Origin: an uncultured Methanosarcinales archaeon
Lineage (GTDB): Archaea; Nanobdellota; Nanobdellia; Woesearchaeales; CAZYIM01
Assembly (NCBI GenBank): GCA_964647565.1
Contig: CAZYIM010000007.1
Span: 20,732 to 84,731, forward strand
Direction: 5' to 3'
Length of the DNA stretch: 64,000 nucleotides
Part shown: in pieces, positions 1-64,000 of the stretch
How positions within the stretch are numbered: position 1 is the stretch's first letter
Layout: each line of letters begins with the position of its first letter
Position numbers and translations under genes: made by a program
The notes under the pieces: model-generated
What the model was told of the DNA's origin: nothing
The model's input: only the letters and a program-made list of their open reading frames with translations
The model's database searches: none

Positions 1-3000
1 ACATGCGTATGGTTCTGAGTGCCCGTGGTGTCCATATCAGTCATGTTCACAAAGGCAGTTCCCGCTGTTGTACTGTACCTGCAGGTGCCTGCTTCATCTG
101 TATCGACATATACAGTGACATCAAGCTGTGTCTCTGTGGTTGACTGCTCGCCTGTCGGACCGCCAGAGACAGCTGAAGGTGGCACACTATCTGCAATCGA
201 GAAGTTATGCACTGTTAACCTTGACTGGTTTTTCAAGTCTGAACAGTTCACCCTGATATCATAGTTGCCGTTGCTCAAGGCACTAAATGCCACTGTAAAT
301 GTGTATATAGTACCTGTCTGGGCTGCAGCATCACCAGCTGCAAGCGCAGCGGTAGCATAGGATCCTGTTCCGTTGGTCAGGTTATAGACACAGAAACTGG
401 CGGCAGGATTTGCCTCCTTGGCTGTAAAGTTCAGGGTAAAGTAGCTGTTGGTCAATAGGGTATTGTTGACCGGATTGTTTATGGTCACTATCGGCGCCAA
501 TGTATCATTGACCAATGCACCTCCTGAAAGATGTGGCAGATAGAGCGTTGTATTTGCTGTTGTATTCACAAAACAAGCTTCTGCAGGAATTGTAACTGAA
601 GCAGGCGCAAGATTATTAGCACATTGTGCCAGACTATAGGTCTCAGTACCTGCATCATCTGCAATATAGATCACATCCAGATCGCCAAGTACCTGGTCAA
701 AGAACAATGCAACTGTATCGTAGGCATCATCTGCCAGGAAATCACTCATATCTGAGAAAAGCACTATCTGAGTGACATTAGTTCCAGTATTATTTCCAAC
801 ACTTTCAGACTCTGTAGAGGTTATGTTGATGTCAATTGTAAACGTCTGGTTCCAGTTGACATCCAAGCCGTCAAAGGACGGTATCTCCACAGCAACATCA
901 GTTCCGCTGCTATTGACAGTGAAGTTCATCGAGAGGGTCTTGTTGACAAAGATACTCTCGTTTCCAGAGATGTCTGTAGCATTGTCCAGGATTATTATAT
1001 CTGACAGTACACCTGCACCTGATGCCGCTATAAGGGAATTCTCAGTCTCGGAGAGATTGACTGCCCTGTTTACTTTGAATACAAGATTCCTAGGATCTCC
1101 CATGTTACCCGCCTCATCAATAGATCTAAAGACAGCTGTATGCCTTCCAGCTGAAAGACCGGTCAGAGTAGTCGTCTGGGTACCATTAGCAGTTGTGCTC
1201 TGAGTCCAGACACCACCATCAACAGAGATATTGGCTGTGGATAGGTTACCCTCAAAAATCGTCCAGCTCAGGCTGGCATTGCCATCTGCATTCGTAAAGA
1301 CAGTATCATTCGCTGTATTCACAACTATATCAGGCGTCAATGAATCAACATAGATAAGCGTTGTATTGTCATTAAAGGTATTGCCTGCTTCGTCAGGTCC
1401 AGACAACCACACGCGGCTATCACCACCTCCAGCACTTACAGTCATACTTCCGTTGAAGATATAGATGTTGCCTACGTGGGCAATCTCAGTAAGGTTAACC
1501 CTATCTGCAGGAGTATTTCCCGATTGCACATAGCTCATGTTCTGTTCAGTCAGGTTGACCCATACAACAATTGCTTGTCCAGGTCTCACATAACCATCAC
1601 TAATCACTATCTGGTTGACTACAGGCGTTGTATCATCTATCACAAAGGCAACTGTGTTATCTGTTGCCTGGTTAGCTGCATTATCAAGAGCCACAACATT
1701 GACAGGAGAAGCCCCGTTCAACAGATTGATCTGACCAGTCCAATTGTCCCCATTATTGACCCGAGTCAAGGCAGTGCCCTCCGCAGTCACAGACAATATA
1801 GATGCGTCTGTAACATTGACAGTCACTGTAACAGCTGTATTGTTCTGCACATAGCTGTCAGAAAGCACAACATTATTGATTGCAGGTGCTGTGTCATCAA
1901 TAGTATATGTAACACTGCTATTGATTGCTACATTTCCAGCTATATCCACTGCTATAACATCGACTGCATTGGTTGAGCCGTTGATCAATGTTATAGTGCC
2001 ATTATAGTCAGTGGCATTGATCCTGGTCAGATTGACGCCTTCAGCTGTAACATTCCTTATAGTATTGGTATCTGTTACAGTCACCTGGATAAAGACCTGT
2101 GTATTGTTCTGCACATATGTGTCATTCACAGTTATTGTCTCGAAAACAGGCGCAGTGTCATCTATGGTCACTGTTGTTGTCTCAGTAACATTGATATTTG
2201 CCACATCATCAGTTGCATTGATGGTGATGGTGCATACCCCGTCTGTAGTGCATCCTAATGCAGTACCATTAGTAGTCACAGTATAGAGTGTTCCTCCAGC
2301 GCTGGCCATTGTCACACCATTAGCTAGTACAGTACCTGATCCAAAGTTGGCATCAGTGACAGTAACATTGACCACAAAGTCAGTAGTGCTCTTGACTGCA
2401 TTATCAGCACCAGTAACAACAATACCAGTCACTCTGGGCGCAACATCATCAATAGTGAACTCAAGTGTTGTTGTATCATTGTAGTTGCCGGCCTGGTCTG
2501 TTGCATTGAAAGTCAATGTACAGTTGCCTTCCACTCCAGTAGTACATCCAAGAGTCTCTGGCTGCACATTCAACCTGAAATATCCTGTTGTGTTGGTGAT
2601 GGCTGTAGAGGTGCCCCCACTCAAAACAAGGACAGTTCCAGTTCCAAACAGGTTGTCGCTTACAGAGACATTCAAGTGCATCCATGCGTCGGATTGCAAT
2701 AATTTAGGTGTTATGTTCATCTGAGGATTATTTACAGTCGGCTTGGTGCCGTCAATCCTATAAGTGAAGTTCTGCTGGTTGTCAAATCCATTGGTATCCA
2801 GAGCAGTAACAGCTATGAGATAAGGTATGACCTCTACCCAAGCAGCAGGATCCAAGATGATCGAATAAGCTGTGGCTCCGCCTACACTTGTATTGGTGAC
2901 AGTAGTCCAGACAGTTGTATCATTGTAGATTGTATAGTTCACATGATCCAGTCCAATTGAGGATGCCGCAGTCACATTTATGCTTTGTGTTGGCTTGATC

Positions 3001-4670
3001 ACTGTAGCTGACGGAAGTGCACTCAATATCGGCATGTCCGACGGTGTTGCTGAGACAATGGCTGAAAGATTTCCTATATTGCTGTCATCATCATATGCAC
3101 CCACTCTGTACCAGTATTTCACGTTATTGGTCACAGCTGTATCTTCAAAATAAAGTGTACCTGTGCCCGTGACATTGGTCAATCTAGCCCAAGCGCCAGT
3201 CTTATTGGTATACAAGATGAAACCAGTCAAATCTGTGCAAGCAGTTGTATCGTTATTAGTGGTCACATTATTCCAAGATATATTGACGGTTGCATTGCCT
3301 GCTGTAATCGCTGCTCCAGTCACTATGGCAGGAGCAAGGTCATCCACAGATGCATTGGCAGCAGTTGCATTGACACCATAATTGGGTATCTCGTCATATG
3401 GAGAGACATCATACGAATATGATGTGCCGTCTGTTCGGCCTGTATCTGTATAAGTGACATTGTTAATACCGATATTAGTCCTTATCAGGACATCATCCCT
3501 AAATATCCTGTATCCAACTGTATCAGCGCTCACACTCGCAGTCCAAGATATCAACAAGCTGCCCTCGTTATTAGGTACATCAACTACAGTCAATCCTGCT
3601 ACAGCAGTAGGTGCTAAACCATCTGTAGGTGTTGCAGGTGCAGGGTCCACAGGAGTTACGTTGAAGTTACCTGAGGTATCTACAGCCACAACTGCAAAGC
3701 TATATGATGTAGTGTCTGTAAGGCCAGTCACATTGACAGTCAAGGTTCCAACAGCACTAATATTATTTGAGTTAGTCACGCTTGCTGCAGAGACATTGGT
3801 GATTGTTGCCTCATCATAATAGACATTGTAGTGGTCAAAATCAGCAGCAGCGCTCTGGGTCCACACAAGTGTAACGGTACCAGATGCGCCTGCAGTATCT
3901 GATGCATTTACATCAATAATAGGTGCAGGAGGCACAATGTCAGGCGTTGTCTTGGTCACCGTGTTAGAGGCGTCAGCTTCATTGGCTGAATAATCGTGGG
4001 CAGTCACAACATAGTAATATGTTGAGCTGTTCACAGTCACAGTGTCTGCGTAATACGTATTTGTAGTCTTTCCAAGCAGGTTTCCTGCTGCCTTGATGCC
4101 AACACTAGAGGTGCTTCTGTATACGCTGTAGTTGAGTACAGCAATGTTGTCATTAGGCGCGGTCCAGGAAAGGTTCACATTGGATGTGGAGAGGTTCACG
4201 TAGGTCAGATCAGCAATTGCAGAGGGGGCAGTTGTGTCATTTATTGTGACATTAAAATTGCTGATTGCAGCCGGGGCTCCAAGAGTCTTGTTGCCCTCAT
4301 TTATAGCGATACCATTCACAAAGACAGCCACTTCATCGTTCTGCTGGCCTGACTTAACAAGCGAAGCATTATTGTCCATAGCTATCCTTACGACAAATTG
4401 GTCTGTTGCTCCAGGAGTGTACGTAGCAAAGGTCTCGTAACCAGTGGTCGAGTTCCTCTTGTTGCCCGAAGCTCCCAGAGTGAAGTTAGTCAGCATGTTC
4501 GCTCCTTTGACTACAGATACGACCAGGAAATTATCATTTTGGTCAGCATAATAACCATCCAGGTTAATATAACCCATCATAAAATGGTCTGTCTGTGGGA
4601 TTGCCACAGTAAAGTTAGACAAAATCAGTGCTAATAATAGCACTAAGAATACCCCTCCTATTTTCCTCAT
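1..4670 (-). CDS. Large secreted surface protein (>1556 aa, 3' end outside window) with four fibronectin type III-like repeats followed by Ig-like repeats
   Basis: Absent from the ORF track, consistent with no in-window stop. ATG at 4670 with GAGGTG RBS (4678-4683). Manual translation gives signal peptide MRKIGGVFLVLLLALILSNFTVA, then FN3-type blocks (DTTAPSAIADL..VNLSWTAPNDNIAVLNYSVYRS..YYYVVTAHD) about four times at ~4240-3050, then repeated A-x-D-x-A-G-N / D-x-x-x-P Ig-like units with many NxS/T sequons. Confidence 0.88.
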   Translation of the reverse strand, partial: MRKIGGVFLVLLLALILSNFTVAIPQTDHFMMGYINLDGYYADQNDNFLVVSVVKGANMLTNFTLGASGNKRNSTTGYETFATYTPGATDQFVVRIAMDNNASLVKSGQQNDEVAVFVNGIAINEGNKTLGAPAAISNFNVTINDTTAPSAIADLTYVNLSTSNVNLSWTAPNDNIAVLNYSVYRSTSSVGIKAAGNLLGKTTNTYYADTVTVNSSTYYYVVTAHDYSANEADASNTVTKTTPDIVPPAPIIDVNASDTAGASGTVTLVWTQSAAADFDHYNVYYDEATITNVSAASVTNSNNISAVGTLTVNVTGLTDTTSYSFAVVAVDTSGNFNVTPVDPAPATPTDGLAPTAVAGLTVVDVPNNEGSLLISWTASVSADTVGYRIFRDDVLIRTNIGINNVTYTDTGRTDGTSYSYDVSPYDEIPNYGVNATAANASVDDLAPAIVTGAAITAGNATVNISWNNVTTNNDTTACTDLTGFILYTNKTGAWARLTNVTGTGTLYFEDTAVTNNVKYWYRVGAYDDDSNIGNLSAIVSATPSDMPILSALPSATVIKPTQSINVTAASSIGLDHVNYTIYNDTTVWTTVTNTSVGGATAYSIILDPAAWVEVIPYLIAVTALDTNGFDNQQNFTYRIDGTKPTVNNPQMNITPKLLQSDAWMHLNVSVSDNLFGTGTVLVLSGGTSTAITNTTGYFRLNVQPETLGCTTGVEGNCTLTFNATDQAGNYNDTTTLEFTIDDVAPRVTGIVVTGADNAVKSTTDFVVNVTVTDANFGSGTVLANGVTMASAGGTLYTVTTNGTALGCTTDGVCTITINATDDVANINVTETTTVTIDDTAPVFETITVNDTYVQNNTQVFIQVTVTDTNTIRNVTAEGVNLTRINATDYNGTITLINGSTNAVDVIAVDIAGNVAINSSVTYTIDDTAPAINNVVLSDSYVQNNTAVTVTVNVTDASILSVTAEGTALTRVNNGDNWTGQINLLNGASPVNVVALDNAANQATDNTVAFVIDDTTPVVNQIVISDGYVRPGQAIVVWVNLTEQNMSYVQSGNTPADRVNLTEIAHVGNIYIFNGSMTVSAGGGDSRVWLSGPDEAGNTFNDNTTLIYVDSLTPDIVVNTANDTVFTNADGNASLSWTIFEGNLSTANISVDGGVWTQSTTANGTQTTTLTGLSAGRHTAVFRSIDEAGNMGDPRNLVFKVNRAVNLSETENSLIAASGAGVLSDIIILDNATDISGNESIFVNKTLSMNFTVNSSGTDVAVEIPSFDGLDVNWNQTFTIDINITSTESESVGNNTGTNVTQIVLFSDMSDFLADDAYDTVALFFDQVLGDLDVIYIADDAGTETYSLAQCANNLAPASVTIPAEACFVNTTANTTLYLPHLSGGALVNDTLAPIVTINNPVNNTLLTNSYFTLNFTAKEANPAASFCVYNLTNGTGSYATAALAAGDAAAQTGTIYTFTVAFSALSNGNYDIRVNCSDLKNQSRLTVHNFSIADSVPPSAVSGGPTGEQSTTETQLDVTVYVDTDEAGTCRYSTTAGTAFVNMTDMDTTGTQNHTH

Positions 4671-4714
4671 TTTTTTGCACCTCTTTTTGAGTTGGTTTTT
4701 TTAAAGTCAAAAAA

Positions 4715-4746
4715 ACACCAGAAATTCTTACAGAATTTCTCAGTGT
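4715..4746. repeat. Intergenic hairpin AGAAATTCT-tac-AGAATTTCT with outer ACAC/GTGT
   Basis: Perfect 9-bp inverted repeat at 4720-4740 in the spacer between two co-oriented genes. Confidence 0.6.
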
Positions 4747-4766
4747 CTTTTCGAAATTGTTTATCA

Positions 4767-5516
4767 TTACTTATGTTTTTTCCAAATCTGTTTTTGTCTT
4801 TGGTGATGTTTTGGTTTTTTGTGTATATTCATATAAACAAAGACTATGATTGCAATGACCACTACTATGACGAGTAACCATATCCACCAAGTGCTGCTGG
4901 TGTCCTCTGTACCTGCAGGCTCCTCACCCTTAGGCGCTGTGTCGTCTCCTGTTTCAGGTTCTTGATCATCTGCAGGCGGCTCGTCTCCTGTCTCAAGAGG
5001 CTCTTCGTCATCACCTGTGGTTATGGTGACTCCTGGATCATCCTCTTCAGGATTCAGCTCTTTGCCCTCCATGGTGTCAGTTGCGTCAGAGTTAACAACC
5101 TTGATCTGCTCCCTGGTTGTCAAGGTAGGCTCGCGACCAGTTGCAACAACTGTTATCAACAACTCTTCTGTCTCACCCATGCCGCCGACAATAAGAGGGT
5201 TTTCTTCTATAGGGTAGCCGTCAACATATATCTCGAACGTATCTCCCTCGCAAGCAGCTGAAATCATGGTAGAGCATTCACTATCAAGAGGAATTTTCAG
5301 TATATAGTTGTCAGTATCCCTATCACCCATCTGGTAAAATTCAAGAGTCTGGCCGTCAACCTGAGCTGTAACAATATGATCTGTATTGACCTTGGTCAAC
5401 ATCAGGTTGTTGAACTTGACTCGCCCATACACACTAAAGGGCGGTATAGGTATAGCCAGGCTTGAGGCCATTAATATGAAAATAAAAAATAAACACAAAA
5501 AAATAGTTTTTCTCAT
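4767..5516 (-). CDS. Secreted, C-terminally membrane-anchored protein (249 aa)
   Basis: Signal peptide, P-x-x-x-x-G-x-V beta domain similar to the N-terminus of the 4670 ORF, acidic/Pro linker, TM helix WWIWLLVIVVVIAIIVFVY, basic tail. Starts 1 nt after the stop of the upstream gene. Confidence 0.85.
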   Translation of the reverse strand: MRKTIFLCLFFIFILMASSLAIPIPPFSVYGRVKFNNLMLTKVNTDHIVTAQVDGQTLEFYQMGDRDTDNYILKIPLDSECSTMISAACEGDTFEIYVDGYPIEENPLIVGGMGETEELLITVVATGREPTLTTREQIKVVNSDATDTMEGKELNPEEDDPGVTITTGDDEEPLETGDEPPADDQEPETGDDTAPKGEEPAGTEDTSSTWWIWLLVIVVVIAIIVFVYMNIHKKPKHHQRQKQIWKKHK

Positions 5517-5517
5517 T

Positions 5518-6783
5518 TTAGCTCAGGCTCCATGTGTCAGTTGCAGTACCATACAGCCAGAAGCCTCTTCCCGGATACAAGGTGGAAAGATCGTTTAGGA
5601 ACGACAAGCTCGGATCAGAATAGTAAACCCTGAAGACACCGCTTGAGAATCCCCACATAGATGAGTAGGATCCGTCAATTGAGGTCATAGCAGTAGCCAC
5701 ATCCAGTCCGTCTGAATCAATTGAATTCAATCCGACCAGGTTCCATCCAGAAACAATCGCAACACTGTCTGTATTTGCATCGCCAGCAAACAATAGATTA
5801 TCTGCGCCGGTCATGGACAGCCAGTATCCCTTGCCTGGCACAATATTGGTCAGGTCATTCAGAAACGACAAGCTCGGATCAGAATAATACACCTGGAACA
5901 CTCCACTGGTGAATCCCCAGACAGATACATAGTTGCCGTCAATGCTTGACAAGGCCCCTCCAACTGACGCATTATCCAGATCAACAGGTGTGCTGAACAG
6001 GTTCCAACCGGATATCAAGGATATGTTAACACTGACTACACCTGTTCCATTGCTGACATTGATTATGGTGGTTGCACTTGCATCCCTTGCATTGTCAGAT
6101 GTGATGCTGACATTGAAATCATAATCCATTCCAGGCGGCAAAGGAGGAAGCTGCAGGTTCCATGTTATGTACTTGGTAGTCGATTCAGAGACATCTATGA
6201 CAATGTCTGTCTTGTTCTCAGTGCCATTGATAGTACCGTTCAGGGTTGTGGTCAGGATGATATCAATGTTCCTTATATCTACCTGTGATTGGCTTGTTGT
6301 TATTGCCAGCGTCACAGAGACATTGTTATCAGTTCCATTGGTGACAGTGTAGTTGTCGTCGCTAAAAGTTGGTGTTATGGTCTGTGGCGGCAATACATTG
6401 ACAACTGTACTCTTCGAAGCGATGTTATTGCTGTCGTCTGAGTGCGTAAAGGTCCATGTTATGGTCCTTCCATGAATATTCAACATACAAGCAAGACCTA
6501 CTCCTGTGATCTCAAAGGTCGTCGAAGGATTTGAACCAGTGACTTGTTTGCTTGATGAGTCAAGCTGTATACAGCTGGTTGAGAAGCCGCTTGGCTCAAT
6601 GGTCACTGTGTCTGTCGTTGCTCCTATATCCGAGCAAGTCACAGTCACATCCTCGCTGCTGCCCTGTATGACAGCCATAGAAGAGGCGACAGTACAGGTT
6701 GTTGCTGTTGCCATGCCTGCCAAGATAACAAGCATCAATGTCATTATTGCCAACAGGATTGTCTTTTTCATTTTAGTCATCAT
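5518..6783 (-). CDS. Secreted protein (421 aa) with duplicated C-terminal GWNL...PGxG(Y/F)W beta module
   Basis: Signal peptide. Two ~85-aa repeats each contain SGWNL, SIDG.Y.S.WGF, YYSDPSLSFLNDL and PG.G.WL. 1-nt gap to both neighbours. Confidence 0.88.
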   Translation of the reverse strand: MMTKMKKTILLAIMTLMLVILAGMATATTCTVASSMAVIQGSSEDVTVTCSDIGATTDTVTIEPSGFSTSCIQLDSSSKQVTGSNPSTTFEITGVGLACMLNIHGRTITWTFTHSDDSNNIASKSTVVNVLPPQTITPTFSDDNYTVTNGTDNNVSVTLAITTSQSQVDIRNIDIILTTTLNGTINGTENKTDIVIDVSESTTKYITWNLQLPPLPPGMDYDFNVSITSDNARDASATTIINVSNGTGVVSVNISLISGWNLFSTPVDLDNASVGGALSSIDGNYVSVWGFTSGVFQVYYSDPSLSFLNDLTNIVPGKGYWLSMTGADNLLFAGDANTDSVAIVSGWNLVGLNSIDSDGLDVATAMTSIDGSYSSMWGFSSGVFRVYYSDPSLSFLNDLSTLYPGRGFWLYGTATDTWSLS

Positions 6784-6784
6784 T

Positions 6785-9700
6785 TTACCACACCCCCCCA
6801 GTAGAATTCATGTACAGGGAAACATCTGCCCAGAAATTGGTCGGATCTGCAGGCACCCTCAACTGACATTGGTCAGCTGCCTGGTCTGCTAATGGATCAA
6901 GCAATATCACTCCATTATCCAATGGCAAGTCATTCTCCCAGTCAGAGACATCTACAGTATCATAGATAATGTCATTCGTTGTTGTAGTATCTGCAGGGCT
7001 ATGACCAAAATAATCGATCCTCGTCCTAGCTGGCCAGGTAGTGTTAGCTTCAAAGTATATATCTAATGTCTCAAAGCCACCAGGTAATGAAATATTGCCG
7101 TTGTCATTCGCTGGATCCCACGCAACATCAACTCCAAGATTCATATTGGCAGGATCAAGGAAGAATAGATTACTGCCTCCTGTTGGAAGACTGGTCACAA
7201 AGACAGCCTTATTATTGACTGAATCCCAATAAAAGACATCAATGGAAAAGTTCGAGGAATAGAGATAGACCTTATCAGTAATGGTTCCATTGATACTGAT
7301 GCCAGTGTTGGTTGTATTCGAACTTATCCTTAAAGATGATTCTCCAGCATGCAAGGGTGATCCATCTAATCCATTTGCATAAAGGGACTCTACAACAGTA
7401 TCAACAGTGTAGAGTGTATAGCTGTTCACAACAGGCACTGAGATGTTGAGCCTAACCCGATCCGTGTCTGCCCAATTCCAAGGAGTCCATATAGCATGGC
7501 CATCCTTGGTCCTGGTGCTTTGGTTCCATGCAGAAATATCACGCGTTCCATACAAGACATCATCTGTTATTGACGTCCTTGAAGTGCTGTGGCCAAAATA
7601 ATTGAATTCCCCAGGATTAGAAGGATCTTCTTCAAAGTAAAGGAAAATATCCTGGTCAGAGTCCACTATGATAAACGTACCGTTGTCATTGGTGGTATCC
7701 CAATGTATGTCTATAGGTATAGAAGTGACGCCTGTATCAATAAAGAAGACAGCATCTGCGTTAGTAGTCAATGACCTATGGAATACTGCTTTGGAAGTCC
7801 CTACATCCCTATAATAGATATCAAGGCTTGAACCATCCGAATATAAATAAGCTTCGTCTGTGGTCTTACCACCGACAATCAGGCCTACATTTCCATTACT
7901 CACAGATTCGAATCTCAAAACTTTAGCTGATGAAACATCTGGCGAAGGATTGCCTGGCAAAGCATATAGGTCCTGAGTACTCATTTCAAAATCATAGGTT
8001 ATGATGTCAGTGCTCGACAAGCCATCAAACTTTATGCAAAGGTAGTTTCCAGGTGTGCAAGCCTCTTCACCAACATATAACGGATGCTGTATGGCAGGAT
8101 TTTCAGTTTCATCAGGATCGTCGACATCCAAGAACCATCTCGTTCCTAAGGTCATATATTGTGTATCAAGACCAGACAACACCCAAGTCCAAATTGGATT
8201 AGTTACATCTTCTCCCATGAATGCATCATTGTGGCTATATGTTTTTGTACTTCCATTATCCAGCTCAACAGTTACTGAATCATCTGATGGTGCGCCCACG
8301 ATTTTCAGGGTCTTGCCTAAGAATGGAAGCAAGATGAATTCAGTTGGAGATGTGTTGGATATATAGTTGCCGTTCTGCAGACCATCATCAAAGTGTGGAT
8401 TATAGTAAAGGTCTGCAACAGTAATAGGTATAAACACTCTCTCCTGCCAAGCATCAGAAGGTAGAAATGTCAGACCAGTCTCAACAGCTATTCCTGGGTT
8501 CAGAACCAAGTCTTCTGAAAAGTTGTAGTCATTGTTGACACCATTGATATTAATATTCATAACTGTTTCTATCATCTCAGAAATGTCTTGATTGTTGACT
8601 ATGCTTCCAAACATACCCGGATCTCTCAGTTGAGTGCCTAGCGGTACGTCCAGGTTCCAGGCCGCTGAAGTTACTGCAGGTTGTCCGCAGACAGCATTTA
8701 AGGACAGGTTCCTGATATGTGACCAGACATTCGAGTCCAATGTATTCCAGATCTCAATCATCATGGTCTGGCCAGGATAGTTGTTAAATTGGGTCATGTT
8801 GAATGTGTAGACTCCATATGCGGCGCCGGTTGCATTCAGTATAGTTGCTGTCTCATTGAACAATGTACCCATGGTCGTGTTATGTACATGGACTAATATC
8901 GTATTATCCACACCTGCACGTCCTTCAAATGTCAAGTTGTAGTATGTACAGTCTGAACGCAATTTAACACCTTGCTCGATGACACCCAATAACTCTTCAT
9001 CGTTGCTGCCCATCAGATGCAAGACATTTGGCTGATCCACTACAGGATCACAGCTGCCTGTTGTATCAGTGGTATAGCAGTACAGGTTGATCAGTGATGC
9101 ATTGTTCATCCACTGGTGGAGACCAATGCCACTCCTGGTTGCATTGAATTCAGTCTCATCACTAATAGTGAAATTCCTGAACTGAGGATTCAATAAGAAT
9201 CCAGACGTGCTGACAGGAGGTCCTTGAGGAGCTTCGTTCAAACAAACAGAGTCACATCCATCTCCATTGTCTGTGTTGCTGTCATCACACTCTTCATTCA
9301 GGTTCAATACAGCCGTACAGTCATTGTTACAGTAGCTACCGCTATGGATTGTACCGTCACCACATGTTTCTGTAACAGTATTACTGTCATCACAAACCTC
9401 AGATCCAGTTGGACTACCGTCTCCACAAACATCTGGAACTGAAGGAGCACTTCCATTGGAAAACTTGACCAACCAGAAGTCTTCATTGCCTGCTCCAAGG
9501 GAGTCTGTGTTTCCCACTATCACAACACTATTATCTTCCGCTACGATAACATCATAACCATTCTCAGTAGGTACATAGCCCCAGAGCAATCCCCATTCAA
9601 CTTCACCAGTAGAATTGGTTTGGACAATCAATAAATCCTCGCTACCTGCCCCAAGAACAGAATCAGAAAATCCGACCAGGACAAATCCGCCGGAAGATGT

Positions 9701-12700
9701 CTGTCCTATTCCATAAGAACCAAATTCATTACCAGCAGTACCTATACTCACATTCCAAAGGTGTGTTCCGTTCTCATCTGTCTTGATAAGCCAGAAATCA
9801 GAACCACCATAGGCTGCATAGGAGGTAGTGTAACCAGATATGATAAATCCATTATCTGAGGTCTCTTGCACATCATAACCCCAATCATTATTTGATCCTC
9901 CAAAGGTATAGTTCCACTCATGACCTCCAGTGCTGTTGGCCTTGATCAACCAGATATCGTCATTTCCTGCACCATATGAATTAGTGGATCCTACCATAAT
10001 AAATCCTCCATCAGAAGTCTGGTCCAGAGCCCTGGCAATATCATTATTGGTTCCACCATAAGTCTGGTTCCATAAAGGAGTACCATTCTCATCTGTCTTC
10101 AGCAACCAGAAATCATTGACATTGGTTGAATCAACCCTCAGGTAACCAGCAACAATCAGTCCACCATCAGGAGTCTCCTGGATATCGTAACCTGCATCTG
10201 GGAATAATTTACCATAACTTTGGTTCCATAGCACAATTCCCGAACCATTTGTCTTGACTATCCAAAGTTCATCAGGGGGATCTACGCCATATGACTCTGT
10301 GTAGCCAACAATCGCGTAGCCGCCATCAGAGGTATTGGTAACTCCAAAAGCATCCCTATCATTAGCTGCTCCGCCAATACTGCTATTCCACAATATGTTC
10401 CCTGCTGCATCTGTTTTTACAAGCCAGAAATTATAATCAGTTCCAGGGAAGGATGTAGATTCACCAGCTAAGATATACCCTCCATCAGGAGTTTGCTTAA
10501 GGGCTTGTCCCCTATCAATCCAAGGTCCGCCATAGGTCTCATTCATTTCAATTGTAGGAGGTGCTGCGCATGCCATCCAATTCTGCCCTACATAACTGCC
10601 TCCGCAGCTGTTGCTGTCTGTCCAGCCGCCGACACAGGTCTGATTACCATTCAAGCACATACTCCACTGATCGCATGTCCAATTGGCATTGCCGCAGGTC
10701 AGGATGTCAAACATAGTCGTATCCTCAGCCCACAAACCTGTATAGTCTGTTGCATTTTCAGGGTCATCCACCCAGGCCATATTAGTCACGTTATTGGCAC
10801 TGCAGTTAGCAGTTATATTAACCAAAACAATGAAACTCTGACCAGATGTAAGATTGACACCGAAATTCGTGGTCAGATCTGTCCATTGCAGCAACTCATT
10901 TGCCAAGTCAACTGTATCTGGCGCTGGTGATGCCCAACTATAGTTCAGGCAGCTCGTATTAAATGTGTCCTCCAAAGGCACGCCTACAAATGTTGTGTTA
11001 CCTGTGTTCGTGATGTTAATCTCGAACTTAATGGTCTCATTAACCCAAGGCATTCCATTTGGCATAACTTTGGTCTTGATAACACTGATGTTCTGACCTG
11101 ATCCTCCGCTTGGCGCATCTTCTGTACATACAGAAGGCTCACCAGTGCAGGTCCATCCAGATTCCTCATGGCATACTGAGTCACAGCCGTCTCCTGATTC
11201 AGGAGGACTATCTCCGTCATCACACTCTTCTCCGCCAGTAATAGCACTGTCACCACAGACATCCTCATGTCCTGGTCCTGGTCCACCCATCACAGGCACC
11301 CATCCACCAGTATCATTGGTGTATTGCCATCCGCTGTTGGGCACAAGATCAACAGTAGAGCTTAGGTTTGCCGCATAATAATTTACTGGATTACATCCAT
11401 TTTGGTCACACCAGTCCATGGTCCAGCTAGAGTAGTATGCTGTCCAGTTGGTCATATAGACTCCAAGCAGGATCTGCTCAGGGTCATTGAAGGCCATCAA
11501 TGACTTATCAACCTTGAAATCAATAGTCCCAAAGTCACAGACAACAGAGTAGTTGGCCTGACTTGGACTTGCATTGACAACCTGCCACACACCTGCAGAA
11601 CATCCATAAAGGGTTCCGTTCACATAGCTTGCGCTCTGCCTGAACCTGACTTCGTACTTATAGTCAGCTCCAGTAGCATCACACGTACCACCAGGTACTG
11701 TGTCATAGAAGACCACATATCTCTGGCCATTGATTTGGCCCCTGTCAGTACTCGGGTATGAACCTCCACAGTATGGTATGCCGCCATGCCATTCAAAGCC
11801 ACCTGTCTCCATCTGGACATATATATAACTAGAGTCATTGGCCACATAAGCAGTGGTTATATCTCCACCTGGGCTTCCTCCGAATGGCTTAGCTTCATCA
11901 GCGCCTTCGTTACCATCCCAGCCCCAGTTGACACCTGCTGACCAGTTGCCAAAGGCATCACTAGACTTGTTCCAATTATAAAGCCAGGCAATATTAGATG
12001 AATCATAGTATTCACAGTTACACCAGCACTCTGCTATTGTATCCTCACCAAATGGTGTTGCTGTACAATTCGCAGACGTCTGGCAATCACAGTTGCCTCC
12101 CATATCACTATGACACTGATGGTCCATCTGATCGCACCACTCACCTTGTGCACAATCAGAATCAGAACTGCATCCAATATGGTCATCCGGAAGATATACA
12201 CATCTACCAGCTTCACAGAAAGCAGTATGGTCTGGAGGTGTATCCAGACAATTTGCAGCCTGCGTACATTCTAGAGCAGTTGCATTCTCAGACCTGCACT
12301 CATAGTGCTCACAGAAGTCATAGGTGTTTGCATTGGAATCATCACAATCACTATCTTCTGCACAATTGCCTGTGACATTCTCACAATTGCCCTGCCAGTT
12401 ACAGATTCCATAGAGGCCCATGCTAGCATTGTTTGAACACTCAAAGTCAGAAGTACATGAGACCGCACTCACATTGTTGTGCACACATTCCATAAGCACA
12501 CAGACATCCCATGTTGAGTTGTCGTCGTCATTACAATCTGTATTTCTCATACATTCTCCTGCACTGCTGTTGACCTCATACTCAAGAGCCAGCATGTTCT
12601 CAAAGTTTGCATTGAACATGAATCCAGATCCTTTGTCCTGGATCGGCACCATGGTTAAGTATTCGCCTGGCCTATTCCTTGCCAACACCATGAAATGAGT

Positions 12701-15700
12701 CAATCCTCCAATATTAGGATTGAGATAGGTCTCTCCACCATAGAAGTCCTCTTTACCAGACTCTGGACCTCCACCCATCATCTCCTGCATAGATACAACT
12801 CCGTTTGACTGTCTCATATGCTGCGCAAATGGCGCTATAGCATATGCAGCAGCATTTGCAGGGCTTGTATTGATATTTATCGATACAAACTCATTAGCCT
12901 GCACAATCGGATTATCCACTGTTGTCAAGAACGCAGAGCTTCCATTCTCATAGATAAGAATCATTCCATCCAGGAATTCAATCATCTTACACTCTGTACC
13001 ATTGTGTTCTTCATCAAACCAACAGTTGTTAGGATCAAGGATGTCTGTTATCAACATCACAGGTCCTGGGCTTGCATTAAGAGGTATGGTCAGATTAAAC
13101 TCTACTGTTCCATTGTCAAATGCTACAACATCAGGAAGCTCATCCAGCATCACATCTGTAAGGAAGCACATGCCGCCTGAGCCGCCGCCACCACCAGATG
13201 GAGGGGCTGTGTTGTCAGGAGTTCCTTCTGGTCCGCCGCATTCATTACATCTAGTGTCACAATCTACAGCGCATGGTGATCCTCCAGGACAACCACTGCA
13301 ATCAGTTTCACAAAAACCTCCTGGTTCGCAGTCTGGACTTCCTTGTTCAGGACCATCCATCATATGGTCTTCCCAGCTGCATCCGGGTGTTGAGTTGCAG
13401 GCATCCTGTGACCATTTGGACATACACGCCATCTCTTCTTCCATGTTGGCAAACTTAGATTCCTCTAGAGATGCAGAAACCGCATACTCATTGCCAACAG
13501 GGCTTCCATTGGTATAAAATGCTGTTATAGTTACTGGAATCTCATCACCAGGGAAAAATCCTAACTGTCCTGTATTTAGAGTCAGGTTGAATTTTCGGAC
13601 AATGAAATTCTTATGGGTCCAGAACCAACCTTTCTCATGGGCATCGACATTCACCATAACCTCGTATTCTCCTTTTTTCAGAGCATTCTCTCCTGAGAAG
13701 TCAAAGGTGGCAACACCATTGTAGTTGGTATGCTTTTCTTCACGGATTCCTCCTCCGCCACCGCCAAAGCCGCCTCCGGTCTTGACAGCGTGACATTCAT
13801 CCATTCCATAGTCATACCAGCACCAGCCTTCCTGATTCATGCATTCTGGCTCATTACCATCATAGTTGGCACATTGGCTATCCAGGAAAAGACAGTTAGG
13901 TTCCTCCCACCAACAACCCTCTTCAGGCATACATTGTACTGTTGTGTTTTTCTCAGAACAGTTGACCTCTTCTTCCTCTTGGGCTGCTCCGCCTTCAAAC
14001 CAGTGTCTGCGAAGTTCCAATTCAACTCTGGCATTATCAATAGGTGATCCTGTCAGCGCATCACTTGCAATGACAGTGATGGTTGCATCATCTCCCTGAT
14101 AGAGCACTTTTTTCTGGCCGTCGATATCAACATCAACATTCAGTCCCTTGATCCTGAACCATCTCTGGATCTTCTGGGTATCGACACCATCGCTTACCTC
14201 AAGCACCAGCTCATATTCAGATGGATGGCCTGGAGCCTGGAATTCTCCGATATATTCTCCATTGGCATCAGTGTAACCTGTTAAGTTAAAGGTCCTCTCA
14301 ACCATATGACCTGCCCAGATATTCCTAAGCTCGATCCATTCAACACTTGCGTTGAATAAAGGTGATCCATTGTAATATGTCACTTTTAACCAGAAACTTA
14401 CATTCTGGTTGGCCATGATATTTTCAGGCATCAACATTGCAGGCTGGAAAGATGCAATATTAAACCAGGTATCCCTAAAGATATTCAAGTCTTCACACCA
14501 GACCTTCGCCATATACTCTTTTGCTTCGAGATCAGATGGTACCACCCATTTCAACATTGTCATTGGAGGTCCCCATGGATCTGTCGGGTACTCTAGCCAT
14601 TGGGTCAGGTCGCCAGATGTCTTGACAACATCCCAGGTCTCTGAATCCCTTATTTCAGCAATCTCTATGTTGCCGCAGATAGCAGTCTCATTCTCATTGA
14701 ACCAGCTCTGCCTGTTCCAGATCTCTACATTTACAGTGGCGTTTTGGCCTGTCCAAAGATTCCAGTTCTCTGTCCATGCATCGAACTGATAGTCTGCTTC
14801 TGCTCCTCCGAGCACCTCGAACCAAAGCCATTTCTCCTTTTCAGGATACCAGCCACCCCAATCACCTTGTTTTCTGAGTTCTACGATTGCTTCATATTCC
14901 CCAGAATCCATTGGTGCTGAGAAATTCAGGGTGAATGCACCGCTAACAGCCTCTAAGGCATCATAGTCCAAGCACTGGCCTATCCAGTGGGTCCGCCAGT
15001 CTCTCAGGCTTTGGACCCTGTCTAAACAAAGCTCTGATTTGTTATCATAGCCAGTAACATTGATAGATACAAAGACCAAATCTCCTGGGCCTTTGCTATC
15101 CACATCATAGTTAGAGGTATCGTTGAGTGTTGGATCTGCTGTTAGCTCAACAGCCCAACTCGTTGCAGTTATCCTAAACCAGCGCCTCATCATGGTTGTT
15201 GATGCACCGTTTTGTATCTGGACTTCCATATCATAGTCCTTACCTGCAGTAAGATTAGCAATTCCAAACCTTAACTCAGCAAGTCCATTTGCGTCTGTTG
15301 ATGTATCTGTTGTGATACCTGTAATGTCACTCATTACACTCGTACCAGGCCCATTATGACCTATCTGCCAGACATCAATGAGTGTTACATTTGCTCCTGC
15401 TATTGCAGAACCGTTCTGATAGTTTACATCAACACTGACCACTACATTTGCAGTGGTAGGGAGTTCCCAATCACCATAGGTTGCGTCTTCTCCAGTGACC
15501 TCTCCCCACACATTCATCCAGACATCGAATGGGCTTACCATTACGCCCCACCATCTTGTGACTGCACCGTTACCGATGTCTATCTCAAGATCATAGAATC
15601 CGTTGGCATCAGCTGGAAGGTCATAGTTGATGGTTGCTTTTCCATCTGCATCTGTGTCTCCGGCACTGCCATTGGCTATATCATTCCAGTTATCGGATTC

Positions 15701-18700
15701 GCTTCTGACTGTATAGTTCACTGACATGCCGCTGACAGGAGTGCCGTCATCTTCTTTGACATACACTTCAAGTGATAGAGTATCTCCTGCTGCATAAGGC
15801 CAAGGAGTTATTTCATAAATATCCACCCAAAGACTTGATGAGCTGACAGTTACTGTCCTTATCTCATTTTGGTCTGTCCAGTTGAGGATCGCTCTGAAGC
15901 TTCCCTTAAGATGAGGTGGTATTGTAAATGCAAGCTGGGCCTCACCATTGGCATCAGTAGTATCAGTGGTAGTTGTCAGATAGCTTACATCTATGGTCTG
16001 ATTACCCCATTCAACATACTCAAGCTCCATGGTCTGACCGCTGATACCGCTACCATCAGGATTCCTGGCATTGACAAACAAGTTGACAGTGTCTCCTGGC
16101 TTATAGTCTGGCCTGTCTGGCCATGCCCAGAAGTCTCCTGCAGATATCCTGAACCAGACATGCCTTATGACCTGGTTGCTGCCTATATTGAATGCAACTT
16201 CTGCTTCATACTCGCCTAATGCAACTTGCGGGTTAAAACTAAAGCTTACAACACCGTCGCCTCCAATGACTAGGTCGTTGGCAGTGATACCCACGCTGTC
16301 ATTTAGAACATTCCAGTTCATCGGGTTGAAATATTGTAGTATTGTGACATTGATCTCTCCGCCATTCAGTGGATTGCCATCAACATCATATACAGTAAAT
16401 TCAAGAGTCAGGTTTTCGCCATTGCCAATAAAGGTGTGCATGTTCTCCCAGTTGAAGAACACATCAAATCCTGACTTGATATCAAATGGATAGTGAGCTT
16501 CCACATGCATAGGGCTATCAAGATCAGGGATGGCTGCGATTGCAACATACGGACCGCCGTCTGCAAAGACCATGGTTTCCTGGTGGAATCCTGTTCCATC
16601 AGTAGTAAAGTCAGCCGTGAGTCCATCTAGTCTTACCCAACCGTCTGCATCAAAGATGTAAAGTTTTCCATCTGTATCTGCAGGTCCTGAAATATTGAAA
16701 TCAACATTATCTCCTGTTGAATACCTTGGCGGCTGAAAGTCCGGTGAGTCCATTGAAGAACCATCGCTGGTTATCAGGTCCAGATCATACTGCTTGACAT
16801 AGAAGTGTATCATAGCCGTGTAGTTGACACCCAAATACTCTATTGCTACCTCAGCCTCGTAACCACCAGGATCAAGGGCAAAGCCTGTAAGGTTGACCAG
16901 TTTCCAACCTGCATTTGGAGAGTCTCCAACTGCCACAGTGAATTCAGAGGCCAGGTCAGTAGGACCATTCCATATATGCTGCAGATATACATCGCCATCT
17001 GCAACAGCTATAGCTCCGCCAACATTATTTTCCAGTTTAACCTCTAATGATATTGTATCTCCAGATGCATAGCCACCCATTGGGTTAAATGGCCTGCCCC
17101 ATGGGAAGACATTGTTATAGACATTGAAGGTGTATACCCTTTGGTCGCTTGTATTGGTGCATGTTGCACCAGTATAGATACACAACTCAACATCAAATGT
17201 GCCTGATTGGGTCAGACCAGAAAGATCATATGTATAATTCTGTTCCTGTCCTTCACTGAAACTCTGCTCTGTACCTGCAATATTGACTGCTTGCCCAGTA
17301 TCGATGTTAGTCAGGCCGGTAACATTTATCTTTATATCACCGCCAGTATTCACTCCAAAGACTAATGTCTGTCCCAGATCAATACCATATGTCCTCAGCC
17401 AAACATCATAGTCAAAAGTAGCACCAACTATCTCAAAGGTAACCGGTATTGACTTGATGTTATTATCAGTATCCTTTGCCTGAGTCACAAGCATATACTT
17501 GCCTTTCTTGGAGGGTGCTGTGAATCTCAATATGTTTGTTGTATCGAAGTCAGATGTCTTCTTAGCTCCAAGCTCGCTTACCCAAGGAGGTGGAGATGCA
17601 ACCTTGCATTGAGGAGACAGGCAGGTGTATTGAACAAGCTTAAGCTCATTCATGTCAACTGCTCCGCCGCCAGGATTGCTCAACAAGAAATTGACGCTAA
17701 TGTTGCTTTCAGGAACAAATTGTGTTGTCTGCGCTCCATTGCTGTCCTGAAGCTGGACTTCTACTTCTGTCTGATAAACTCCCAATTCACAAGGCCACAT
17801 GCCTGCTGAATAGGAATCACTTGAAAGCTCCTCACCGTTCACAGATGGAATAGGTCTGTATCTGCCAATTGAACTTGGTGCAGTAACAGTAATAGTAGCC
17901 ACACCATCAGCATTGGTGGTTCCAGAGCTGGTTGTAGTCGCAACCTTGTCAGTCCATGACTCAAGATCTGTGAATTTAGTGATGCTCACATTTTGGTCAG
18001 CCACACCTGTTCCGTCTGTATTAGTAATAGTTATCTTGTACTGGACAGATGATGAAGGCGAGACTGTCGATTGGTCTGAATCTACAAAAGAACATGACAG
18101 GCTTGAGAACTTTTGGATCTGCAAGTAGTCAATATATTCCTCTGCTTCTCCTGTGTTAGGATTAAAGGCATCAATCACATAGACATAGACATCCTCTATT
18201 GCAGGGGTTGAGTTGACATTAAGCTCAAAGCTGCCCCATGCATTGGTTGTTGTAGGGCTGGCTCCTATCTGTTCTACAAGATCAAAGTTCTGTGTGTCAT
18301 AGAATCCTTCAAAGGATATGTTGATATTAGGTATCAGGTTGAAATCCGGATCAAACACAAAGCCGTATATAGTTGTCGGTACGCTTGGTTGTGCATAATA
18401 GAATGGCATGGTGTATGCGTAGACAAAGAATGATTTTACCATGAACCATGCTTCCCGGATCTCCTCAACCGAACCTGTATCGACTTTCACGAACACAAGG
18501 TAGTCTCCTTTCTTAAGACTCTGGCCTGATTTAGGTTTTACAGTCACAACTGTCTGGCCGCCAGCAGTGGTGTTGGTGGTCGCAGTATATTTGTCTGTAG
18601 AGATGACCTTAGGAGATTTTCCAGATATGAACAACAGCTTATCAACAGTAACATTAGAACCATTTGGAACTGGCGTGCCATTAAAGAAGTTGGCAGTCAC

Positions 18701-20881
18701 TGATAATTGCACTGTATCAGTAGGTTTGAAGACAAATGCAGAGCTTCCTGATCGCTGCGTATCTACAAAGACATCAAGATTGCTGACCTGGAAGAAAGCT
18801 GTCCCTGTATCAACACTACCCTCATCATCTGTAACCTCTACTTCTGCTTCATAGAATCCTGAAGTCAGGCTTAAAGGTTCCAAGGAGAGATTGATCACTG
18901 GTTTTCCCTTGCTTCCTGTTGTTGCATTGACTACTGCATGTCCAGTAGAGGTAACATTCATACCCTCTTCGCTCACACTGTAGGTGGTGCCTGTTATTAT
19001 ATTGGTCAGACCAGTCAATTCGACTGTCAACTTGGAAGCAGCAACCTGCTGCCAGGCATCATTCATAACATTGACATGGAAATAGGCATTTGAATCAGAG
19101 GCAAACCTCCAAGCCCAATCCCAATTGGCACCTGTTTTTTTCTTGGTCTCAACCCAGATATCATACTTCTGGACGCAGACTTGCTCTTGAGTATAAGAGG
19201 TTCCATTGGCAGTCTCAACTTTCATTGTACAGACATAGCATCCACCGTCAGACGGCGCACTCATGTTTACACTTGAACCGTTATTTGTGGCATCACCACC
19301 ACTAAGCATATCATCTGTAACATCATTGCCGTCGCCGTCAACACAGCCTTCGACAGTGACCCTGTCTACAGAAGTCTCAAAGTTGCTTGACAGCCAGGCC
19401 TCAGTATCAAAGGTAAGGCTCTCGCCTGAGCGGACCTTCCATTTCATGTTCTCAAACCTGTCTTTTACAGATGCGGTCGAGAAAACACTCTGGACTGTGA
19501 TGTAGACAGTACCAGTTATGTAAGAGGTTGTTGTATTGACTCTTATCTTCAATTCATAGGTTCCACCAGTATTTGGCGTCACGAAATTGAGGAATTTGGT
19601 AAAGCCCTCGATTGTACTATCCGCCATGGTGCCAGTTGTGGGCAGATCTGCCAGGCAGTCCTTGCCGTCCTTCTTGCAGGATATGATATCTGCGTCTGTT
19701 ATCTGGCTGCTGACATAGGAGTCGCCTGTTGCCAGATCAACTACATTGATGCCTACTGTAACATTATCATTCTTGAGAAAAGCTGTGATATCCTTATTTG
19801 CGAATATTGGTTCCAGTTCAAGATCAAGGCTATTGATAATCATGAATTTCTTCTGGGTCACAGACTGCGTCTTTGTGGCTGTGACTTCAACATAATAATT
19901 TCCGCTCTGCACTGAATTAAGCTTGTATGGCGTTGAGGTATAGACGCCATCGCTCTCAGTGAAATCAGAAGCACTAAAAGTATGCTGGGTTGTTCCTGAA
20001 GTATCTTCATTGTTGGACTTTAGTTGTGCAGAAATCTGGACACCAGAAACAGGTACAACGTTTCCGCCTGAACTCTCTTTTGTGATAATTACTTTTACGC
20101 TGACATTGTTAGCTGTGCTGAACTTATTGGTCTTAACATTCTTATCATTCAATAGGATGACATCAACATTGAAGTAAGGAACCTTGAACATTGCCATGGA
20201 CTTGCCGTTCTTGACATCAACCAGGTATTCACCATAGGCTGCAGCCTCATCTGGTACAGTGTAGATCACAGTTGCAGTACCATTGGTTGTTGTTAAGCCT
20301 GGCTGGTCAATGACTGGCGTTCCGTCTTCCCTGAAAACTATCAGAGGAACCTCTGCACCATCTGCAGGTGTCTTAGTGCCATTGGCATCAATATCATAGA
20401 CCTCTATTGTTATGGTGACATTGTCACCGATGTCATAGATATATTGATCAGTGTAAACTTGGTATTCTCTTTCTCCCTCAACAAAGAAGAAGGCAAAGCC
20501 CATTGTGGGCGGCATGGGGGGTATAGCGTTGCTCAGAAGTTGTACGATAGCAGTATATTGTCCAGAGGTGCTCGTACCAGTGAAATTGTCTGAGGTGAAC
20601 TTACCTTCAGCGTCTGTAAGCAGGGTGCCCTGCGCATTGACAGTCGTGCTTGAACCCGCCGGATTGCGGATAACAACAGATATATTACGATTCGCCAGAG
20701 GGCTGCCGCTACTGTCTAAGGCTAATCCTCCAACTGTGACAATGTCATCTGTCTGGAAGTGCATGGTCGGATTGATGTTGACCTGCACGCTGTCTGCCAT
20801 TACATAACTTCCTGCCAGTACAAAAACAATGCACAACAGAAACATGGTTTTGTTTAACAAATTGTTTGCTCTATACCTCAT
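6785..20881 (-). CDS. Giant multidomain surface protein (4698 aa): macroglobulin(MG)-like Ig repeats, Cys-rich repeats, DUF4215-like, DUF11-like, 7-bladed beta-propeller, S-layer-like C-terminus
   Basis: Uninterrupted 14.1-kb ORF with signal peptide and GAGGTG RBS. MG-type starts (TDQYIYDIGDNV, PDRPDYKPGDTV, LYQGDDATITV), CGD..EECDDG..DGC repeats, seven T(P/S)DGG..G..D.WL.K repeats and a duplicated ~170-aa C-terminal unit. Confidence 0.92.
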   Translation of the reverse strand: MRYRANNLLNKTMFLLCIVFVLAGSYVMADSVQVNINPTMHFQTDDIVTVGGLALDSSGSPLANRNISVVIRNPAGSSTTVNAQGTLLTDAEGKFTSDNFTGTSTSGQYTAIVQLLSNAIPPMPPTMGFAFFFVEGEREYQVYTDQYIYDIGDNVTITIEVYDIDANGTKTPADGAEVPLIVFREDGTPVIDQPGLTTTNGTATVIYTVPDEAAAYGEYLVDVKNGKSMAMFKVPYFNVDVILLNDKNVKTNKFSTANNVSVKVIITKESSGGNVVPVSGVQISAQLKSNNEDTSGTTQHTFSASDFTESDGVYTSTPYKLNSVQSGNYYVEVTATKTQSVTQKKFMIINSLDLELEPIFANKDITAFLKNDNVTVGINVVDLATGDSYVSSQITDADIISCKKDGKDCLADLPTTGTMADSTIEGFTKFLNFVTPNTGGTYELKIRVNTTTSYITGTVYITVQSVFSTASVKDRFENMKWKVRSGESLTFDTEAWLSSNFETSVDRVTVEGCVDGDGNDVTDDMLSGGDATNNGSSVNMSAPSDGGCYVCTMKVETANGTSYTQEQVCVQKYDIWVETKKKTGANWDWAWRFASDSNAYFHVNVMNDAWQQVAASKLTVELTGLTNIITGTTYSVSEEGMNVTSTGHAVVNATTGSKGKPVINLSLEPLSLTSGFYEAEVEVTDDEGSVDTGTAFFQVSNLDVFVDTQRSGSSAFVFKPTDTVQLSVTANFFNGTPVPNGSNVTVDKLLFISGKSPKVISTDKYTATTNTTAGGQTVVTVKPKSGQSLKKGDYLVFVKVDTGSVEEIREAWFMVKSFFVYAYTMPFYYAQPSVPTTIYGFVFDPDFNLIPNINISFEGFYDTQNFDLVEQIGASPTTTNAWGSFELNVNSTPAIEDVYVYVIDAFNPNTGEAEEYIDYLQIQKFSSLSCSFVDSDQSTVSPSSSVQYKITITNTDGTGVADQNVSITKFTDLESWTDKVATTTSSGTTNADGVATITVTAPSSIGRYRPIPSVNGEELSSDSYSAGMWPCELGVYQTEVEVQLQDSNGAQTTQFVPESNISVNFLLSNPGGGAVDMNELKLVQYTCLSPQCKVASPPPWVSELGAKKTSDFDTTNILRFTAPSKKGKYMLVTQAKDTDNNIKSIPVTFEIVGATFDYDVWLRTYGIDLGQTLVFGVNTGGDIKINVTGLTNIDTGQAVNIAGTEQSFSEGQEQNYTYDLSGLTQSGTFDVELCIYTGATCTNTSDQRVYTFNVYNNVFPWGRPFNPMGGYASGDTISLEVKLENNVGGAIAVADGDVYLQHIWNGPTDLASEFTVAVGDSPNAGWKLVNLTGFALDPGGYEAEVAIEYLGVNYTAMIHFYVKQYDLDLITSDGSSMDSPDFQPPRYSTGDNVDFNISGPADTDGKLYIFDADGWVRLDGLTADFTTDGTGFHQETMVFADGGPYVAIAAIPDLDSPMHVEAHYPFDIKSGFDVFFNWENMHTFIGNGENLTLEFTVYDVDGNPLNGGEINVTILQYFNPMNWNVLNDSVGITANDLVIGGDGVVSFSFNPQVALGEYEAEVAFNIGSNQVIRHVWFRISAGDFWAWPDRPDYKPGDTVNLFVNARNPDGSGISGQTMELEYVEWGNQTIDVSYLTTTTDTTDANGEAQLAFTIPPHLKGSFRAILNWTDQNEIRTVTVSSSSLWVDIYEITPWPYAAGDTLSLEVYVKEDDGTPVSGMSVNYTVRSESDNWNDIANGSAGDTDADGKATINYDLPADANGFYDLEIDIGNGAVTRWWGVMVSPFDVWMNVWGEVTGEDATYGDWELPTTANVVVSVDVNYQNGSAIAGANVTLIDVWQIGHNGPGTSVMSDITGITTDTSTDANGLAELRFGIANLTAGKDYDMEVQIQNGASTTMMRRWFRITATSWAVELTADPTLNDTSNYDVDSKGPGDLVFVSINVTGYDNKSELCLDRVQSLRDWRTHWIGQCLDYDALEAVSGAFTLNFSAPMDSGEYEAIVELRKQGDWGGWYPEKEKWLWFEVLGGAEADYQFDAWTENWNLWTGQNATVNVEIWNRQSWFNENETAICGNIEIAEIRDSETWDVVKTSGDLTQWLEYPTDPWGPPMTMLKWVVPSDLEAKEYMAKVWCEDLNIFRDTWFNIASFQPAMLMPENIMANQNVSFWLKVTYYNGSPLFNASVEWIELRNIWAGHMVERTFNLTGYTDANGEYIGEFQAPGHPSEYELVLEVSDGVDTQKIQRWFRIKGLNVDVDIDGQKKVLYQGDDATITVIASDALTGSPIDNARVELELRRHWFEGGAAQEEEEVNCSEKNTTVQCMPEEGCWWEEPNCLFLDSQCANYDGNEPECMNQEGWCWYDYGMDECHAVKTGGGFGGGGGGIREEKHTNYNGVATFDFSGENALKKGEYEVMVNVDAHEKGWFWTHKNFIVRKFNLTLNTGQLGFFPGDEIPVTITAFYTNGSPVGNEYAVSASLEESKFANMEEEMACMSKWSQDACNSTPGCSWEDHMMDGPEQGSPDCEPGGFCETDCSGCPGGSPCAVDCDTRCNECGGPEGTPDNTAPPSGGGGGSGGMCFLTDVMLDELPDVVAFDNGTVEFNLTIPLNASPGPVMLITDILDPNNCWFDEEHNGTECKMIEFLDGMILIYENGSSAFLTTVDNPIVQANEFVSININTSPANAAAYAIAPFAQHMRQSNGVVSMQEMMGGGPESGKEDFYGGETYLNPNIGGLTHFMVLARNRPGEYLTMVPIQDKGSGFMFNANFENMLALEYEVNSSAGECMRNTDCNDDDNSTWDVCVLMECVHNNVSAVSCTSDFECSNNASMGLYGICNWQGNCENVTGNCAEDSDCDDSNANTYDFCEHYECRSENATALECTQAANCLDTPPDHTAFCEAGRCVYLPDDHIGCSSDSDCAQGEWCDQMDHQCHSDMGGNCDCQTSANCTATPFGEDTIAECWCNCEYYDSSNIAWLYNWNKSSDAFGNWSAGVNWGWDGNEGADEAKPFGGSPGGDITTAYVANDSSYIYVQMETGGFEWHGGIPYCGGSYPSTDRGQINGQRYVVFYDTVPGGTCDATGADYKYEVRFRQSASYVNGTLYGCSAGVWQVVNASPSQANYSVVCDFGTIDFKVDKSLMAFNDPEQILLGVYMTNWTAYYSSWTMDWCDQNGCNPVNYYAANLSSTVDLVPNSGWQYTNDTGGWVPVMGGPGPGHEDVCGDSAITGGEECDDGDSPPESGDGCDSVCHEESGWTCTGEPSVCTEDAPSGGSGQNISVIKTKVMPNGMPWVNETIKFEINITNTGNTTFVGVPLEDTFNTSCLNYSWASPAPDTVDLANELLQWTDLTTNFGVNLTSGQSFIVLVNITANCSANNVTNMAWVDDPENATDYTGLWAEDTTMFDILTCGNANWTCDQWSMCLNGNQTCVGGWTDSNSCGGSYVGQNWMACAAPPTIEMNETYGGPWIDRGQALKQTPDGGYILAGESTSFPGTDYNFWLVKTDAAGNILWNSSIGGAANDRDAFGVTNTSDGGYAIVGYTESYGVDPPDELWIVKTNGSGIVLWNQSYGKLFPDAGYDIQETPDGGLIVAGYLRVDSTNVNDFWLLKTDENGTPLWNQTYGGTNNDIARALDQTSDGGFIMVGSTNSYGAGNDDIWLIKANSTGGHEWNYTFGGSNNDWGYDVQETSDNGFIISGYTTSYAAYGGSDFWLIKTDENGTHLWNVSIGTAGNEFGSYGIGQTSSGGFVLVGFSDSVLGAGSEDLLIVQTNSTGEVEWGLLWGYVPTENGYDVIVAEDNSVVIVGNTDSLGAGNEDFWLVKFSNGSAPSVPDVCGDGSPTGSEVCDDSNTVTETCGDGTIHSGSYCNNDCTAVLNLNEECDDSNTDNGDGCDSVCLNEAPQGPPVSTSGFLLNPQFRNFTISDETEFNATRSGIGLHQWMNNASLINLYCYTTDTTGSCDPVVDQPNVLHLMGSNDEELLGVIEQGVKLRSDCTYYNLTFEGRAGVDNTILVHVHNTTMGTLFNETATILNATGAAYGVYTFNMTQFNNYPGQTMMIEIWNTLDSNVWSHIRNLSLNAVCGQPAVTSAAWNLDVPLGTQLRDPGMFGSIVNNQDISEMIETVMNININGVNNDYNFSEDLVLNPGIAVETGLTFLPSDAWQERVFIPITVADLYYNPHFDDGLQNGNYISNTSPTEFILLPFLGKTLKIVGAPSDDSVTVELDNGSTKTYSHNDAFMGEDVTNPIWTWVLSGLDTQYMTLGTRWFLDVDDPDETENPAIQHPLYVGEEACTPGNYLCIKFDGLSSTDIITYDFEMSTQDLYALPGNPSPDVSSAKVLRFESVSNGNVGLIVGGKTTDEAYLYSDGSSLDIYYRDVGTSKAVFHRSLTTNADAVFFIDTGVTSIPIDIHWDTTNDNGTFIIVDSDQDIFLYFEEDPSNPGEFNYFGHSTSRTSITDDVLYGTRDISAWNQSTRTKDGHAIWTPWNWADTDRVRLNISVPVVNSYTLYTVDTVVESLYANGLDGSPLHAGESSLRISSNTTNTGISINGTITDKVYLYSSNFSIDVFYWDSVNNKAVFVTSLPTGGSNLFFLDPANMNLGVDVAWDPANDNGNISLPGGFETLDIYFEANTTWPARTRIDYFGHSPADTTTTNDIIYDTVDVSDWENDLPLDNGVILLDPLADQAADQCQLRVPADPTNFWADVSLYMNSTGGVW

Positions 20882-21035
20882 TTTTCAGAACACCTCTTAC
20901 TAGTTGGACTATCAATTTTTCAGAAAATCTATTGATTATAATATTACTATTAACCATAATCTCTATCTCCCTCTAATCATATTTACTTTACCTTCCCTCT
21001 TACTATCTAAGTATGTACTTAGCCATATTTATCCA

Positions 21036-21051
21036 TACTTATAAAGATTTG
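21036..21051 (-). promoter_or_regulatory. Putative archaeal BRE/TATA promoter of the giant-protein operon
   Basis: Minus strand CAAATC-TTTATAAGTA, ~155 nt upstream of the ATG at 20881. Confidence 0.5.
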
Positions 21052-21179
21052 TCTTAATTCAGGAGTTATAACTGCCATTTTTTCAGAAATTGTTTTTCAT
21101 GTGGATAAAAACCATTAAAAAAATACAAAAAAAATAGCCGTTTAACCATTTAGAAATGATGAAAAAGAAATAGTTATTG

Positions 21180-21554
21180 TTATTGTCGTTTTCCTACACT
21201 CTTAAACTCTAAGAATTGATATAGATGGTTATTTTCTAAATTATCAAAAGTGTCTAGTTCAAGATGTCCAATATCATCCAGATCTCCGTTGTAAATAAGG
21301 AGTTTCCTCCTGGTATCAATAATGACCTCTTTAGGATTCCCACCTAGAAATTCTGTCCTATGTTCATAAGGAAGCAACTCTTTAGCAGTCTTCCTAAACC
21401 ATTCTTTATATTGATATATTGTTGGTTTTGGAGTTTCATCCAGAAAATCCGATAACCTTTGGATTACATCATATACTTTGCCACCGTCATGAGTGGTCGA
21501 ACCATACAACGTATCTTTACCGATTCTTAGTTCAAGATTGCCTATAGTAGCCAT
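21180..21554 (-). CDS. Hypothetical protein (124 aa)
   Basis: Clean ORF with TTTATATA box ~25 nt upstream (leaderless-type). AT-richer than the flanking surface genes. Confidence 0.7.
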   Translation of the reverse strand: MATIGNLELRIGKDTLYGSTTHDGGKVYDVIQRLSDFLDETPKPTIYQYKEWFRKTAKELLPYEHRTEFLGGNPKEVIIDTRRKLLIYNGDLDDIGHLELDTFDNLENNHLYQFLEFKSVGKRQ

Positions 21555-21697
21555 ATTAAAAAGGTAACTCTAAGTAGTATATAAATATTAGGATATTCCA
21601 CTAGAAAAACGACTGAAAAACAACCAGCCACTACACAGATAATACCTTAGAATAATAAACCAATCCCTGGCGGCAGACGATGCAATAGAAAGTTATC

Positions 21698-21851
21698 AAT
21701 CCAGCCATTCATGGCGGCCAGACGGTCGTGCTTTGCACGCCCTGTAGGGGGTGTCTGTAGCACTTAGAAAAGCTTCATTTTTCTGGTGTCCCAGAAAGCT
21801 TTGTTTTCTAAGGAGAACAACCCACCCTCCTATCTGCGCCATGTCTGGATT
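21698..21851 (-). repeat. Intergenic fold-back element, copy 1 (conserved termini shared with 50377-50473)
   Basis: AATCCAG/CTGGATT and CATGGCG/CGCCATG terminal stems. Internal hairpins CGTGC-ttt-GCACG, CCCT-gt-AGGG, CTTAGAAAA...TTTTCTAAG and TTTCTGG-tgtc-CCAGAAA. Confidence 0.75.
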
Positions 21852-21906
21852 TCAAACTAATAGCCACACATTAAAAAAGAAATAATCTATCTCCATACCC
21901 TACTAC

Positions 21907-24900
21907 TTACTTAAACAGCTTCTTGATCTGCTTCTTGGACCAGCCCTTGGCCTTCAAAGCCTTGCTGATGTCTTTCTTAGAATATCCCTTGTCAAGTTGA
22001 TGCGCTACGAACTTCTCCAGCTCCTTCCTCTTAGCATCTGTCAAACCGACTTTAGCCTCTTTCTTGGCGTCTTTCTTAGTCTCTTTCTTAGTCTCTTTCT
22101 TCTTTTCTATCTTCTTCTCTTCTTTCTTATGTTTTTTCTTGCCTTTCTTTTCTGCTTTGTCAGCCTTATCAGGAGGAGGAGCCTTTTTGACATCCTTAGC
22201 CTCTGCTTTCTTGAGTTTCTTGGCAGATGTATGCAGAATGTCATCCACAACCTTAGCTTTCCATCCTTTGGCCACCAAAACATCTCTTATATGGGCGTGG
22301 TCGTGACCTTTCTCCATCTGGTGCTCAATAAAGGATTCAAGCTGTTTAATCTTGTTGTGAGGCATATGCACATTATGCTCAATTAACTCTTTCTCATCAA
22401 TCTTGAACTTCTTTTTATTCTGCCTAGCAGTAGCTAAGATCATCCACCATCCTACGATCAGCATGACCAATAATAGCACAAGCCATGGCCATAGCTCCTT
22501 GATCTTCTTGATAAAGACAGGAGGTACTGGCGGTTCAATTACATCATCACTTGGTCCACATAGGGAAGGCATGCCTGTACAACGCCAACCTGCCTCAATT
22601 GCGCATGCATCTGAGCAGCCATCTCCAGTCACCAAGTTGCCATCATCGCACTCTTCTCCTTCGCTGAGTATACCATCTCCGCAAACCAATAATGGAGCCA
22701 CTACTTCTTTGGTCTTGAGGCCGATTGCATAGTAGCTCAAGGCTTCTGAAGTTGCCATATAGTAGTAGAATGTATCATCTTCATCTACTAATGTAGTTGG
22801 CAATATATTCCATTTATTATCCTCAAACCTATAGAGCACTACATCTCCAGGTTCTGCTGCATATGAGCTCACCCAGACCTTTGCAACCTTGAAATATATC
22901 TTGGCAGATGAGATCTGGTCATCATCAAGGTTATCTTTTGTGATCTCAAGGTATTTGTAAGCCTTGTTAGCTTCAACATCAACTGGCGAAGCATCAAGCA
23001 GTGTGACAGTGATCTTGACATTTCTGGCCACCTTCTCGAAGACCACATCAATCTTGCTCACTGCCTTATTAGGATCAGTGACATCAAGGCTCTTGGTCTC
23101 TCCAGCCCTGACCAGGGTCCATACGTCTGGATCCGTGGCAGCACTACTTCCGCCACCACCTACAGTATCAGGTTCAATATATATACAAGCCCTGTTGTTG
23201 CCGCCGCCATAAACAGCACCGCAGCTGTTGGCATCTGTCCATCCAGTACAGCTTTGTATTCCATTTGATTGACAAGTATTCCATCCATCACAGGACCATG
23301 AAGGCGTACATGTTGAGTTAGTCTGGCTAAGAGCTGTATGGTTCAGACCCTCAACTACAAACTTGTTGATATCAGCATCATAGTTACAGATGTACTGTCC
23401 GAAATATGTTGCGCCGTCGCAAGGTATTATCATTTCTTCAGTTCCATTACATAGGGAAGATATCTCGCTGACAGAGGCAACCGGCTTATCCTTGACACAG
23501 ACCTTCTGCTTAGATGCGTCGATCCTGGTTATCCTTACTGTCTTGGTCTCTGACTGTCCAGTCAGGTTGATACCTGTTATCACAACCACAGACACACCTT
23601 CTCCTGTATCTGGGTCAACTACGATCTCTTCGTTGATTGTGACATTTGAAAGGTCCAGTTTGGTTGTATTTGCGAAAGTGAAGTTGAACTCAACAATTGG
23701 AACAGCCTCAGTCTGGTTAGTGGTCTCATTGATGACATTGGCCATGAACTCTATCTTTTTCTCACCAGCAAACTCCTGGCTTGTGTTGGTTGAGTTCTCA
23801 ACCCTGAATGTCAGGTTATCGATATTGGTGTCCACAAAGCTGACATTACCTAAGAGGAAGTCAACAGATTCGTTGATCGGATCATTATCAAAGTCAGCTC
23901 CCTGGTCTTCGTCGCAAGCATCTCCAATTGTATCTAGATCAGTATCTGCCTGTCCAGCATTGGCCACAAACTTACAGTTGTCAGCATAATCTGAGACACC
24001 GTCGCCGTCAGAGTCCCTGACATCAGTCGCAGTTAGGTTCCAGGTCTGGGTTGTAGTGTCAATACCATCAGTTACCTCAGCAATGATCGTGTAGGTTCCA
24101 GCAGATAGTGAGTCTGGCACCATGTTGAACCAGCCTCCTGTGCTGTTATAGGCAGTTGCATCTTCTCCCTTCCTTACAAACCACTGTGCCTGGGCAGTAT
24201 TGTCGCCCTGCGCATCCGTAAAGGTTACACTGTAGTTGATGGTCTGGTCTTCTCTTATTGTTGTTGCCAGATCCTGAGTTGCAGCGGCTGCACCAACCTT
24301 GCTTGAGAAGTTGGTGATGACCGGAGCAGCATTGGTGTTGTTGATGAACGCATTGAAGGTCTCGCTGTCCCAGCTATTGCCGTCTGTTACATTGATTATG
24401 ACATTGTTATGCCAGCCTATGGTCTCGCCGGAAGTGATCCTGACAGTTGCGCTTGCAACTGCATCGTTAGTTACAGTTAAGTTAGCCAGAGTACTAGCGC
24501 TCTGTACAGCAAATGTAAGGTTGGCGTCCTCTTCATCAACTGCGCTGACTGTGTAGGCATTGAGTGCAGTGTTGATGCCTGTCAGGCCGCCTATTGGATT
24601 AAGTACCGGTGCATCATTGACTGGATTGATGGTCAAGGCAAAGACATCGCTGTCAACACCGCCTCTTCCGTCGTATACACTCACTCTTATATTATAGGTG
24701 CCGTTCTGGTTGTTCACAGGTGTGAAGTTAATCACTCCCTGGCCATTAACAGTTGTGATCGTAAATAGTGTGCTATTGGTTCCAAAGGTCAATGGATCTC
24801 CATTGCCATCTGTTGCATTTGCAATGTGCACAAAGTTAGTATCCTCAGTTGCAGTCCTGTCTGCCACAGTTCCAATCACAGGAGCTACGTTGGCAGGTGT

Positions 24901-26073
24901 TGCATTCAAGGTGAAGACAGCATCGCTGTCATCCAAGGCCATAAAGCCGTTGTTGTCTGTTGCATACACCCTGACTTCTGCATCAGTTGCATTGACATTT
25001 GGTATGGTCCATGCATATGTGCCATCATTGCTCTCATTCTGAGCAACCAATACCCAGCCAGTGCCATTGTAGAAGCGTATTATAATAGAGTCAGCTAATA
25101 CGCCGCTTGGATCCGTAGCAGTCCAGAGGATATTCTGAGTTGAGTTGAAGACCCAGTGCTCTCCACCGTTTGGTGAGATCACTGCGACAGTAGGTCCTGA
25201 ATTATCAATAGTAATATTCTCATTGGTTGATGATGCATTGCTGCCATCAGATGTAAAGGCAACTGCTCTTATATAATAGGTGCCATCAGCAATTCCTGCA
25301 GAGTTGAATGTATAGCTACTGTTGACAACAGTGTCAGTTCCAATGGTTGCCCAGCTCACATTGTCTGTTGAATACTGGAAGGTCACATTGATGACTGATG
25401 CGCCAGCAGTGTAGTTAGCTTCATAGTTGCCAAAGACAGTCTCATCATCTGCAGGCCTGGTTAACACAATGAACACAGATCTTGCCACATCAAAACTTGA
25501 TGAGCTTTCTGTCTTATATTGCCTGTGTACTCCGTTTCCAAATGCCTCTGCATAGAAATCAGCATTATAGTCGCCATTTATTGGTTCAGAAGAATTGAAG
25601 TTCCATACGATTGTAAATTTCAGTTCATCAAGGACAGCAGTTTCATATCCATATCCGTATCCTGTTCCAAAACTGGTATTCTGATATATATAGGGGCCTG
25701 TTCCATCGCTTGAATATCCATAGCCCCAACTTAGGCCTGAGCTGCCCATTGGAACATTGACTGGTGTGATTACAAGGTTCTCACAGCCAGAGATGACTGT
25801 GCCATTAAAATAGAATGTGCAGGTCTTGTTGACAGGACCCACGATCTCAAGAGTCAAATTATTGACAGGCACCCTCTCACCATTTTCTATATTCATAGTG
25901 ACATTCATGGTCAGAGAAGTGTCAGATGGTGTGACGCTTGAAGTGGAAAGATCTATAGTCAAGACAATGGCTTTTACAGGTCCAGAAATTAGAAGAAGGG
26001 TTATTACCAATAGAGTCACTGCAAGACTGATAATGCTTTTCTTGTTGATTATATGATGTTTTCTATCACTCAA
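21907..26073 (-). CDS. Membrane-anchored surface protein (1388 aa) with cadherin-like/Ig repeats, thrombospondin type 3 repeat, PGF-pre-PGF domain, DUF4215-like repeat, TM helix and cytoplasmic tail
   Basis: TTG start with GGTGA RBS. N(V/D/A)APV repeats, [35 protein letters not shown], and [14 protein letters not shown]...[35 protein letters not shown] and a Lys-rich tail with two helical modules. Confidence 0.9.
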
Positions 26074-26162
26074 AAACTGCTCACCTACTTACTGAGGACA
26101 CACCCCTTTTTTGACTAAATCTCTTTTTTTAACAGATCTGTTTTCCACTATTAAACTATAAA

Positions 26163-26180
26163 TATTTTATAAACTTTTCG
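26163..26180 (-). promoter_or_regulatory. BRE/TATA promoter
   Basis: Minus strand CGAAAAG-TTTATAAAATA upstream of the 1388-aa gene. Confidence 0.6.
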
Positions 26181-26229
26181 ATTTGGAAAAAATCTGTTTT
26201 TTACCAAAAAGTGAAGAACGATTGTCACA

Positions 26230-26769
26230 TTAATCAGTGACGTTGCTTTTCTGCCTGTTTTCATCTGTAATCATATAAGACAACATCCCAATTAAAAGGG
26301 CCGAAACAACACCAATTAAATATGCCAGCCAGCCCAATTGTATCACCTTCAAAAAGATGAAAGCACCGCCGACAACACTGACCAGGACCAGCTGCCAAAG
26401 CTTGACTTTTTCATCCATCTTTTTTCCTGGCAACAGGATGACTAGAAAACCAAAGACCAGCACAGCGATCAGCAGATAGTTAAGGTTGAAGAACTCGACT
26501 GGTTTGAACTCATTGACAAAAAGCAGCACTATATATAAGAAAAGCAGGATCTTGAAGATGGTCTCTGAAATCGATGAAATGATTCTCAATCCTTTTTTTC
26601 TGCTCAGAAAAAATAACAGCAACACCAGAGTTACCATGGCCGAACCATAGACGATCCAACCATAATAGCCTACCTTGACAAACACTGTAAGAAAAGAGAG
26701 AAAAACCAAGACTAAGAATGCCACTAGAAGAATCGAGATAATCTGTCTTCTTGTTTTTCTGTAAAGCAT
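26230..26769 (-). CDS. Hypothetical multi-pass membrane protein (179 aa, ~6 TM)
   Basis: Six hydrophobic segments, TATA ~25 nt upstream. Confidence 0.8.
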   Translation of the reverse strand: MLYRKTRRQIISILLVAFLVLVFLSFLTVFVKVGYYGWIVYGSAMVTLVLLLFFLSRKKGLRIISSISETIFKILLFLYIVLLFVNEFKPVEFFNLNYLLIAVLVFGFLVILLPGKKMDEKVKLWQLVLVSVVGGAFIFLKVIQLGWLAYLIGVVSALLIGMLSYMITDENRQKSNVTD

Positions 26770-26802
26770 TGTAAAGATTAAGACACAGAGAGTATAAAAA
26801 CT

Positions 26803-27702
26803 TTACTCCTCTCCTTCGTCAAAAAAGTCAACCACCTTTGAAAAGAAACCCTTGCCTTTCTGTTTTTTAGGCTCTGACGACTCCTCGCTGGGCTCCTCAA
26901 CTTCCTTTATCTCAAAATCCTCTTCTGTAAAAGATTTCCTGGGCTTTTTCTTTTCAAGCTTTTCAAGCTCATCCTCAAAAGATTCTGTTCTTCGGGAAAG
27001 GAAATCAATCTTCTTGGACTCTTTTTCCTTGAACTTGGAGATGTTATCGATCTGCTCCTGCATCTGCTTAAGGACCTGCTTGATCTTCTTGTAGTCAAGC
27101 TCTGCCTGGTCATAGCTGACAATGGATCCTACTTTCTCATGCATCTGTCGCAGCTCTTCCTTAAGCTCTTTTCTTGAGACCATCTGGTTTGTCTTGTCCC
27201 TTATTTCGAGGACATCTTCCTTAAAGCCGTCAGATCCCATTGACTTGATTGATGAATGAAGTTTCCTGATGACAGCGTTCTGCTGGTCAAGCTTCTTGTA
27301 AAGAGCAGCCACTTCGTGATTGAGGGCATCAATTTCAGCAGTCGGATCCTTCTTATCCTTGATCGCCTTCTTAAGGGTCTTGACAGCGGCTACGAAATCC
27401 TCTTGCTCGACCACCACCTCTTGCTTAGGCACTTCATTGAGTTTTGACTTGAGATAAAAAAGTGACTTCTCTGTAGCCTTGTTCGTTTCCTTTAGTTCAA
27501 GTATGGCATCAGAGAATACTTTCTTGACCTCGTTGACCTCATGCAACATTGCCTCTTCCTTGACAATGGTGTGCTCCTTGAGCTTAAGGAACTTATCCTT
27601 GATCATGTCAATGGTCTCATTCGTATCAGCGACATGTTTCTTTACCTTCGTAAAAGAAGTCTCTAGAACTTGGTTCAGCTCTGTAAAAGATCTTATCATC
27701 AT
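26803..27702 (-). CDS. Coiled-coil protein (299 aa) with C-terminal amphipathic KGFFSKVVDFF motif
   Basis: K/E/L-rich heptad pattern throughout, GGGGTGG RBS, BRE/TATA at ~27773-27789. Confidence 0.82.
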   Translation of the reverse strand: MMIRSFTELNQVLETSFTKVKKHVADTNETIDMIKDKFLKLKEHTIVKEEAMLHEVNEVKKVFSDAILELKETNKATEKSLFYLKSKLNEVPKQEVVVEQEDFVAAVKTLKKAIKDKKDPTAEIDALNHEVAALYKKLDQQNAVIRKLHSSIKSMGSDGFKEDVLEIRDKTNQMVSRKELKEELRQMHEKVGSIVSYDQAELDYKKIKQVLKQMQEQIDNISKFKEKESKKIDFLSRRTESFEDELEKLEKKKPRKSFTEEDFEIKEVEEPSEESSEPKKQKGKGFFSKVVDFFDEGEE

Positions 27703-27818
27703 ATAACAACCACCCCTATAGTATTTTAGTTTAACATCTCTTTATTTAATATCCACTCTAAAATAAGAACAGATATATAAGTTTTTCGGAAAGTATAAAG
27801 AAAACATAAAAAAATAGT

Positions 27819-29711
27819 TCAGTTGTCAGAACCTATTAAAACCTGCACCGGCATAAATACCTGCTGAAAACCAGTCCCTTTCTTGACAGTAAGCCTCAGA
27901 ATATATAAGCCATCCTTATCGATGTTAATCACACCTAATACACCTTTACGGACTTGCGTCCCCGAGCCAATTTGTTTCCAACAATCATTACACGGATAAG
28001 ATGCTTTTCCTATTTCAAGGATATAGCTATCACCTGTTGCACTGCCCCTAACTTCAGTTCCAAAAGAGACCACATCCCACATAAGAGAGTATATCGGATC
28101 TACATGGTACATTCTCGGACTTGAAATCCAAGCTACAGCTCCGCCAACCATCGAATCACTTATGCCAGCCAATGCTTTATGAACATTTACCCTGCCAGTT
28201 CCAAAATAAAAATAATCTCCGGGTCTGTCAAACATAGAGAAGTCTGTGCCAGGTATATCGACGCCTTGCTTGATAATATCTTTTAATTGATTAGGGTTAA
28301 GATTGGAGTTCTTTGACAGGATAAGACCAGCTAACCCTGCAACATACGGCGCAGCCATGCTTGTACCGCTGTAAGTATCATATCCATCAGGAACTGTCGA
28401 GATTATCTTACCGCCAGGTGCAGCAACATCTACCCAGAATCCGAAATTAGAAAAACCTGAAGGTTGGTTATCTTCATCAAAAGATGCAACTGAAAAAACA
28501 TCGCTAAATGCAGCAGGATATGATTCTCTGATAAACCCTGCGTTACCTGCAGCAGCCACCAGAAAGACGCCATTGTCATTTGCATAATCCAAGGTTTCTT
28601 CAAGAATAGATGAACGATATTCACCACCAAAACTCATAGATAGTATATCAACGCTATTATTTGTTGCATAGTAGATACTTCTAATAACTGCGTCTGAGAC
28701 AACTAGTCCGACCTCATAATAACCATCGGAGATGAATCTTTCTATGACACCTCCTGCCCTAAGGGGCATAATCTTACAACCAGGACAGACCCCTGCAATA
28801 CCCCTTGCATTATTTGTTGTTGCTGCAGCAATTCCTGCACAATGAGTTCCATGTCCATAATAATCCAAGGGCTCATTATCCCAGCCCATATAATCCTCCC
28901 CATCAATAAATCTATAAGGATCTGAGTTATATTTAGCAGGATCAAGATCAACAAAATCATAACCTGTACCAGGAGGACACCCCTGGGTACAATCTGAAAG
29001 CATATTATCAAATAAATCCTCGTGAAGATAGTTTATACCTGTATCAATTACACCAATAACAACATGAGATTTTCCACGCTCAATATCCCATCCTTTTTCT
29101 GCATCAGTCGCCCTATGAGCCCATTGCTGATCGTACAGCCCATCATTCGGCTTGAAGAAAGTGTAGTATATATAGTTAGGTTCGACATGCTCCACATTGG
29201 GATCCTGCTTAAGATCTTTTATCGCAGTCTCAACAGACCTCGCATCTTTAAGCTCGAGTTTGTATGTATGACGTAGACTTGGATCTTTAACATTATCAGC
29301 CAATCCCTTGAAATCTACCACTCTATGCTTTTGCACGAGAACATTGACTGATTCCACACTGCTTAAGACATCAAGACCATAATTTACTGCCTGACCCGAC
29401 ACCCCCTGGCTGCCGACCAGTTTCTTCAATCCGGGATCATTCTTAAATTTGACAAGCACCTCTCCTGGCATATAAGCAGGCAGTCTTTTTGCAACAGACA
29501 GCTTGGGCCCCCACACACCAGCACTAATACCATCAAGATTTAAACTCCTTCCATAATTCCTCAAAGCCCCACTTGATTGATCTCTTGCAAAACCCGCAAG
29601 GGATTCAGTTTCCTGTCCATCTAATCTGTTGTTCAAGAACAGGAGCGTTAATCCAGACATGACCACAATTGCAATCAGAGAGTATATAAACGTAGAAGGC
29701 GGAGTTTTCAT
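27819..29711 (-). CDS. S8 subtilisin-family serine protease with N-terminal membrane anchor/signal and prodomain
   Basis: Catalytic motifs VIDTG, HGTHCAG, AAAGN and SGTSMAAP; prodomain PGEVLVKFK...VEHVEPNY. Confidence 0.95.
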   Translation of the reverse strand: MKTPPSTFIYSLIAIVVMSGLTLLFLNNRLDGQETESLAGFARDQSSGALRNYGRSLNLDGISAGVWGPKLSVAKRLPAYMPGEVLVKFKNDPGLKKLVGSQGVSGQAVNYGLDVLSSVESVNVLVQKHRVVDFKGLADNVKDPSLRHTYKLELKDARSVETAIKDLKQDPNVEHVEPNYIYYTFFKPNDGLYDQQWAHRATDAEKGWDIERGKSHVVIGVIDTGINYLHEDLFDNMLSDCTQGCPPGTGYDFVDLDPAKYNSDPYRFIDGEDYMGWDNEPLDYYGHGTHCAGIAAATTNNARGIAGVCPGCKIMPLRAGGVIERFISDGYYEVGLVVSDAVIRSIYYATNNSVDILSMSFGGEYRSSILEETLDYANDNGVFLVAAAGNAGFIRESYPAAFSDVFSVASFDEDNQPSGFSNFGFWVDVAAPGGKIISTVPDGYDTYSGTSMAAPYVAGLAGLILSKNSNLNPNQLKDIIKQGVDIPGTDFSMFDRPGDYFYFGTGRVNVHKALAGISDSMVGGAVAWISSPRMYHVDPIYSLMWDVVSFGTEVRGSATGDSYILEIGKASYPCNDCWKQIGSGTQVRKGVLGVINIDKDGLYILRLTVKKGTGFQQVFMPVQVLIGSDN

Positions 29712-29777
29712 CTTAAAGCTAACTCAGAAAATAGATATTTAAAAACTTTTTTATACGATCCAGATATACACAAATCA

Positions 29778-30140
29778 ATGAACCAAAAACTACTCACATG
29801 GCTGCCGCTGATTGTCTATCTTTTGCTGACATTTGTGGTCTCATCCATGCCGCAATCAATGGCAGAGCCCAGGGCAATGGGTATCCCAACCTATCTGATA
29901 CATGCAGCCGAGTTCTTTGTGTTGGCAGTTCTCGTTCTCAGAGTTCTTTTGTTCTACAAGGTCAAGCAACCCTTCATGATGGCAATATTGTGCACTGTCG
30001 CATATGCATCCTTTGATGAAATGCACCAGCTTTTTGTGCCAGGCAGAAGCGGAGAGCTTTTAGATGTGATTGTCGATACTATCGGCAGCTTCTTTGTACT
30101 GATCTTCAAGAATAAGAAGCTGAGGAAGATTATTGAGTGA
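29778..30140 (+). CDS. VanZ-like family membrane protein
   Basis: H..EF.VL and DEMHQLFVPGRSG...DVIVDTIG motifs. Confidence 0.88.
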   Translation: MNQKLLTWLPLIVYLLLTFVVSSMPQSMAEPRAMGIPTYLIHAAEFFVLAVLVLRVLLFYKVKQPFMMAILCTVAYASFDEMHQLFVPGRSGELLDVIVDTIGSFFVLIFKNKKLRKIIE

Positions 30141-30161
30141 GAATAAAAAAATAGTGATCGC

Positions 30162-30590
30162 CTATTCTTCTTCAAGCAGTTTATGTAATTTCCTTAAACC
30201 AGTTTTATTTCCATCCCACTTAAGCATCTGCATCGCTTTATCAAAAGAACACCATCGATGAGCATCATGTTCCTCATAAATATTTTTATCAAATGTTATT
30301 TTTTCATCTGCATTGATTTCTGCACCAAATACATATTCAGTAAAATGTTTTTTGTCTTCCAATGTGAACTGATGCACATCATTAATTATCCTTTTGATCC
30401 GGGCAATCCCGGTCTCTTCTCGCACTTCCCGAACAATCGCATCATGCAATTCTTCTCCTTCTTCTAATCCGCCAGTCACTGGCTGCCAAAAACCACCTCT
30501 TGATGCAATTCTCTTCAGTAAAAGATATTCATATGAACCGTTGACAAACCTGAAGATCACCACCTCAACTTTTATTGGTTTTCTGCCCAT
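30162..30590 (-). CDS. NUDIX hydrolase (NudB/dATP-pyrophosphohydrolase-like)
   Basis: WQPVTGG + Nudix box GGLEEGEELHDAIVREVREETG, and EH..H.W. Confidence 0.9.
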   Translation of the reverse strand: MGRKPIKVEVVIFRFVNGSYEYLLLKRIASRGGFWQPVTGGLEEGEELHDAIVREVREETGIARIKRIINDVHQFTLEDKKHFTEYVFGAEINADEKITFDKNIYEEHDAHRWCSFDKAMQMLKWDGNKTGLRKLHKLLEEE

Positions 30591-30680
30591 ATATATCTAA
30601 AAATGATTTTAATTAATAAAAGTTATCATAATTAAATTAACCTACAATCATGTTCTTTTGTTTGTCAAGAATTAAAGACT

Positions 30681-31169
30681 TTAAGAAAACTGTATAGTGC
30701 CCTTGGTCAATTTAAAAGGAGGTAGCTTATTTTCCTGTGCCCATAATTGATAGGTCTCAAATTCTGCATAATTGTTCCCGAGTTTTTCTGAGTATGGATA
30801 TTCATGATGGGCTTTGGTGGTAAATGCGTCTCGCATTTTGTGGAACTCAGGCCATTCAAGCTCACAAAGCACATCTTCGAGTTTGACAAAGGGAGACCTC
30901 AACTGAAGATTAGTATCCATCAGCACACTAAAAGGATCTTGGAGGATATGGTATGCCACCGCGCTATAACTCCGCTTATGATCTGCCTTTAGAGGACGCT
31001 CTTCTGATATGAAAACAAAATCCCCTCGGTACCGTTTATCTTTAATGCCATAGATTCCACTCCTTTGTAATATGACACCAGTAACAGGAACTTTTTCGTG
31101 AATAGTAATGACTTTTTTATCAGTACCAGCTTCACCACATTTCTCACAGATATAACCTTTCAACACCAT
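30681..31169 (-). CDS. Hypothetical protein (162 aa), N-terminal CxxC...H possible zinc finger
   Basis: YICEKCG...HE at the N-terminus, TATA upstream. Confidence 0.7.
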   Translation of the reverse strand: MVLKGYICEKCGEAGTDKKVITIHEKVPVTGVILQRSGIYGIKDKRYRGDFVFISEERPLKADHKRSYSAVAYHILQDPFSVLMDTNLQLRSPFVKLEDVLCELEWPEFHKMRDAFTTKAHHEYPYSEKLGNNYAEFETYQLWAQENKLPPFKLTKGTIQFS

Positions 31170-31317
31170 GGAAAATCAGAAGTCCAAGATATTATTTAAA
31201 CCTTTGGAAAGTGGTTAAACAGATCTTTAATGGCGTTTTCATACAACCAAAAAAAACACCCTCTTCATCACCTGCTAAAGAAAGTTATTTAAACATCCAA
31301 TCCAAATTAAACAATAT

Positions 31318-31719
31318 ATGAAAACTAAGCCAATCTTGAAAAAAATCATCCACTATATGATTGCAGTTTTCGTCCTTATAATCCTATTTTTCTTCGTGGC
31401 GGAGAACAGGAGTATGTTTATATTCCTTGCAATACTTGGAGTACTCTTCCTGGCTCTGGGAATCTGGCTGATCATACTGGCCAGGAAAGAAAAAGGCAGG
31501 TTGAAATTGTTCCTGATGGTAACAGGCATCTCCTCTGTTGCTCCCTTTGCAGGCACCATACTGCATAACATGTTCTACGCCTTTGCCATAACATTTGAGA
31601 AGCTTGCATTCTTGTTTGAGGCCCTGCATGCAACATTCTTCATCATATCACTGGTTATGGCGCCATTAGCATTTATAGTGGGAATTATAGGCAGCTTGAT
31701 CTGTTTGAAGAAAGTATAG
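31318..31719 (+). CDS. Hypothetical 4-TM membrane protein (133 aa)
   Basis: Four hydrophobic helices with an ILHN..Y motif; TATTTAAA box upstream. Confidence 0.8.
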   Translation: MKTKPILKKIIHYMIAVFVLIILFFFVAENRSMFIFLAILGVLFLALGIWLIILARKEKGRLKLFLMVTGISSVAPFAGTILHNMFYAFAITFEKLAFLFEALHATFFIISLVMAPLAFIVGIIGSLICLKKV

Positions 31720-31803
31720 AATAAAAAATTCCCCAACACAATTCACCATCCGTCAGAGACTAAAATGAAAATATTTATATAGTTGAGAAGAGTGCTTTTA
31801 TTC

Positions 31804-32061
31804 ATGAACAGCAAACCCGAAAGACCGAAGGGCCTGACAAAACATCAAACTACATTCTATGATAAATATATTTCTAAAGGATATGAAAAAGATTCAGCGT
31901 TATACCTGGCTTCCATGGCAGGAATGCCTATAAAAGGCGGCTTTGTAAGCGATCCAGAGAAATATATTGCTACACATCCTGCAGCCCATTTAGCTTGGAT
32001 GGACTTCCACTCGCCAAGTGTGATGGAGGAGTTTCGAAATAACTATATAATAAATATGTGA
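31804..32061 (+). CDS. Hypothetical protein (~85 aa)
   Basis: The ATG at 31804 lies ~25 nt after TTTATATA and is preferred over the TTG at 31783. Confidence 0.6.
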   Translation: MNSKPERPKGLTKHQTTFYDKYISKGYEKDSALYLASMAGMPIKGGFVSDPEKYIATHPAAHLAWMDFHSPSVMEEFRNNYIINM

Positions 32062-32079
32062 TTTTTTCTAAGAAAAATA

Positions 32080-32775
32080 CTAATCCCTACATCTCATAAT
32101 ATTATAACTCACTATCTTGAACTCCTGCAGACTGTCGCTGTCTTCAGAGATTGTGTTGACAGGTTCTAGGATAAGCTTGTTGATCTTGAAATAGAGTTCG
32201 TTATAATCGTATGTCAGGAACTCATCAGTCAGTTCCTTGCCAAAGCCATCATCAGGAACCTTAAAAATACCAGACATTTCCTCGCCATCTTTCCAGGTCT
32301 GCATAGTAGTTTCACCACCACTAATCACCCTTCTATTGAACCACCAATTACCCTGGCCATGAGTCCTTAATATAACAGTATCAGGGATGAGCTCCCTTAC
32401 TTTTTGAGTGCAATCATTTTCCTCAACAGTCTTATCCGGCCTGCATGAGCACCAGCAGTTATGCTTCCTTCCATATTTAAGGGATTCAGAAACATCGGAT
32501 TTCTCAGAGTCAGAATATATAGCTTCTATGTTGACCATCGAACAATCCTGGCTGTTGCAAAGGTCGTTGCAAGTTTTTATACATTTGTCTTCAGAATCAA
32601 ACCAAGTCTTCTCCGCATCACTCAGACCTTTACCTGTAGGATTGCCAGGAACATCATAGATGCCTTTGCTAAGATCACGGCAGGTATTGCATCCTGTAAT
32701 AAAGATAGTGCACAACAAAACAATCAACAGAACAAGTGTCAGATATCTCATGCTAACCCTAACGAAGATTCTCAT
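32080..32775 (-). CDS. Cys-rich putative lipoprotein (start 32775 or 32751)
   Basis: Hydrophobic signal ending FITGC (lipobox-like), followed by several Cys pairs. Confidence 0.78.
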   Translation of the reverse strand: MRIFVRVSMRYLTLVLLIVLLCTIFITGCNTCRDLSKGIYDVPGNPTGKGLSDAEKTWFDSEDKCIKTCNDLCNSQDCSMVNIEAIYSDSEKSDVSESLKYGRKHNCWCSCRPDKTVEENDCTQKVRELIPDTVILRTHGQGNWWFNRRVISGGETTMQTWKDGEEMSGIFKVPDDGFGKELTDEFLTYDYNELYFKINKLILEPVNTISEDSDSLQEFKIVSYNIMRCRD

Positions 32776-32905
32776 TTAAATAATTTTCTAAAAGAAAAAG
32801 AAGAAAATTTATAAAAAACAGATTAAATGATATCATAATTACAGAGGTGCTGACCAGTTAGCTGCTGGCACCATCTTCGTTTAAAAAACTCAGAGGTGAT
32901 GCATA

Positions 32906-33118
32906 ATGAAGAAAACAAAAGCAAAGAAAGAAAAATGCTGTCATAAGTTCGGCCATAATTGCAGCGGAGGCTGTACATATTTCATGGGCTTTTTAGGAGC
33001 AGTGATCTATTTCATATCAACTGCAACTGGCTTTTGGAGTGGAGTGCTGGGAGTGCTAAAGGCAATCATCTGGCCGCTTATCCTTGTTTTCGAAGTGCTT
33101 AAGTTCATGGGCGCATAG
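32906..33118 (+). CDS. Small 2-TM membrane protein with Cys/His-rich N-terminus (70 aa)
   Basis: Strong GAGGTGA RBS; CCHKFGHNCSGGC followed by YFMGFLGAVIYFI..GFW.GVLG.LKAI.WP. Confidence 0.8.
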   Translation: MKKTKAKKEKCCHKFGHNCSGGCTYFMGFLGAVIYFISTATGFWSGVLGVLKAIIWPLILVFEVLKFMGA

Positions 33119-33128
33119 AAGCAAACGC

Positions 33129-33833
33129 TTATTGCCAAATTATTGCATTATCCTGCCCAGCGGAAGCATAATTGCTGTATCCTGTATCAATAATATCTTT
33201 CAAAGAGTTAACTACTTTTCTAGGTTCTCCAATCAAGACAGGAAACTTCCATCTGGAGTCAGATTCATAACAATGATTTGAGATGATCTGCCTATACTTA
33301 TGTGCAGCAACCATTTCATTGACAGCGCCCTCAGCTCTTAGTTCAAATTCCCTATTGAGTGCTCGCGTAAACACTTTTCCATCTCTGTCTGCACGTCTTA
33401 CCAGAGAATCCAACATCAATTCAGGTAAATAACTCTCCAACAAGTTTTCCTGTCCAACCAGCTCTCCAATCTCATCTGCACCAAGCGGAGATATGAAAGT
33501 TGATGCGAAATCAACAGAGGATTCATACCTATCTTTTAAGAAATCCAGTGTAGTATAATAAGTTTCAAGCAAGACAACATCATGCGTTTCAATTGCAGAA
33601 TCCAGCTCATCCAGATATATTCTTTGTTCAACTCCCCTACAATCATATTGAAAGTAGTTCCCCTTTTTCCCATCAAAACCCAAGTCTTCTTCAGTGCCTT
33701 TATGCCTCTCTGTCTTTGTCTTCCTGACTTTTACCTGATACAAATCAGGGAAGTATAACTTTTTAGTCCATTCAATGATCGGCCCTTTCCCCACCCCGGA
33801 TGGTCCTGAAACGACGACCAATCTATTTTTCAT
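33129..33833 (-). CDS. Guanylate-kinase-like P-loop kinase (234 aa)
   Basis: MKNRLVVVSGPSGVGKG Walker A and FISP motif. The ATG at 33833 overlaps the stop of the upstream gene; the ORF-track start at 33923 lies inside that gene. Confidence 0.78.
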   Translation of the reverse strand: MKNRLVVVSGPSGVGKGPIIEWTKKLYFPDLYQVKVRKTKTERHKGTEEDLGFDGKKGNYFQYDCRGVEQRIYLDELDSAIETHDVVLLETYYTTLDFLKDRYESSVDFASTFISPLGADEIGELVGQENLLESYLPELMLDSLVRRADRDGKVFTRALNREFELRAEGAVNEMVAAHKYRQIISNHCYESDSRWKFPVLIGEPRKVVNSLKDIIDTGYSNYASAGQDNAIIWQ

Positions 33834-34548
33834 TTTTCCTAACCTCATAGATCTCTGCTTTCTGATAGTCTCTCCACACAGAATAATGGGTATCCCCGCC
33901 ATAGACTTCTTCTGCGCAGGCAATGTGCGTGACCTTTTTTTGGCCCTTGACTAGTTGCTCCAGTTTTTCACCAATTAGGATCTTATCGAATCGGCTTCTA
34001 TAGACCAGCAGCCCATTGGTTTTCTCAATAACTTCAGATTCATGTTCACATTGACCAGTATACAAACCCAGCTTTCTTGGTTTTATATCGCCAGACGCAG
34101 ATAATAATTCCAGGTCTGCTGTTGAGAAATCATAGAAGTAGGTTACAAATTCCCAATCTTCAAAGATTGTGTTCTGGCCGTCAGGTATTTCACGTACATT
34201 AGTTATTGAACCCGCTGGCCTATCCATAACTGACTTATAGGCTGGTGATGGAAAGAAAGAGACTTCCTTGTAACGATCAAATATTTTTTCCCATATTGAT
34301 GCAGCACCAGCAGTTGCTTTACCGGACTTTTTCTTGTTTAAGAATATGTCGGGATGAAGGAATTTTCCATCCTCATCTACCAAACACTCAAGGTCAATCC
34401 CACAAAAATGATCGTTCAGATATTGAGAATATCCCTTGATAGTTTCTATTGCCTTAAAATACGCATCCGTCGGGTTAGGAGCTTCCACTGAAAACTCGCT
34501 TCCAGTCCTGTCATCCTCGCAATCATGCCATATAATTTTATATTTCAT
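33823..34548 (-). CDS. Hypothetical protein (241 aa)
   Basis: Long ORF overlapping the downstream kinase start by 11 nt. Confidence 0.78.
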   Translation of the reverse strand: MKYKIIWHDCEDDRTGSEFSVEAPNPTDAYFKAIETIKGYSQYLNDHFCGIDLECLVDEDGKFLHPDIFLNKKKSGKATAGAASIWEKIFDRYKEVSFFPSPAYKSVMDRPAGSITNVREIPDGQNTIFEDWEFVTYFYDFSTADLELLSASGDIKPRKLGLYTGQCEHESEVIEKTNGLLVYRSRFDKILIGEKLEQLVKGQKKVTHIACAEEVYGGDTHYSVWRDYQKAEIYEVRKNEK

Positions 34549-34598
34549 TTTTCCTAGTTTAGATAATGAATATACTATTTTAATTTAATGCATACTTT

Positions 34599-34635
34599 AT
34601 GTATTTTGAATACATTTTTCGAAAAGTTTATATAG
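34599..34635 (+). promoter_or_regulatory. Inverted repeat ATGTATT-ttg-AATACAT next to the BRE/TATA of the PhoU-family gene
   Basis: Perfect 7-bp arms at 34599-34615, then CGAAAAG-TTTATATA at 34620-34634. Confidence 0.55.
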
Positions 34636-34713
34636 TAAATAATCCAACACAAAAACATGTCCTAAGAAATTCAATTAGCATTTAGGGGACATTGTAAATC
34701 TTGGAGATTTCCA

Positions 34714-35622
34714 ATGAGAAGAAAACTGATCCAACACGGAATGTCATCACTGACCATAACCCTGCCAAGAAAATGGATCAAAAACAACAATCTGAAGAAG
34801 AGTGATGAGATTGAGTTGGATGAATCGAATGGAAAACTGATTATTGCCACAAAAAAACACTATGAATCCAAAAAAATCGCAGTAGATATCTCTAATGCAA
34901 AGCCCATGATAAGAAAAATAATAGGGGCCACCTTCAAATCAGGCTATGACGAAGTCAATATCAGATTCAGCTCGTTCAGTGAATTAAAGGCAGTCCAGGA
35001 CCTGATGAGGGAACAATTTTCAGGCTTTGAGATAATCAAACAGACTAAGAACAGCATCTTAATAAAAAATGTATCTCAATCAAATTTTGGAGAGTTCAAT
35101 AATATGCTTAGAAGATTCTTCTATATCATGAATCACACAGCATCTGAAGTCTCTGGCGCAATAGGCAAAAACGATCTTGCATGGCTGAAAAACACAACCC
35201 TGATGAAGATTGAATCAGATAAATGTGCCGATTACTGCAGAAGGGCCATCAATATGGGCTTTGAGACAGAATTTAAGAGAATAGGCCCATTATATACTAT
35301 CATTGAACAGCTTGAAAAGGTTGTGGACAGGTATAGGGACTTGGCAGACCATATTGCCTCAAAAAATATTAAAGCCAGCAATAAAATCAAATCTTTCATA
35401 AAAAAACTAGCTGACTTTCAAGAATTATTCCGCAATCTGTTTTACAAATATGAACAAAATAAGATGGTGGAATTTGGCAAAAAGAAAGTGAGCCTACAAA
35501 AGGAACTAGACAAAATATCTGAAAACTGCTCAAAAAAAGAGATGAAAATCATCACCCTCCTGGACAGGATCCTGAATCTAATTTTCGATCTAAACGGTCC
35601 GTTGATCTCAATCAAAATTTAA
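34714..35622 (+). CDS. AbrB/MazE-domain + PhoU-like phosphate-uptake regulator
   Basis: N-terminal RRKLIQHG.SSLTITLP.KW..NNL..DE, and GYDEV.I and EQLEKVVD helical PhoU-type motifs. Confidence 0.88.
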   Translation: MRRKLIQHGMSSLTITLPRKWIKNNNLKKSDEIELDESNGKLIIATKKHYESKKIAVDISNAKPMIRKIIGATFKSGYDEVNIRFSSFSELKAVQDLMREQFSGFEIIKQTKNSILIKNVSQSNFGEFNNMLRRFFYIMNHTASEVSGAIGKNDLAWLKNTTLMKIESDKCADYCRRAINMGFETEFKRIGPLYTIIEQLEKVVDRYRDLADHIASKNIKASNKIKSFIKKLADFQELFRNLFYKYEQNKMVEFGKKKVSLQKELDKISENCSKKEMKIITLLDRILNLIFDLNGPLISIKI

Positions 35623-35758
35623 ATTATGTTCAAAAAATCATAAAACAATAGAAAGGATTTGAGGCTTTCATTATATAAAAACCGAAAGCTTTATATATTA
35701 AAGGCAACTAATATATAAAAAAGTATATTAATAATAAAAAAATAAAAGAGGTGTAAAT

Positions 35759-36154
35759 ATGAAAATAAATAACATATTAATGATTTTGGCTGTAATAGGT
35801 CTTTTATTTGCAGCAGGATGCGCATCTGGAAAGGCTGGTGATGATACTATCACTATGACTGGAACTAATAATACAAACACAACCAACGGAACAATAATAA
35901 TAACACAACCAACAACACTAAACGAAACAAACACAACCAACAACGAAACAAACGGAACAATAATAATAACACCAACAACAACACTAAACGAAACAAACAC
36001 AACCAACAACGAAACAAACGGAACAATAATAATAACACCAACAACAACACTAAACGACACCAATCAAACCAATAAGAGTGTAATACCACCAAGACCGCCT
36101 AAATACGAGAACGATACAAACACGACGGTTAATGGAACTAATTACACAAGTTAA
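35759..36154 (+). CDS. Asn/Thr-rich repetitive lipoprotein (131 aa)
   Basis: GAGGTG RBS, BRE/TATA at 35682-35697, lipobox FAAGC, 22-aa tandem repeats and a T-run terminator after the stop. Confidence 0.85.
   Translation: MKINNILMILAVIGLLFAAGCASGKAGDDTITMTGTNNTNTTNGTIIITQPTTLNETNTTNNETNGTIIITPTTTLNETNTTNNETNGTIIITPTTTLNDTNQTNKSVIPPRPPKYENDTNTTVNGTNYTS
35885..36057 (+). repeat. Coding tandem repeat, 66-bp unit x ~2.6
   Basis: Units start at 35885, 35951 and 36017 (AACGGAACAATAATAATAACA...). Confidence 0.95.
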
Positions 36155-36180
36155 TTTTTTTCTTTTTTCTTCTTTTTCTC
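36155..36180 (+). terminator. Oligo-T archaeal terminator
   Basis: TTTTTTTCTTTTTTCTTCTTTTTC directly after the stop codon. Confidence 0.55.
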
Positions 36181-36225
36181 TAAAAAAGACTATATATTTT
36201 TATAGGTATTTCCATTCCCTACTGT

Positions 36226-37119
36226 ATGGAAACCAAAAGGCAGCTATTAATCAACGGACTCTCAGAATCACACCTAGAGCTGAATCTAACCAATGTTTGT
36301 TTTGATTATTGCAGCCATTGTTATGTACCTTCTGTGCTTCCAAAGGATCCCGAAGCTGTTTACATGGATCCAGAACTTGCCATCGAAGCTGTCAAATTGT
36401 TTGAACCGCATAAGCGGAATGAAAGTGTGCCTGGTTTTGTAGGGCTCAATGGCGGCTGTGCTTTTGCCCATCCAGAACTGGTTGAGATAGTTTCTGGTAT
36501 CAAGAAGATCGACAAGAAGATCAAGTTGGTCATCAATACCTGCGGATTGCCCCTATTGAAAAAGAAAGCAGATAGGGTGCTCTATAATCTAGCACCATTA
36601 TTGACAAATGAAGACAGCATCTTACTTCCCCAGGATGACGGCTTCCACAAGTTCCCTTATAAAATGCAGAATCAAGCGGCAGTAAGACTGACTAACTTGG
36701 GAATACAATCGACCGAGGGAAACCAGGGCACAAGGTTGATGTGGGCAATCGGAAGAGGCACCTCGTTGCCAAAGGATAAGATCTGTGATTGGGAATTGCA
36801 GAAATGCCTGACTCATTCAGTTTTAGCATCATCAGACAAAAAAGATGCCTTATCTATGGATGTAAGCCTGAACATAAGCCCTGACGGATATTTCAGGTAT
36901 TGCTGTTATGCATCAGGCAGCAATGTAATCCATTTTAATGAAATCCAAGGAATGAAAAAAGAACAGGCAATAGAGAAAATTGCAGACGGATTTATGCATC
37001 CCAAATACCAACACCTTCCAGATGACCTAAACGCATTTTTCCAACAGCACGAAAATATAGGATACTCAAGCCTGCCAGCCAACTGTGCAAGATGCGTAGC
37101 AGTATTAAACGCTATTTAG
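36226..37119 (+). CDS. Radical SAM protein with C-terminal Cys cluster (SPASM/twitch-like)
   Basis: CFDYCSHC (CxxxCxxC), LNGG, INTCG, then ISPDG...CC and CARC. Confidence 0.85.
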   Translation: METKRQLLINGLSESHLELNLTNVCFDYCSHCYVPSVLPKDPEAVYMDPELAIEAVKLFEPHKRNESVPGFVGLNGGCAFAHPELVEIVSGIKKIDKKIKLVINTCGLPLLKKKADRVLYNLAPLLTNEDSILLPQDDGFHKFPYKMQNQAAVRLTNLGIQSTEGNQGTRLMWAIGRGTSLPKDKICDWELQKCLTHSVLASSDKKDALSMDVSLNISPDGYFRYCCYASGSNVIHFNEIQGMKKEQAIEKIADGFMHPKYQHLPDDLNAFFQQHENIGYSSLPANCARCVAVLNAI

Positions 37120-37123
37120 TTTT

Positions 37124-38107
37124 TTATCTGTATTTTCTCAATCTTCTCAAGGGATCATGTGGCTTGTTAACTGTAACAGTTCCGCCTTCGATCGTAACAT
37201 TATCTAGTTGCAGCTTCTCCACTTTCCGCACATCATACCAGTGCTTCAGAAGTCCACCCACCAATTGTTTTCTTTGGCTGGCACTAAGATCCTTTAGAAC
37301 ATCATGATACGGCACCTTCACATCGTAATCAGCAACATCATACATAGATCCGGCTTTCTTGACAGCGACGTGGGAACAGGCACCGATGCTTCCCAGCTGC
37401 CCGAGGTCGGCATTGATAGGCGAGAATATGTTGAATAAAATTCCAGGAATATTATACTTGATATAGCCATATATACCCCTGCCAACTGTTTTTATGCTTA
37501 TAAGCTTATCTGATCTTCCGTATGTTTTCAAAGGATTATACTTCTTGATCATGGAAATTACCTGGTTTCGGGCCTTGTTTAGGTCGTCTTGGTATACATC
37601 CTTGAATGCTATTGTCATGTCTTCTATATTATTGACTATTTCCTTGTCTTTTTGAGAAGTCCATTTCTCTTTTTTTTGCTTCTCCCACTGGGATTGTACC
37701 TGATTCATCACATTTTTTCCTGCCCTGCGCACTTTTTTACCAATTGAACGGCCTATAAGATCTGATATTATTGGAATTGGTGCACTATAAATAATGCCCT
37801 CTTTTAGAAGAGGCAATATCTGCTGTTGCACATATTGTGCGCCTTCCTTGAAAAAAGCGCTCGCTACCACAACACCGACACCTACAACTGTTGGCAAGGC
37901 GATGTTCTTAGCAATTCTCCGGGTCTGTTTCCTGAACTTGGCCAAAGGAGTCTTTGATTTCTCAATCCTGAATTTCAATACGCCAACCAGGTCATCAAGC
38001 CTAGAATAAGCTCCAGAGTTCTTGAATTTCTCATCTGCCTCTGAAGTCAGTGTCTTGATCTCTTCATTATATAATACTTCATATATATCTCTTACATCAT
38101 CATTCAT
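37124..38107 (-). CDS. Hypothetical membrane-associated protein (327 aa)
   Basis: Long ORF with GGTGG RBS and hydrophobic segment LPTVVGVGVVVASAFF. Confidence 0.78.
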   Translation of the reverse strand: MNDDVRDIYEVLYNEEIKTLTSEADEKFKNSGAYSRLDDLVGVLKFRIEKSKTPLAKFRKQTRRIAKNIALPTVVGVGVVVASAFFKEGAQYVQQQILPLLKEGIIYSAPIPIISDLIGRSIGKKVRRAGKNVMNQVQSQWEKQKKEKWTSQKDKEIVNNIEDMTIAFKDVYQDDLNKARNQVISMIKKYNPLKTYGRSDKLISIKTVGRGIYGYIKYNIPGILFNIFSPINADLGQLGSIGACSHVAVKKAGSMYDVADYDVKVPYHDVLKDLSASQRKQLVGGLLKHWYDVRKVEKLQLDNVTIEGGTVTVNKPHDPLRRLRKYR

Positions 38108-38296
38108 TTTACCACCCGAAACTATTTAGAAATGGAAAGTCAGTTATTCTATATAAATATTGCCTAATATTGAACACCATCAAGCCTGTATCTAAGTAAA
38201 TTATATAAATCAAATTGCGTTACCTATCTTCTAAAGGGGTGATGACCACAATCGCTCAGGGAATATACTTTTTCTGGGGACAAGGAGGTTATTAAT

Positions 38297-38761
38297 ATGA
38301 CAACAATGAGTATAGGTGATGTAGTGAAGATATTCATCAAAGATAATTGCTATCTGTTAGCATCAGATGTCACAATTAGAACACGATATCAACTCCTGAA
38401 CACAGGATTATGCTCTTATGATGGTAACACTATTGGAGGAGTAATAAGAAATTTAGATATAAGCCAGAAAAGAAGAAAACTTATCTTTGAAAATGAGATT
38501 GAATATGAGGATCTTACATTTGATGAGAAAGCACTTGCAGATCACTTAAGTTTCGGATTTCAAACCGCACCAAACGTGGTTTTTGGAGTTGTAGGCTTTT
38601 TCAATAAAAGAGATAGATATGTTGCTGTTTTCCAAGACTTATTTCCTTCAGAAAAAAAAGATGGCACATATAGAGTCCTCGGGAGTAGCATTAAAGTTAA
38701 GAATTTAGCAATCAGTTCAGTCGTTACTTATGACAAAGTGAAATTAGAGGGAGGTAAATAA
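38297..38761 (+). CDS. Hypothetical protein (154 aa)
   Basis: AGGAGGT RBS, clean ORF. Confidence 0.8.
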   Translation: MTTMSIGDVVKIFIKDNCYLLASDVTIRTRYQLLNTGLCSYDGNTIGGVIRNLDISQKRRKLIFENEIEYEDLTFDEKALADHLSFGFQTAPNVVFGVVGFFNKRDRYVAVFQDLFPSEKKDGTYRVLGSSIKVKNLAISSVVTYDKVKLEGGK

Positions 38762-38762
38762 A

Positions 38763-38870
38763 ATGTCAACAGTGAATGTAGGCGATATAGCATCCCTCAA
38801 AATTACTGTTATCTGGTCAGGGTACTGGAATAAACATAGATGCAATAGCTTCAATCTATACATATGGTAA
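38763..38870 (+). pseudogene. Truncated, frameshifted paralog of the upstream 154-aa gene
   Basis: GGAGGT RBS. MSTVNVGDIASL resembles MTTMSIGDVVKI, and a shifted frame reads QNYCYLV versus KDNCYLL in the paralog. Confidence 0.55.
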
Positions 38871-38888
38871 AGTAGATCTGGTCACTGA

Positions 38889-39671
38889 CTAGAACAAGAC
38901 AGCATCATGGTCATCTCCAAAAAGAGCTCTGGCCAGTTTATCTTCTGAGTCTTCTTTTTCATCCCAGGCAGCAAAAGATAACTGGTCATCAAAGCGAACA
39001 AGCTTATCTTCCAACGAGTCAGGCAATTCTTCATCCCCAAAATAGATCAGTTTTAGATCAGGGTAAACTTCACGCGCCAGATCAATGACCACATGGATGT
39101 TGGCAGGATCAAGGCCTGATAGAGGATACTGTTGCTTGCGATGATTATCAACAAAATAAACATGTTTAAATCCTTTCCTGACAATCATATTTTTTCTTCT
39201 GATCGGGAGCTGATCCTCGGATGTAACTCTTGTCACAAGGGCACTACAATCAGAATAATCTATCCCCTCTTTTTCGATAATTGGCTCGATGATGCCAAAC
39301 TGCCTGTTAAAAGTCGATGTCTTTAGATATTTTAGGACAAGGATATTCTTATCAGCTCGCGGGCCTTTGTCACCCTTGCCAACATCATGGCCTGCGTGGC
39401 TTTTCAGGCCCACAGCAATGGTCTGCCCAGATCCTGTCTCTCCAAAAAGATAAGAGCCATCTTTTACTGTCCTTTTCGACCTGTGTTTTTCCTGGAAAAC
39501 ACCACCCAATGTATGAGTCAGGGCCCTGATTGCCTGTGTCTTGCCTGCATATGTATCGCCAATCAAACCTATCTTTACCGGATCCAGTTCCAGGAAACCC
39601 TCAATATAGAACGCATTATCTCTTATTGTTCTTAGCGGACCTGCTAGGCGATCTGAAGTTAGTTCATACAT
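38889..39671 (-). CDS. Divergent small-GTPase-like P-loop protein (260 aa)
   Basis: KIGLIGDTYAGKT Walker A in Ras/Roc-like context; G3 and G4 appear degenerate. Confidence 0.68.
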   Translation of the reverse strand: MYELTSDRLAGPLRTIRDNAFYIEGFLELDPVKIGLIGDTYAGKTQAIRALTHTLGGVFQEKHRSKRTVKDGSYLFGETGSGQTIAVGLKSHAGHDVGKGDKGPRADKNILVLKYLKTSTFNRQFGIIEPIIEKEGIDYSDCSALVTRVTSEDQLPIRRKNMIVRKGFKHVYFVDNHRKQQYPLSGLDPANIHVVIDLAREVYPDLKLIYFGDEELPDSLEDKLVRFDDQLSFAAWDEKEDSEDKLARALFGDDHDAVLF

Positions 39672-39713
39672 AAGCTAAAAAGTAACCACCAATATTATAA
39701 AAATCTTAACTAT

Positions 39714-40508
39714 TTAAACCAGAAAACTAATCACCAGAACCAATATCGCCATAAACCAAAGATAATAAGAAAACCTGATCAATTTCTTCCTTCTTATCAA
39801 TCCAAGCAACCATTTAAGAGACAAGACTCCAAAGACAAAGGCAAAGAACATTCCAACAATGACTGCAGTCAGGTTCTCGATCACAATTATATCCTTGGCC
39901 TTCATCATACCTGCACCAAGTATGGCTGGCACTGCCATTAAGAAAGAGAACCTTGCAGCTTCTTCTCTTTTTATACCTGCAAACAGGCCAGTAGCTATGG
40001 TGGATCCACTCCTTGAGATGCCAGGAATAATAGACAATCCCTGCATCAGGCCCATAAAAAATGCTGTATAATAGTTCATCCGCCTGTTTTTTCCCTGCGG
40101 CCACTTCTCTGCTATATATATGATGAAACCTGTTATTATCAGCATAAAGCAGACCACGCGGACATTATCAAACAAGGCCTCGAAATATCCGCCTAAGAAA
40201 TAGCCGATCAAAGCAGTCGGGATCGATGCCACCACTATATATAGCAGCATCTTCCTGTAAGGCGCAAGCATCTGGTTGGTCTTAAAGACCGAATAGAACA
40301 ATTTCATTATATCCCTGAAAAAAACAACCAGTATCACAAGTAATGTTGCCAAATGCAGCAATACATCAAAGGCTACAGCCTGGCTGATGCCAAAGAAATG
40401 CTGGACAATGGCCAAATGGCCTGAACTAGAGACTGGCAGCCACTCTGTTATACCCTGTATAATGCCAAGGATGATCGCCTGAATTACAGATACCATAATA
40501 TCAGTCAT
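39714..40508 (-). CDS. uppP: Undecaprenyl-diphosphate phosphatase (UppP/BacA family)
   Basis: QGITEWLPVSSSGHL, PGISRSGSTI and AARFSFL signature motifs. Confidence 0.96.
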   Translation of the reverse strand: MTDIMVSVIQAIILGIIQGITEWLPVSSSGHLAIVQHFFGISQAVAFDVLLHLATLLVILVVFFRDIMKLFYSVFKTNQMLAPYRKMLLYIVVASIPTALIGYFLGGYFEALFDNVRVVCFMLIITGFIIYIAEKWPQGKNRRMNYYTAFFMGLMQGLSIIPGISRSGSTIATGLFAGIKREEAARFSFLMAVPAILGAGMMKAKDIIVIENLTAVIVGMFFAFVFGVLSLKWLLGLIRRKKLIRFSYYLWFMAILVLVISFLV

Positions 40509-40576
40509 AATTATTTATTTTAAAAAATCTTCGGCTTTAAGACATCGATAATTCATCACTATAAGATGATGAATAA

Positions 40577-40592
40577 CCGAAAGCTTTTTAAA
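40577..40592 (+). promoter_or_regulatory. BRE/TATA promoter of the DEAD-box helicase gene
   Basis: CCGAAAGC-TTTTTAAA ~150 nt upstream of the ATG. Confidence 0.55.
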
Positions 40593-40742
40593 GGATTGGA
40601 GAACATTATAACTTAGAGAGCATTACTATGGACGAGAGAGCACTTGCTCAGTTATATCTGACATTTCGCTTTTTCTAGAGAAGTGCTATAAATAAAACAT
40701 ATATGAATATATTACTAGTAATATATTAAAGAGGTATATAGA

Positions 40743-42104
40743 ATGAACTTATTTGAAAATTTTGGCTTAAGCCAAGAGCTATTATCAACAATAAAAAGAT
40801 TGGGCTTTACACAGCCCACCAACATACAGGAAGCATCAATTCCTCACATAATCCGAAAAAAAGACGTTATTGGAGAATCTTCAACAGGTTCTGGAAAGAC
40901 ACTCGCATTCGGATGCGGCATCATAGAGCAGGCAGTCCGCGGAAAAGGCATACAGGCACTAATCCTGGCCCCCACACGCGAACTTGCTGAACAGGTCAAA
41001 TGCATGTTAAATGAGCTTGCACAACATAAAAATCTGTTAATCACATCAATCTATGGCGGCGTAGCCATCAATCCACAGATCAACGATCTCAAGAGGGCTG
41101 ACGTTGTAGTTGCAACACCCGGCAGATTATTGGATCATCTTCAAAGGAACACAATAAACCTATCCAGGGTCAATATACTGGTGCTGGATGAAGCAGACAG
41201 GATGCTTGATATGGGATTTATAGATGATGTTGAAAAGATAATCAAGAACTGCCCACGAGAAAGGCAGACCATGTTCTTCTCAGCAACAATGCCGCCCAGG
41301 ATACAAGACCTGGCGCACAGGTACATGAACCATCCAATAAAGGTTGCAGGCACCAAGATGGTTGATCCTGCAAAACTCAAACAGGCCTTCTACCAGGTCC
41401 CAAGAAATAAAAAACTAGCCTTGCTGATACACCTGCTCAAGGAAGAGCAGTCAGAACTAGTCATGGTTTTCTGCAATACAAGAAGAAATACAGATTTCCT
41501 TGTGAAAAATCTCAAGGCCAACGATATCAAGGCTATTGCTATCCATGGCGGGCTGTCCCAGAACAAGCGGACAAATACCCTAAAGGTATTCAACAACGCC
41601 CAAAGAGAAGTATTGATATGCACAGATGTTGCTGCAAGAGGCCTGGACATTGATAATGTTTCCCACATCTACAACTATGACATCCCCAACGATTCCAAAG
41701 ACTATGTCCACAGGATAGGCCGGACTGCAAGAGCAGGAGAAGCAGGCAAAGTGATAAATCTTTTATGTGACATCGACTGGGATAACTTCAGGAGAATTCT
41801 GGATGAATATAGAACAATGAATGTTGATGAGCTGGCATTGCCTCAACTGAAAAGAGTAGAGATGATCCGGACATCAGAAAGGTCAGGAAGATTCGGCTCA
41901 GGAAGATCTGGCGGCAGGTCAAACAACAGGAATAGGGGACCTCCATCAAGAAACCGATCATCCGGCGGCCCAAGAAACAGAACAGGAGCAGACTCAGGAA
42001 ACAGATCGTCCCAATCCCGAGACCCAAGAAGAAGAGGCCAAGGATCAGGCCAGGGCCCAAGAAACAGAGGTTCAGGCCAAAGAAGACCCAGTTACAGAAG
42101 ATAA
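40743..42104 (+). CDS. DEAD-box ATP-dependent RNA helicase (CshA/DeaD-like) with RG/RS-rich tail
   Basis: Q motif, TGSGKT, PTRELA, TPGR, DEAD, SAT, ARGLD and HRIGRTAR. Confidence 0.97.
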   Translation: MNLFENFGLSQELLSTIKRLGFTQPTNIQEASIPHIIRKKDVIGESSTGSGKTLAFGCGIIEQAVRGKGIQALILAPTRELAEQVKCMLNELAQHKNLLITSIYGGVAINPQINDLKRADVVVATPGRLLDHLQRNTINLSRVNILVLDEADRMLDMGFIDDVEKIIKNCPRERQTMFFSATMPPRIQDLAHRYMNHPIKVAGTKMVDPAKLKQAFYQVPRNKKLALLIHLLKEEQSELVMVFCNTRRNTDFLVKNLKANDIKAIAIHGGLSQNKRTNTLKVFNNAQREVLICTDVAARGLDIDNVSHIYNYDIPNDSKDYVHRIGRTARAGEAGKVINLLCDIDWDNFRRILDEYRTMNVDELALPQLKRVEMIRTSERSGRFGSGRSGGRSNNRNRGPPSRNRSSGGPRNRTGADSGNRSSQSRDPRRRGQGSGQGPRNRGSGQRRPSYRR

Positions 42105-42162
42105 AGTAATAATACTCAGCAATTTAATTTATTGTGTCGGCTCTCGATGTTTTTACTAGAAG

Positions 42163-43140
42163 TCAAAGAAGATTCTTTATGTCTTCAACAATTTTATCAT
42201 CTATCTCCAAATAGCCTTTCATCAAATTTTCTTTCATCAAATTTAAGGCTCTTTCACCAGGAATTAGAATCTCATCAAAATCACTTGCTTTTTTACTGGA
42301 TTTAATCTCTTTGATTAATTCTGAAACTTCATCTTTGAAAGTCTTTATATCAACAAAAATTTCAGGATTTATCACTAAAAATAGGAAACCTCTATCAAGA
42401 CTGCCTTTTAGTTTACTGCCCATTTTCGCTCGCACAAAAGACCCTGCAATAATCTCTATTGCTAAACACAATCCATACCCCTTATATCCTCCAAAGGGTG
42501 TGAGAGCGTTCACTTTATTAGGATCTTCTGTCAGATTCCCTTCTTTATCTAAAGCCATGTTATCTGGTAAAAGTTTTCCTAATCTTTTCGCAAGTCTAAC
42601 TTCTCCCATCGCTCTTGTTGATGTAGCCATATCTAAAACAAAAGCAGTATTATTTGTTGGAATAGCAAGACCTATTGGATTTGCACCTAATTTTGGTTCT
42701 ATGCCTCCAAAAGGCGCAACTCTTGATTTAGAATTATCTATTACAATTCCAATCATATTTTTATCAGATGCCATTTTAGCATAATATCCTGGCATCAGAT
42801 ATGATTGCATATTGTTCATTCCGACAAGAGCAATTCCTTTTTCACGAGCTTTTTTTATGGCTAAGTTCATCGAAAATTTTCCAACCAATTGACCAAAATT
42901 TCCATTCGCATTAATCAAAGCATAAGAATCATCTTCTTTTTCGACTTTCCAATCTCCTTTCCGATTCTTAATTTTTTCTACAGCAAATTTTGGAAAAGAA
43001 ACAAATCCATGAGATTTTTTACCAGTCAACTCTCCATAAAGATACTCATCTACGACAATTTTAGAATCTTCTTGGTTTAATCCTGATTTTAGCAAAATGT
43101 CAGTACATAATTGCTTGATTTCATCGATATGAATTCTCAT
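42163..43140 (-). CDS. Ldh_2-family oxidoreductase (malate/L-lactate/ureidoglycolate dehydrogenase-like)
   Basis: G..SHG, APFGG...LGANPI, LDMATS, PFGGYKGYGL and IPGER. Confidence 0.92.
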   Translation of the reverse strand: MRIHIDEIKQLCTDILLKSGLNQEDSKIVVDEYLYGELTGKKSHGFVSFPKFAVEKIKNRKGDWKVEKEDDSYALINANGNFGQLVGKFSMNLAIKKAREKGIALVGMNNMQSYLMPGYYAKMASDKNMIGIVIDNSKSRVAPFGGIEPKLGANPIGLAIPTNNTAFVLDMATSTRAMGEVRLAKRLGKLLPDNMALDKEGNLTEDPNKVNALTPFGGYKGYGLCLAIEIIAGSFVRAKMGSKLKGSLDRGFLFLVINPEIFVDIKTFKDEVSELIKEIKSSKKASDFDEILIPGERALNLMKENLMKGYLEIDDKIVEDIKNLL

Positions 43141-43227
43141 ATATTTAATAATAAAATTGATATTATTAAAATTTTTCTAATACCCCTATCAAAAACTTTT
43201 TAAATTCTATTTATAAAGACATTATTC

Positions 43228-44346
43228 ATGAAGCTGTATTTCAGTGAATCATTGAAGCTTTTGTTCAAGACATGGCCATTTTGGGCTATCAAGATCCTGG
43301 TCTATTTTGTGATGACTCTGATCTTTTTTCTTGTCGCTGCAGTCTTCATCTACATTGCAAGTCTTTTCTCAGGACCGTTCGGATTCCTGATCCTGATCAT
43401 AGGCCTTTTGATAATGTGGGGCATATTCAAACTCGTACGGCATTATGTACTCTACCTGATCAAGGCAGGCCATGTTGCTGTGCTTGGAGAACTGGTGCAG
43501 AAGGGAAGCATCTCAGGCAGCGAAGGCATGGTCGGCTATGGCTTTAAGATGGTCAAGTCCAAGTTTGTGACCGCCTCTGCATTCTTTGTGGTGGACAGGA
43601 TCATTGCAGCCATTGTACACGGCATATCAAACTTCATCAGAAGGATTGGTAATTGGGTTCCAATACCTGCTGTAAGGACCATCTTCAACCTGATCGCGCA
43701 CATCGTCTCAGTCTTCCTGAACTATATTGATGAAGCTGTCTTGAGCTACCTATTCACTCATCCAGAAAAGAATGCCTGGAAAGGCGCAAGAGACGGACTC
43801 GTCCTTTATTTCAAATGCTGGAAATCAATGCTTGCAACCAGTGTGATATTAGTATTGATCAACTATGCGATTGCTATAGGCATATTCTTTGGGCTTTATG
43901 TCCTGACAGCACCGCTCGTATTACTGTTACCCTGGGCCATATTCCACGAGATCCCTTATTTCATCGCACTCATAATCGCGCTTTTCATCAAGGTCGCTTT
44001 CTTAAACCAGTGGACCCTGGTCTGGATGGTGACCACTTACCAAGAATCCATAAAAGGCAAGGAGCCTGACTCTGCTGCAATGGAAGAGCTTGAAAGGCTT
44101 GTTCCAAAGTTCAGGGAGATAACATCCAAGGTCGGCAAGGAGACAACCACAACATATTCCATGCAGACACCAGCACAATCAGTCGAAATCCCACTTTCAC
44201 CACATATCAAGCAGCAGGTAGACAAGCTATTGCCCTATGTCAAGGACCAAAAGACCAAGGGCTACTCTGACGCTCAGATCAAAGCTGCCCTGCTAAAGGC
44301 CAACTGGCCAGAGAATGTCGTAAATCACGCTGTCAAAAATCCGTGA
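43228..44346 (+). CDS. Multi-pass membrane protein (372 aa) with C-terminal helical module
   Basis: Several TM helices, YLIKAGHVAV and YIDEAVL motifs, C-terminal LLPYVKDQKTKGYSDAQIKAALLKANW. Confidence 0.85.
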   Translation: MKLYFSESLKLLFKTWPFWAIKILVYFVMTLIFFLVAAVFIYIASLFSGPFGFLILIIGLLIMWGIFKLVRHYVLYLIKAGHVAVLGELVQKGSISGSEGMVGYGFKMVKSKFVTASAFFVVDRIIAAIVHGISNFIRRIGNWVPIPAVRTIFNLIAHIVSVFLNYIDEAVLSYLFTHPEKNAWKGARDGLVLYFKCWKSMLATSVILVLINYAIAIGIFFGLYVLTAPLVLLLPWAIFHEIPYFIALIIALFIKVAFLNQWTLVWMVTTYQESIKGKEPDSAAMEELERLVPKFREITSKVGKETTTTYSMQTPAQSVEIPLSPHIKQQVDKLLPYVKDQKTKGYSDAQIKAALLKANWPENVVNHAVKNP

Positions 44347-44507
44347 CCACCCTAATGTAATACGCTAGGGGCATGGCCCCTTTCGATCGGGTCACTCCCT
44401 ATTAAACACATGTTATAACGTTTCCACTCCACCAATCAAATAGACTGGTGGTATAAAATGTGTCAAAAAAGCTTAAACTAAAAAGAATTCAAAAAGAGGT
44501 GTTGTTA

Positions 44508-45959
44508 ATGAAAAAGATAATATTGTTTTTTCTATTGATGATTCTATGCATCGGAATGGTATCTGCTGCAGGAGACTCATTTGAGACTGCAGAGACCATA
44601 ACTCCAGGGACAATTGAAGGAAGCCTTCTGGAAAGGGATTCTGTCGACTTCTATCAAATCAATCTCAATCCAGGACAACGTTTGACTGTTAAAAGCACCT
44701 TTGAAAGTGATGAAGATAGTGTTTGGGCAGAAATGTATCTCTATAGTTCAGACCGCCAAGAGTTAAAAAGTGCGTGGGATTTTGAAACTGCACCTTTAGT
44801 ACTAGAATCCCACTATGTTGCGAATGAGGACCTGGAGGGCATATTCTATATTCGACTTAAGCTGGGCGCATCATATCCTGTAAATAAATATGCGCTAGAA
44901 GTAAATGTCGAAGAAAACGCAGACATGGGCAGCGGAGATGCCTCAGCAACTTTTGATGACGCAATGCCTATAACTAACGGTAGCTTTCCGAACTGCTGCT
45001 GGCTGGTCGCAGGCAAGAGTGGCAAGGATGAAAAGGATTTCTATAAGATGGACCTGAAGACTAATGACTTCATCAAGGTCAAATTGACGCCCGGAACTGA
45101 CGAAGTACAGACAGCACAGCTCAACCTAGCCATATATGATTCTTCAAGAACCAAGAAAGTAAGCGAAGAGGCAGACAACGAAGGCCAGATAATAACAGTT
45201 GAATACCATAATATCGGCGACCCGCAGACAGTATATATAGCTGCATTAAGGGATACCTACTACACTAAAGGAGGACCTTATGGCTTGGACGTAATACTCG
45301 AAAACAGGGCGCCTGCTGTCTGCGTAGCAGAGCAAAAGAAGTGCTTCGGAGATGACCTGAAGATCTGCTCTGATGACCTGACTGATTGGGACACCTTAAA
45401 GACCTGCGATGATGGATGTGTACCTGCAAGCTGGGGAGATGCAGCCAGGTGCGCAGATAAAGGAGAATCAGTAACAACCACTGCAGATATTGAAAAGACC
45501 AACAAGGCAGCAGCCGGAGCAGCAGCAGGATTTTTAGGAGTAATGGCGCTCATGGCAATCCTACCTATAATTATCGGCATCTATCTGTTGATCTCTTTGA
45601 TATGCGCAATAATCTGTATTGTCAGCATTGCGTCTGCAGGCAATGACGGTGGCTGGAAAACCCTATGGATTTTGATTGTGATCTTCCTGGGATTGATTGG
45701 CTGCATCATCTACTGGATAGCAGGCAAGAAAAAAAGGATTGACAAGAACAGCGCCATGGCAGGCATGTCAACAGCCACAACCACACAGCAGCCGCAACAG
45801 AGCGTTTCTCAACCGACACAACCAGCAGCGGACCCACAGGTTGCACAGCTCAAGAACTATGTGTCATCAGCAAGAGCTGCCGGCAAATCCAACGATCAGA
45901 TAAAAACAGAACTAAGGAACGCTGGATGGCCTGACGACAAGATCAATCAGGCACTATAA
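44508..45959 (+). CDS. Secreted/membrane protein: two PPC-like beta domains, Cys-rich linker, TM helices, PLDc_N-like hairpin, C-terminal helical module
   Basis: ATG at 44508 after a GAGGTG RBS. Signal peptide, D.(F)..A..I...G...D.DFY repeats, KTLWILIVIFLGLIGCIIYW and a terminal LKNYV...GW. Confidence 0.85.
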   Translation: MKKIILFFLLMILCIGMVSAAGDSFETAETITPGTIEGSLLERDSVDFYQINLNPGQRLTVKSTFESDEDSVWAEMYLYSSDRQELKSAWDFETAPLVLESHYVANEDLEGIFYIRLKLGASYPVNKYALEVNVEENADMGSGDASATFDDAMPITNGSFPNCCWLVAGKSGKDEKDFYKMDLKTNDFIKVKLTPGTDEVQTAQLNLAIYDSSRTKKVSEEADNEGQIITVEYHNIGDPQTVYIAALRDTYYTKGGPYGLDVILENRAPAVCVAEQKKCFGDDLKICSDDLTDWDTLKTCDDGCVPASWGDAARCADKGESVTTTADIEKTNKAAAGAAAGFLGVMALMAILPIIIGIYLLISLICAIICIVSIASAGNDGGWKTLWILIVIFLGLIGCIIYWIAGKKKRIDKNSAMAGMSTATTTQQPQQSVSQPTQPAADPQVAQLKNYVSSARAAGKSNDQIKTELRNAGWPDDKINQAL

Positions 45960-46306
45960 TGAGGAATAATTTATTTTTTTTTAATTTAATTTTTATTTTA
46001 ATAGCAGTATTTCTCTGGATAATATTCTATTTATATAACTATAAAGAGAAAAAGCCAAGGAAAAAACCATCCCATCCACCACCGCCACAGCAGGCAGATG
46101 TACATGCTTCAGAGGGCTACCAGGTAAAACCCAACGCGCCACCTTTCAAGAAACCACCTGAACCTCCTGCTCCAAAACCCAAAGAACAGATAAAACCTGC
46201 AGGCCCAAAACCCAAAACACTTCCAATGAAAGTGCCTTCTAAGAAAACAAAACTTAAGTCACATCTATATCACCCGCCACCAAAAGTATTAAAACATAAA
46301 TCTTGA
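45959..46306 (+). CDS. Small membrane-anchored Pro/Lys-rich protein (115 aa)
   Basis: TAATG stop/start overlap with the upstream gene; one TM then a low-complexity tail. Confidence 0.62.
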   Translation: MRNNLFFFNLIFILIAVFLWIIFYLYNYKEKKPRKKPSHPPPPQQADVHASEGYQVKPNAPPFKKPPEPPAPKPKEQIKPAGPKPKTLPMKVPSKKTKLKSHLYHPPPKVLKHKS

Positions 46307-46320
46307 ATTTTAGAAACAAA

Positions 46321-46367
46321 AGAAATGCAAAGCATTTCTAGGCTTCGAAAAAAAATCCTTTTTCGAA
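46321..46367. repeat. Two adjacent intergenic hairpins
   Basis: AGAAATGC-aaa-GCATTTCT and TTCGAAAAA-aaatcc-TTTTTCGAA, just upstream of a TTTATATAA box. Confidence 0.55.
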
Positions 46368-46415
46368 ATCTTTATATAATCTATATAAAAAATATACTTC
46401 AGAAGGGGTGATTTA

Positions 46416-47039
46416 ATGGTCAATCAAAAAGCAGTTGATTATATCAAACAATACAAGGATACTTATTCTATCGATGCGTTGAAGTCTAATCTTACTAATC
46501 AAGGCTATCCGCCCGCAGAGGTCGAAGAGGCAGCAACCATTGCAATGCAGGCAGAACCTGCACCAGCCGCTGCACCGCCGCAAGCAGAACCTGTAGCAAC
46601 TCCTCAATTCGATCAGCAGCAGGCGCCTCCACAAGCAGACCAACAGGCAGCACCACAATTCGTCGAACCCGCTCCACAAACCGCAGGCGCAGAGATGCAG
46701 CCAATGCCAACTGCCCAACCATCTGATAACAGCAACCAGAACAGGACCTTGGCAGCATTAGGATATCCGATCGGCATAATTGCACTAATATTGATCTTCA
46801 TTGCCAAGGATGATCACTGGGCCAAGACCCATGCATTCGCAGGACTGTTCTGGAACCTTGCATATGTCGTCATCTCTGTTTTCATATCTTTCGTCACATT
46901 TTTCCTGCCTTTCTCACTTTCATGGTTGCTATGGATTGCATTCCTCGGACTATCAATATATTTCGCATACGAGGTCTACAATGGCAAGGATGTTGAGATA
47001 CCTTTAATATCCAAACTTGCAAGGGACGCAGCCAAGTAA
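46416..47039 (+). CDS. DUF4870-like membrane protein with N-terminal helical module and Pro/Gln/Ala linker
   Basis: GGGGTGA RBS; LAALGY.I.IIAL...K.HA..GL...G.D.EIPLI. Confidence 0.85.
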   Translation: MVNQKAVDYIKQYKDTYSIDALKSNLTNQGYPPAEVEEAATIAMQAEPAPAAAPPQAEPVATPQFDQQQAPPQADQQAAPQFVEPAPQTAGAEMQPMPTAQPSDNSNQNRTLAALGYPIGIIALILIFIAKDDHWAKTHAFAGLFWNLAYVVISVFISFVTFFLPFSLSWLLWIAFLGLSIYFAYEVYNGKDVEIPLISKLARDAAK

Positions 47040-47066
47040 TTTTTTTCTTTTCTTTATTTATTAAAA

Positions 47067-47654
47067 ATGGTCAACAAAACAATTGTAAACTATTTGAACC
47101 AAAATAGACCTGAGTATTCTATTGACTCGCTCAAGCAGGCCCTATTAAAAAAGGGCTATCCCAAGAAAGATGTGGAAGAGGCCATAGACCATGTCACTAA
47201 GGACTCCCCCGCACCAAAACCGCCAAAATTCTCACCAACCCCTCCTCCTTATACACCGCCCGCGCCAAAATATGAAGGGAACCAGGAATCTATGTCGCAT
47301 TCGTTGGTAGGACTCTCTTACTTGATATGGGTGATTGCCATCGTTGTTGCAGTAACCGCCAAAAAGAGTGACAAGTTTGCAAGATACCATGGTTTCCAGG
47401 CATTGTTCTATGGCTTGATCTATGGCTGGATTTTTGGATTCGTCCTAGGAATTTTTATAGTAGTAAGCGGCATATTGACCATCATACCAATAATTGGCAT
47501 AATCATATTTCTTTTTGCATTGATTGTCATGATTGCTGTTTGTGGAGGCATCACAGTCTTTTCCATAATCTTTACTGTCAAGGCAAGCCAGGGTAAGATG
47601 TTCAAGATCCCCTTAGCCACCAACATAATGAAATCAATGATCAAGGATCTTTGA
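47067..47654 (+). CDS. DUF4870-like membrane protein, tandem paralog of 46416-47039
   Basis: Same MVN...Y...YSID.LK..L...GYP...VEEA start; RYHGFQAL..KASQG..FKIP. Confidence 0.85.
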   Translation: MVNKTIVNYLNQNRPEYSIDSLKQALLKKGYPKKDVEEAIDHVTKDSPAPKPPKFSPTPPPYTPPAPKYEGNQESMSHSLVGLSYLIWVIAIVVAVTAKKSDKFARYHGFQALFYGLIYGWIFGFVLGIFIVVSGILTIIPIIGIIIFLFALIVMIAVCGGITVFSIIFTVKASQGKMFKIPLATNIMKSMIKDL

Positions 47655-47664
47655 TAAGAACTAA

Positions 47665-48618
47665 CTATCTCTTTATCCAATCATTATTCAGATACCAACT
47701 ATAGGTATCTCTCAAACCGTCTTCTAGAGAAATATCAGTCTTAAACCCAAAATCATTTTTTGCAACAGAAGTATCCTGGCCATCTATGACCCAGTTGTTC
47801 GAAGCAAGCTTCCTTTTCTGAAGGTTCAGGATCACATCCCTGCCTCTCAAAGACAAATAAGAGCCATAGACAGCTCCAAGCAAGACCAAAAATCTCGGTA
47901 CCTTAATGCCTCTGGCCTTCTTGCCCATCACCTCTTCGATCTTATCATATAGTATATTCAAGGAGACAGGATCATCATTGCAAAGATCATATGTATTATT
48001 ATCAGTCACCAGATTCATACCAGCATCTATGACTCCTCCCACAAGATCATCTACATGTATGATCATATGTTTTTTATTCTCACTGCCGTCGTAGAGTTTC
48101 AGGCCTTTGTTTATCATGTTGAAGATGCGGAAGTAATCCTTATCCTTGGGTCCGTACACTCCACCTGTCCGAACAATAGTATAAGGTACTTGATCACCAT
48201 AAAACTTCACCACATCTTCAGCAACCTGCTTGCTCCAGCCATAGTGTTCGATAGGCTGGCTTGCTGCAAGAGTTGAAAGCAATACAAATCGCTTTAAAGA
48301 AATCTTTGAATTAGAGATAACATCAAGCATTGCATTGGCAGGAACAACATTAGAGTCATAGAACTGCTCAAGGTTGGCACCCTTGGTCCGGGCCGCAAGG
48401 TGATAGACATAGTTCACATCCTTGCATGCAAGCTCCAGTTCAGAAGTATCATCATAGCCATCTATATAGTGTCTCTCAACATCAAGACCCTCGAGGTATT
48501 TCTCATCGCTCTTAGTCCATCTTAACAGACACCTAACCTTGATATCCTTAGCTAACAGCTTCTCAACCAGATGGCTTCCGATAAAGCCTGTTGAACCTGT
48601 AACCAATGCTCGTGTCAT
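47665..48618 (-). CDS. NAD-dependent epimerase/dehydratase (extended SDR)
   Basis: TGSTGFIG, HLAA, YGWSK (YxxxK) and VYGP. Confidence 0.93.
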   Translation of the reverse strand: MTRALVTGSTGFIGSHLVEKLLAKDIKVRCLLRWTKSDEKYLEGLDVERHYIDGYDDTSELELACKDVNYVYHLAARTKGANLEQFYDSNVVPANAMLDVISNSKISLKRFVLLSTLAASQPIEHYGWSKQVAEDVVKFYGDQVPYTIVRTGGVYGPKDKDYFRIFNMINKGLKLYDGSENKKHMIIHVDDLVGGVIDAGMNLVTDNNTYDLCNDDPVSLNILYDKIEEVMGKKARGIKVPRFLVLLGAVYGSYLSLRGRDVILNLQKRKLASNNWVIDGQDTSVAKNDFGFKTDISLEDGLRDTYSWYLNNDWIKR

Positions 48619-48619
48619 C

Positions 48620-50359
48620 TTAATCCTTAGCAGTGCTCTCGCTGTCCCACATATGCTTTCTGTTTGCCTTCCTGGCTATCAAGAAATTGCCCATGACCAG
48701 GAAATCAATTCCAGTTCCCATCATACACCTATAGGCTTCCAAGGGAGTGTTTACAATCGGCTCACCCCTTATATTGAATGATGTATTGATCAATACAGGA
48801 ACACCCGAGAGCTTCTCAAACTCCTTTATCAAGTCATAATACAAAGAATTGGTCTCTCTTTTCAAGACCTGCAACCTGCCCGAGCCGTCGACATGGGTCA
48901 CAGCAGGAAGTAACTTTTGCTTGGCTGCCCTTATAGGATAGACTGTCAGCATGAACTCCGACGGGATAGGCAATGGCTTGTCAGCGACAAAATAATCATG
49001 AACATCCTCAGCTGTTATAACAGGTGCAAATGGCCTGAACTGTTCCCTATGCTTAACTTTCTTGTTTAAGATATCTTTCATAAAAGGATTGCAGGGATTG
49101 GACAGGATGCTCCTGTTGCCAAGGGCTCTTGGACCATATTCAAACCGGCCCTGGAACCAGCCGACAACATTGTTGTCATTGATCAGCCTCGCCATCTTCT
49201 TCAATAGTTCCTTTCTGCTCTTGAACTCATAGAAACTGATCTGGTTCTTCTCAAGAAACTCATTAATATCCTCTCTGGAATATCCCTTTCCAAGGAACGC
49301 ATCATCCATAACAAACCTTTTCTTCCTGCCCAGTATAATATTGTAGGCATAGCACGCAGCACCAACACAACCGCCTCCGTCGCCTGCAGCAGGTAGGGCA
49401 TAAAGATGCTTGAAAGGAGTCTTGCTTAGTATCTTCCCATTGACTACACTGTTCAGGGCAACACCACCTGCAATACAGAGGTTCTTTGAGCGGGTTATCC
49501 TATGAGCCTCTCTTGCTAGATTTAAAATCACTTCTTCTGTCAGCTTCTGCAAAGAGGCTGCAATGTCAGCATGCCTCTTGCTCATCTTCTGTCCTCTTCT
49601 CCTTGCAGGTCCAAAGGCCTTGATGAACTTCCTATTAGGCATTCTCAATTTGTAATGGAAAGCAAAATAGCTCATATCCAATCTAAAGCTGCCGTCATTT
49701 TTCATATCAACAATCTTCCTGAACTTATCGTAATATACAGGCTGGCCGTAGGGTGCAAAGCCCATGACCTTGTACTCATCATTGTTGACCTTAAAGCCAA
49801 GGTAAGCAGTAACTGCGCTATAAAGCAAACCAAGGGAATGGGGGAAATGAAGCTCCTTGATAATCTTGATGTCATGGTTGGCCTGGCAGATGGTTGTTGT
49901 CGCCCACTCACCAACCCCGTCCAGGGTCAGAACAGCCGCCCTCTTGAAAGGTGATGTCAAAAAACTGGATGCTGCATGAGCCATATGATGCTCAACAAAG
50001 AAAATATCGCCCTTGTACTTCAATTTTTGCTTGACCTGGCTGTGCACTCTCAACTTCTCTGTCAGCCAGGAAGGCACTGCTTTGTAAAACGACCAGAAAG
50101 ACAAGGGAAACGTCTGCAGGTACTGGCTCATCAATCGGTCAAACTTGATCATCGGCTTCTCATAATATGCAACATAGTCAACGTCATCTATAGAGATGCC
50201 AGCCTGCTCCAGACAAAACAGGGCAGCCTTCTTTGGAAATCCAGTATCATGCTTCTTGCGGCTAAACCTCTCTTCTTCTGCAGCTGCAGCTATCTTGCCG
50301 TTCTTCAACAGGCACGCCGCTGAATCATGATAAAAACAAGATATCCCAAGTATGTACAT
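48620..50359 (-). CDS. O-carbamoyltransferase (NodU/CmcH/SxtI family)
   Basis: YHDSAA, EEERFSR.KH, EHHMAHAAS, EYKVMG, GGVALN, GPRALGNRS, FRPFAP, THVDGSGRLQ and NTSFN. Confidence 0.96.
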   Translation of the reverse strand: MYILGISCFYHDSAACLLKNGKIAAAAEEERFSRKKHDTGFPKKAALFCLEQAGISIDDVDYVAYYEKPMIKFDRLMSQYLQTFPLSFWSFYKAVPSWLTEKLRVHSQVKQKLKYKGDIFFVEHHMAHAASSFLTSPFKRAAVLTLDGVGEWATTTICQANHDIKIIKELHFPHSLGLLYSAVTAYLGFKVNNDEYKVMGFAPYGQPVYYDKFRKIVDMKNDGSFRLDMSYFAFHYKLRMPNRKFIKAFGPARRRGQKMSKRHADIAASLQKLTEEVILNLAREAHRITRSKNLCIAGGVALNSVVNGKILSKTPFKHLYALPAAGDGGGCVGAACYAYNIILGRKKRFVMDDAFLGKGYSREDINEFLEKNQISFYEFKSRKELLKKMARLINDNNVVGWFQGRFEYGPRALGNRSILSNPCNPFMKDILNKKVKHREQFRPFAPVITAEDVHDYFVADKPLPIPSEFMLTVYPIRAAKQKLLPAVTHVDGSGRLQVLKRETNSLYYDLIKEFEKLSGVPVLINTSFNIRGEPIVNTPLEAYRCMMGTGIDFLVMGNFLIARKANRKHMWDSESTAKD

Positions 50360-50376
50360 TTTCCTTCCCCTTTGTT

Positions 50377-50473
50377 AAAACCAGACATGGCGCTGGCGAG
50401 GGGGAGGGACGCTCCTCCGGAAGCCCCCGAGCAAGGCTCGGAGAGCCGACAGCCGCCATGTGTGTCTGGTTTT
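50377..50473 (+). repeat. Intergenic GC-rich fold-back element, copy 2
   Basis: AAAACCAGA-CATGGCG ... CGCCATG-tgtg-TCTGGTTTT terminal stem; inner hairpins GGAGG-gacgct-CCTCC and CCGAGC-aag-GCTCGG. Confidence 0.8.
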
Positions 50474-50496
50474 TGATTGTCATATTAATGTAACTC

Positions 50497-50730
50497 TCAA
50501 AATAACCTATAATACCTCTCTTCTTTCTCCTTTCCTTGGTTTCTCTTTATCCAATATGAATCCTTCTTTTTATAATCAAGGAAACGCTTGCCGGATATCC
50601 GGGCGACTATCGATGTCAATCCGATGCCCACAATATAGGCAATAAGCATCAGGAAAAAGTTGACGATGTTGGCTACTGTCTCGCCAAACAGTTTGAAGCC
50701 GTCAATAAAACCCCTGGAAAACGACCTCAT
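50497..50730 (-). CDS. SxtJ-like small membrane protein (77 aa)
   Basis: ATGA overlap with the upstream ORF; G.....N..L....Y....G...I..R..GK..L.....SYW..R.......Y...F pattern typical of carbamoyltransferase-linked genes. Confidence 0.72.
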   Translation of the reverse strand: MRSFSRGFIDGFKLFGETVANIVNFFLMLIAYIVGIGLTSIVARISGKRFLDYKKKDSYWIKRNQGKEKEERYYRLF

Positions 50731-50933
50731 TGGCACACCACCACAGCAATTATTGCATAGAACCCTGTTACTGCAGAGATGCAAAACCAATAAGGCGGAA
50801 GAGTGACTTGTTTTCCAAGGATAAAATATAGAATGGATAAGAAGATTGCCATGCCCAGCCAGAAGCCTGCACATTTACCAAAACATTCTATCGATTGATG
50901 AACTCTCCTAGGTACCTCATATTTCAAAAACAA
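50727..50933 (-). CDS. Small 2-TM membrane protein (68 aa)
   Basis: Two hydrophobic segments, coupled to the downstream gene, AGGTG RBS-like site at the TTG start. Confidence 0.55.
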   Translation of the reverse strand: MFLKYEVPRRVHQSIECFGKCAGFWLGMAIFLSILYFILGKQVTLPPYWFCISAVTGFYAIIAVVVCQ

Positions 50934-50967
50934 CCACCTGTAAAACTAAAGCTCACCTCTCTTTAGC

Positions 50968-51390
50968 TCACTTCTTCTTTTTCTTAACTAACCCAACCTT
51001 TTTCTTCCCGAGAATACGGCACCAGCAATCATTGATTGGCGCCTCAAATTTTTTCAATAGTATGATTATGATCATGACAACCAGCAGTATCAAAAAGCTT
51101 GACGCCACTGTCAGCGGAATCCTAAGCAGCATGTTGGCTATCATAACAGACAGGATTACCAGGGCAATGCTCAATCCAAAAGACAAAGCAAATTTCTCGA
51201 TCAGATCTGTCTCGTCAAAGAAACACCTGACCAATACATATCCTGGCAGGAATATCAAGTATGCAAAACCTAAAAATGCCCTCAATGACTGCAAGAAAGG
51301 ATAGCCAAAGGCAAAGAATATTATCAATGAGGCGACCAGCGAGAATGCTATATAAACACCTGCCCCATAAAAGTCCTTATTCAACCCCAT
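50968..51390 (-). CDS. DUF1616-like membrane protein
   Basis: R..LG..Y..FLPGY.L...FF...D.IE..ALS.GLSI. Confidence 0.82.
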   Translation of the reverse strand: MGLNKDFYGAGVYIAFSLVASLIIFFAFGYPFLQSLRAFLGFAYLIFLPGYVLVRCFFDETDLIEKFALSFGLSIALVILSVMIANMLLRIPLTVASSFLILLVVMIIIILLKKFEAPINDCWCRILGKKKVGLVKKKKK

Positions 51391-51426
51391 TGTAGTTTAT
51401 TAATATTATTTTTTATTTAAAGATTA

Positions 51427-52803
51427 CTATTCTAGCTTATATATTATCAAGCCTTTATATTTTGCAACTGGCTTGAACAATTCACCATCAAGATCAAATC
51501 CTGCATAGACATATTTGATGTCCTTCTGCTGCATGAAATCTGCAAAGCATTGGCTGTCCTTGTTGGCAAAGCAGCTATTGATCACAGGATGACCAGGAGG
51601 AAGATGCACTTCTTCAAGATCATAGTATGGCATGGCCCAGCCCATCATGAAACGAGTTATAATTTTTTCATTTGGAAAGGCCTCTCCAAACTTGGTAAAA
51701 AGAGGATGCTCATCATTCATGATATATATCTCTGAGACATGGCTTTCCTGGTTCAGCTTCCAGGCAAAAGGAACAAGGATTAAAAGGAATATTATCAAAA
51801 AGATCGGGAACTGCTTAAGCCATTTTGAGTCAAACAGACGGTTGGGTGTGTCTGCAATGTGGTGCACTGCATAACCCACAAAAAATGGTATGAAGAGGAA
51901 GATGAAATATATCAGTCGCCTGTAGACAAAGACAAAGCCTCTGTACTTCCAGTACATGAAAAAGTCAACTATCATGAAGACAAACAATGGTACAAGGGCA
52001 TAGCTGGCCTTTCGCTCTTTTAACATGATGAAAAATATACCAAGCGCCAACAATACAAGAAAGAACCAGGGCAGATTGTTTGCGATTATCACAAAGGGCT
52101 TGACAGCAGGCCGAAAAAAGATATATTTGAGCAGGTCTATCGAAGGGCTTAGGTAAATATTCTTGAACTTCATCAAACCCAACACTAGCATAAAGCCCAC
52201 CAGACCCATAAAGATCAGCCTCCACTTCCTGCTGAAGACCAGGTAGAAGAATGTCGCAACAAAAGCAAGTACAATTGTGCTTGCATGTGTTATTGCTATT
52301 GCAAGAAGTATGAAGAGAGACATCAGCCAGTTGTCTTGGACCAGGAAATATAGCAGCAGCAAGGTAAGAAAAGAGCCCATGGCTAAAGGCACCAGATAGT
52401 AGATGCCCATGATGGTTATGTTCGATAGAATAAGTGTAGAGAATGCCATGACTGCAATAGCTACTTCATCCCTCTTGAACAATTTCAAAGATAGGATATA
52501 GAACATCAGGCCCAGGATGATATAGAAGATCGATGGCAGGAACTTCTGTATTGTAATCAAGCTCAATCCAGATAACAATGAAAGCGATGAGAGCACAGTG
52601 TAGATGCCAGGCGGATATATCCATTCACTTCTATAAGGCTCGTGCCCCTGCAAGAACCCTGTTTCCATGGTCAACTTAGCCACAACAATATGCTCCCATT
52701 CATCCAGGTGCTGCGGCATCTGGTTGACCCTAGTCAAGAAGTTCAACAAGAACAGCACAATCACCACTCCCAAGACGAGAGCATACCTCAACCAACCCTT
52801 CAT
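51427..52803 (-). CDS. Polytopic GT-C-like glycosyltransferase/membrane protein (458 aa)
   Basis: DEWEH first-loop motif, YPPG, ~12 TM helices and a soluble C-terminal domain. Confidence 0.72.
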   Translation of the reverse strand: MKGWLRYALVLGVVIVLFLLNFLTRVNQMPQHLDEWEHIVVAKLTMETGFLQGHEPYRSEWIYPPGIYTVLSSLSLLSGLSLITIQKFLPSIFYIILGLMFYILSLKLFKRDEVAIAVMAFSTLILSNITIMGIYYLVPLAMGSFLTLLLLYFLVQDNWLMSLFILLAIAITHASTIVLAFVATFFYLVFSRKWRLIFMGLVGFMLVLGLMKFKNIYLSPSIDLLKYIFFRPAVKPFVIIANNLPWFFLVLLALGIFFIMLKERKASYALVPLFVFMIVDFFMYWKYRGFVFVYRRLIYFIFLFIPFFVGYAVHHIADTPNRLFDSKWLKQFPIFLIIFLLILVPFAWKLNQESHVSEIYIMNDEHPLFTKFGEAFPNEKIITRFMMGWAMPYYDLEEVHLPPGHPVINSCFANKDSQCFADFMQQKDIKYVYAGFDLDGELFKPVAKYKGLIIYKLE

Positions 52804-52899
52804 AAGTTAGTTAGGGGTAAAACACCTAAATAAATCTGTCGGTTTGAGAAACAGAGAGATAAATCAAATTTAAAATAAGTCCGGATAACCCTCAAACTT

Positions 52900-53220
52900 T
52901 CATATCCCAAGCTTCTCCCTCTCCTGATTGTAGTATTTGTGTTTGTCAAGGAAGATAGCGATGAAATACTCGTTTTTCTTTTTGGTCAATATCGACCTTA
53001 AGTTGCTCTCCCTGAACTTGAGGATGAAAGCAATAAGACCTTGCACCTTGGATGAACTTATTGGCAGGTTTTTCCCGTCCTGGCAGTCCCTAACCCAATC
53101 TAGGAGCTGATCTTGTCTGCCCTTTTTCAGATTATCAAAAACCCTGTTGAAATGACCTTCGAACCTCACCTGAGCACCCAACAGCTCTGTTATTATTTTT
53201 CTTGCCTGTTCATGCAACAA
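52900..53220 (-). CDS. Small basic protein, possibly RelE-like toxin (106 aa)
   Basis: Overlaps the upstream nucleotidyltransferase gene by 11 nt; C-terminal R.IL......FIAIFLDKHKYY. Confidence 0.6.
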   Translation of the reverse strand: MLHEQARKIITELLGAQVRFEGHFNRVFDNLKKGRQDQLLDWVRDCQDGKNLPISSSKVQGLIAFILKFRESNLRSILTKKKNEYFIAIFLDKHKYYNQEREKLGI

Positions 53221-54091
53221 TTTCCAGAACCTCTTGGTAGGTGCTATTGTATATCTGCCAGTTCCTATAGGTTTTCCTGCCCTTTTCAGGCTTGCTGTTC
53301 TTCTGCAAGTATTTTTTCAGCATCATCTTAAGGCTTGAACTACTATATGCCTTAATAAGTGTTATCAGAAGATATTTAGAAATTATCCGGATCTTATTCT
53401 TGCTTTTTCTAATTTTGTCTGTCACTTTTTTCAGCTGCAATGAATCTAACACAACATGATTTGCAGCATATTCTGCCTTCAGCACGAAATCCCTAAGCTC
53501 TTGCAGAAAATCCTCATCCTGCAATATATGCAATATTGTTCTCTCATAAAGATCCAGAAGTTCAGAGGGGACAATATCTTCTTCAGGAGATGTTTTGGGA
53601 CAGCAGAAGTTGGCCAGGCTTATGGCAGAGATGGATCTGAAGAAAAGGGTATTCTCAATATCCTCAGGGAGGAAATTAATCTGAATCTTCCCGTCTCTGT
53701 AATCCTCTTTATTATATTTAGAAATTACAAAAATATCAATATCCCTATATTGCGCTTTGTAGAGAAATGATCCGGCAAGGAGGATCTTCTTGTTCCTGTG
53801 TTTCCTCGAGTATTTTTTAAGGATATTTACAGCTTGTTTCAATCGGTCTTTTCTAATATGTTCCTTGCCATTAACATAAATCTCTGTATCAATACCCAAT
53901 AAAGCTGTCATGGCAGTCAGCTTCTTCTTGATGAAATGACTATAATAATAACGCTCATTGTTATTCAGCTTTTTACCTTCAAGCTTGGCCTTAAGTATTT
54001 GGAAATAGTTCTGGCTGAAGATATGCGGCACTAGTAAATCTTTTGAGTCCTTGAGCAGATCCAAACTTATTATATTTTCAAATTTCACCAT
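53210..54091 (-). CDS. Pol-beta-superfamily (MNT-like) nucleotidyltransferase domain protein (293 aa)
   Basis: LAGSFLYKAQYRDIDIFV (GS-x-DxD). Confidence 0.78.
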   Translation of the reverse strand: MVKFENIISLDLLKDSKDLLVPHIFSQNYFQILKAKLEGKKLNNNERYYYSHFIKKKLTAMTALLGIDTEIYVNGKEHIRKDRLKQAVNILKKYSRKHRNKKILLAGSFLYKAQYRDIDIFVISKYNKEDYRDGKIQINFLPEDIENTLFFRSISAISLANFCCPKTSPEEDIVPSELLDLYERTILHILQDEDFLQELRDFVLKAEYAANHVVLDSLQLKKVTDKIRKSKNKIRIISKYLLITLIKAYSSSSLKMMLKKYLQKNSKPEKGRKTYRNWQIYNSTYQEVLEIVA

Positions 54092-54094
54092 TCA

Positions 54095-54110
54095 GTATAT
54101 TGAAATATAC
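54095..54110. promoter_or_regulatory. Operator-like palindrome GTATATT-ga-AATATAC
   Basis: Lies between the TATA box (~54116-54124) and the ATG (54091) of the nucleotidyltransferase operon. Confidence 0.5.
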
Positions 54111-54264
54111 CTCATATTTATAAAATATTCGTTTGTGAAAACACAACCGACCAAGCCATATAATAGCAGGTTCAGACTAAGTCAAAAAAACAAGCAGCAA
54201 CACACATTAATTTTTCCCTATTCAGTAGTAAAGTTTTATAAATAAAAAAAGAATACTTATTTTT

Positions 54265-55425
54265 ATGACCACGAACTGGGAAAAACATAGAAAAATAGAT
54301 AAAATATTCAAATATCTTACCAATGTTTTCATGGCAGGATTTGTTGGATATATGTCATACCTAGGAATAACAAATAAAAAGCAGACTCTCGAAAGACAAG
54401 AAAACTGCATGCAGGTAATAACTGAAAATGTTCCAGTACTAGAGGACATATTAACAGAAGAGTTCTCATTCATAGAGACGATTGATGCTCCAAGTGTAAA
54501 TAATACTCTTGATAAGGCTGTTGAAGAAAAAGAAGCACTCAAGATATACAGCAATTCGATTATCCCGCTAATGAAGGAAGAGATGGGCTCTGTTATTGAA
54601 AAGGATTCTATCCAAGTCCGTTTTATGAACGGTGAAGTTGATCCTATAAATTCATTCTACGGATTTGCACAATACCTCGGAGGTTTTATTGGTTTGTGCG
54701 GATTATTTAGTCTTGGCTTAGGATTCAAGAAAATAAAGCCAAAGGAGTTTATACATGAAGGCCAAACCTATATAATCCAACCTCCGAATTTAAAGGTTCT
54801 CGGCGGTTTGATGCTTTTCGCAGGATATTTAATCGGAGCAACCGGAGTTTCAAATTATCGACAAGTAAGCAAAGCCACACTTTCTAAAAATGGTAACTAT
54901 GCAATATATCTCCAGGCTGACGACCGATGGAAGGAAAGACACACCCTAAGCATAGTCCTGGCCCACGAAATCAGCCATATACATCTTCATGATCAAACAG
55001 AAATATGGCCCGCTGACTATGGAGCTGCATTTCACGAAGGTTTTGCAAGATCCGTCCAGACAGATGTTGCAAAAAGAGCATATGAGCAAACCAATCAGCA
55101 AGATTTTGTATATTCCTCAATAAAAAATGAAATAGAAGAACTATATGGTATTTATCTGGATGCCTGTAAAAGAGAAGGAATTAAACCAAACAAGGACATT
55201 CAAAAAAAAGCAGAGGAATACGACTTAGATAAAAATGGAAAAATGTGGATGATAGATCAATTATTCACCATATATAGACAGTATCCTCCACATAATCTCG
55301 GAATCGCGCTCTGGAGAATTTCTGAAAAACTAGAAGGACAATCCCTTGCAGATGATGCAATTGTAAAAGGATATGATGCAGTGCCAATCTTTTCTCAGCT
55401 AACTAAAAATATTGATAAAAATTAA
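54265..55425 (+). CDS. Membrane-bound gluzincin-type zinc metallopeptidase-like protein (386 aa)
   Basis: LAHEISH followed by FHEGFA; three hydrophobic segments. Confidence 0.78.
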   Translation: MTTNWEKHRKIDKIFKYLTNVFMAGFVGYMSYLGITNKKQTLERQENCMQVITENVPVLEDILTEEFSFIETIDAPSVNNTLDKAVEEKEALKIYSNSIIPLMKEEMGSVIEKDSIQVRFMNGEVDPINSFYGFAQYLGGFIGLCGLFSLGLGFKKIKPKEFIHEGQTYIIQPPNLKVLGGLMLFAGYLIGATGVSNYRQVSKATLSKNGNYAIYLQADDRWKERHTLSIVLAHEISHIHLHDQTEIWPADYGAAFHEGFARSVQTDVAKRAYEQTNQQDFVYSSIKNEIEELYGIYLDACKREGIKPNKDIQKKAEEYDLDKNGKMWMIDQLFTIYRQYPPHNLGIALWRISEKLEGQSLADDAIVKGYDAVPIFSQLTKNIDKN

Positions 55426-55692
55426 ATTCTTGGCGGCAATTCCAGAAACCTGTATATCTCCTTTTTTTCTAGGATTAAGCGACACATGCCACTGTCCGGT
55501 TTTTTTCAATCTCAAAAGAAACTCCATTTTTATCAATTCATCAATAGCTTCACCCACAACCTTAGCACCTTTCAGATAACCCGGCAATCCTTTAACCAGA
55601 TTCTTCTCTTCTGTATGAGAAGCACCCCATTTATGCGGTTTCATGGCCATTAATTTCCTAAGAATCCTTTTCTGGATTGCAAGTGTATGCAT
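55399..55692 (-). CDS. Small basic archaeal wHTH/toxin-like protein (97 aa)
   Basis: KWGASHT..NL.KGLP...AI.ELIK...K.T...HVSLNP; TATA upstream. Confidence 0.7.
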   Translation of the reverse strand: MHTLAIQKRILRKLMAMKPHKWGASHTEEKNLVKGLPGYLKGAKVVGEAIDELIKMEFLLRLKKTGQWHVSLNPRKKGDIQVSGIAAKNLIFINIFS

Positions 55693-55823
55693 ATTTAAAG
55701 TTTCAATATAAGGTTTAAAAGAATTAACAACAAATTTCCGGAAAAATTCTAAAAACCTCCATCTCGGAACATTAACGTACCAAAATAGAAAGTTTTAAAA
55801 ACATCTAAACTTCACAAAAGCAT

Positions 55824-56147
55824 ATGAAAGAAACAACAGTCTTCAGGCAAGCGCTTGGCGATTCCCCAGTAATACGTGTCTTAGATTTTCTGATTGAAGG
55901 AAGAGAACTGGACTATTCATTGACAGACATTGCAGAGAATGCCAACATCGGATGGACAACCCTGCACAGGATCTGGGACAACCTGGTAAAATTAAATATG
56001 GTCATTTTCACCCGGCAGATCGGAAAAGCCAAACTCTTCAAATTAAATGAAGAGAACCAAGTCATCAAAGATCTGATCAAACTATACGACACCCTCTTGA
56101 TCCAGGAAACAGAAAAAACCTTTCTAAAAAAGTCAAAGCAGTTGTAA
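55824..56147 (+). CDS. Winged-helix transcriptional regulator (107 aa)
   Basis: RVLDFL...DYSLTDIAENANIGWTTL...TRQIGKAKLFKLN; BRE/TATA at 55788-55800. Confidence 0.87.
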   Translation: MKETTVFRQALGDSPVIRVLDFLIEGRELDYSLTDIAENANIGWTTLHRIWDNLVKLNMVIFTRQIGKAKLFKLNEENQVIKDLIKLYDTLLIQETEKTFLKKSKQL

Positions 56148-56162
56148 GATAATATTTAATGA

Positions 56163-56244
56163 GGCAGCAACATTAGCGCAGACGCCATGTCTCATGGCGA
56201 GGTTTACACAGCAAACCGTTCTGCCTGCCAGCGGTGTTGCAGCC
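56163..56244. repeat. Intergenic multi-stem fold-back element
   Basis: GGCAGCAACA/TGTTGCAGCC outer stem, GCAGA/TCTGC, CGCCATG-tct-CATGGCG and GGTTT/AAACC. Confidence 0.68.
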
Positions 56245-56330
56245 GAATGTTCATTTCTCAAAAAACTTTTTCTTCATCTCTCCAAAAGCTTTATATAATT
56301 CAATCGACTACAACCTCTTCAGGTGGTTGT

Positions 56331-56675
56331 ATGAGGAAGAGAACTCGAGTTATTATAGTGCTAAGCTATGCAGTTTTAATTACCATTGCGTTCATTCTAT
56401 TACTGGCGTTTCGACAGAAGGAAGTTGTCTTTAAGGAGAAACTCATCTGCTTTGACTTCACTGCTGTGGACGACCTGGCTGAGTGCTACCAGAAACTGGG
56501 TATCAGGAAAGGACAGAAGACTGTTCTTGTCAATCTAACTGCAGTGGAGAACAGGTTCGGACAGGTGGAGCCGTTGCCAATCACCTCATCAGTGTTTCCT
56601 AATCAGAACTTACCCCAGAAGAAGGATGTTGTCGCAATGGTCAATGTAACTCTAAGACCTACAAATGAAAGATAA
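56331..56675 (+). CDS. Membrane-anchored hypothetical protein (114 aa)
   Basis: ATG at 56331 after an AGGTGG RBS and TTTATATAA; N-terminal TM; overlaps the next gene. Confidence 0.68.
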   Translation: MRKRTRVIIVLSYAVLITIAFILLLAFRQKEVVFKEKLICFDFTAVDDLAECYQKLGIRKGQKTVLVNLTAVENRFGQVEPLPITSSVFPNQNLPQKKDVVAMVNVTLRPTNER

Positions 56676-58164
56676 AAAAAATATTATTCTTGTAAGCCCG
56701 TTGTCAGGGCTCTATGATGCTGTCTATAAGACCATACCTCTTGCATTGCTCGCAGTCAGCAGGAACATTGACAGGGAGAAGTACAACATCATCCTTATTG
56801 ACCAGAAGATCCCTGGCTGGAAAAACAAGCTAAACAGAACTCTTAAACAGGATGCAGTGCTTGCAGGCATAACAGCGCTGACCGGCCACCAACTTTATTT
56901 CGGGTCATTGATCGCAAGGTATATGAAAAAGAAAAGGCCTGGCCTTAAGATTGTCTGGGGCGGCATCCACCCTACTTCTGCACCCATTGCAACACTGAAT
57001 GCTGATTTTGTTGACTTTGTGATCCTGGGAGAAGGCGAGGTTGTCTTTCCAAAACTAGTAGAAGCCCTGGCCAGCAAAAAGGATGTTTCAATTATTGACG
57101 GCATCGGCCACAAGGAAGGCGGACTGGTCAAGATCAATCCAAGGAAAGAGTTTGTCAACATCAAAAAGTTGAATGATCCCCCATATGATCTGATCAACAT
57201 CCCAGACTATCTTGACAGAATGGATGAAAGGGAGTTTCATATCGAGAGCTCAAGGGGTTGTGTTTTTGACTGCAGTTTCTGTTACAATCCAGTCTATAAC
57301 AAGGGCTGCTGGCGGCCAAGAGATGCCAAGGTATTGTATGACAACATGTTGCATCTTCATGAAAGTTTCGGTATCAGCAATTTCTTTATCATCGATGACA
57401 GCTTCCTTATATCAATGAAAAGGATCAAGGAATTCATCAAGCTGATGAAAAAATCAACCATGCAAGTCAAGTGGTCATGCGAAGCCAATCTGGCAATGCT
57501 CAACAGGCTTGACCAAAAGACAATTGCAGAGCTAAAGGAAATCGGCCTGAACTGGATATCAATCGGGGTTGAATCAGGCTCTGGAAGGATAAGAAAACTG
57601 CTGGCTAAGCAGTTTGACGTTAAGAACCTGTTCGAATTCAACAAGCGCATTGCCAAGTTCAGCATCAATATCAGGTATAACCTTATGACAGGCACGCCCT
57701 GGGAGAAAAAAGCAGACCTGGTCAAGACAGCCAAGATATGCCTAAAGCTGATAAGAGAAAATCCTCATGCCATGATCCAGCCCATCTACATAACTGTTCC
57801 TTATCCAGGCACCAACTATCTAAAGACCTGCAAGGAGTTTGGCTTCAAGGAACCCGCAAGCTTCCAAGGCTGGACTGAGTTTGATCCGATGAGTGTTGGC
57901 AACCTGCTGCCCTGGTTTAAGGGTAGGAATAAAAAGATGTTCGAATTTTTAATGTTTGCATCATTCTTCATAGACAAGAAACTTGATTTCCATCTGCCAA
58001 ACTCATTCTATGGAAAAAGCATCAAACTCTTGACCACTATCTACAGGCCTATAGCAGTCTTTCGGTTCAGGCATTTCATCTACTGGCCGTTTCCCGAAGG
58101 GCTCTTGATAAAATTTATAAACCATCTTCACAGACTATCTGTTCGAAGGGAGATGAGATTATGA
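56665..58164 (+). CDS. B12-binding-domain radical SAM protein (class B methyltransferase-like)
   Basis: WGGIHPT, GEGE, SSRGCVFDCSFC, DDSF, GVESGS and PYPGT. Confidence 0.94.
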   Translation: MKDKKNIILVSPLSGLYDAVYKTIPLALLAVSRNIDREKYNIILIDQKIPGWKNKLNRTLKQDAVLAGITALTGHQLYFGSLIARYMKKKRPGLKIVWGGIHPTSAPIATLNADFVDFVILGEGEVVFPKLVEALASKKDVSIIDGIGHKEGGLVKINPRKEFVNIKKLNDPPYDLINIPDYLDRMDEREFHIESSRGCVFDCSFCYNPVYNKGCWRPRDAKVLYDNMLHLHESFGISNFFIIDDSFLISMKRIKEFIKLMKKSTMQVKWSCEANLAMLNRLDQKTIAELKEIGLNWISIGVESGSGRIRKLLAKQFDVKNLFEFNKRIAKFSINIRYNLMTGTPWEKKADLVKTAKICLKLIRENPHAMIQPIYITVPYPGTNYLKTCKEFGFKEPASFQGWTEFDPMSVGNLLPWFKGRNKKMFEFLMFASFFIDKKLDFHLPNSFYGKSIKLLTTIYRPIAVFRFRHFIYWPFPEGLLIKFINHLHRLSVRREMRL

Positions 58165-58727
58165 TAGTCAAGCAGTTCAAGATCGGGGAGATGCAGAACC
58201 TTTGCTATGTCGTGGCTGATGAAAAATCAAAAGAAGCCATGATAATTGACCCTGGCTGGGATTCTGAAAAGATCATGAAAGAGTCTAAAGGCTTCAAGAT
58301 CAAGTATATTGTGTTGACGCACAGCCATTTTGACCATATCGGCGCCAAGAGGACCATCCAGAAGCAGACAGGAGCAGAGCTGGTGGGCCATTCTCGCAAT
58401 CCCTACGCTGAAAAAAAGGTTGATGACGGCGACTTCCTAAAACTCGGAAGGAAGAAGGTTGAGGTGCTCTACACGCCAGGCCACTCAGATGATTCTATCT
58501 GCCTATTGACAGACAAGATGCTGTTCTCAGGCGACACAGTCTTTAGCCAGGGCTTTGGCAGGACAGACTTAAGGGGAGGGAATAGGGAGCAGATGGTGCA
58601 GAGCATCAAGCGGATACTAAAACTACCTCCGAACACTATTGTATATCCAAGCCATGACTATGGCGGCAAAGAGACCGCTATCCTTGATGTTGCAAAAAGA
58701 GTAGAAGTTGATCTGGAAAATATATGA
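58161..58727 (+). CDS. Metallo-beta-lactamase-fold hydrolase (glyoxalase II-like)
   Basis: THSHFDHIG, TPGHS, SGD, GRTD and PSH; ATGA overlap. Confidence 0.93.
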   Translation: MIVKQFKIGEMQNLCYVVADEKSKEAMIIDPGWDSEKIMKESKGFKIKYIVLTHSHFDHIGAKRTIQKQTGAELVGHSRNPYAEKKVDDGDFLKLGRKKVEVLYTPGHSDDSICLLTDKMLFSGDTVFSQGFGRTDLRGGNREQMVQSIKRILKLPPNTIVYPSHDYGGKETAILDVAKRVEVDLENI

Positions 58728-58733
58728 TTGTTC

Positions 58734-59153
58734 TTAGGATACAGAGTTCTGATCAGGCCCATCCAAACCAAATTTCTTGAGCAGTTCATGATAGAACAGT
58801 TCATCATCCTCAATAGAGATAGCCAGGGATTCCATGGGGCATACAGAACTTTGGTCTTTGGTCAGGATGTTATCGACAAGATCGTCCGCTTCAAGCTCAA
58901 CGCCATTTTCAGACAGCCAATCCTGTGCAAGACGTGAAGCCAAAGGTGTCTTGACTTTGCTGGCAAGTCCTGAAAAAACAATCAATCTTGCAGCAGCCAA
59001 GCCTACAACCTTATCATGGAAAGTGCAACCTCTAAACTTTGATCTGAACTGGATGACACACTCCAGCAAGGGACGCAGCCCTGGTTTTGAAGAAGAAAAA
59101 ATATTATTGTCATCCTTTGCCAATATCAAAGAGCAATCCTTAAGATCTAACAT
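58734..59153 (-). CDS. DUF1893 (TM1506-like) protein
   Basis: GLRPLL, DKVVGLAAA and CPME motifs. Confidence 0.85.
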   Translation of the reverse strand: MLDLKDCSLILAKDDNNIFSSSKPGLRPLLECVIQFRSKFRGCTFHDKVVGLAAARLIVFSGLASKVKTPLASRLAQDWLSENGVELEADDLVDNILTKDQSSVCPMESLAISIEDDELFYHELLKKFGLDGPDQNSVS

Positions 59154-59644
59154 CTTATTGATCTTTTTACTGGCCTCGAAAGATAGCTGGAAATTGCCGC
59201 CCAGATAACATTAGAGACAGCCAGTGCCAAGACTAACCTCAGGATAACAGATACAGGCATATGAACCAGATAATAATCTGTGACAACTAACCACGGAAGC
59301 TGGATCAAAAACGCAATCATAACTGCAGCAATAGCAGGCAGTCTTTTTCTAAAAAACCATCCTGCAAAAAATCCCAGAAGCACATTACCAACAATCAGGT
59401 ACGGATTCTGCATCAGAAAAGCAGCGTACAACGAACCAACAAGACCTGAAATCGCTCCACCTTTAGGCCCGTAAATAAAAGCAGCCATAAAGATCGCAAA
59501 CTGGAAAAGATGGATCTTAAACCCCCATGGAGTAGCCAGGTTGATCAAGCCAAGCAAGTTGGGCAGTATAAGCAAAACTGCAAAAAGGGTTATTGCTCGA
59601 TAGTTCCACTTTACATTGAACGAGAAAATGTTTTGGTTTATCAT
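59147..59644 (-). CDS. ECF-transporter S-component-like membrane protein
   Basis: ~6 TM helices with A..YGP..G...G motif; overlaps the DUF1893 start. Confidence 0.72.
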   Translation of the reverse strand: MINQNIFSFNVKWNYRAITLFAVLLILPNLLGLINLATPWGFKIHLFQFAIFMAAFIYGPKGGAISGLVGSLYAAFLMQNPYLIVGNVLLGFFAGWFFRKRLPAIAAVMIAFLIQLPWLVVTDYYLVHMPVSVILRLVLALAVSNVIWAAISSYLSRPVKRSIRC

Positions 59645-59669
59645 AGAAACAATAGAAAAAAAATCAGCT

Positions 59670-60221
59670 TTAAATGTTTTTCTTTTTCAGTTCATCAAGA
59701 TTAGGGCTTTCATCAATCCTTTCAAAGATATCCTTTTCAAGCAGTCTTATAGGACCTTCGACTGCAGCCAGGATCTGATCAGCGCCAGGGTAACGCTTTT
59801 TCGCATATTCCAAACGTTCGTCAAAAGAGACAACCTCATCGTGATTGACCCTGCAGTCTGCATAAAGGACCAGCTTTTCCTCCCAGGTGTCAATAGGATT
59901 CTCCTCGTCAATAATAGAGGTCCATCGATGCTGAATGACCAGCCTTCCAAACTCAGGGTATCCAAGCTCTGCGAGTATGTCGCCGCCTCTCTGCCAATGC
60001 CTAACGCCAGTGGTCACTTCTTCCCACTTGGCAATATCATGAAGCAGGCAAGCTCGTTCCACCACATCCATGTCTATCTTTTCTCCTTTCTCAATCAGCT
60101 TTTTGCCAAGGTATAGGGCAACATTAGTAACCTGTAAAGAGTGCTTTATGATTATCTCCTGCTCTTTTGGGATCCGCTCTCTCAAAAGCCTCATGCATTC
60201 TTCTCTTGATGGGATTTTCAT
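59670..60221 (-). CDS. HD-domain phosphohydrolase
   Basis: HS..V, LLHDIAK, H...G, H and EEKLV.YAD. Confidence 0.92.
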   Translation of the reverse strand: MKIPSREECMRLLRERIPKEQEIIIKHSLQVTNVALYLGKKLIEKGEKIDMDVVERACLLHDIAKWEEVTTGVRHWQRGGDILAELGYPEFGRLVIQHRWTSIIDEENPIDTWEEKLVLYADCRVNHDEVVSFDERLEYAKKRYPGADQILAAVEGPIRLLEKDIFERIDESPNLDELKKKNI

Positions 60222-60281
60222 GATGATGCAGATTTAAAAGTGATATAAAAAACTTACGGAGAAAACAACAAAAGATTTCAA

Positions 60282-60308
60282 TAAGATTAAGTCTTACAGA
60301 GTCTTACA
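60282..60308. promoter_or_regulatory. Operator-like repeats directly upstream of the RHH gene
   Basis: AGTCTTACA twice (60290-60298, 60300-60308) plus an inverted TAAGA half-site at 60282. Confidence 0.55.
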
Positions 60309-60309
60309 A

Positions 60310-60573
60310 ATGGAATCAATAACCATCAAGATTCACGACGAGATGGCAAAAGAGATAGAAAAGTCCATCAAACCAGACTATGGCACCAAGACAGAGTTCA
60401 TAAGAGAAGCCATAAGGGATAAGTTAATGAAGCAAAGAGAACAACAGCTAAAAGAACATTTCATGAAATATTTTGGCAAATCAAAGAGAAAAACAACCAA
60501 TAAAGAGTTAAGGAGAATAAAGGAAAAGGTCGGGAGACAGTTTGCACAAGAGAGGGGAATGAAGCTAGATTAG
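60310..60573 (+). CDS. Ribbon-helix-helix (CopG/VapB-like) antitoxin/regulator
   Basis: ESITIKI...M...IE......Y.TKTEFIREAIRDKL. Confidence 0.86.
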   Translation: MESITIKIHDEMAKEIEKSIKPDYGTKTEFIREAIRDKLMKQREQQLKEHFMKYFGKSKRKTTNKELRRIKEKVGRQFAQERGMKLD

Positions 60574-60666
60574 TTCTTCAGGTTTGTAAGGTACACAAAT
60601 GCCTCTAAGGTCATTGAAGTGCTGGTCCCTTGTTACAAGGATAGCATCATTATTTCTAGCTAGAAT
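60565..60666 (-). pseudogene. C-terminal remnant of a PIN-domain (VapC) toxin
   Basis: Manual translation ILARNNDAILVTRDQHFNDLRGICVPYKPEELI*; no ATG before an in-frame stop at 60709-60711. Confidence 0.75.
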
Positions 60667-60791
60667 TTGCGGAGAGTTTACGGAAAAACTTAAGCAAGAA
60701 ATATAAAGCTATAATCTTATAACAAAATAACTGTTAATATCACAAAATTTAAATATTAATGCCATATTAATACAATATGAAGGTGATATTA

Positions 60792-61025
60792 ATGGTAAAA
60801 GCAATAATTGAGATAAAAAATGAAACTAACCGGGTGTTGAACATGATAAAAGCTAAATACGACCTGAAAGACAAATCAGAGGCCATAGACAAGATGGCAG
60901 AGCAATATGCCGAAGAGATAATGGAACCCGAACTCAGGCCTGAATATGAAAAAGAGCTTAAGAAGATCATCAAGGGCAAGCACATAAGCCATAAGGAGTT
61001 CATGAAGAGGCTGACAGATGTATAA
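60792..61025 (+). CDS. DUF2683-like antitoxin
   Basis: GGTGA RBS before the ATG at 60792; MVKAII.I....NRVLN.IKAKY.LKDKSEAI...EPELRPEY. Confidence 0.82.
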   Translation: MVKAIIEIKNETNRVLNMIKAKYDLKDKSEAIDKMAEQYAEEIMEPELRPEYEKELKKIIKGKHISHKEFMKRLTDV

Positions 61026-61284
61026 ATGTAAGGAGAGCGTCAGACTGCTTGAAAAGCTGATCATAGTCAAGAAGAAAAAACCAGAGCTGTTCAAGAGGAT
61101 CATGCAGAAGATAGAATGGATCCGAAGCAATCCAAAACACAGATACAAAAAACTTAGATATTCTATGAAAGGATTAAAAAGGATTCACATAGGCCATTTC
61201 GTTCTAATATTTTTGATAGATCATGAAAAAAAGATGATCTTATTTGAGGATTTTGATCATCACGATCACATCTATAAGAGATAG
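61018..61284 (+). CDS. RelE/ParE-superfamily toxin
   Basis: NP...YK.L...MKG.KRIHIGHFVL.F......I.F.DFDHHD.IY; 8-nt overlap with the antitoxin. Confidence 0.86.
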   Translation: MYKCKESVRLLEKLIIVKKKKPELFKRIMQKIEWIRSNPKHRYKKLRYSMKGLKRIHIGHFVLIFLIDHEKKMILFEDFDHHDHIYKR

Positions 61285-61315
61285 TTTTTTAAACAATTCT
61301 GTATTGCCCTTTCTT

Positions 61316-61882
61316 ATGAAAATCATAGGTATAAGCGGAAGTCCAAAGGACAGGAACAATTCAGCAGCCATTGACATGGCATTAGAGACAGCTCATAAAC
61401 GAGGCTTTGAGACCGAGAAAATCTCATTGGCGCATAAGAGGATCGGCTTTTGCGTTGACTGCAACAGTTGCGCAGGTAAAGACCACCAATGCATCATCAA
61501 GGATGACATGCAGAATTTCTATCCTATTCTTGAGCAGGCAGATGCACTGATAGTTGCAAGCCCAGTCTATTTCGGAACAATAAGCGGACAGTTAAAGGCG
61601 CTGATCGACAGGACACGGCCGACACGAAGAAAAGACTTTGCCCTCAAGGACAAGGTCGGCGCTGCAATTGCAATAGGCGCCAGCAGGAACGGAGGCCAGG
61701 AAACAACAATAGCAGCAATCCATCAATGGATGCACATCCAGGGCATGATAGTCGTCGCAGACAACGCCCATTTCGGAGGCACCGCAGTCAGCCCCTTTGA
61801 AGACGACAAAGAAGGCCAAAAGACAGTCAAGGATACAGCCAACAAAGTGTGCGATCTGTTGGAGAAGATCAGCAGTCAATAG
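61316..61882 (+). CDS. Iron-sulfur flavoprotein (flavodoxin/NADPH-FMN reductase family)
   Basis: MKIIGISGSP, CVDCNSC....C, SPVYFG and RNGGQE. Confidence 0.92.
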   Translation: MKIIGISGSPKDRNNSAAIDMALETAHKRGFETEKISLAHKRIGFCVDCNSCAGKDHQCIIKDDMQNFYPILEQADALIVASPVYFGTISGQLKALIDRTRPTRRKDFALKDKVGAAIAIGASRNGGQETTIAAIHQWMHIQGMIVVADNAHFGGTAVSPFEDDKEGQKTVKDTANKVCDLLEKISSQ

Positions 61883-62211
61883 TTGAATCTTCTTTTGTAC
61901 TGCTTATGGTCAAACCATTCTAGAATAATGCTCATAATCGTTATCTCGTCTGTTTCAATCGTGTAAATTAACCTCCATGAACTGGGCAAATTATACTTCC
62001 AAAGGTTGGTTATTCCATATTTCTTGATATATACCTTAGGCCATAGTTTCTTAGGGATCTTTATGCCGCAGTCAGGATCGCTTTTCAGAGCGTCCATAGC
62101 TAGGTCAATAGATTCATAAAGCGTCTGATTTTCGAATTTGCCATCTCTTAAGGCCTCAAATTTGTCTTTTAATTTTCTATTCATAAAAGCAATAGAAATC
62201 TTCTTTTTCAG
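61876..62211 (-). CDS. RelE-like toxin (archaeal family); start CTG 62211 or ATG 62184
   Basis: IPKKLWPK.Y...YGITNLWKYNLP..WRLIYTI....I..IILEWFDHK.Y.RRF.Y. Confidence 0.82.
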   Translation of the reverse strand: MKKKISIAFMNRKLKDKFEALRDGKFENQTLYESIDLAMDALKSDPDCGIKIPKKLWPKVYIKKYGITNLWKYNLPSSWRLIYTIETDEITIMSIILEWFDHKQYKRRFNY

Positions 62212-62480
62212 CGTACAACCAATCCTTCTGAGATGAGCTTCTTTATTCTTTGGGGGTTATGTGTCCAAATGATGACTCTGTCTTTAGCGACCAGTATCTT
62301 TCCTGACTGCTCTAGATAGTCGATGATGACGCAGAAGGTCTGGTACATCATCTTCTTGGGCAGGTGCTCCCAGAGGCTTCGCTTCTTGAACTCGCCGGAA
62401 TGCTTGCTTATGAACTCCTCCACCATCAGTACAGTATCCAGCTGCGGATAGTGCAAGATGTTTTTGGCTTTCTTAACCAT
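62208..62480 (-). CDS. Winged-helix antitoxin-like protein (90 aa)
   Basis: HYPQLDTVLMVE..I........LW..LPKKMMYQT...I.DYL..SGKI; ATG at 62480. Confidence 0.8.
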   Translation of the reverse strand: MVKKAKNILHYPQLDTVLMVEEFISKHSGEFKKRSLWEHLPKKMMYQTFCVIIDYLEQSGKILVAKDRVIIWTHNPQRIKKLISEGLVVR

Positions 62481-62486
62481 ATTGTT

Positions 62487-62628
62487 ATGCTGAGAGACGG
62501 TTCCAAAACAGGGGGCTTTAGCCCACAGATACAACACCGTCTCTGGCATCCTAAAAATTCGCCTGTCAAAGAGAGCGTCAAATCAAACTACGTGTTTAGT
62601 CCTAGTAGGACGCTCTGGCGAATTTTTA
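62487..62628 (-). other. Highly structured leader (two long stems) between the TATA box and the antitoxin start
   Basis: AGAGACGGT/ACCGTCTCT, GGGCT-tt-AGCCC, TAAAAATTCGCC/GGCGAATTTTTA and AGAGCGTC/GACGCTCT; TATA at 62647-62656. Confidence 0.68.
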
Positions 62629-62875
62629 TGATATAAGTGTATATAACTATATAAAGCTTTTGGTTGGTCTTGAAAAAGATCAGATCCAGGCATAAATCCC
62701 TTGCAGAGCCGCGGCTTAAAAAAGCTTTAGGAGTTTTTCCCGGAGAGGTTGCGGGAAGACAGGAAAGAAAAAAGAACATACAAACATCCAAAAAGAAAAA
62801 ACATCGATAAGTTCAATCCAGAGTAGAAAAGTTTAAATTCCAGTTCTGATTATTTCTTACCTGCGTGGTTAACAA

Positions 62876-63247
62876 ATGACAAGAAAAGTATATGGCAGCA
62901 CGCCAAAAGGATTATTATCTGTTCTCATAAATATGCAGTATAGGAACATCTCTAAGTTACATATCAGGTTTGAGCATCCTGATCTTGAAATTGAATCAAG
63001 GCATTCAAAACCAGGAACAGAGTTGAGCCCTCTTGAATTTGAAACCCTAAGAGAGCTGCAGATAGGCCAAAACCTGGATTATCTTGCAAACTGTTCAGCA
63101 GGATCACCAGGAAGAGAAAAGGCTAAGTTAATCCAGGGGAGGTTAAGAACTCTCGGACTTGTAAAAAGAGATGATTCAGCATCAAGGCCCAACACCTACA
63201 CGATTTCAGACAGGGCCAAGAACGGGACGTATATCGCCTATATCTAG
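62876..63247 (+). CDS. Hypothetical protein, possible C-terminal winged helix (123 aa)
   Basis: LSPLEFETL...L.TLGLV.R......Y.IS..; TTTAAAT box upstream. Confidence 0.65.
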   Translation: MTRKVYGSTPKGLLSVLINMQYRNISKLHIRFEHPDLEIESRHSKPGTELSPLEFETLRELQIGQNLDYLANCSAGSPGREKAKLIQGRLRTLGLVKRDDSASRPNTYTISDRAKNGTYIAYI

Positions 63248-63327
63248 AAAAGTTAATACCCGCTCAATTTCTAAACAGACAAAAAGCATCTCAGATTAGT
63301 AACCACTCAATACGCGACAACATCAAG

Positions 63328-64000
63328 CTATCTCATGCTAAAGTCTATTGCCTTTGATGAAAGAGTCAGCGAGCTTCCAACAGAAATAAAATCAACACCA
63401 GTCTTGGCAATGCCTGCTACTGTCTTTAGATTGACGTTTCCTGAGCACTCTGTCTTTATTTTCTTTTTTGATTGCCTGATCAGCTTCAAGGCATTTCTCA
63501 AATCAGCCAGACTATGGTTATCAAGCATGACCACATCTACCTTGGCTCTGCTTTTAAGCAAAAGCTTTAGCTGGGCAGCATTCTCAACCTCAACCTCCAC
63601 CTTATACTCTGGTTTTTTGGTTTCCAGGATCTTGAGCATCTTCTCAAAACCGCCGGCAGCCTTGATGTGATTATCCTTGATCAGAATCATGTCATACAAT
63701 CCCTGGCGGTGGTTCTTCACACCGCCCATCTTGGTGGCATGTTTCTCCAGTTCCCTTAATCCAGGAATTGTTTTTCTTGTATCCAGGATCCTGGCTTTTG
63801 TGTGACTGACTTTCTGGGCAAAAAGACTGGCCTTGGTAGCTATGCCAGAAAGGTGCTGCAGGAAATTTAAGGCTGTTCTTTCGCAGGACAATACTGAAAT
63901 AGACTTGCCCTTTACCTCAGCAATCACATCGCCTTTCTTAAAACTCGATCCATCCTTTTTAAGAGCCTTGAACTTGACATTCTTGTCAAAAGATAGAAAA
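63328..64000 (-). CDS. nadC: Nicotinate-nucleotide pyrophosphorylase (quinolinate phosphoribosyltransferase), 5' end outside window
   Basis: ERTALNFLQHLSGIAT, DTRKT.PG, HR.GL.DMILIKDNH, EVEV, MLDN and SG.V; frame is open to the window edge. Confidence 0.96.
   Translation of the reverse strand, partial: FLSFDKNVKFKALKKDGSSFKKGDVIAEVKGKSISVLSCERTALNFLQHLSGIATKASLFAQKVSHTKARILDTRKTIPGLRELEKHATKMGGVKNHRQGLYDMILIKDNHIKAAGGFEKMLKILETKKPEYKVEVEVENAAQLKLLLKSRAKVDVVMLDNHSLADLRNALKLIRQSKKKIKTECSGNVNLKTVAGIAKTGVDFISVGSSLTLSSKAIDFSMR

Follow-up and report, generated by a model that had tools for sequence, protein, structure and literature searches.

What kind of element keeps its two ends nearly constant while everything between them differs, and is it read as DNA or as RNA? 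This question is raised by two intergenic segments, el1 and el2, which lie 28.5 kb apart and in opposite orientation in the 64-kb stretch of archaeal DNA analysed here (the window). A sequence-only reading had described them as a dispersed family of fold-back elements with shared arms, and had proposed that they are mobile elements, recombination elements or signals acting at the level of RNA. Both elements were recovered at the positions that it gave, with exact arms. Their features are as follows.

21698..21851, minus strand: el1, the complete fold-back element (154 nt with its AAU/AUU outer pairs)
21836..21848, minus strand: el1 5′ arm CCAGACATGGCGC (exact match)
21701..21718, minus strand: el1 3′ arm GCCGCCATGAATGGCTGG, which carries both bulges (exact pattern match and predicted pairing)
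21724..21831, minus strand: el1 variable interior, with a long, branched hairpin on the 5′ side and a short one on the 3′ side (folding)
21871..21878, minus strand: TTTTTTAA box ending 22 nt upstream of the CCAG of el1, a possible archaeal TATA element (reading and spacing)
50377..50473, plus strand: el2, the complete fold-back element (97 nt with its AAAA/UUUU outer pairs)
50381..50393, plus strand: el2 5′ arm CCAGACATGGCGC (exact match)
50452..50469, plus strand: el2 3′ arm GCCGCCATGTGTGTCTGG (exact pattern match)
50399..50446, plus strand: el2 variable interior, two GC-rich hairpins (predicted structure)

Two copies in the window and one in a Woesearchaeota genome

The 5′ arm CCAGACATGGCGC has two exact matches in the 64-kb window, those of el1 and el2, and the 3′ arm pattern GCCGCCATGNNTGNCTGG was also found twice (21701-21718 on the minus strand and 50452-50469 on the plus strand). 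Pairs of the two arms at a distance of 58-118 nt numbered two in the window, and none of 100 shuffles contained one. Relaxed arm searches of the window gave extra matches at chance level only; at up to three mismatches CCAGACATGGCGC had 15 matches, of which the 13 beyond el1 and el2 compare with an expectation of 10.0 ± 3.4. A covariance model, R1, was also run over the whole window with filters off. It scored el1 at 96 bits and el2 at 88 bits on the plus strand; a third copy was not found, the next score being 15 bits for the antisense (minus) strand of el2. The GC content of the elements is 0.49-0.63, versus 0.26-0.34 in the adjoining intergenic DNA.

A search for the arms beyond the window did reveal a further member. 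One exact-arm scan of 185,579 species genomes, with the arms 58-118 nt apart and members with variant arms or other lengths outside its reach, gave 44 two-arm matches. Chance accounts for 43 of these, which come from GC-rich bacteria and do not have the CTGG continuation; the sole true member, el3 (locus L010), lies on a Candidatus Woesearchaeota contig from a MAG. When R1 was applied to the 44 fetched loci, el3 scored 126 bits on the sense strand versus 24 bits on the antisense strand, and the best bacterial locus scored 19 bits. One copy with exact arms is therefore present in a Woesearchaeota representative genome, and no true one in the other species genomes scanned. The scan of the species collection did not retrieve el1 and el2 themselves, and the carbamoyltransferase encoded near el2 has a best non-self relative that is only 67% identical, which together indicate that the window genome and the el3 genome belong to different organisms. 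Nine of the carbamoyltransferase relatives have an organism name; all nine are from DPANN archaea, six of them from Woesearchaeota, which, like the Woesearchaeota origin of el3, bears out the link to DPANN and makes the window genome Woesearchaeota-like. No match was obtained by blastn of el1 against phage records or of el3 against plasmid records. The elements are thus conserved across genomes, although the term dispersed family receives modest support only, one member being found in another genome and no third copy in the window.

Architecture and folding of the elements

The three elements share one architecture. Their 13-nt 5′ arms are identical, their 3′ arms agree at 15-16 of 18 positions, and the same bulges are present on the 3′ strand. 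From the outside inwards, each has an outer helix rich in A and U, whose sequence changes between copies while pairing is kept, then the invariant CCAGACAUGGCG of the 5′ strand, two bulges on the 3′ strand (one of 4-5 nt and one of 1-2 nt), a second and partly covarying helix, and a three-way junction with two hairpins whose sequences are unrelated between copies. RNAalifold independently gives the same closing stem of 21 pairs. In el2 the lower loop consists solely of four bulged nucleotides on the 3′ strand (UGUG), and the CCAGACA/UGUCUGG helix below it is perfect; for el1 the minimum free energy (MFE) structure draws a 1×5 internal loop, which is equivalent to a 4-nt bulge (UGAA) plus an A·G mismatch. 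Above CAUGGCG/CGCCAUG, the 3′ strand has an unpaired C in el2 and GC in el1. With this refinement for el1, the bulge asymmetry that had been proposed for both window copies is borne out. In agreement with such an asymmetry, R1 is strongly strand-specific (88 versus 15 bits for el2 and 126 versus 24 bits for el3). Beyond the conserved core the outer helix is formed by AAU/AUU in el1, AAAA/UUUU in el2 and CGGAAAAAU/AUUUUUCCG in el3, so that the outermost paired bases vary between copies and are still complementary, with up to 9 extra bp in el3.

That the helix above the bulges covaries had also been claimed. It does contain one compensatory pair (A-U to U-A), and a U-A to A-U swap is found next to CCAG. 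However, 15 of the 21 closing-stem pairs are invariant, and the covariation measures were reached by 36-55 of 500 shuffles, which for three sequences gives no statistical support. Since the family has three members, the covariation is suggestive only.

As RNA, el1 has an MFE of -62.1 kcal/mol (z -4.92) and el2 one of -50.2 kcal/mol (z -4.36), and in neither case were any of 200 shuffles as good; el3 folds with a z of -8.3. Single-stranded DNA folding was equally significant (z -5.7 to -7.4), and folding energy is therefore unable to separate RNA from DNA. With DNA parameters, the MFE structure of el3 loses the conserved inner helix. The sense strand of el3, which uses three G·U pairs, folds 10 kcal/mol better than its complement; the difference between sense and antisense is small for el1 (-62.1 versus -59.8) and negligible for el2 (-50.2 versus -49.8). 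A window-wide MFE scan placed the elements among the top structured segments without their standing alone there, and is hence uninformative.

All three interiors consist of two hairpins, one 5′ and one 3′, separated by a spacer. Taken alone, the interiors of el3 (z -3.9) and el1 (z -3.46) are significantly stable, while the interior of el2 folds no better than shuffles (z -1.12, 30 of 200 shuffles as good). The local-alignment scores of the three pairs of interiors were reached by 710, 466 and 235 of 1000 shuffles; none is significant, which upholds the view that the interiors are unrelated.

Neighbouring genes and transcription

The elements are all intergenic and occur in both orientations relative to the adjacent genes. 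They start or end 55 nt (el1), 45 nt (el3) and 23 nt (el2) past the stop codon of an adjacent gene, which for el2 is on the opposite strand. A run of five Us is present 3′ of el2 and el3. The hairpin has an A-run on one side and a T-run on the other, a symmetric arrangement that places a U-run after it on either strand. The TATA-like box of el1 has the same spacing as the TTATA-type boxes upstream of window genes, and TTTTTTAA may, judging from this, be the promoter element of el1. In the case of el2, the element is antisense to both neighbouring genes, its own strand lacks an upstream TATA box of the consensus type, and no promoter box for the downstream carbamoyltransferase was found between el2 and the start codon of that gene. 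These observations indicate that the reverse complement of el2 is probably what is mainly transcribed.

No HUH enzyme, transposase or integrase was found when the 52 open reading frames (ORFs) of the window were scanned. A partner-protein candidate common to the three loci was not found either, and there is no homology of the 124-aa protein beside el1 and the 125-aa protein beside el2.

Several other roles were considered and rejected. AUGs in both arms open ORFs of 11-48 codons, but these are conserved only at the residues encoded by the arms, and the variable arm positions sit at codon positions 1 and 2, both of which disfavour a coding role. For antisense targeting by the interiors, the window contains no match of at least 13 nt, and a 12-mer at 29650 corresponds to chance expectation. 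A link of the type seen in diversity-generating retroelements (DGRs) to the upstream surface protein would require features that are missing: no template/variable repeat pair was found, nor a reverse transcriptase in the scanned ORFs. Finally, the elements do not appear to be the borders of a 28.7-kb island, the genes between them being ordinary housekeeping genes or genes of unknown function, without an integrase.

Known families and competing explanations

The elements are absent from described families, in line with the earlier failure to assign them to a named one. Rfam 15 gave no gathering-threshold match in the 64-kb window, and at E ≤ 10 around el1, el2 and el3 it gave only two unrelated lncRNA models at 10-11 bits, which is noise; ARAGORN detected no tRNA or tmRNA genes in the window. 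The element is not described in the accessible portions of the literature on Woesearchaeota/DPANN non-coding RNAs, archaeal attC sites, MITEs and RNA motifs. Archaeal bulge-helix-bulge (BHB) stems and K-turn platforms are similar in that a helix with short bulges is formed by distant segments that pair around a variable payload. However, a script scan for the BHB geometry (3-nt/4-bp/3-nt, bulges on opposite strands) found none involving the arms, and the loop does not have the tandem G·A/A·G of a K-turn (L7Ae): only the first G·A is possible, and in the predicted structures position 2b is G or U and 2n pairs canonically (G with C). The BHB scan gave two matches in el2; they arise from pairing between its upstream flank and its interior, and the other elements do not have them.

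Could the elements act as DNA? One such explanation is a folded single-stranded site whose extrahelical bases are read by a tyrosine recombinase, as in attC, or by an HUH enzyme (IS200/IS605, RAYT-like). Like attC sites, the elements are imperfect hairpins with conserved paired ends, a centre that is free in length and sequence, and extrahelical bases on one strand (here the 4-5-nt and 1-2-nt bulges of the 3′ strand); their size is attC-like and their folding as single-stranded DNA highly significant. The likeness ends there. The boxes that define attC sites, R′′/R′ = RYYYAAC ... GTTRRRY at the base of the hairpin, are absent from the termini of all three elements on either strand (a lone match lies beyond the helix of el3, 29 nt upstream of the element), and so is the GTAG of REP elements. 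The two window copies are single, 28.5 kb apart and in opposite orientation instead of arrayed as cassettes, their interiors are branched three-way junctions, the 52 window ORFs include no integrase and no protein of the Y1_Tnp or a related family (IS200/IS605 TnpA, RAYT), and the conserved inner helix of el3 is lost with DNA parameters. Nanoarchaeota/DPANN MAGs are reported to contain integrons and attC sites (PMC9668308); these archaeal attCs were found with the bacterial attC model, which implies that they are canonical in form. We therefore regard a recombination site of this kind as very improbable. Less so, though still unlikely, is a non-autonomous MITE-like mobile DNA, in which the arms would be imperfect terminal inverted repeats for a transposase encoded elsewhere in the genome and the interiors filler. 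As expected for such DNA, the copies in one genome have unrelated interiors between termini that are conserved, imperfect inverted repeats, and the copies are intergenic in both orientations; short inverted repeats near gene ends that can fold in transcripts are typical of MITE, Correia, REP and BIME elements, and the two size classes (154 and 97 nt) are reminiscent of Correia-type elements. The AT on both sides of CCAG...CTGG in el1 and el3 may be a 2-bp target duplication, but el2 has AA...TT and hence no duplication, and such a palindromic dinucleotide is indistinguishable from an extension of the helix. In transposons, conservation is normally highest at the outermost bases of the ends; here, the outermost pairs differ between copies yet remain complementary, which is the opposite. 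Furthermore, the interiors are non-homologous and hold stable hairpins, a transposase or RAYT was not found among the 52 ORFs, and copy number is very low, with no third copy in 64 kb and a single true exact-arm copy among 185,579 species genomes.

The elements could also be REP-like hairpins of mRNAs that protect 3′ ends, terminate or insulate after genes whichever way they are oriented, and whose conserved stem is the binding site of an abundant nucleic-acid-binding protein. Their location 23-55 nt beyond a stop codon, the symmetric A-run/T-run flanks that place a U-run on either strand, and the equal stability of both strands of el2, which probably lies within an operon transcript, would all agree with this. 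What makes it quite unlikely is that the bulges are always on the same strand (88 versus 15 and 126 versus 24 bits), which a simple orientation-independent hairpin does not need. In addition, copy number is far below that of REP-like families, archaeal termination is not known to need more than oligo-T, and el2 as a terminator would leave the carbamoyltransferase behind it without a transcript. Together, these results support the part of the sequence-only reading that posited a real family with conserved asymmetric bulged termini and unrelated interiors. They do not support its mobile or recombination options, given the low copy number, the varying but complementary flanks, the missing R boxes and GTAG, and the lack of an HUH enzyme, transposase or integrase among the 52 window ORFs. 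Its third option, an RNA-level signal, fits best, though short of proof.

We tentatively favour, at somewhat less than an even chance, the explanation that el1, el2 and el3 are a low-copy structured-RNA family of Woesearchaeota-type DPANN archaea, with the closing helix as a platform for protein recognition or processing. Each element would be transcribed, either from its own promoter or within a neighbouring transcript, and its two ends would pair into a closing helix of 25-30 bp. The sequence and geometry of this helix would be the selected part, namely the invariant CCAGACAUGGCG 5′ strand, the UGNN bulge of the 3′ strand and, five base pairs further in on that strand, the 1-2-nt C/GC bulge. 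The bent bulged helix may then be the recognition site of a dedicated protein, which could be a docking partner or a processing or end-protecting enzyme. The three-way junction would bear two hairpins that are free in sequence as long as they fold, and this variable part might be a copy-specific payload, following the logic of Y RNAs.

Y RNAs, which bind Ro60 and occur in animals and bacteria, combine a terminal stem that is conserved and bulged with loops that vary. The elements resemble them in size (roughly 90-150 nt), in their paired 5′ and 3′ ends that form a long, sequence-conserved stem with bulged nucleotides, in interiors that differ between paralogues of one genome, in low copy number and in the 3′ U-run. 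They differ in that the stem sequence is distinct, both bulges are on the 3′ strand and no Rfam model matches; moreover, TROVE/Ro60 was not found among the 52 window ORFs. We know of no report of Ro60 or a Y RNA in archaea, and the accessible literature gave no pointer to one. That the invariant bulged helix docks a dedicated DPANN protein, the elements being the archaeal counterpart of Y RNAs and scaffolds that tether one protein to variable RNA modules, is a specific form of this idea that we consider decidedly unlikely.

DPANN archaea have tiny genomes with little non-coding DNA, and to our knowledge almost nothing is known about their non-coding RNAs. The elements appear to form a small structured-RNA family that has not been described before, and the present analysis yields a defined motif together with a model, R1, for searches of DPANN MAGs and metatranscriptomes. 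A stem that stays identical across paralogues and genomes while the interior changes points to a specific reader, candidates for which are an RNA-binding protein, a processing enzyme or a recombinase. Identification of this reader would add a new archaeal RNP or processing signal, or else a new hairpin-directed DNA transaction; the docking reading, if true, would provide a scaffold RNP in a lineage without a known RNP of this kind.

Arm pairs in the window and in other genomes

The sequence-only reading proposed a dispersed fold-back family from two intergenic elements with shared arms, and reading both sites confirmed that these elements, el1 and el2, exist as described. The 13-nt 5′ arm (CCAGACATGGCGC) has two exact copies in the 64 kb, at 21836-21848 (minus) and 50381-50393 (plus), and the 3′ arm (GCCGCCATGNNTGNCTGG) also has two copies in the window, both of them exact. 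When up to three mismatches were allowed, 15 matches to the 5′ arm were found in the window versus 10.0 ± 3.4 expected from shuffles; the 13 non-exact matches are at shuffle level. The two arms in the correct order and 58-118 nt apart were found twice in the window and in none of 100 shuffles.

Both arms, exact and with the spacing restricted to 58-118 nt, were then used to scan species-representative genomes, which returned 44 loci. In 43 of these, all in GC-rich bacteria, the match stops before the outer CTGG and the covariance model of the closing stem gives at most 19 bits, and we attribute them to chance. The remaining locus, on a 2.3-kb contig (L010) of Candidatus Woesearchaeota archaeon CG08_land_8_20_14_0_20_47_9, is a full element, el3, whose 5′ arm is identical and whose 3′ arm differs from that of el1 once, at a bulge position. 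As el1 and el2 are absent from the scan results, the genome of the window lies outside that collection and el3 represents an independent genome. The proposed family is extended by a single member, and the window and the exact-arm, length-restricted scan together yield three:

el1: window 21698-21851, minus strand; RNA minimum free energy (MFE) -62.1 kcal/mol, z -4.92
el2: window 50377-50473, plus strand; RNA MFE -50.2 kcal/mol, z -4.36
el3: about 466-588 of L010, minus strand; covariance model 126 bits; RNA MFE -70.4 kcal/mol, z -8.33

For el1 and el2, none of 200 shuffles of each element was as stable. Other candidates in the window were rejected. At 29650-29661 (plus), within a subtilase gene of the opposite strand, 12 nt are identical to the beginning of el1 (AATCCAGACATG); a match of this kind is expected by chance in the window, and no matching 3′ arm accompanies it. 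Two further intergenic hairpins, 62548-62632 and 40519-40592, have 16-nt arms (94% and 81% complementary, respectively); they are AT-richer, and the covariance model gave 9.8 bits for 62551-62629 and listed nothing for 40519-40592.

Common anatomy

The outermost part of all three elements is an A/U-rich helix whose sequence varies per copy while complementarity is kept (AAU/AUU, AAAA/UUUU and CGGAAAAAU/AUUUUUCCG). It is followed inward by CCAG/CUGG, an A opposite G, U or G, CA/UG, a 3′ bulge UGNN, UGGCG/CGCCA, a 3′ bulge C or GC and, above the latter, a second helix of the form C-W-G-R-Y.../...C-W-G. A three-way junction makes up the interior; its two hairpins, one 5′ and one 3′, are separated by a short spacer. 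The asymmetric bulging reported for el1 and el2 was recovered, since in the predicted folds the 3′ strand of the closing stem carries both of the unpaired features. The first is a 4-nt bulge (UGUG) in el2 and appears in the MFE structure of el1 as a 1x5 loop, equivalent to UGAA plus an A.G mismatch; the second, 5 bp further in, is C in el2 and GC in el1.

Unguided RNAalifold recovered the same 21 closing pairs. Fifteen of these are invariant and two have changed in a compensatory way; across the three sequences, 95% of cells are paired. The earlier claim that the next helix covaries holds in part: compensatory changes are present in the closing stem, but the shuffle control on three sequences was non-significant (36-55 of 500). 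The interiors, previously called unrelated, indeed have no detectable sequence similarity among the three; folded alone, those of el1 (z -3.5) and el3 (z -3.9) are significant and that of el2 (z -1.1) is not.

Genomic setting and strand

The distance from stop codon to element is 55 nt for el1, 45 nt for el3 and 23 nt for el2 (opposite strand). Pfam and protein comparison found no features shared among the genes adjoining the three elements. According to Pfam, the window encodes giant surface proteins, DUF1616 and many family-less proteins, a repertoire typical of archaea with small genomes. The giant ORFs, all on the minus strand, are 6785-20881 (4698 aa), 3-4670 (>1556 aa) and 21907-26073 (1388 aa; el1 lies 55 nt past it). 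They probably encode surface proteins; the two that were scanned contain fn3, TSP_3, Big_9, Cadherin_5 and DUF4215 domains. Elsewhere, an A/C-rich unit of 66 nt is repeated in tandem at 35876-36073 (three copies, 83-100% identity), inside the overlapping ORFs 35728-36063 (minus) and 35759-36154 (plus). Small ORFs at 61018-61284 (plus) and 61876-62184 (minus) have weak ParE-toxin-like matches, and a 302-aa protein (34714-35622, plus) has a MazE/AbrB-like N-terminus; these are possible toxin-antitoxin remnants.

The carbamoyltransferase beside el2 (48620-50359) has thousands of relatives. Among the 120 listed, nine are organism-named and all nine are DPANN archaea (six Candidatus Woesearchaeota, one Nanoarchaeota, one Aenigmarchaeota and one 'archaeon'), which upholds the DPANN placement. 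Together with a best non-self identity of 67% among the matches listed, these names indicate a Woesearchaeota-like archaeon with no close sequenced relative. Three relatives are ~340 aa longer (916-922 aa), and PF14528 (LAGLIDADG_3) is present in two of them (P0044 and P0059), suggestive of intein-type insertions in a subset of the DPANN homologues; the enzyme of the window has no such insertion.

A AAAGTTTTTATA-like box ends ~22-30 nt before the start codons of many ORFs (e.g. 26770-26810, 29735-29777 and 54225-54264), and TTATA or TATATA is present at most 70 nt upstream in 20 of the 53 window ORFs. The pattern is suggestive of promoters of the archaeal BRE/TATA type and of mRNAs that for the most part lack leaders.

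Several observations favor a strand-specific, RNA-level reading of the elements. The covariance model scores one strand well above the other (88 versus 15 bits for el2, 126 versus 24 bits for el3); el3 has three G.U pairs and is 10 kcal/mol more stable than its complement; the elements (GC 0.49-0.63) are islands within AT-rich intergenic DNA; a five-U run follows el2 and el3; and a TTTTTTAA box ends 22 nt upstream of the el1 CCAG, the spacing seen between TTATA-type boxes and start codons in this genome. Other observations are neutral or argue against it: the sense/antisense energy gap of el1 is small and el2 has none, folding as ssDNA is equally significant, and el2 is antisense to both neighbor genes, its own strand showing no consensus box. 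The carbamoyltransferase behind el2 has no separate promoter box, which makes it probable that most transcription of el2 yields the complementary strand.

Known systems and interpretation

Rfam returned no family in the window at gathering threshold and, for the three elements at E<=10, nothing beyond two unrelated lncRNA models at 10-11 bits, in line with the earlier failure to assign a named family, and no published description of the element was found in the open-access literature searched. The 64-kb window contains no tRNA or tmRNA genes. The elements do not conform to the BHB motif, the predicted structures rule out a K-turn, and a coding role was rejected as short ORFs starting at arm AUGs are not conserved.

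The mobile or recombination element originally envisaged is not supported by the analysis. That the elements are folded-ssDNA recombination sites appears very improbable: attC identity was rejected as R boxes and arrays are absent and the 52 window ORFs scanned include no integrase. Archaeal attCs reported in DPANN are described as having been detected using a bacterial model (PMC9668308). An REP or IS200/605 end was likewise dismissed, there being no GTAG and, among the same 52 ORFs, no Y1 transposase, and we regard a REP-like mRNA hairpin as unlikely. Slightly less doubtful is a mobile, MITE-like fold-back DNA, which would account for the inverted termini and for a possible AT duplication in two of the three copies; however, the copy number is too low, the interiors are without homology, and the outermost bases vary yet stay paired.

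Y RNAs have the same architecture, a conserved closing helix with a variable payload, although membership of that family itself is excluded. The reading we favor, tentatively, is that el1, el2 and el3 may belong to a low-copy structured-RNA family, in which the closing helix would be the part that is selected and read by a protein and the three-way junction would constitute a variable payload.
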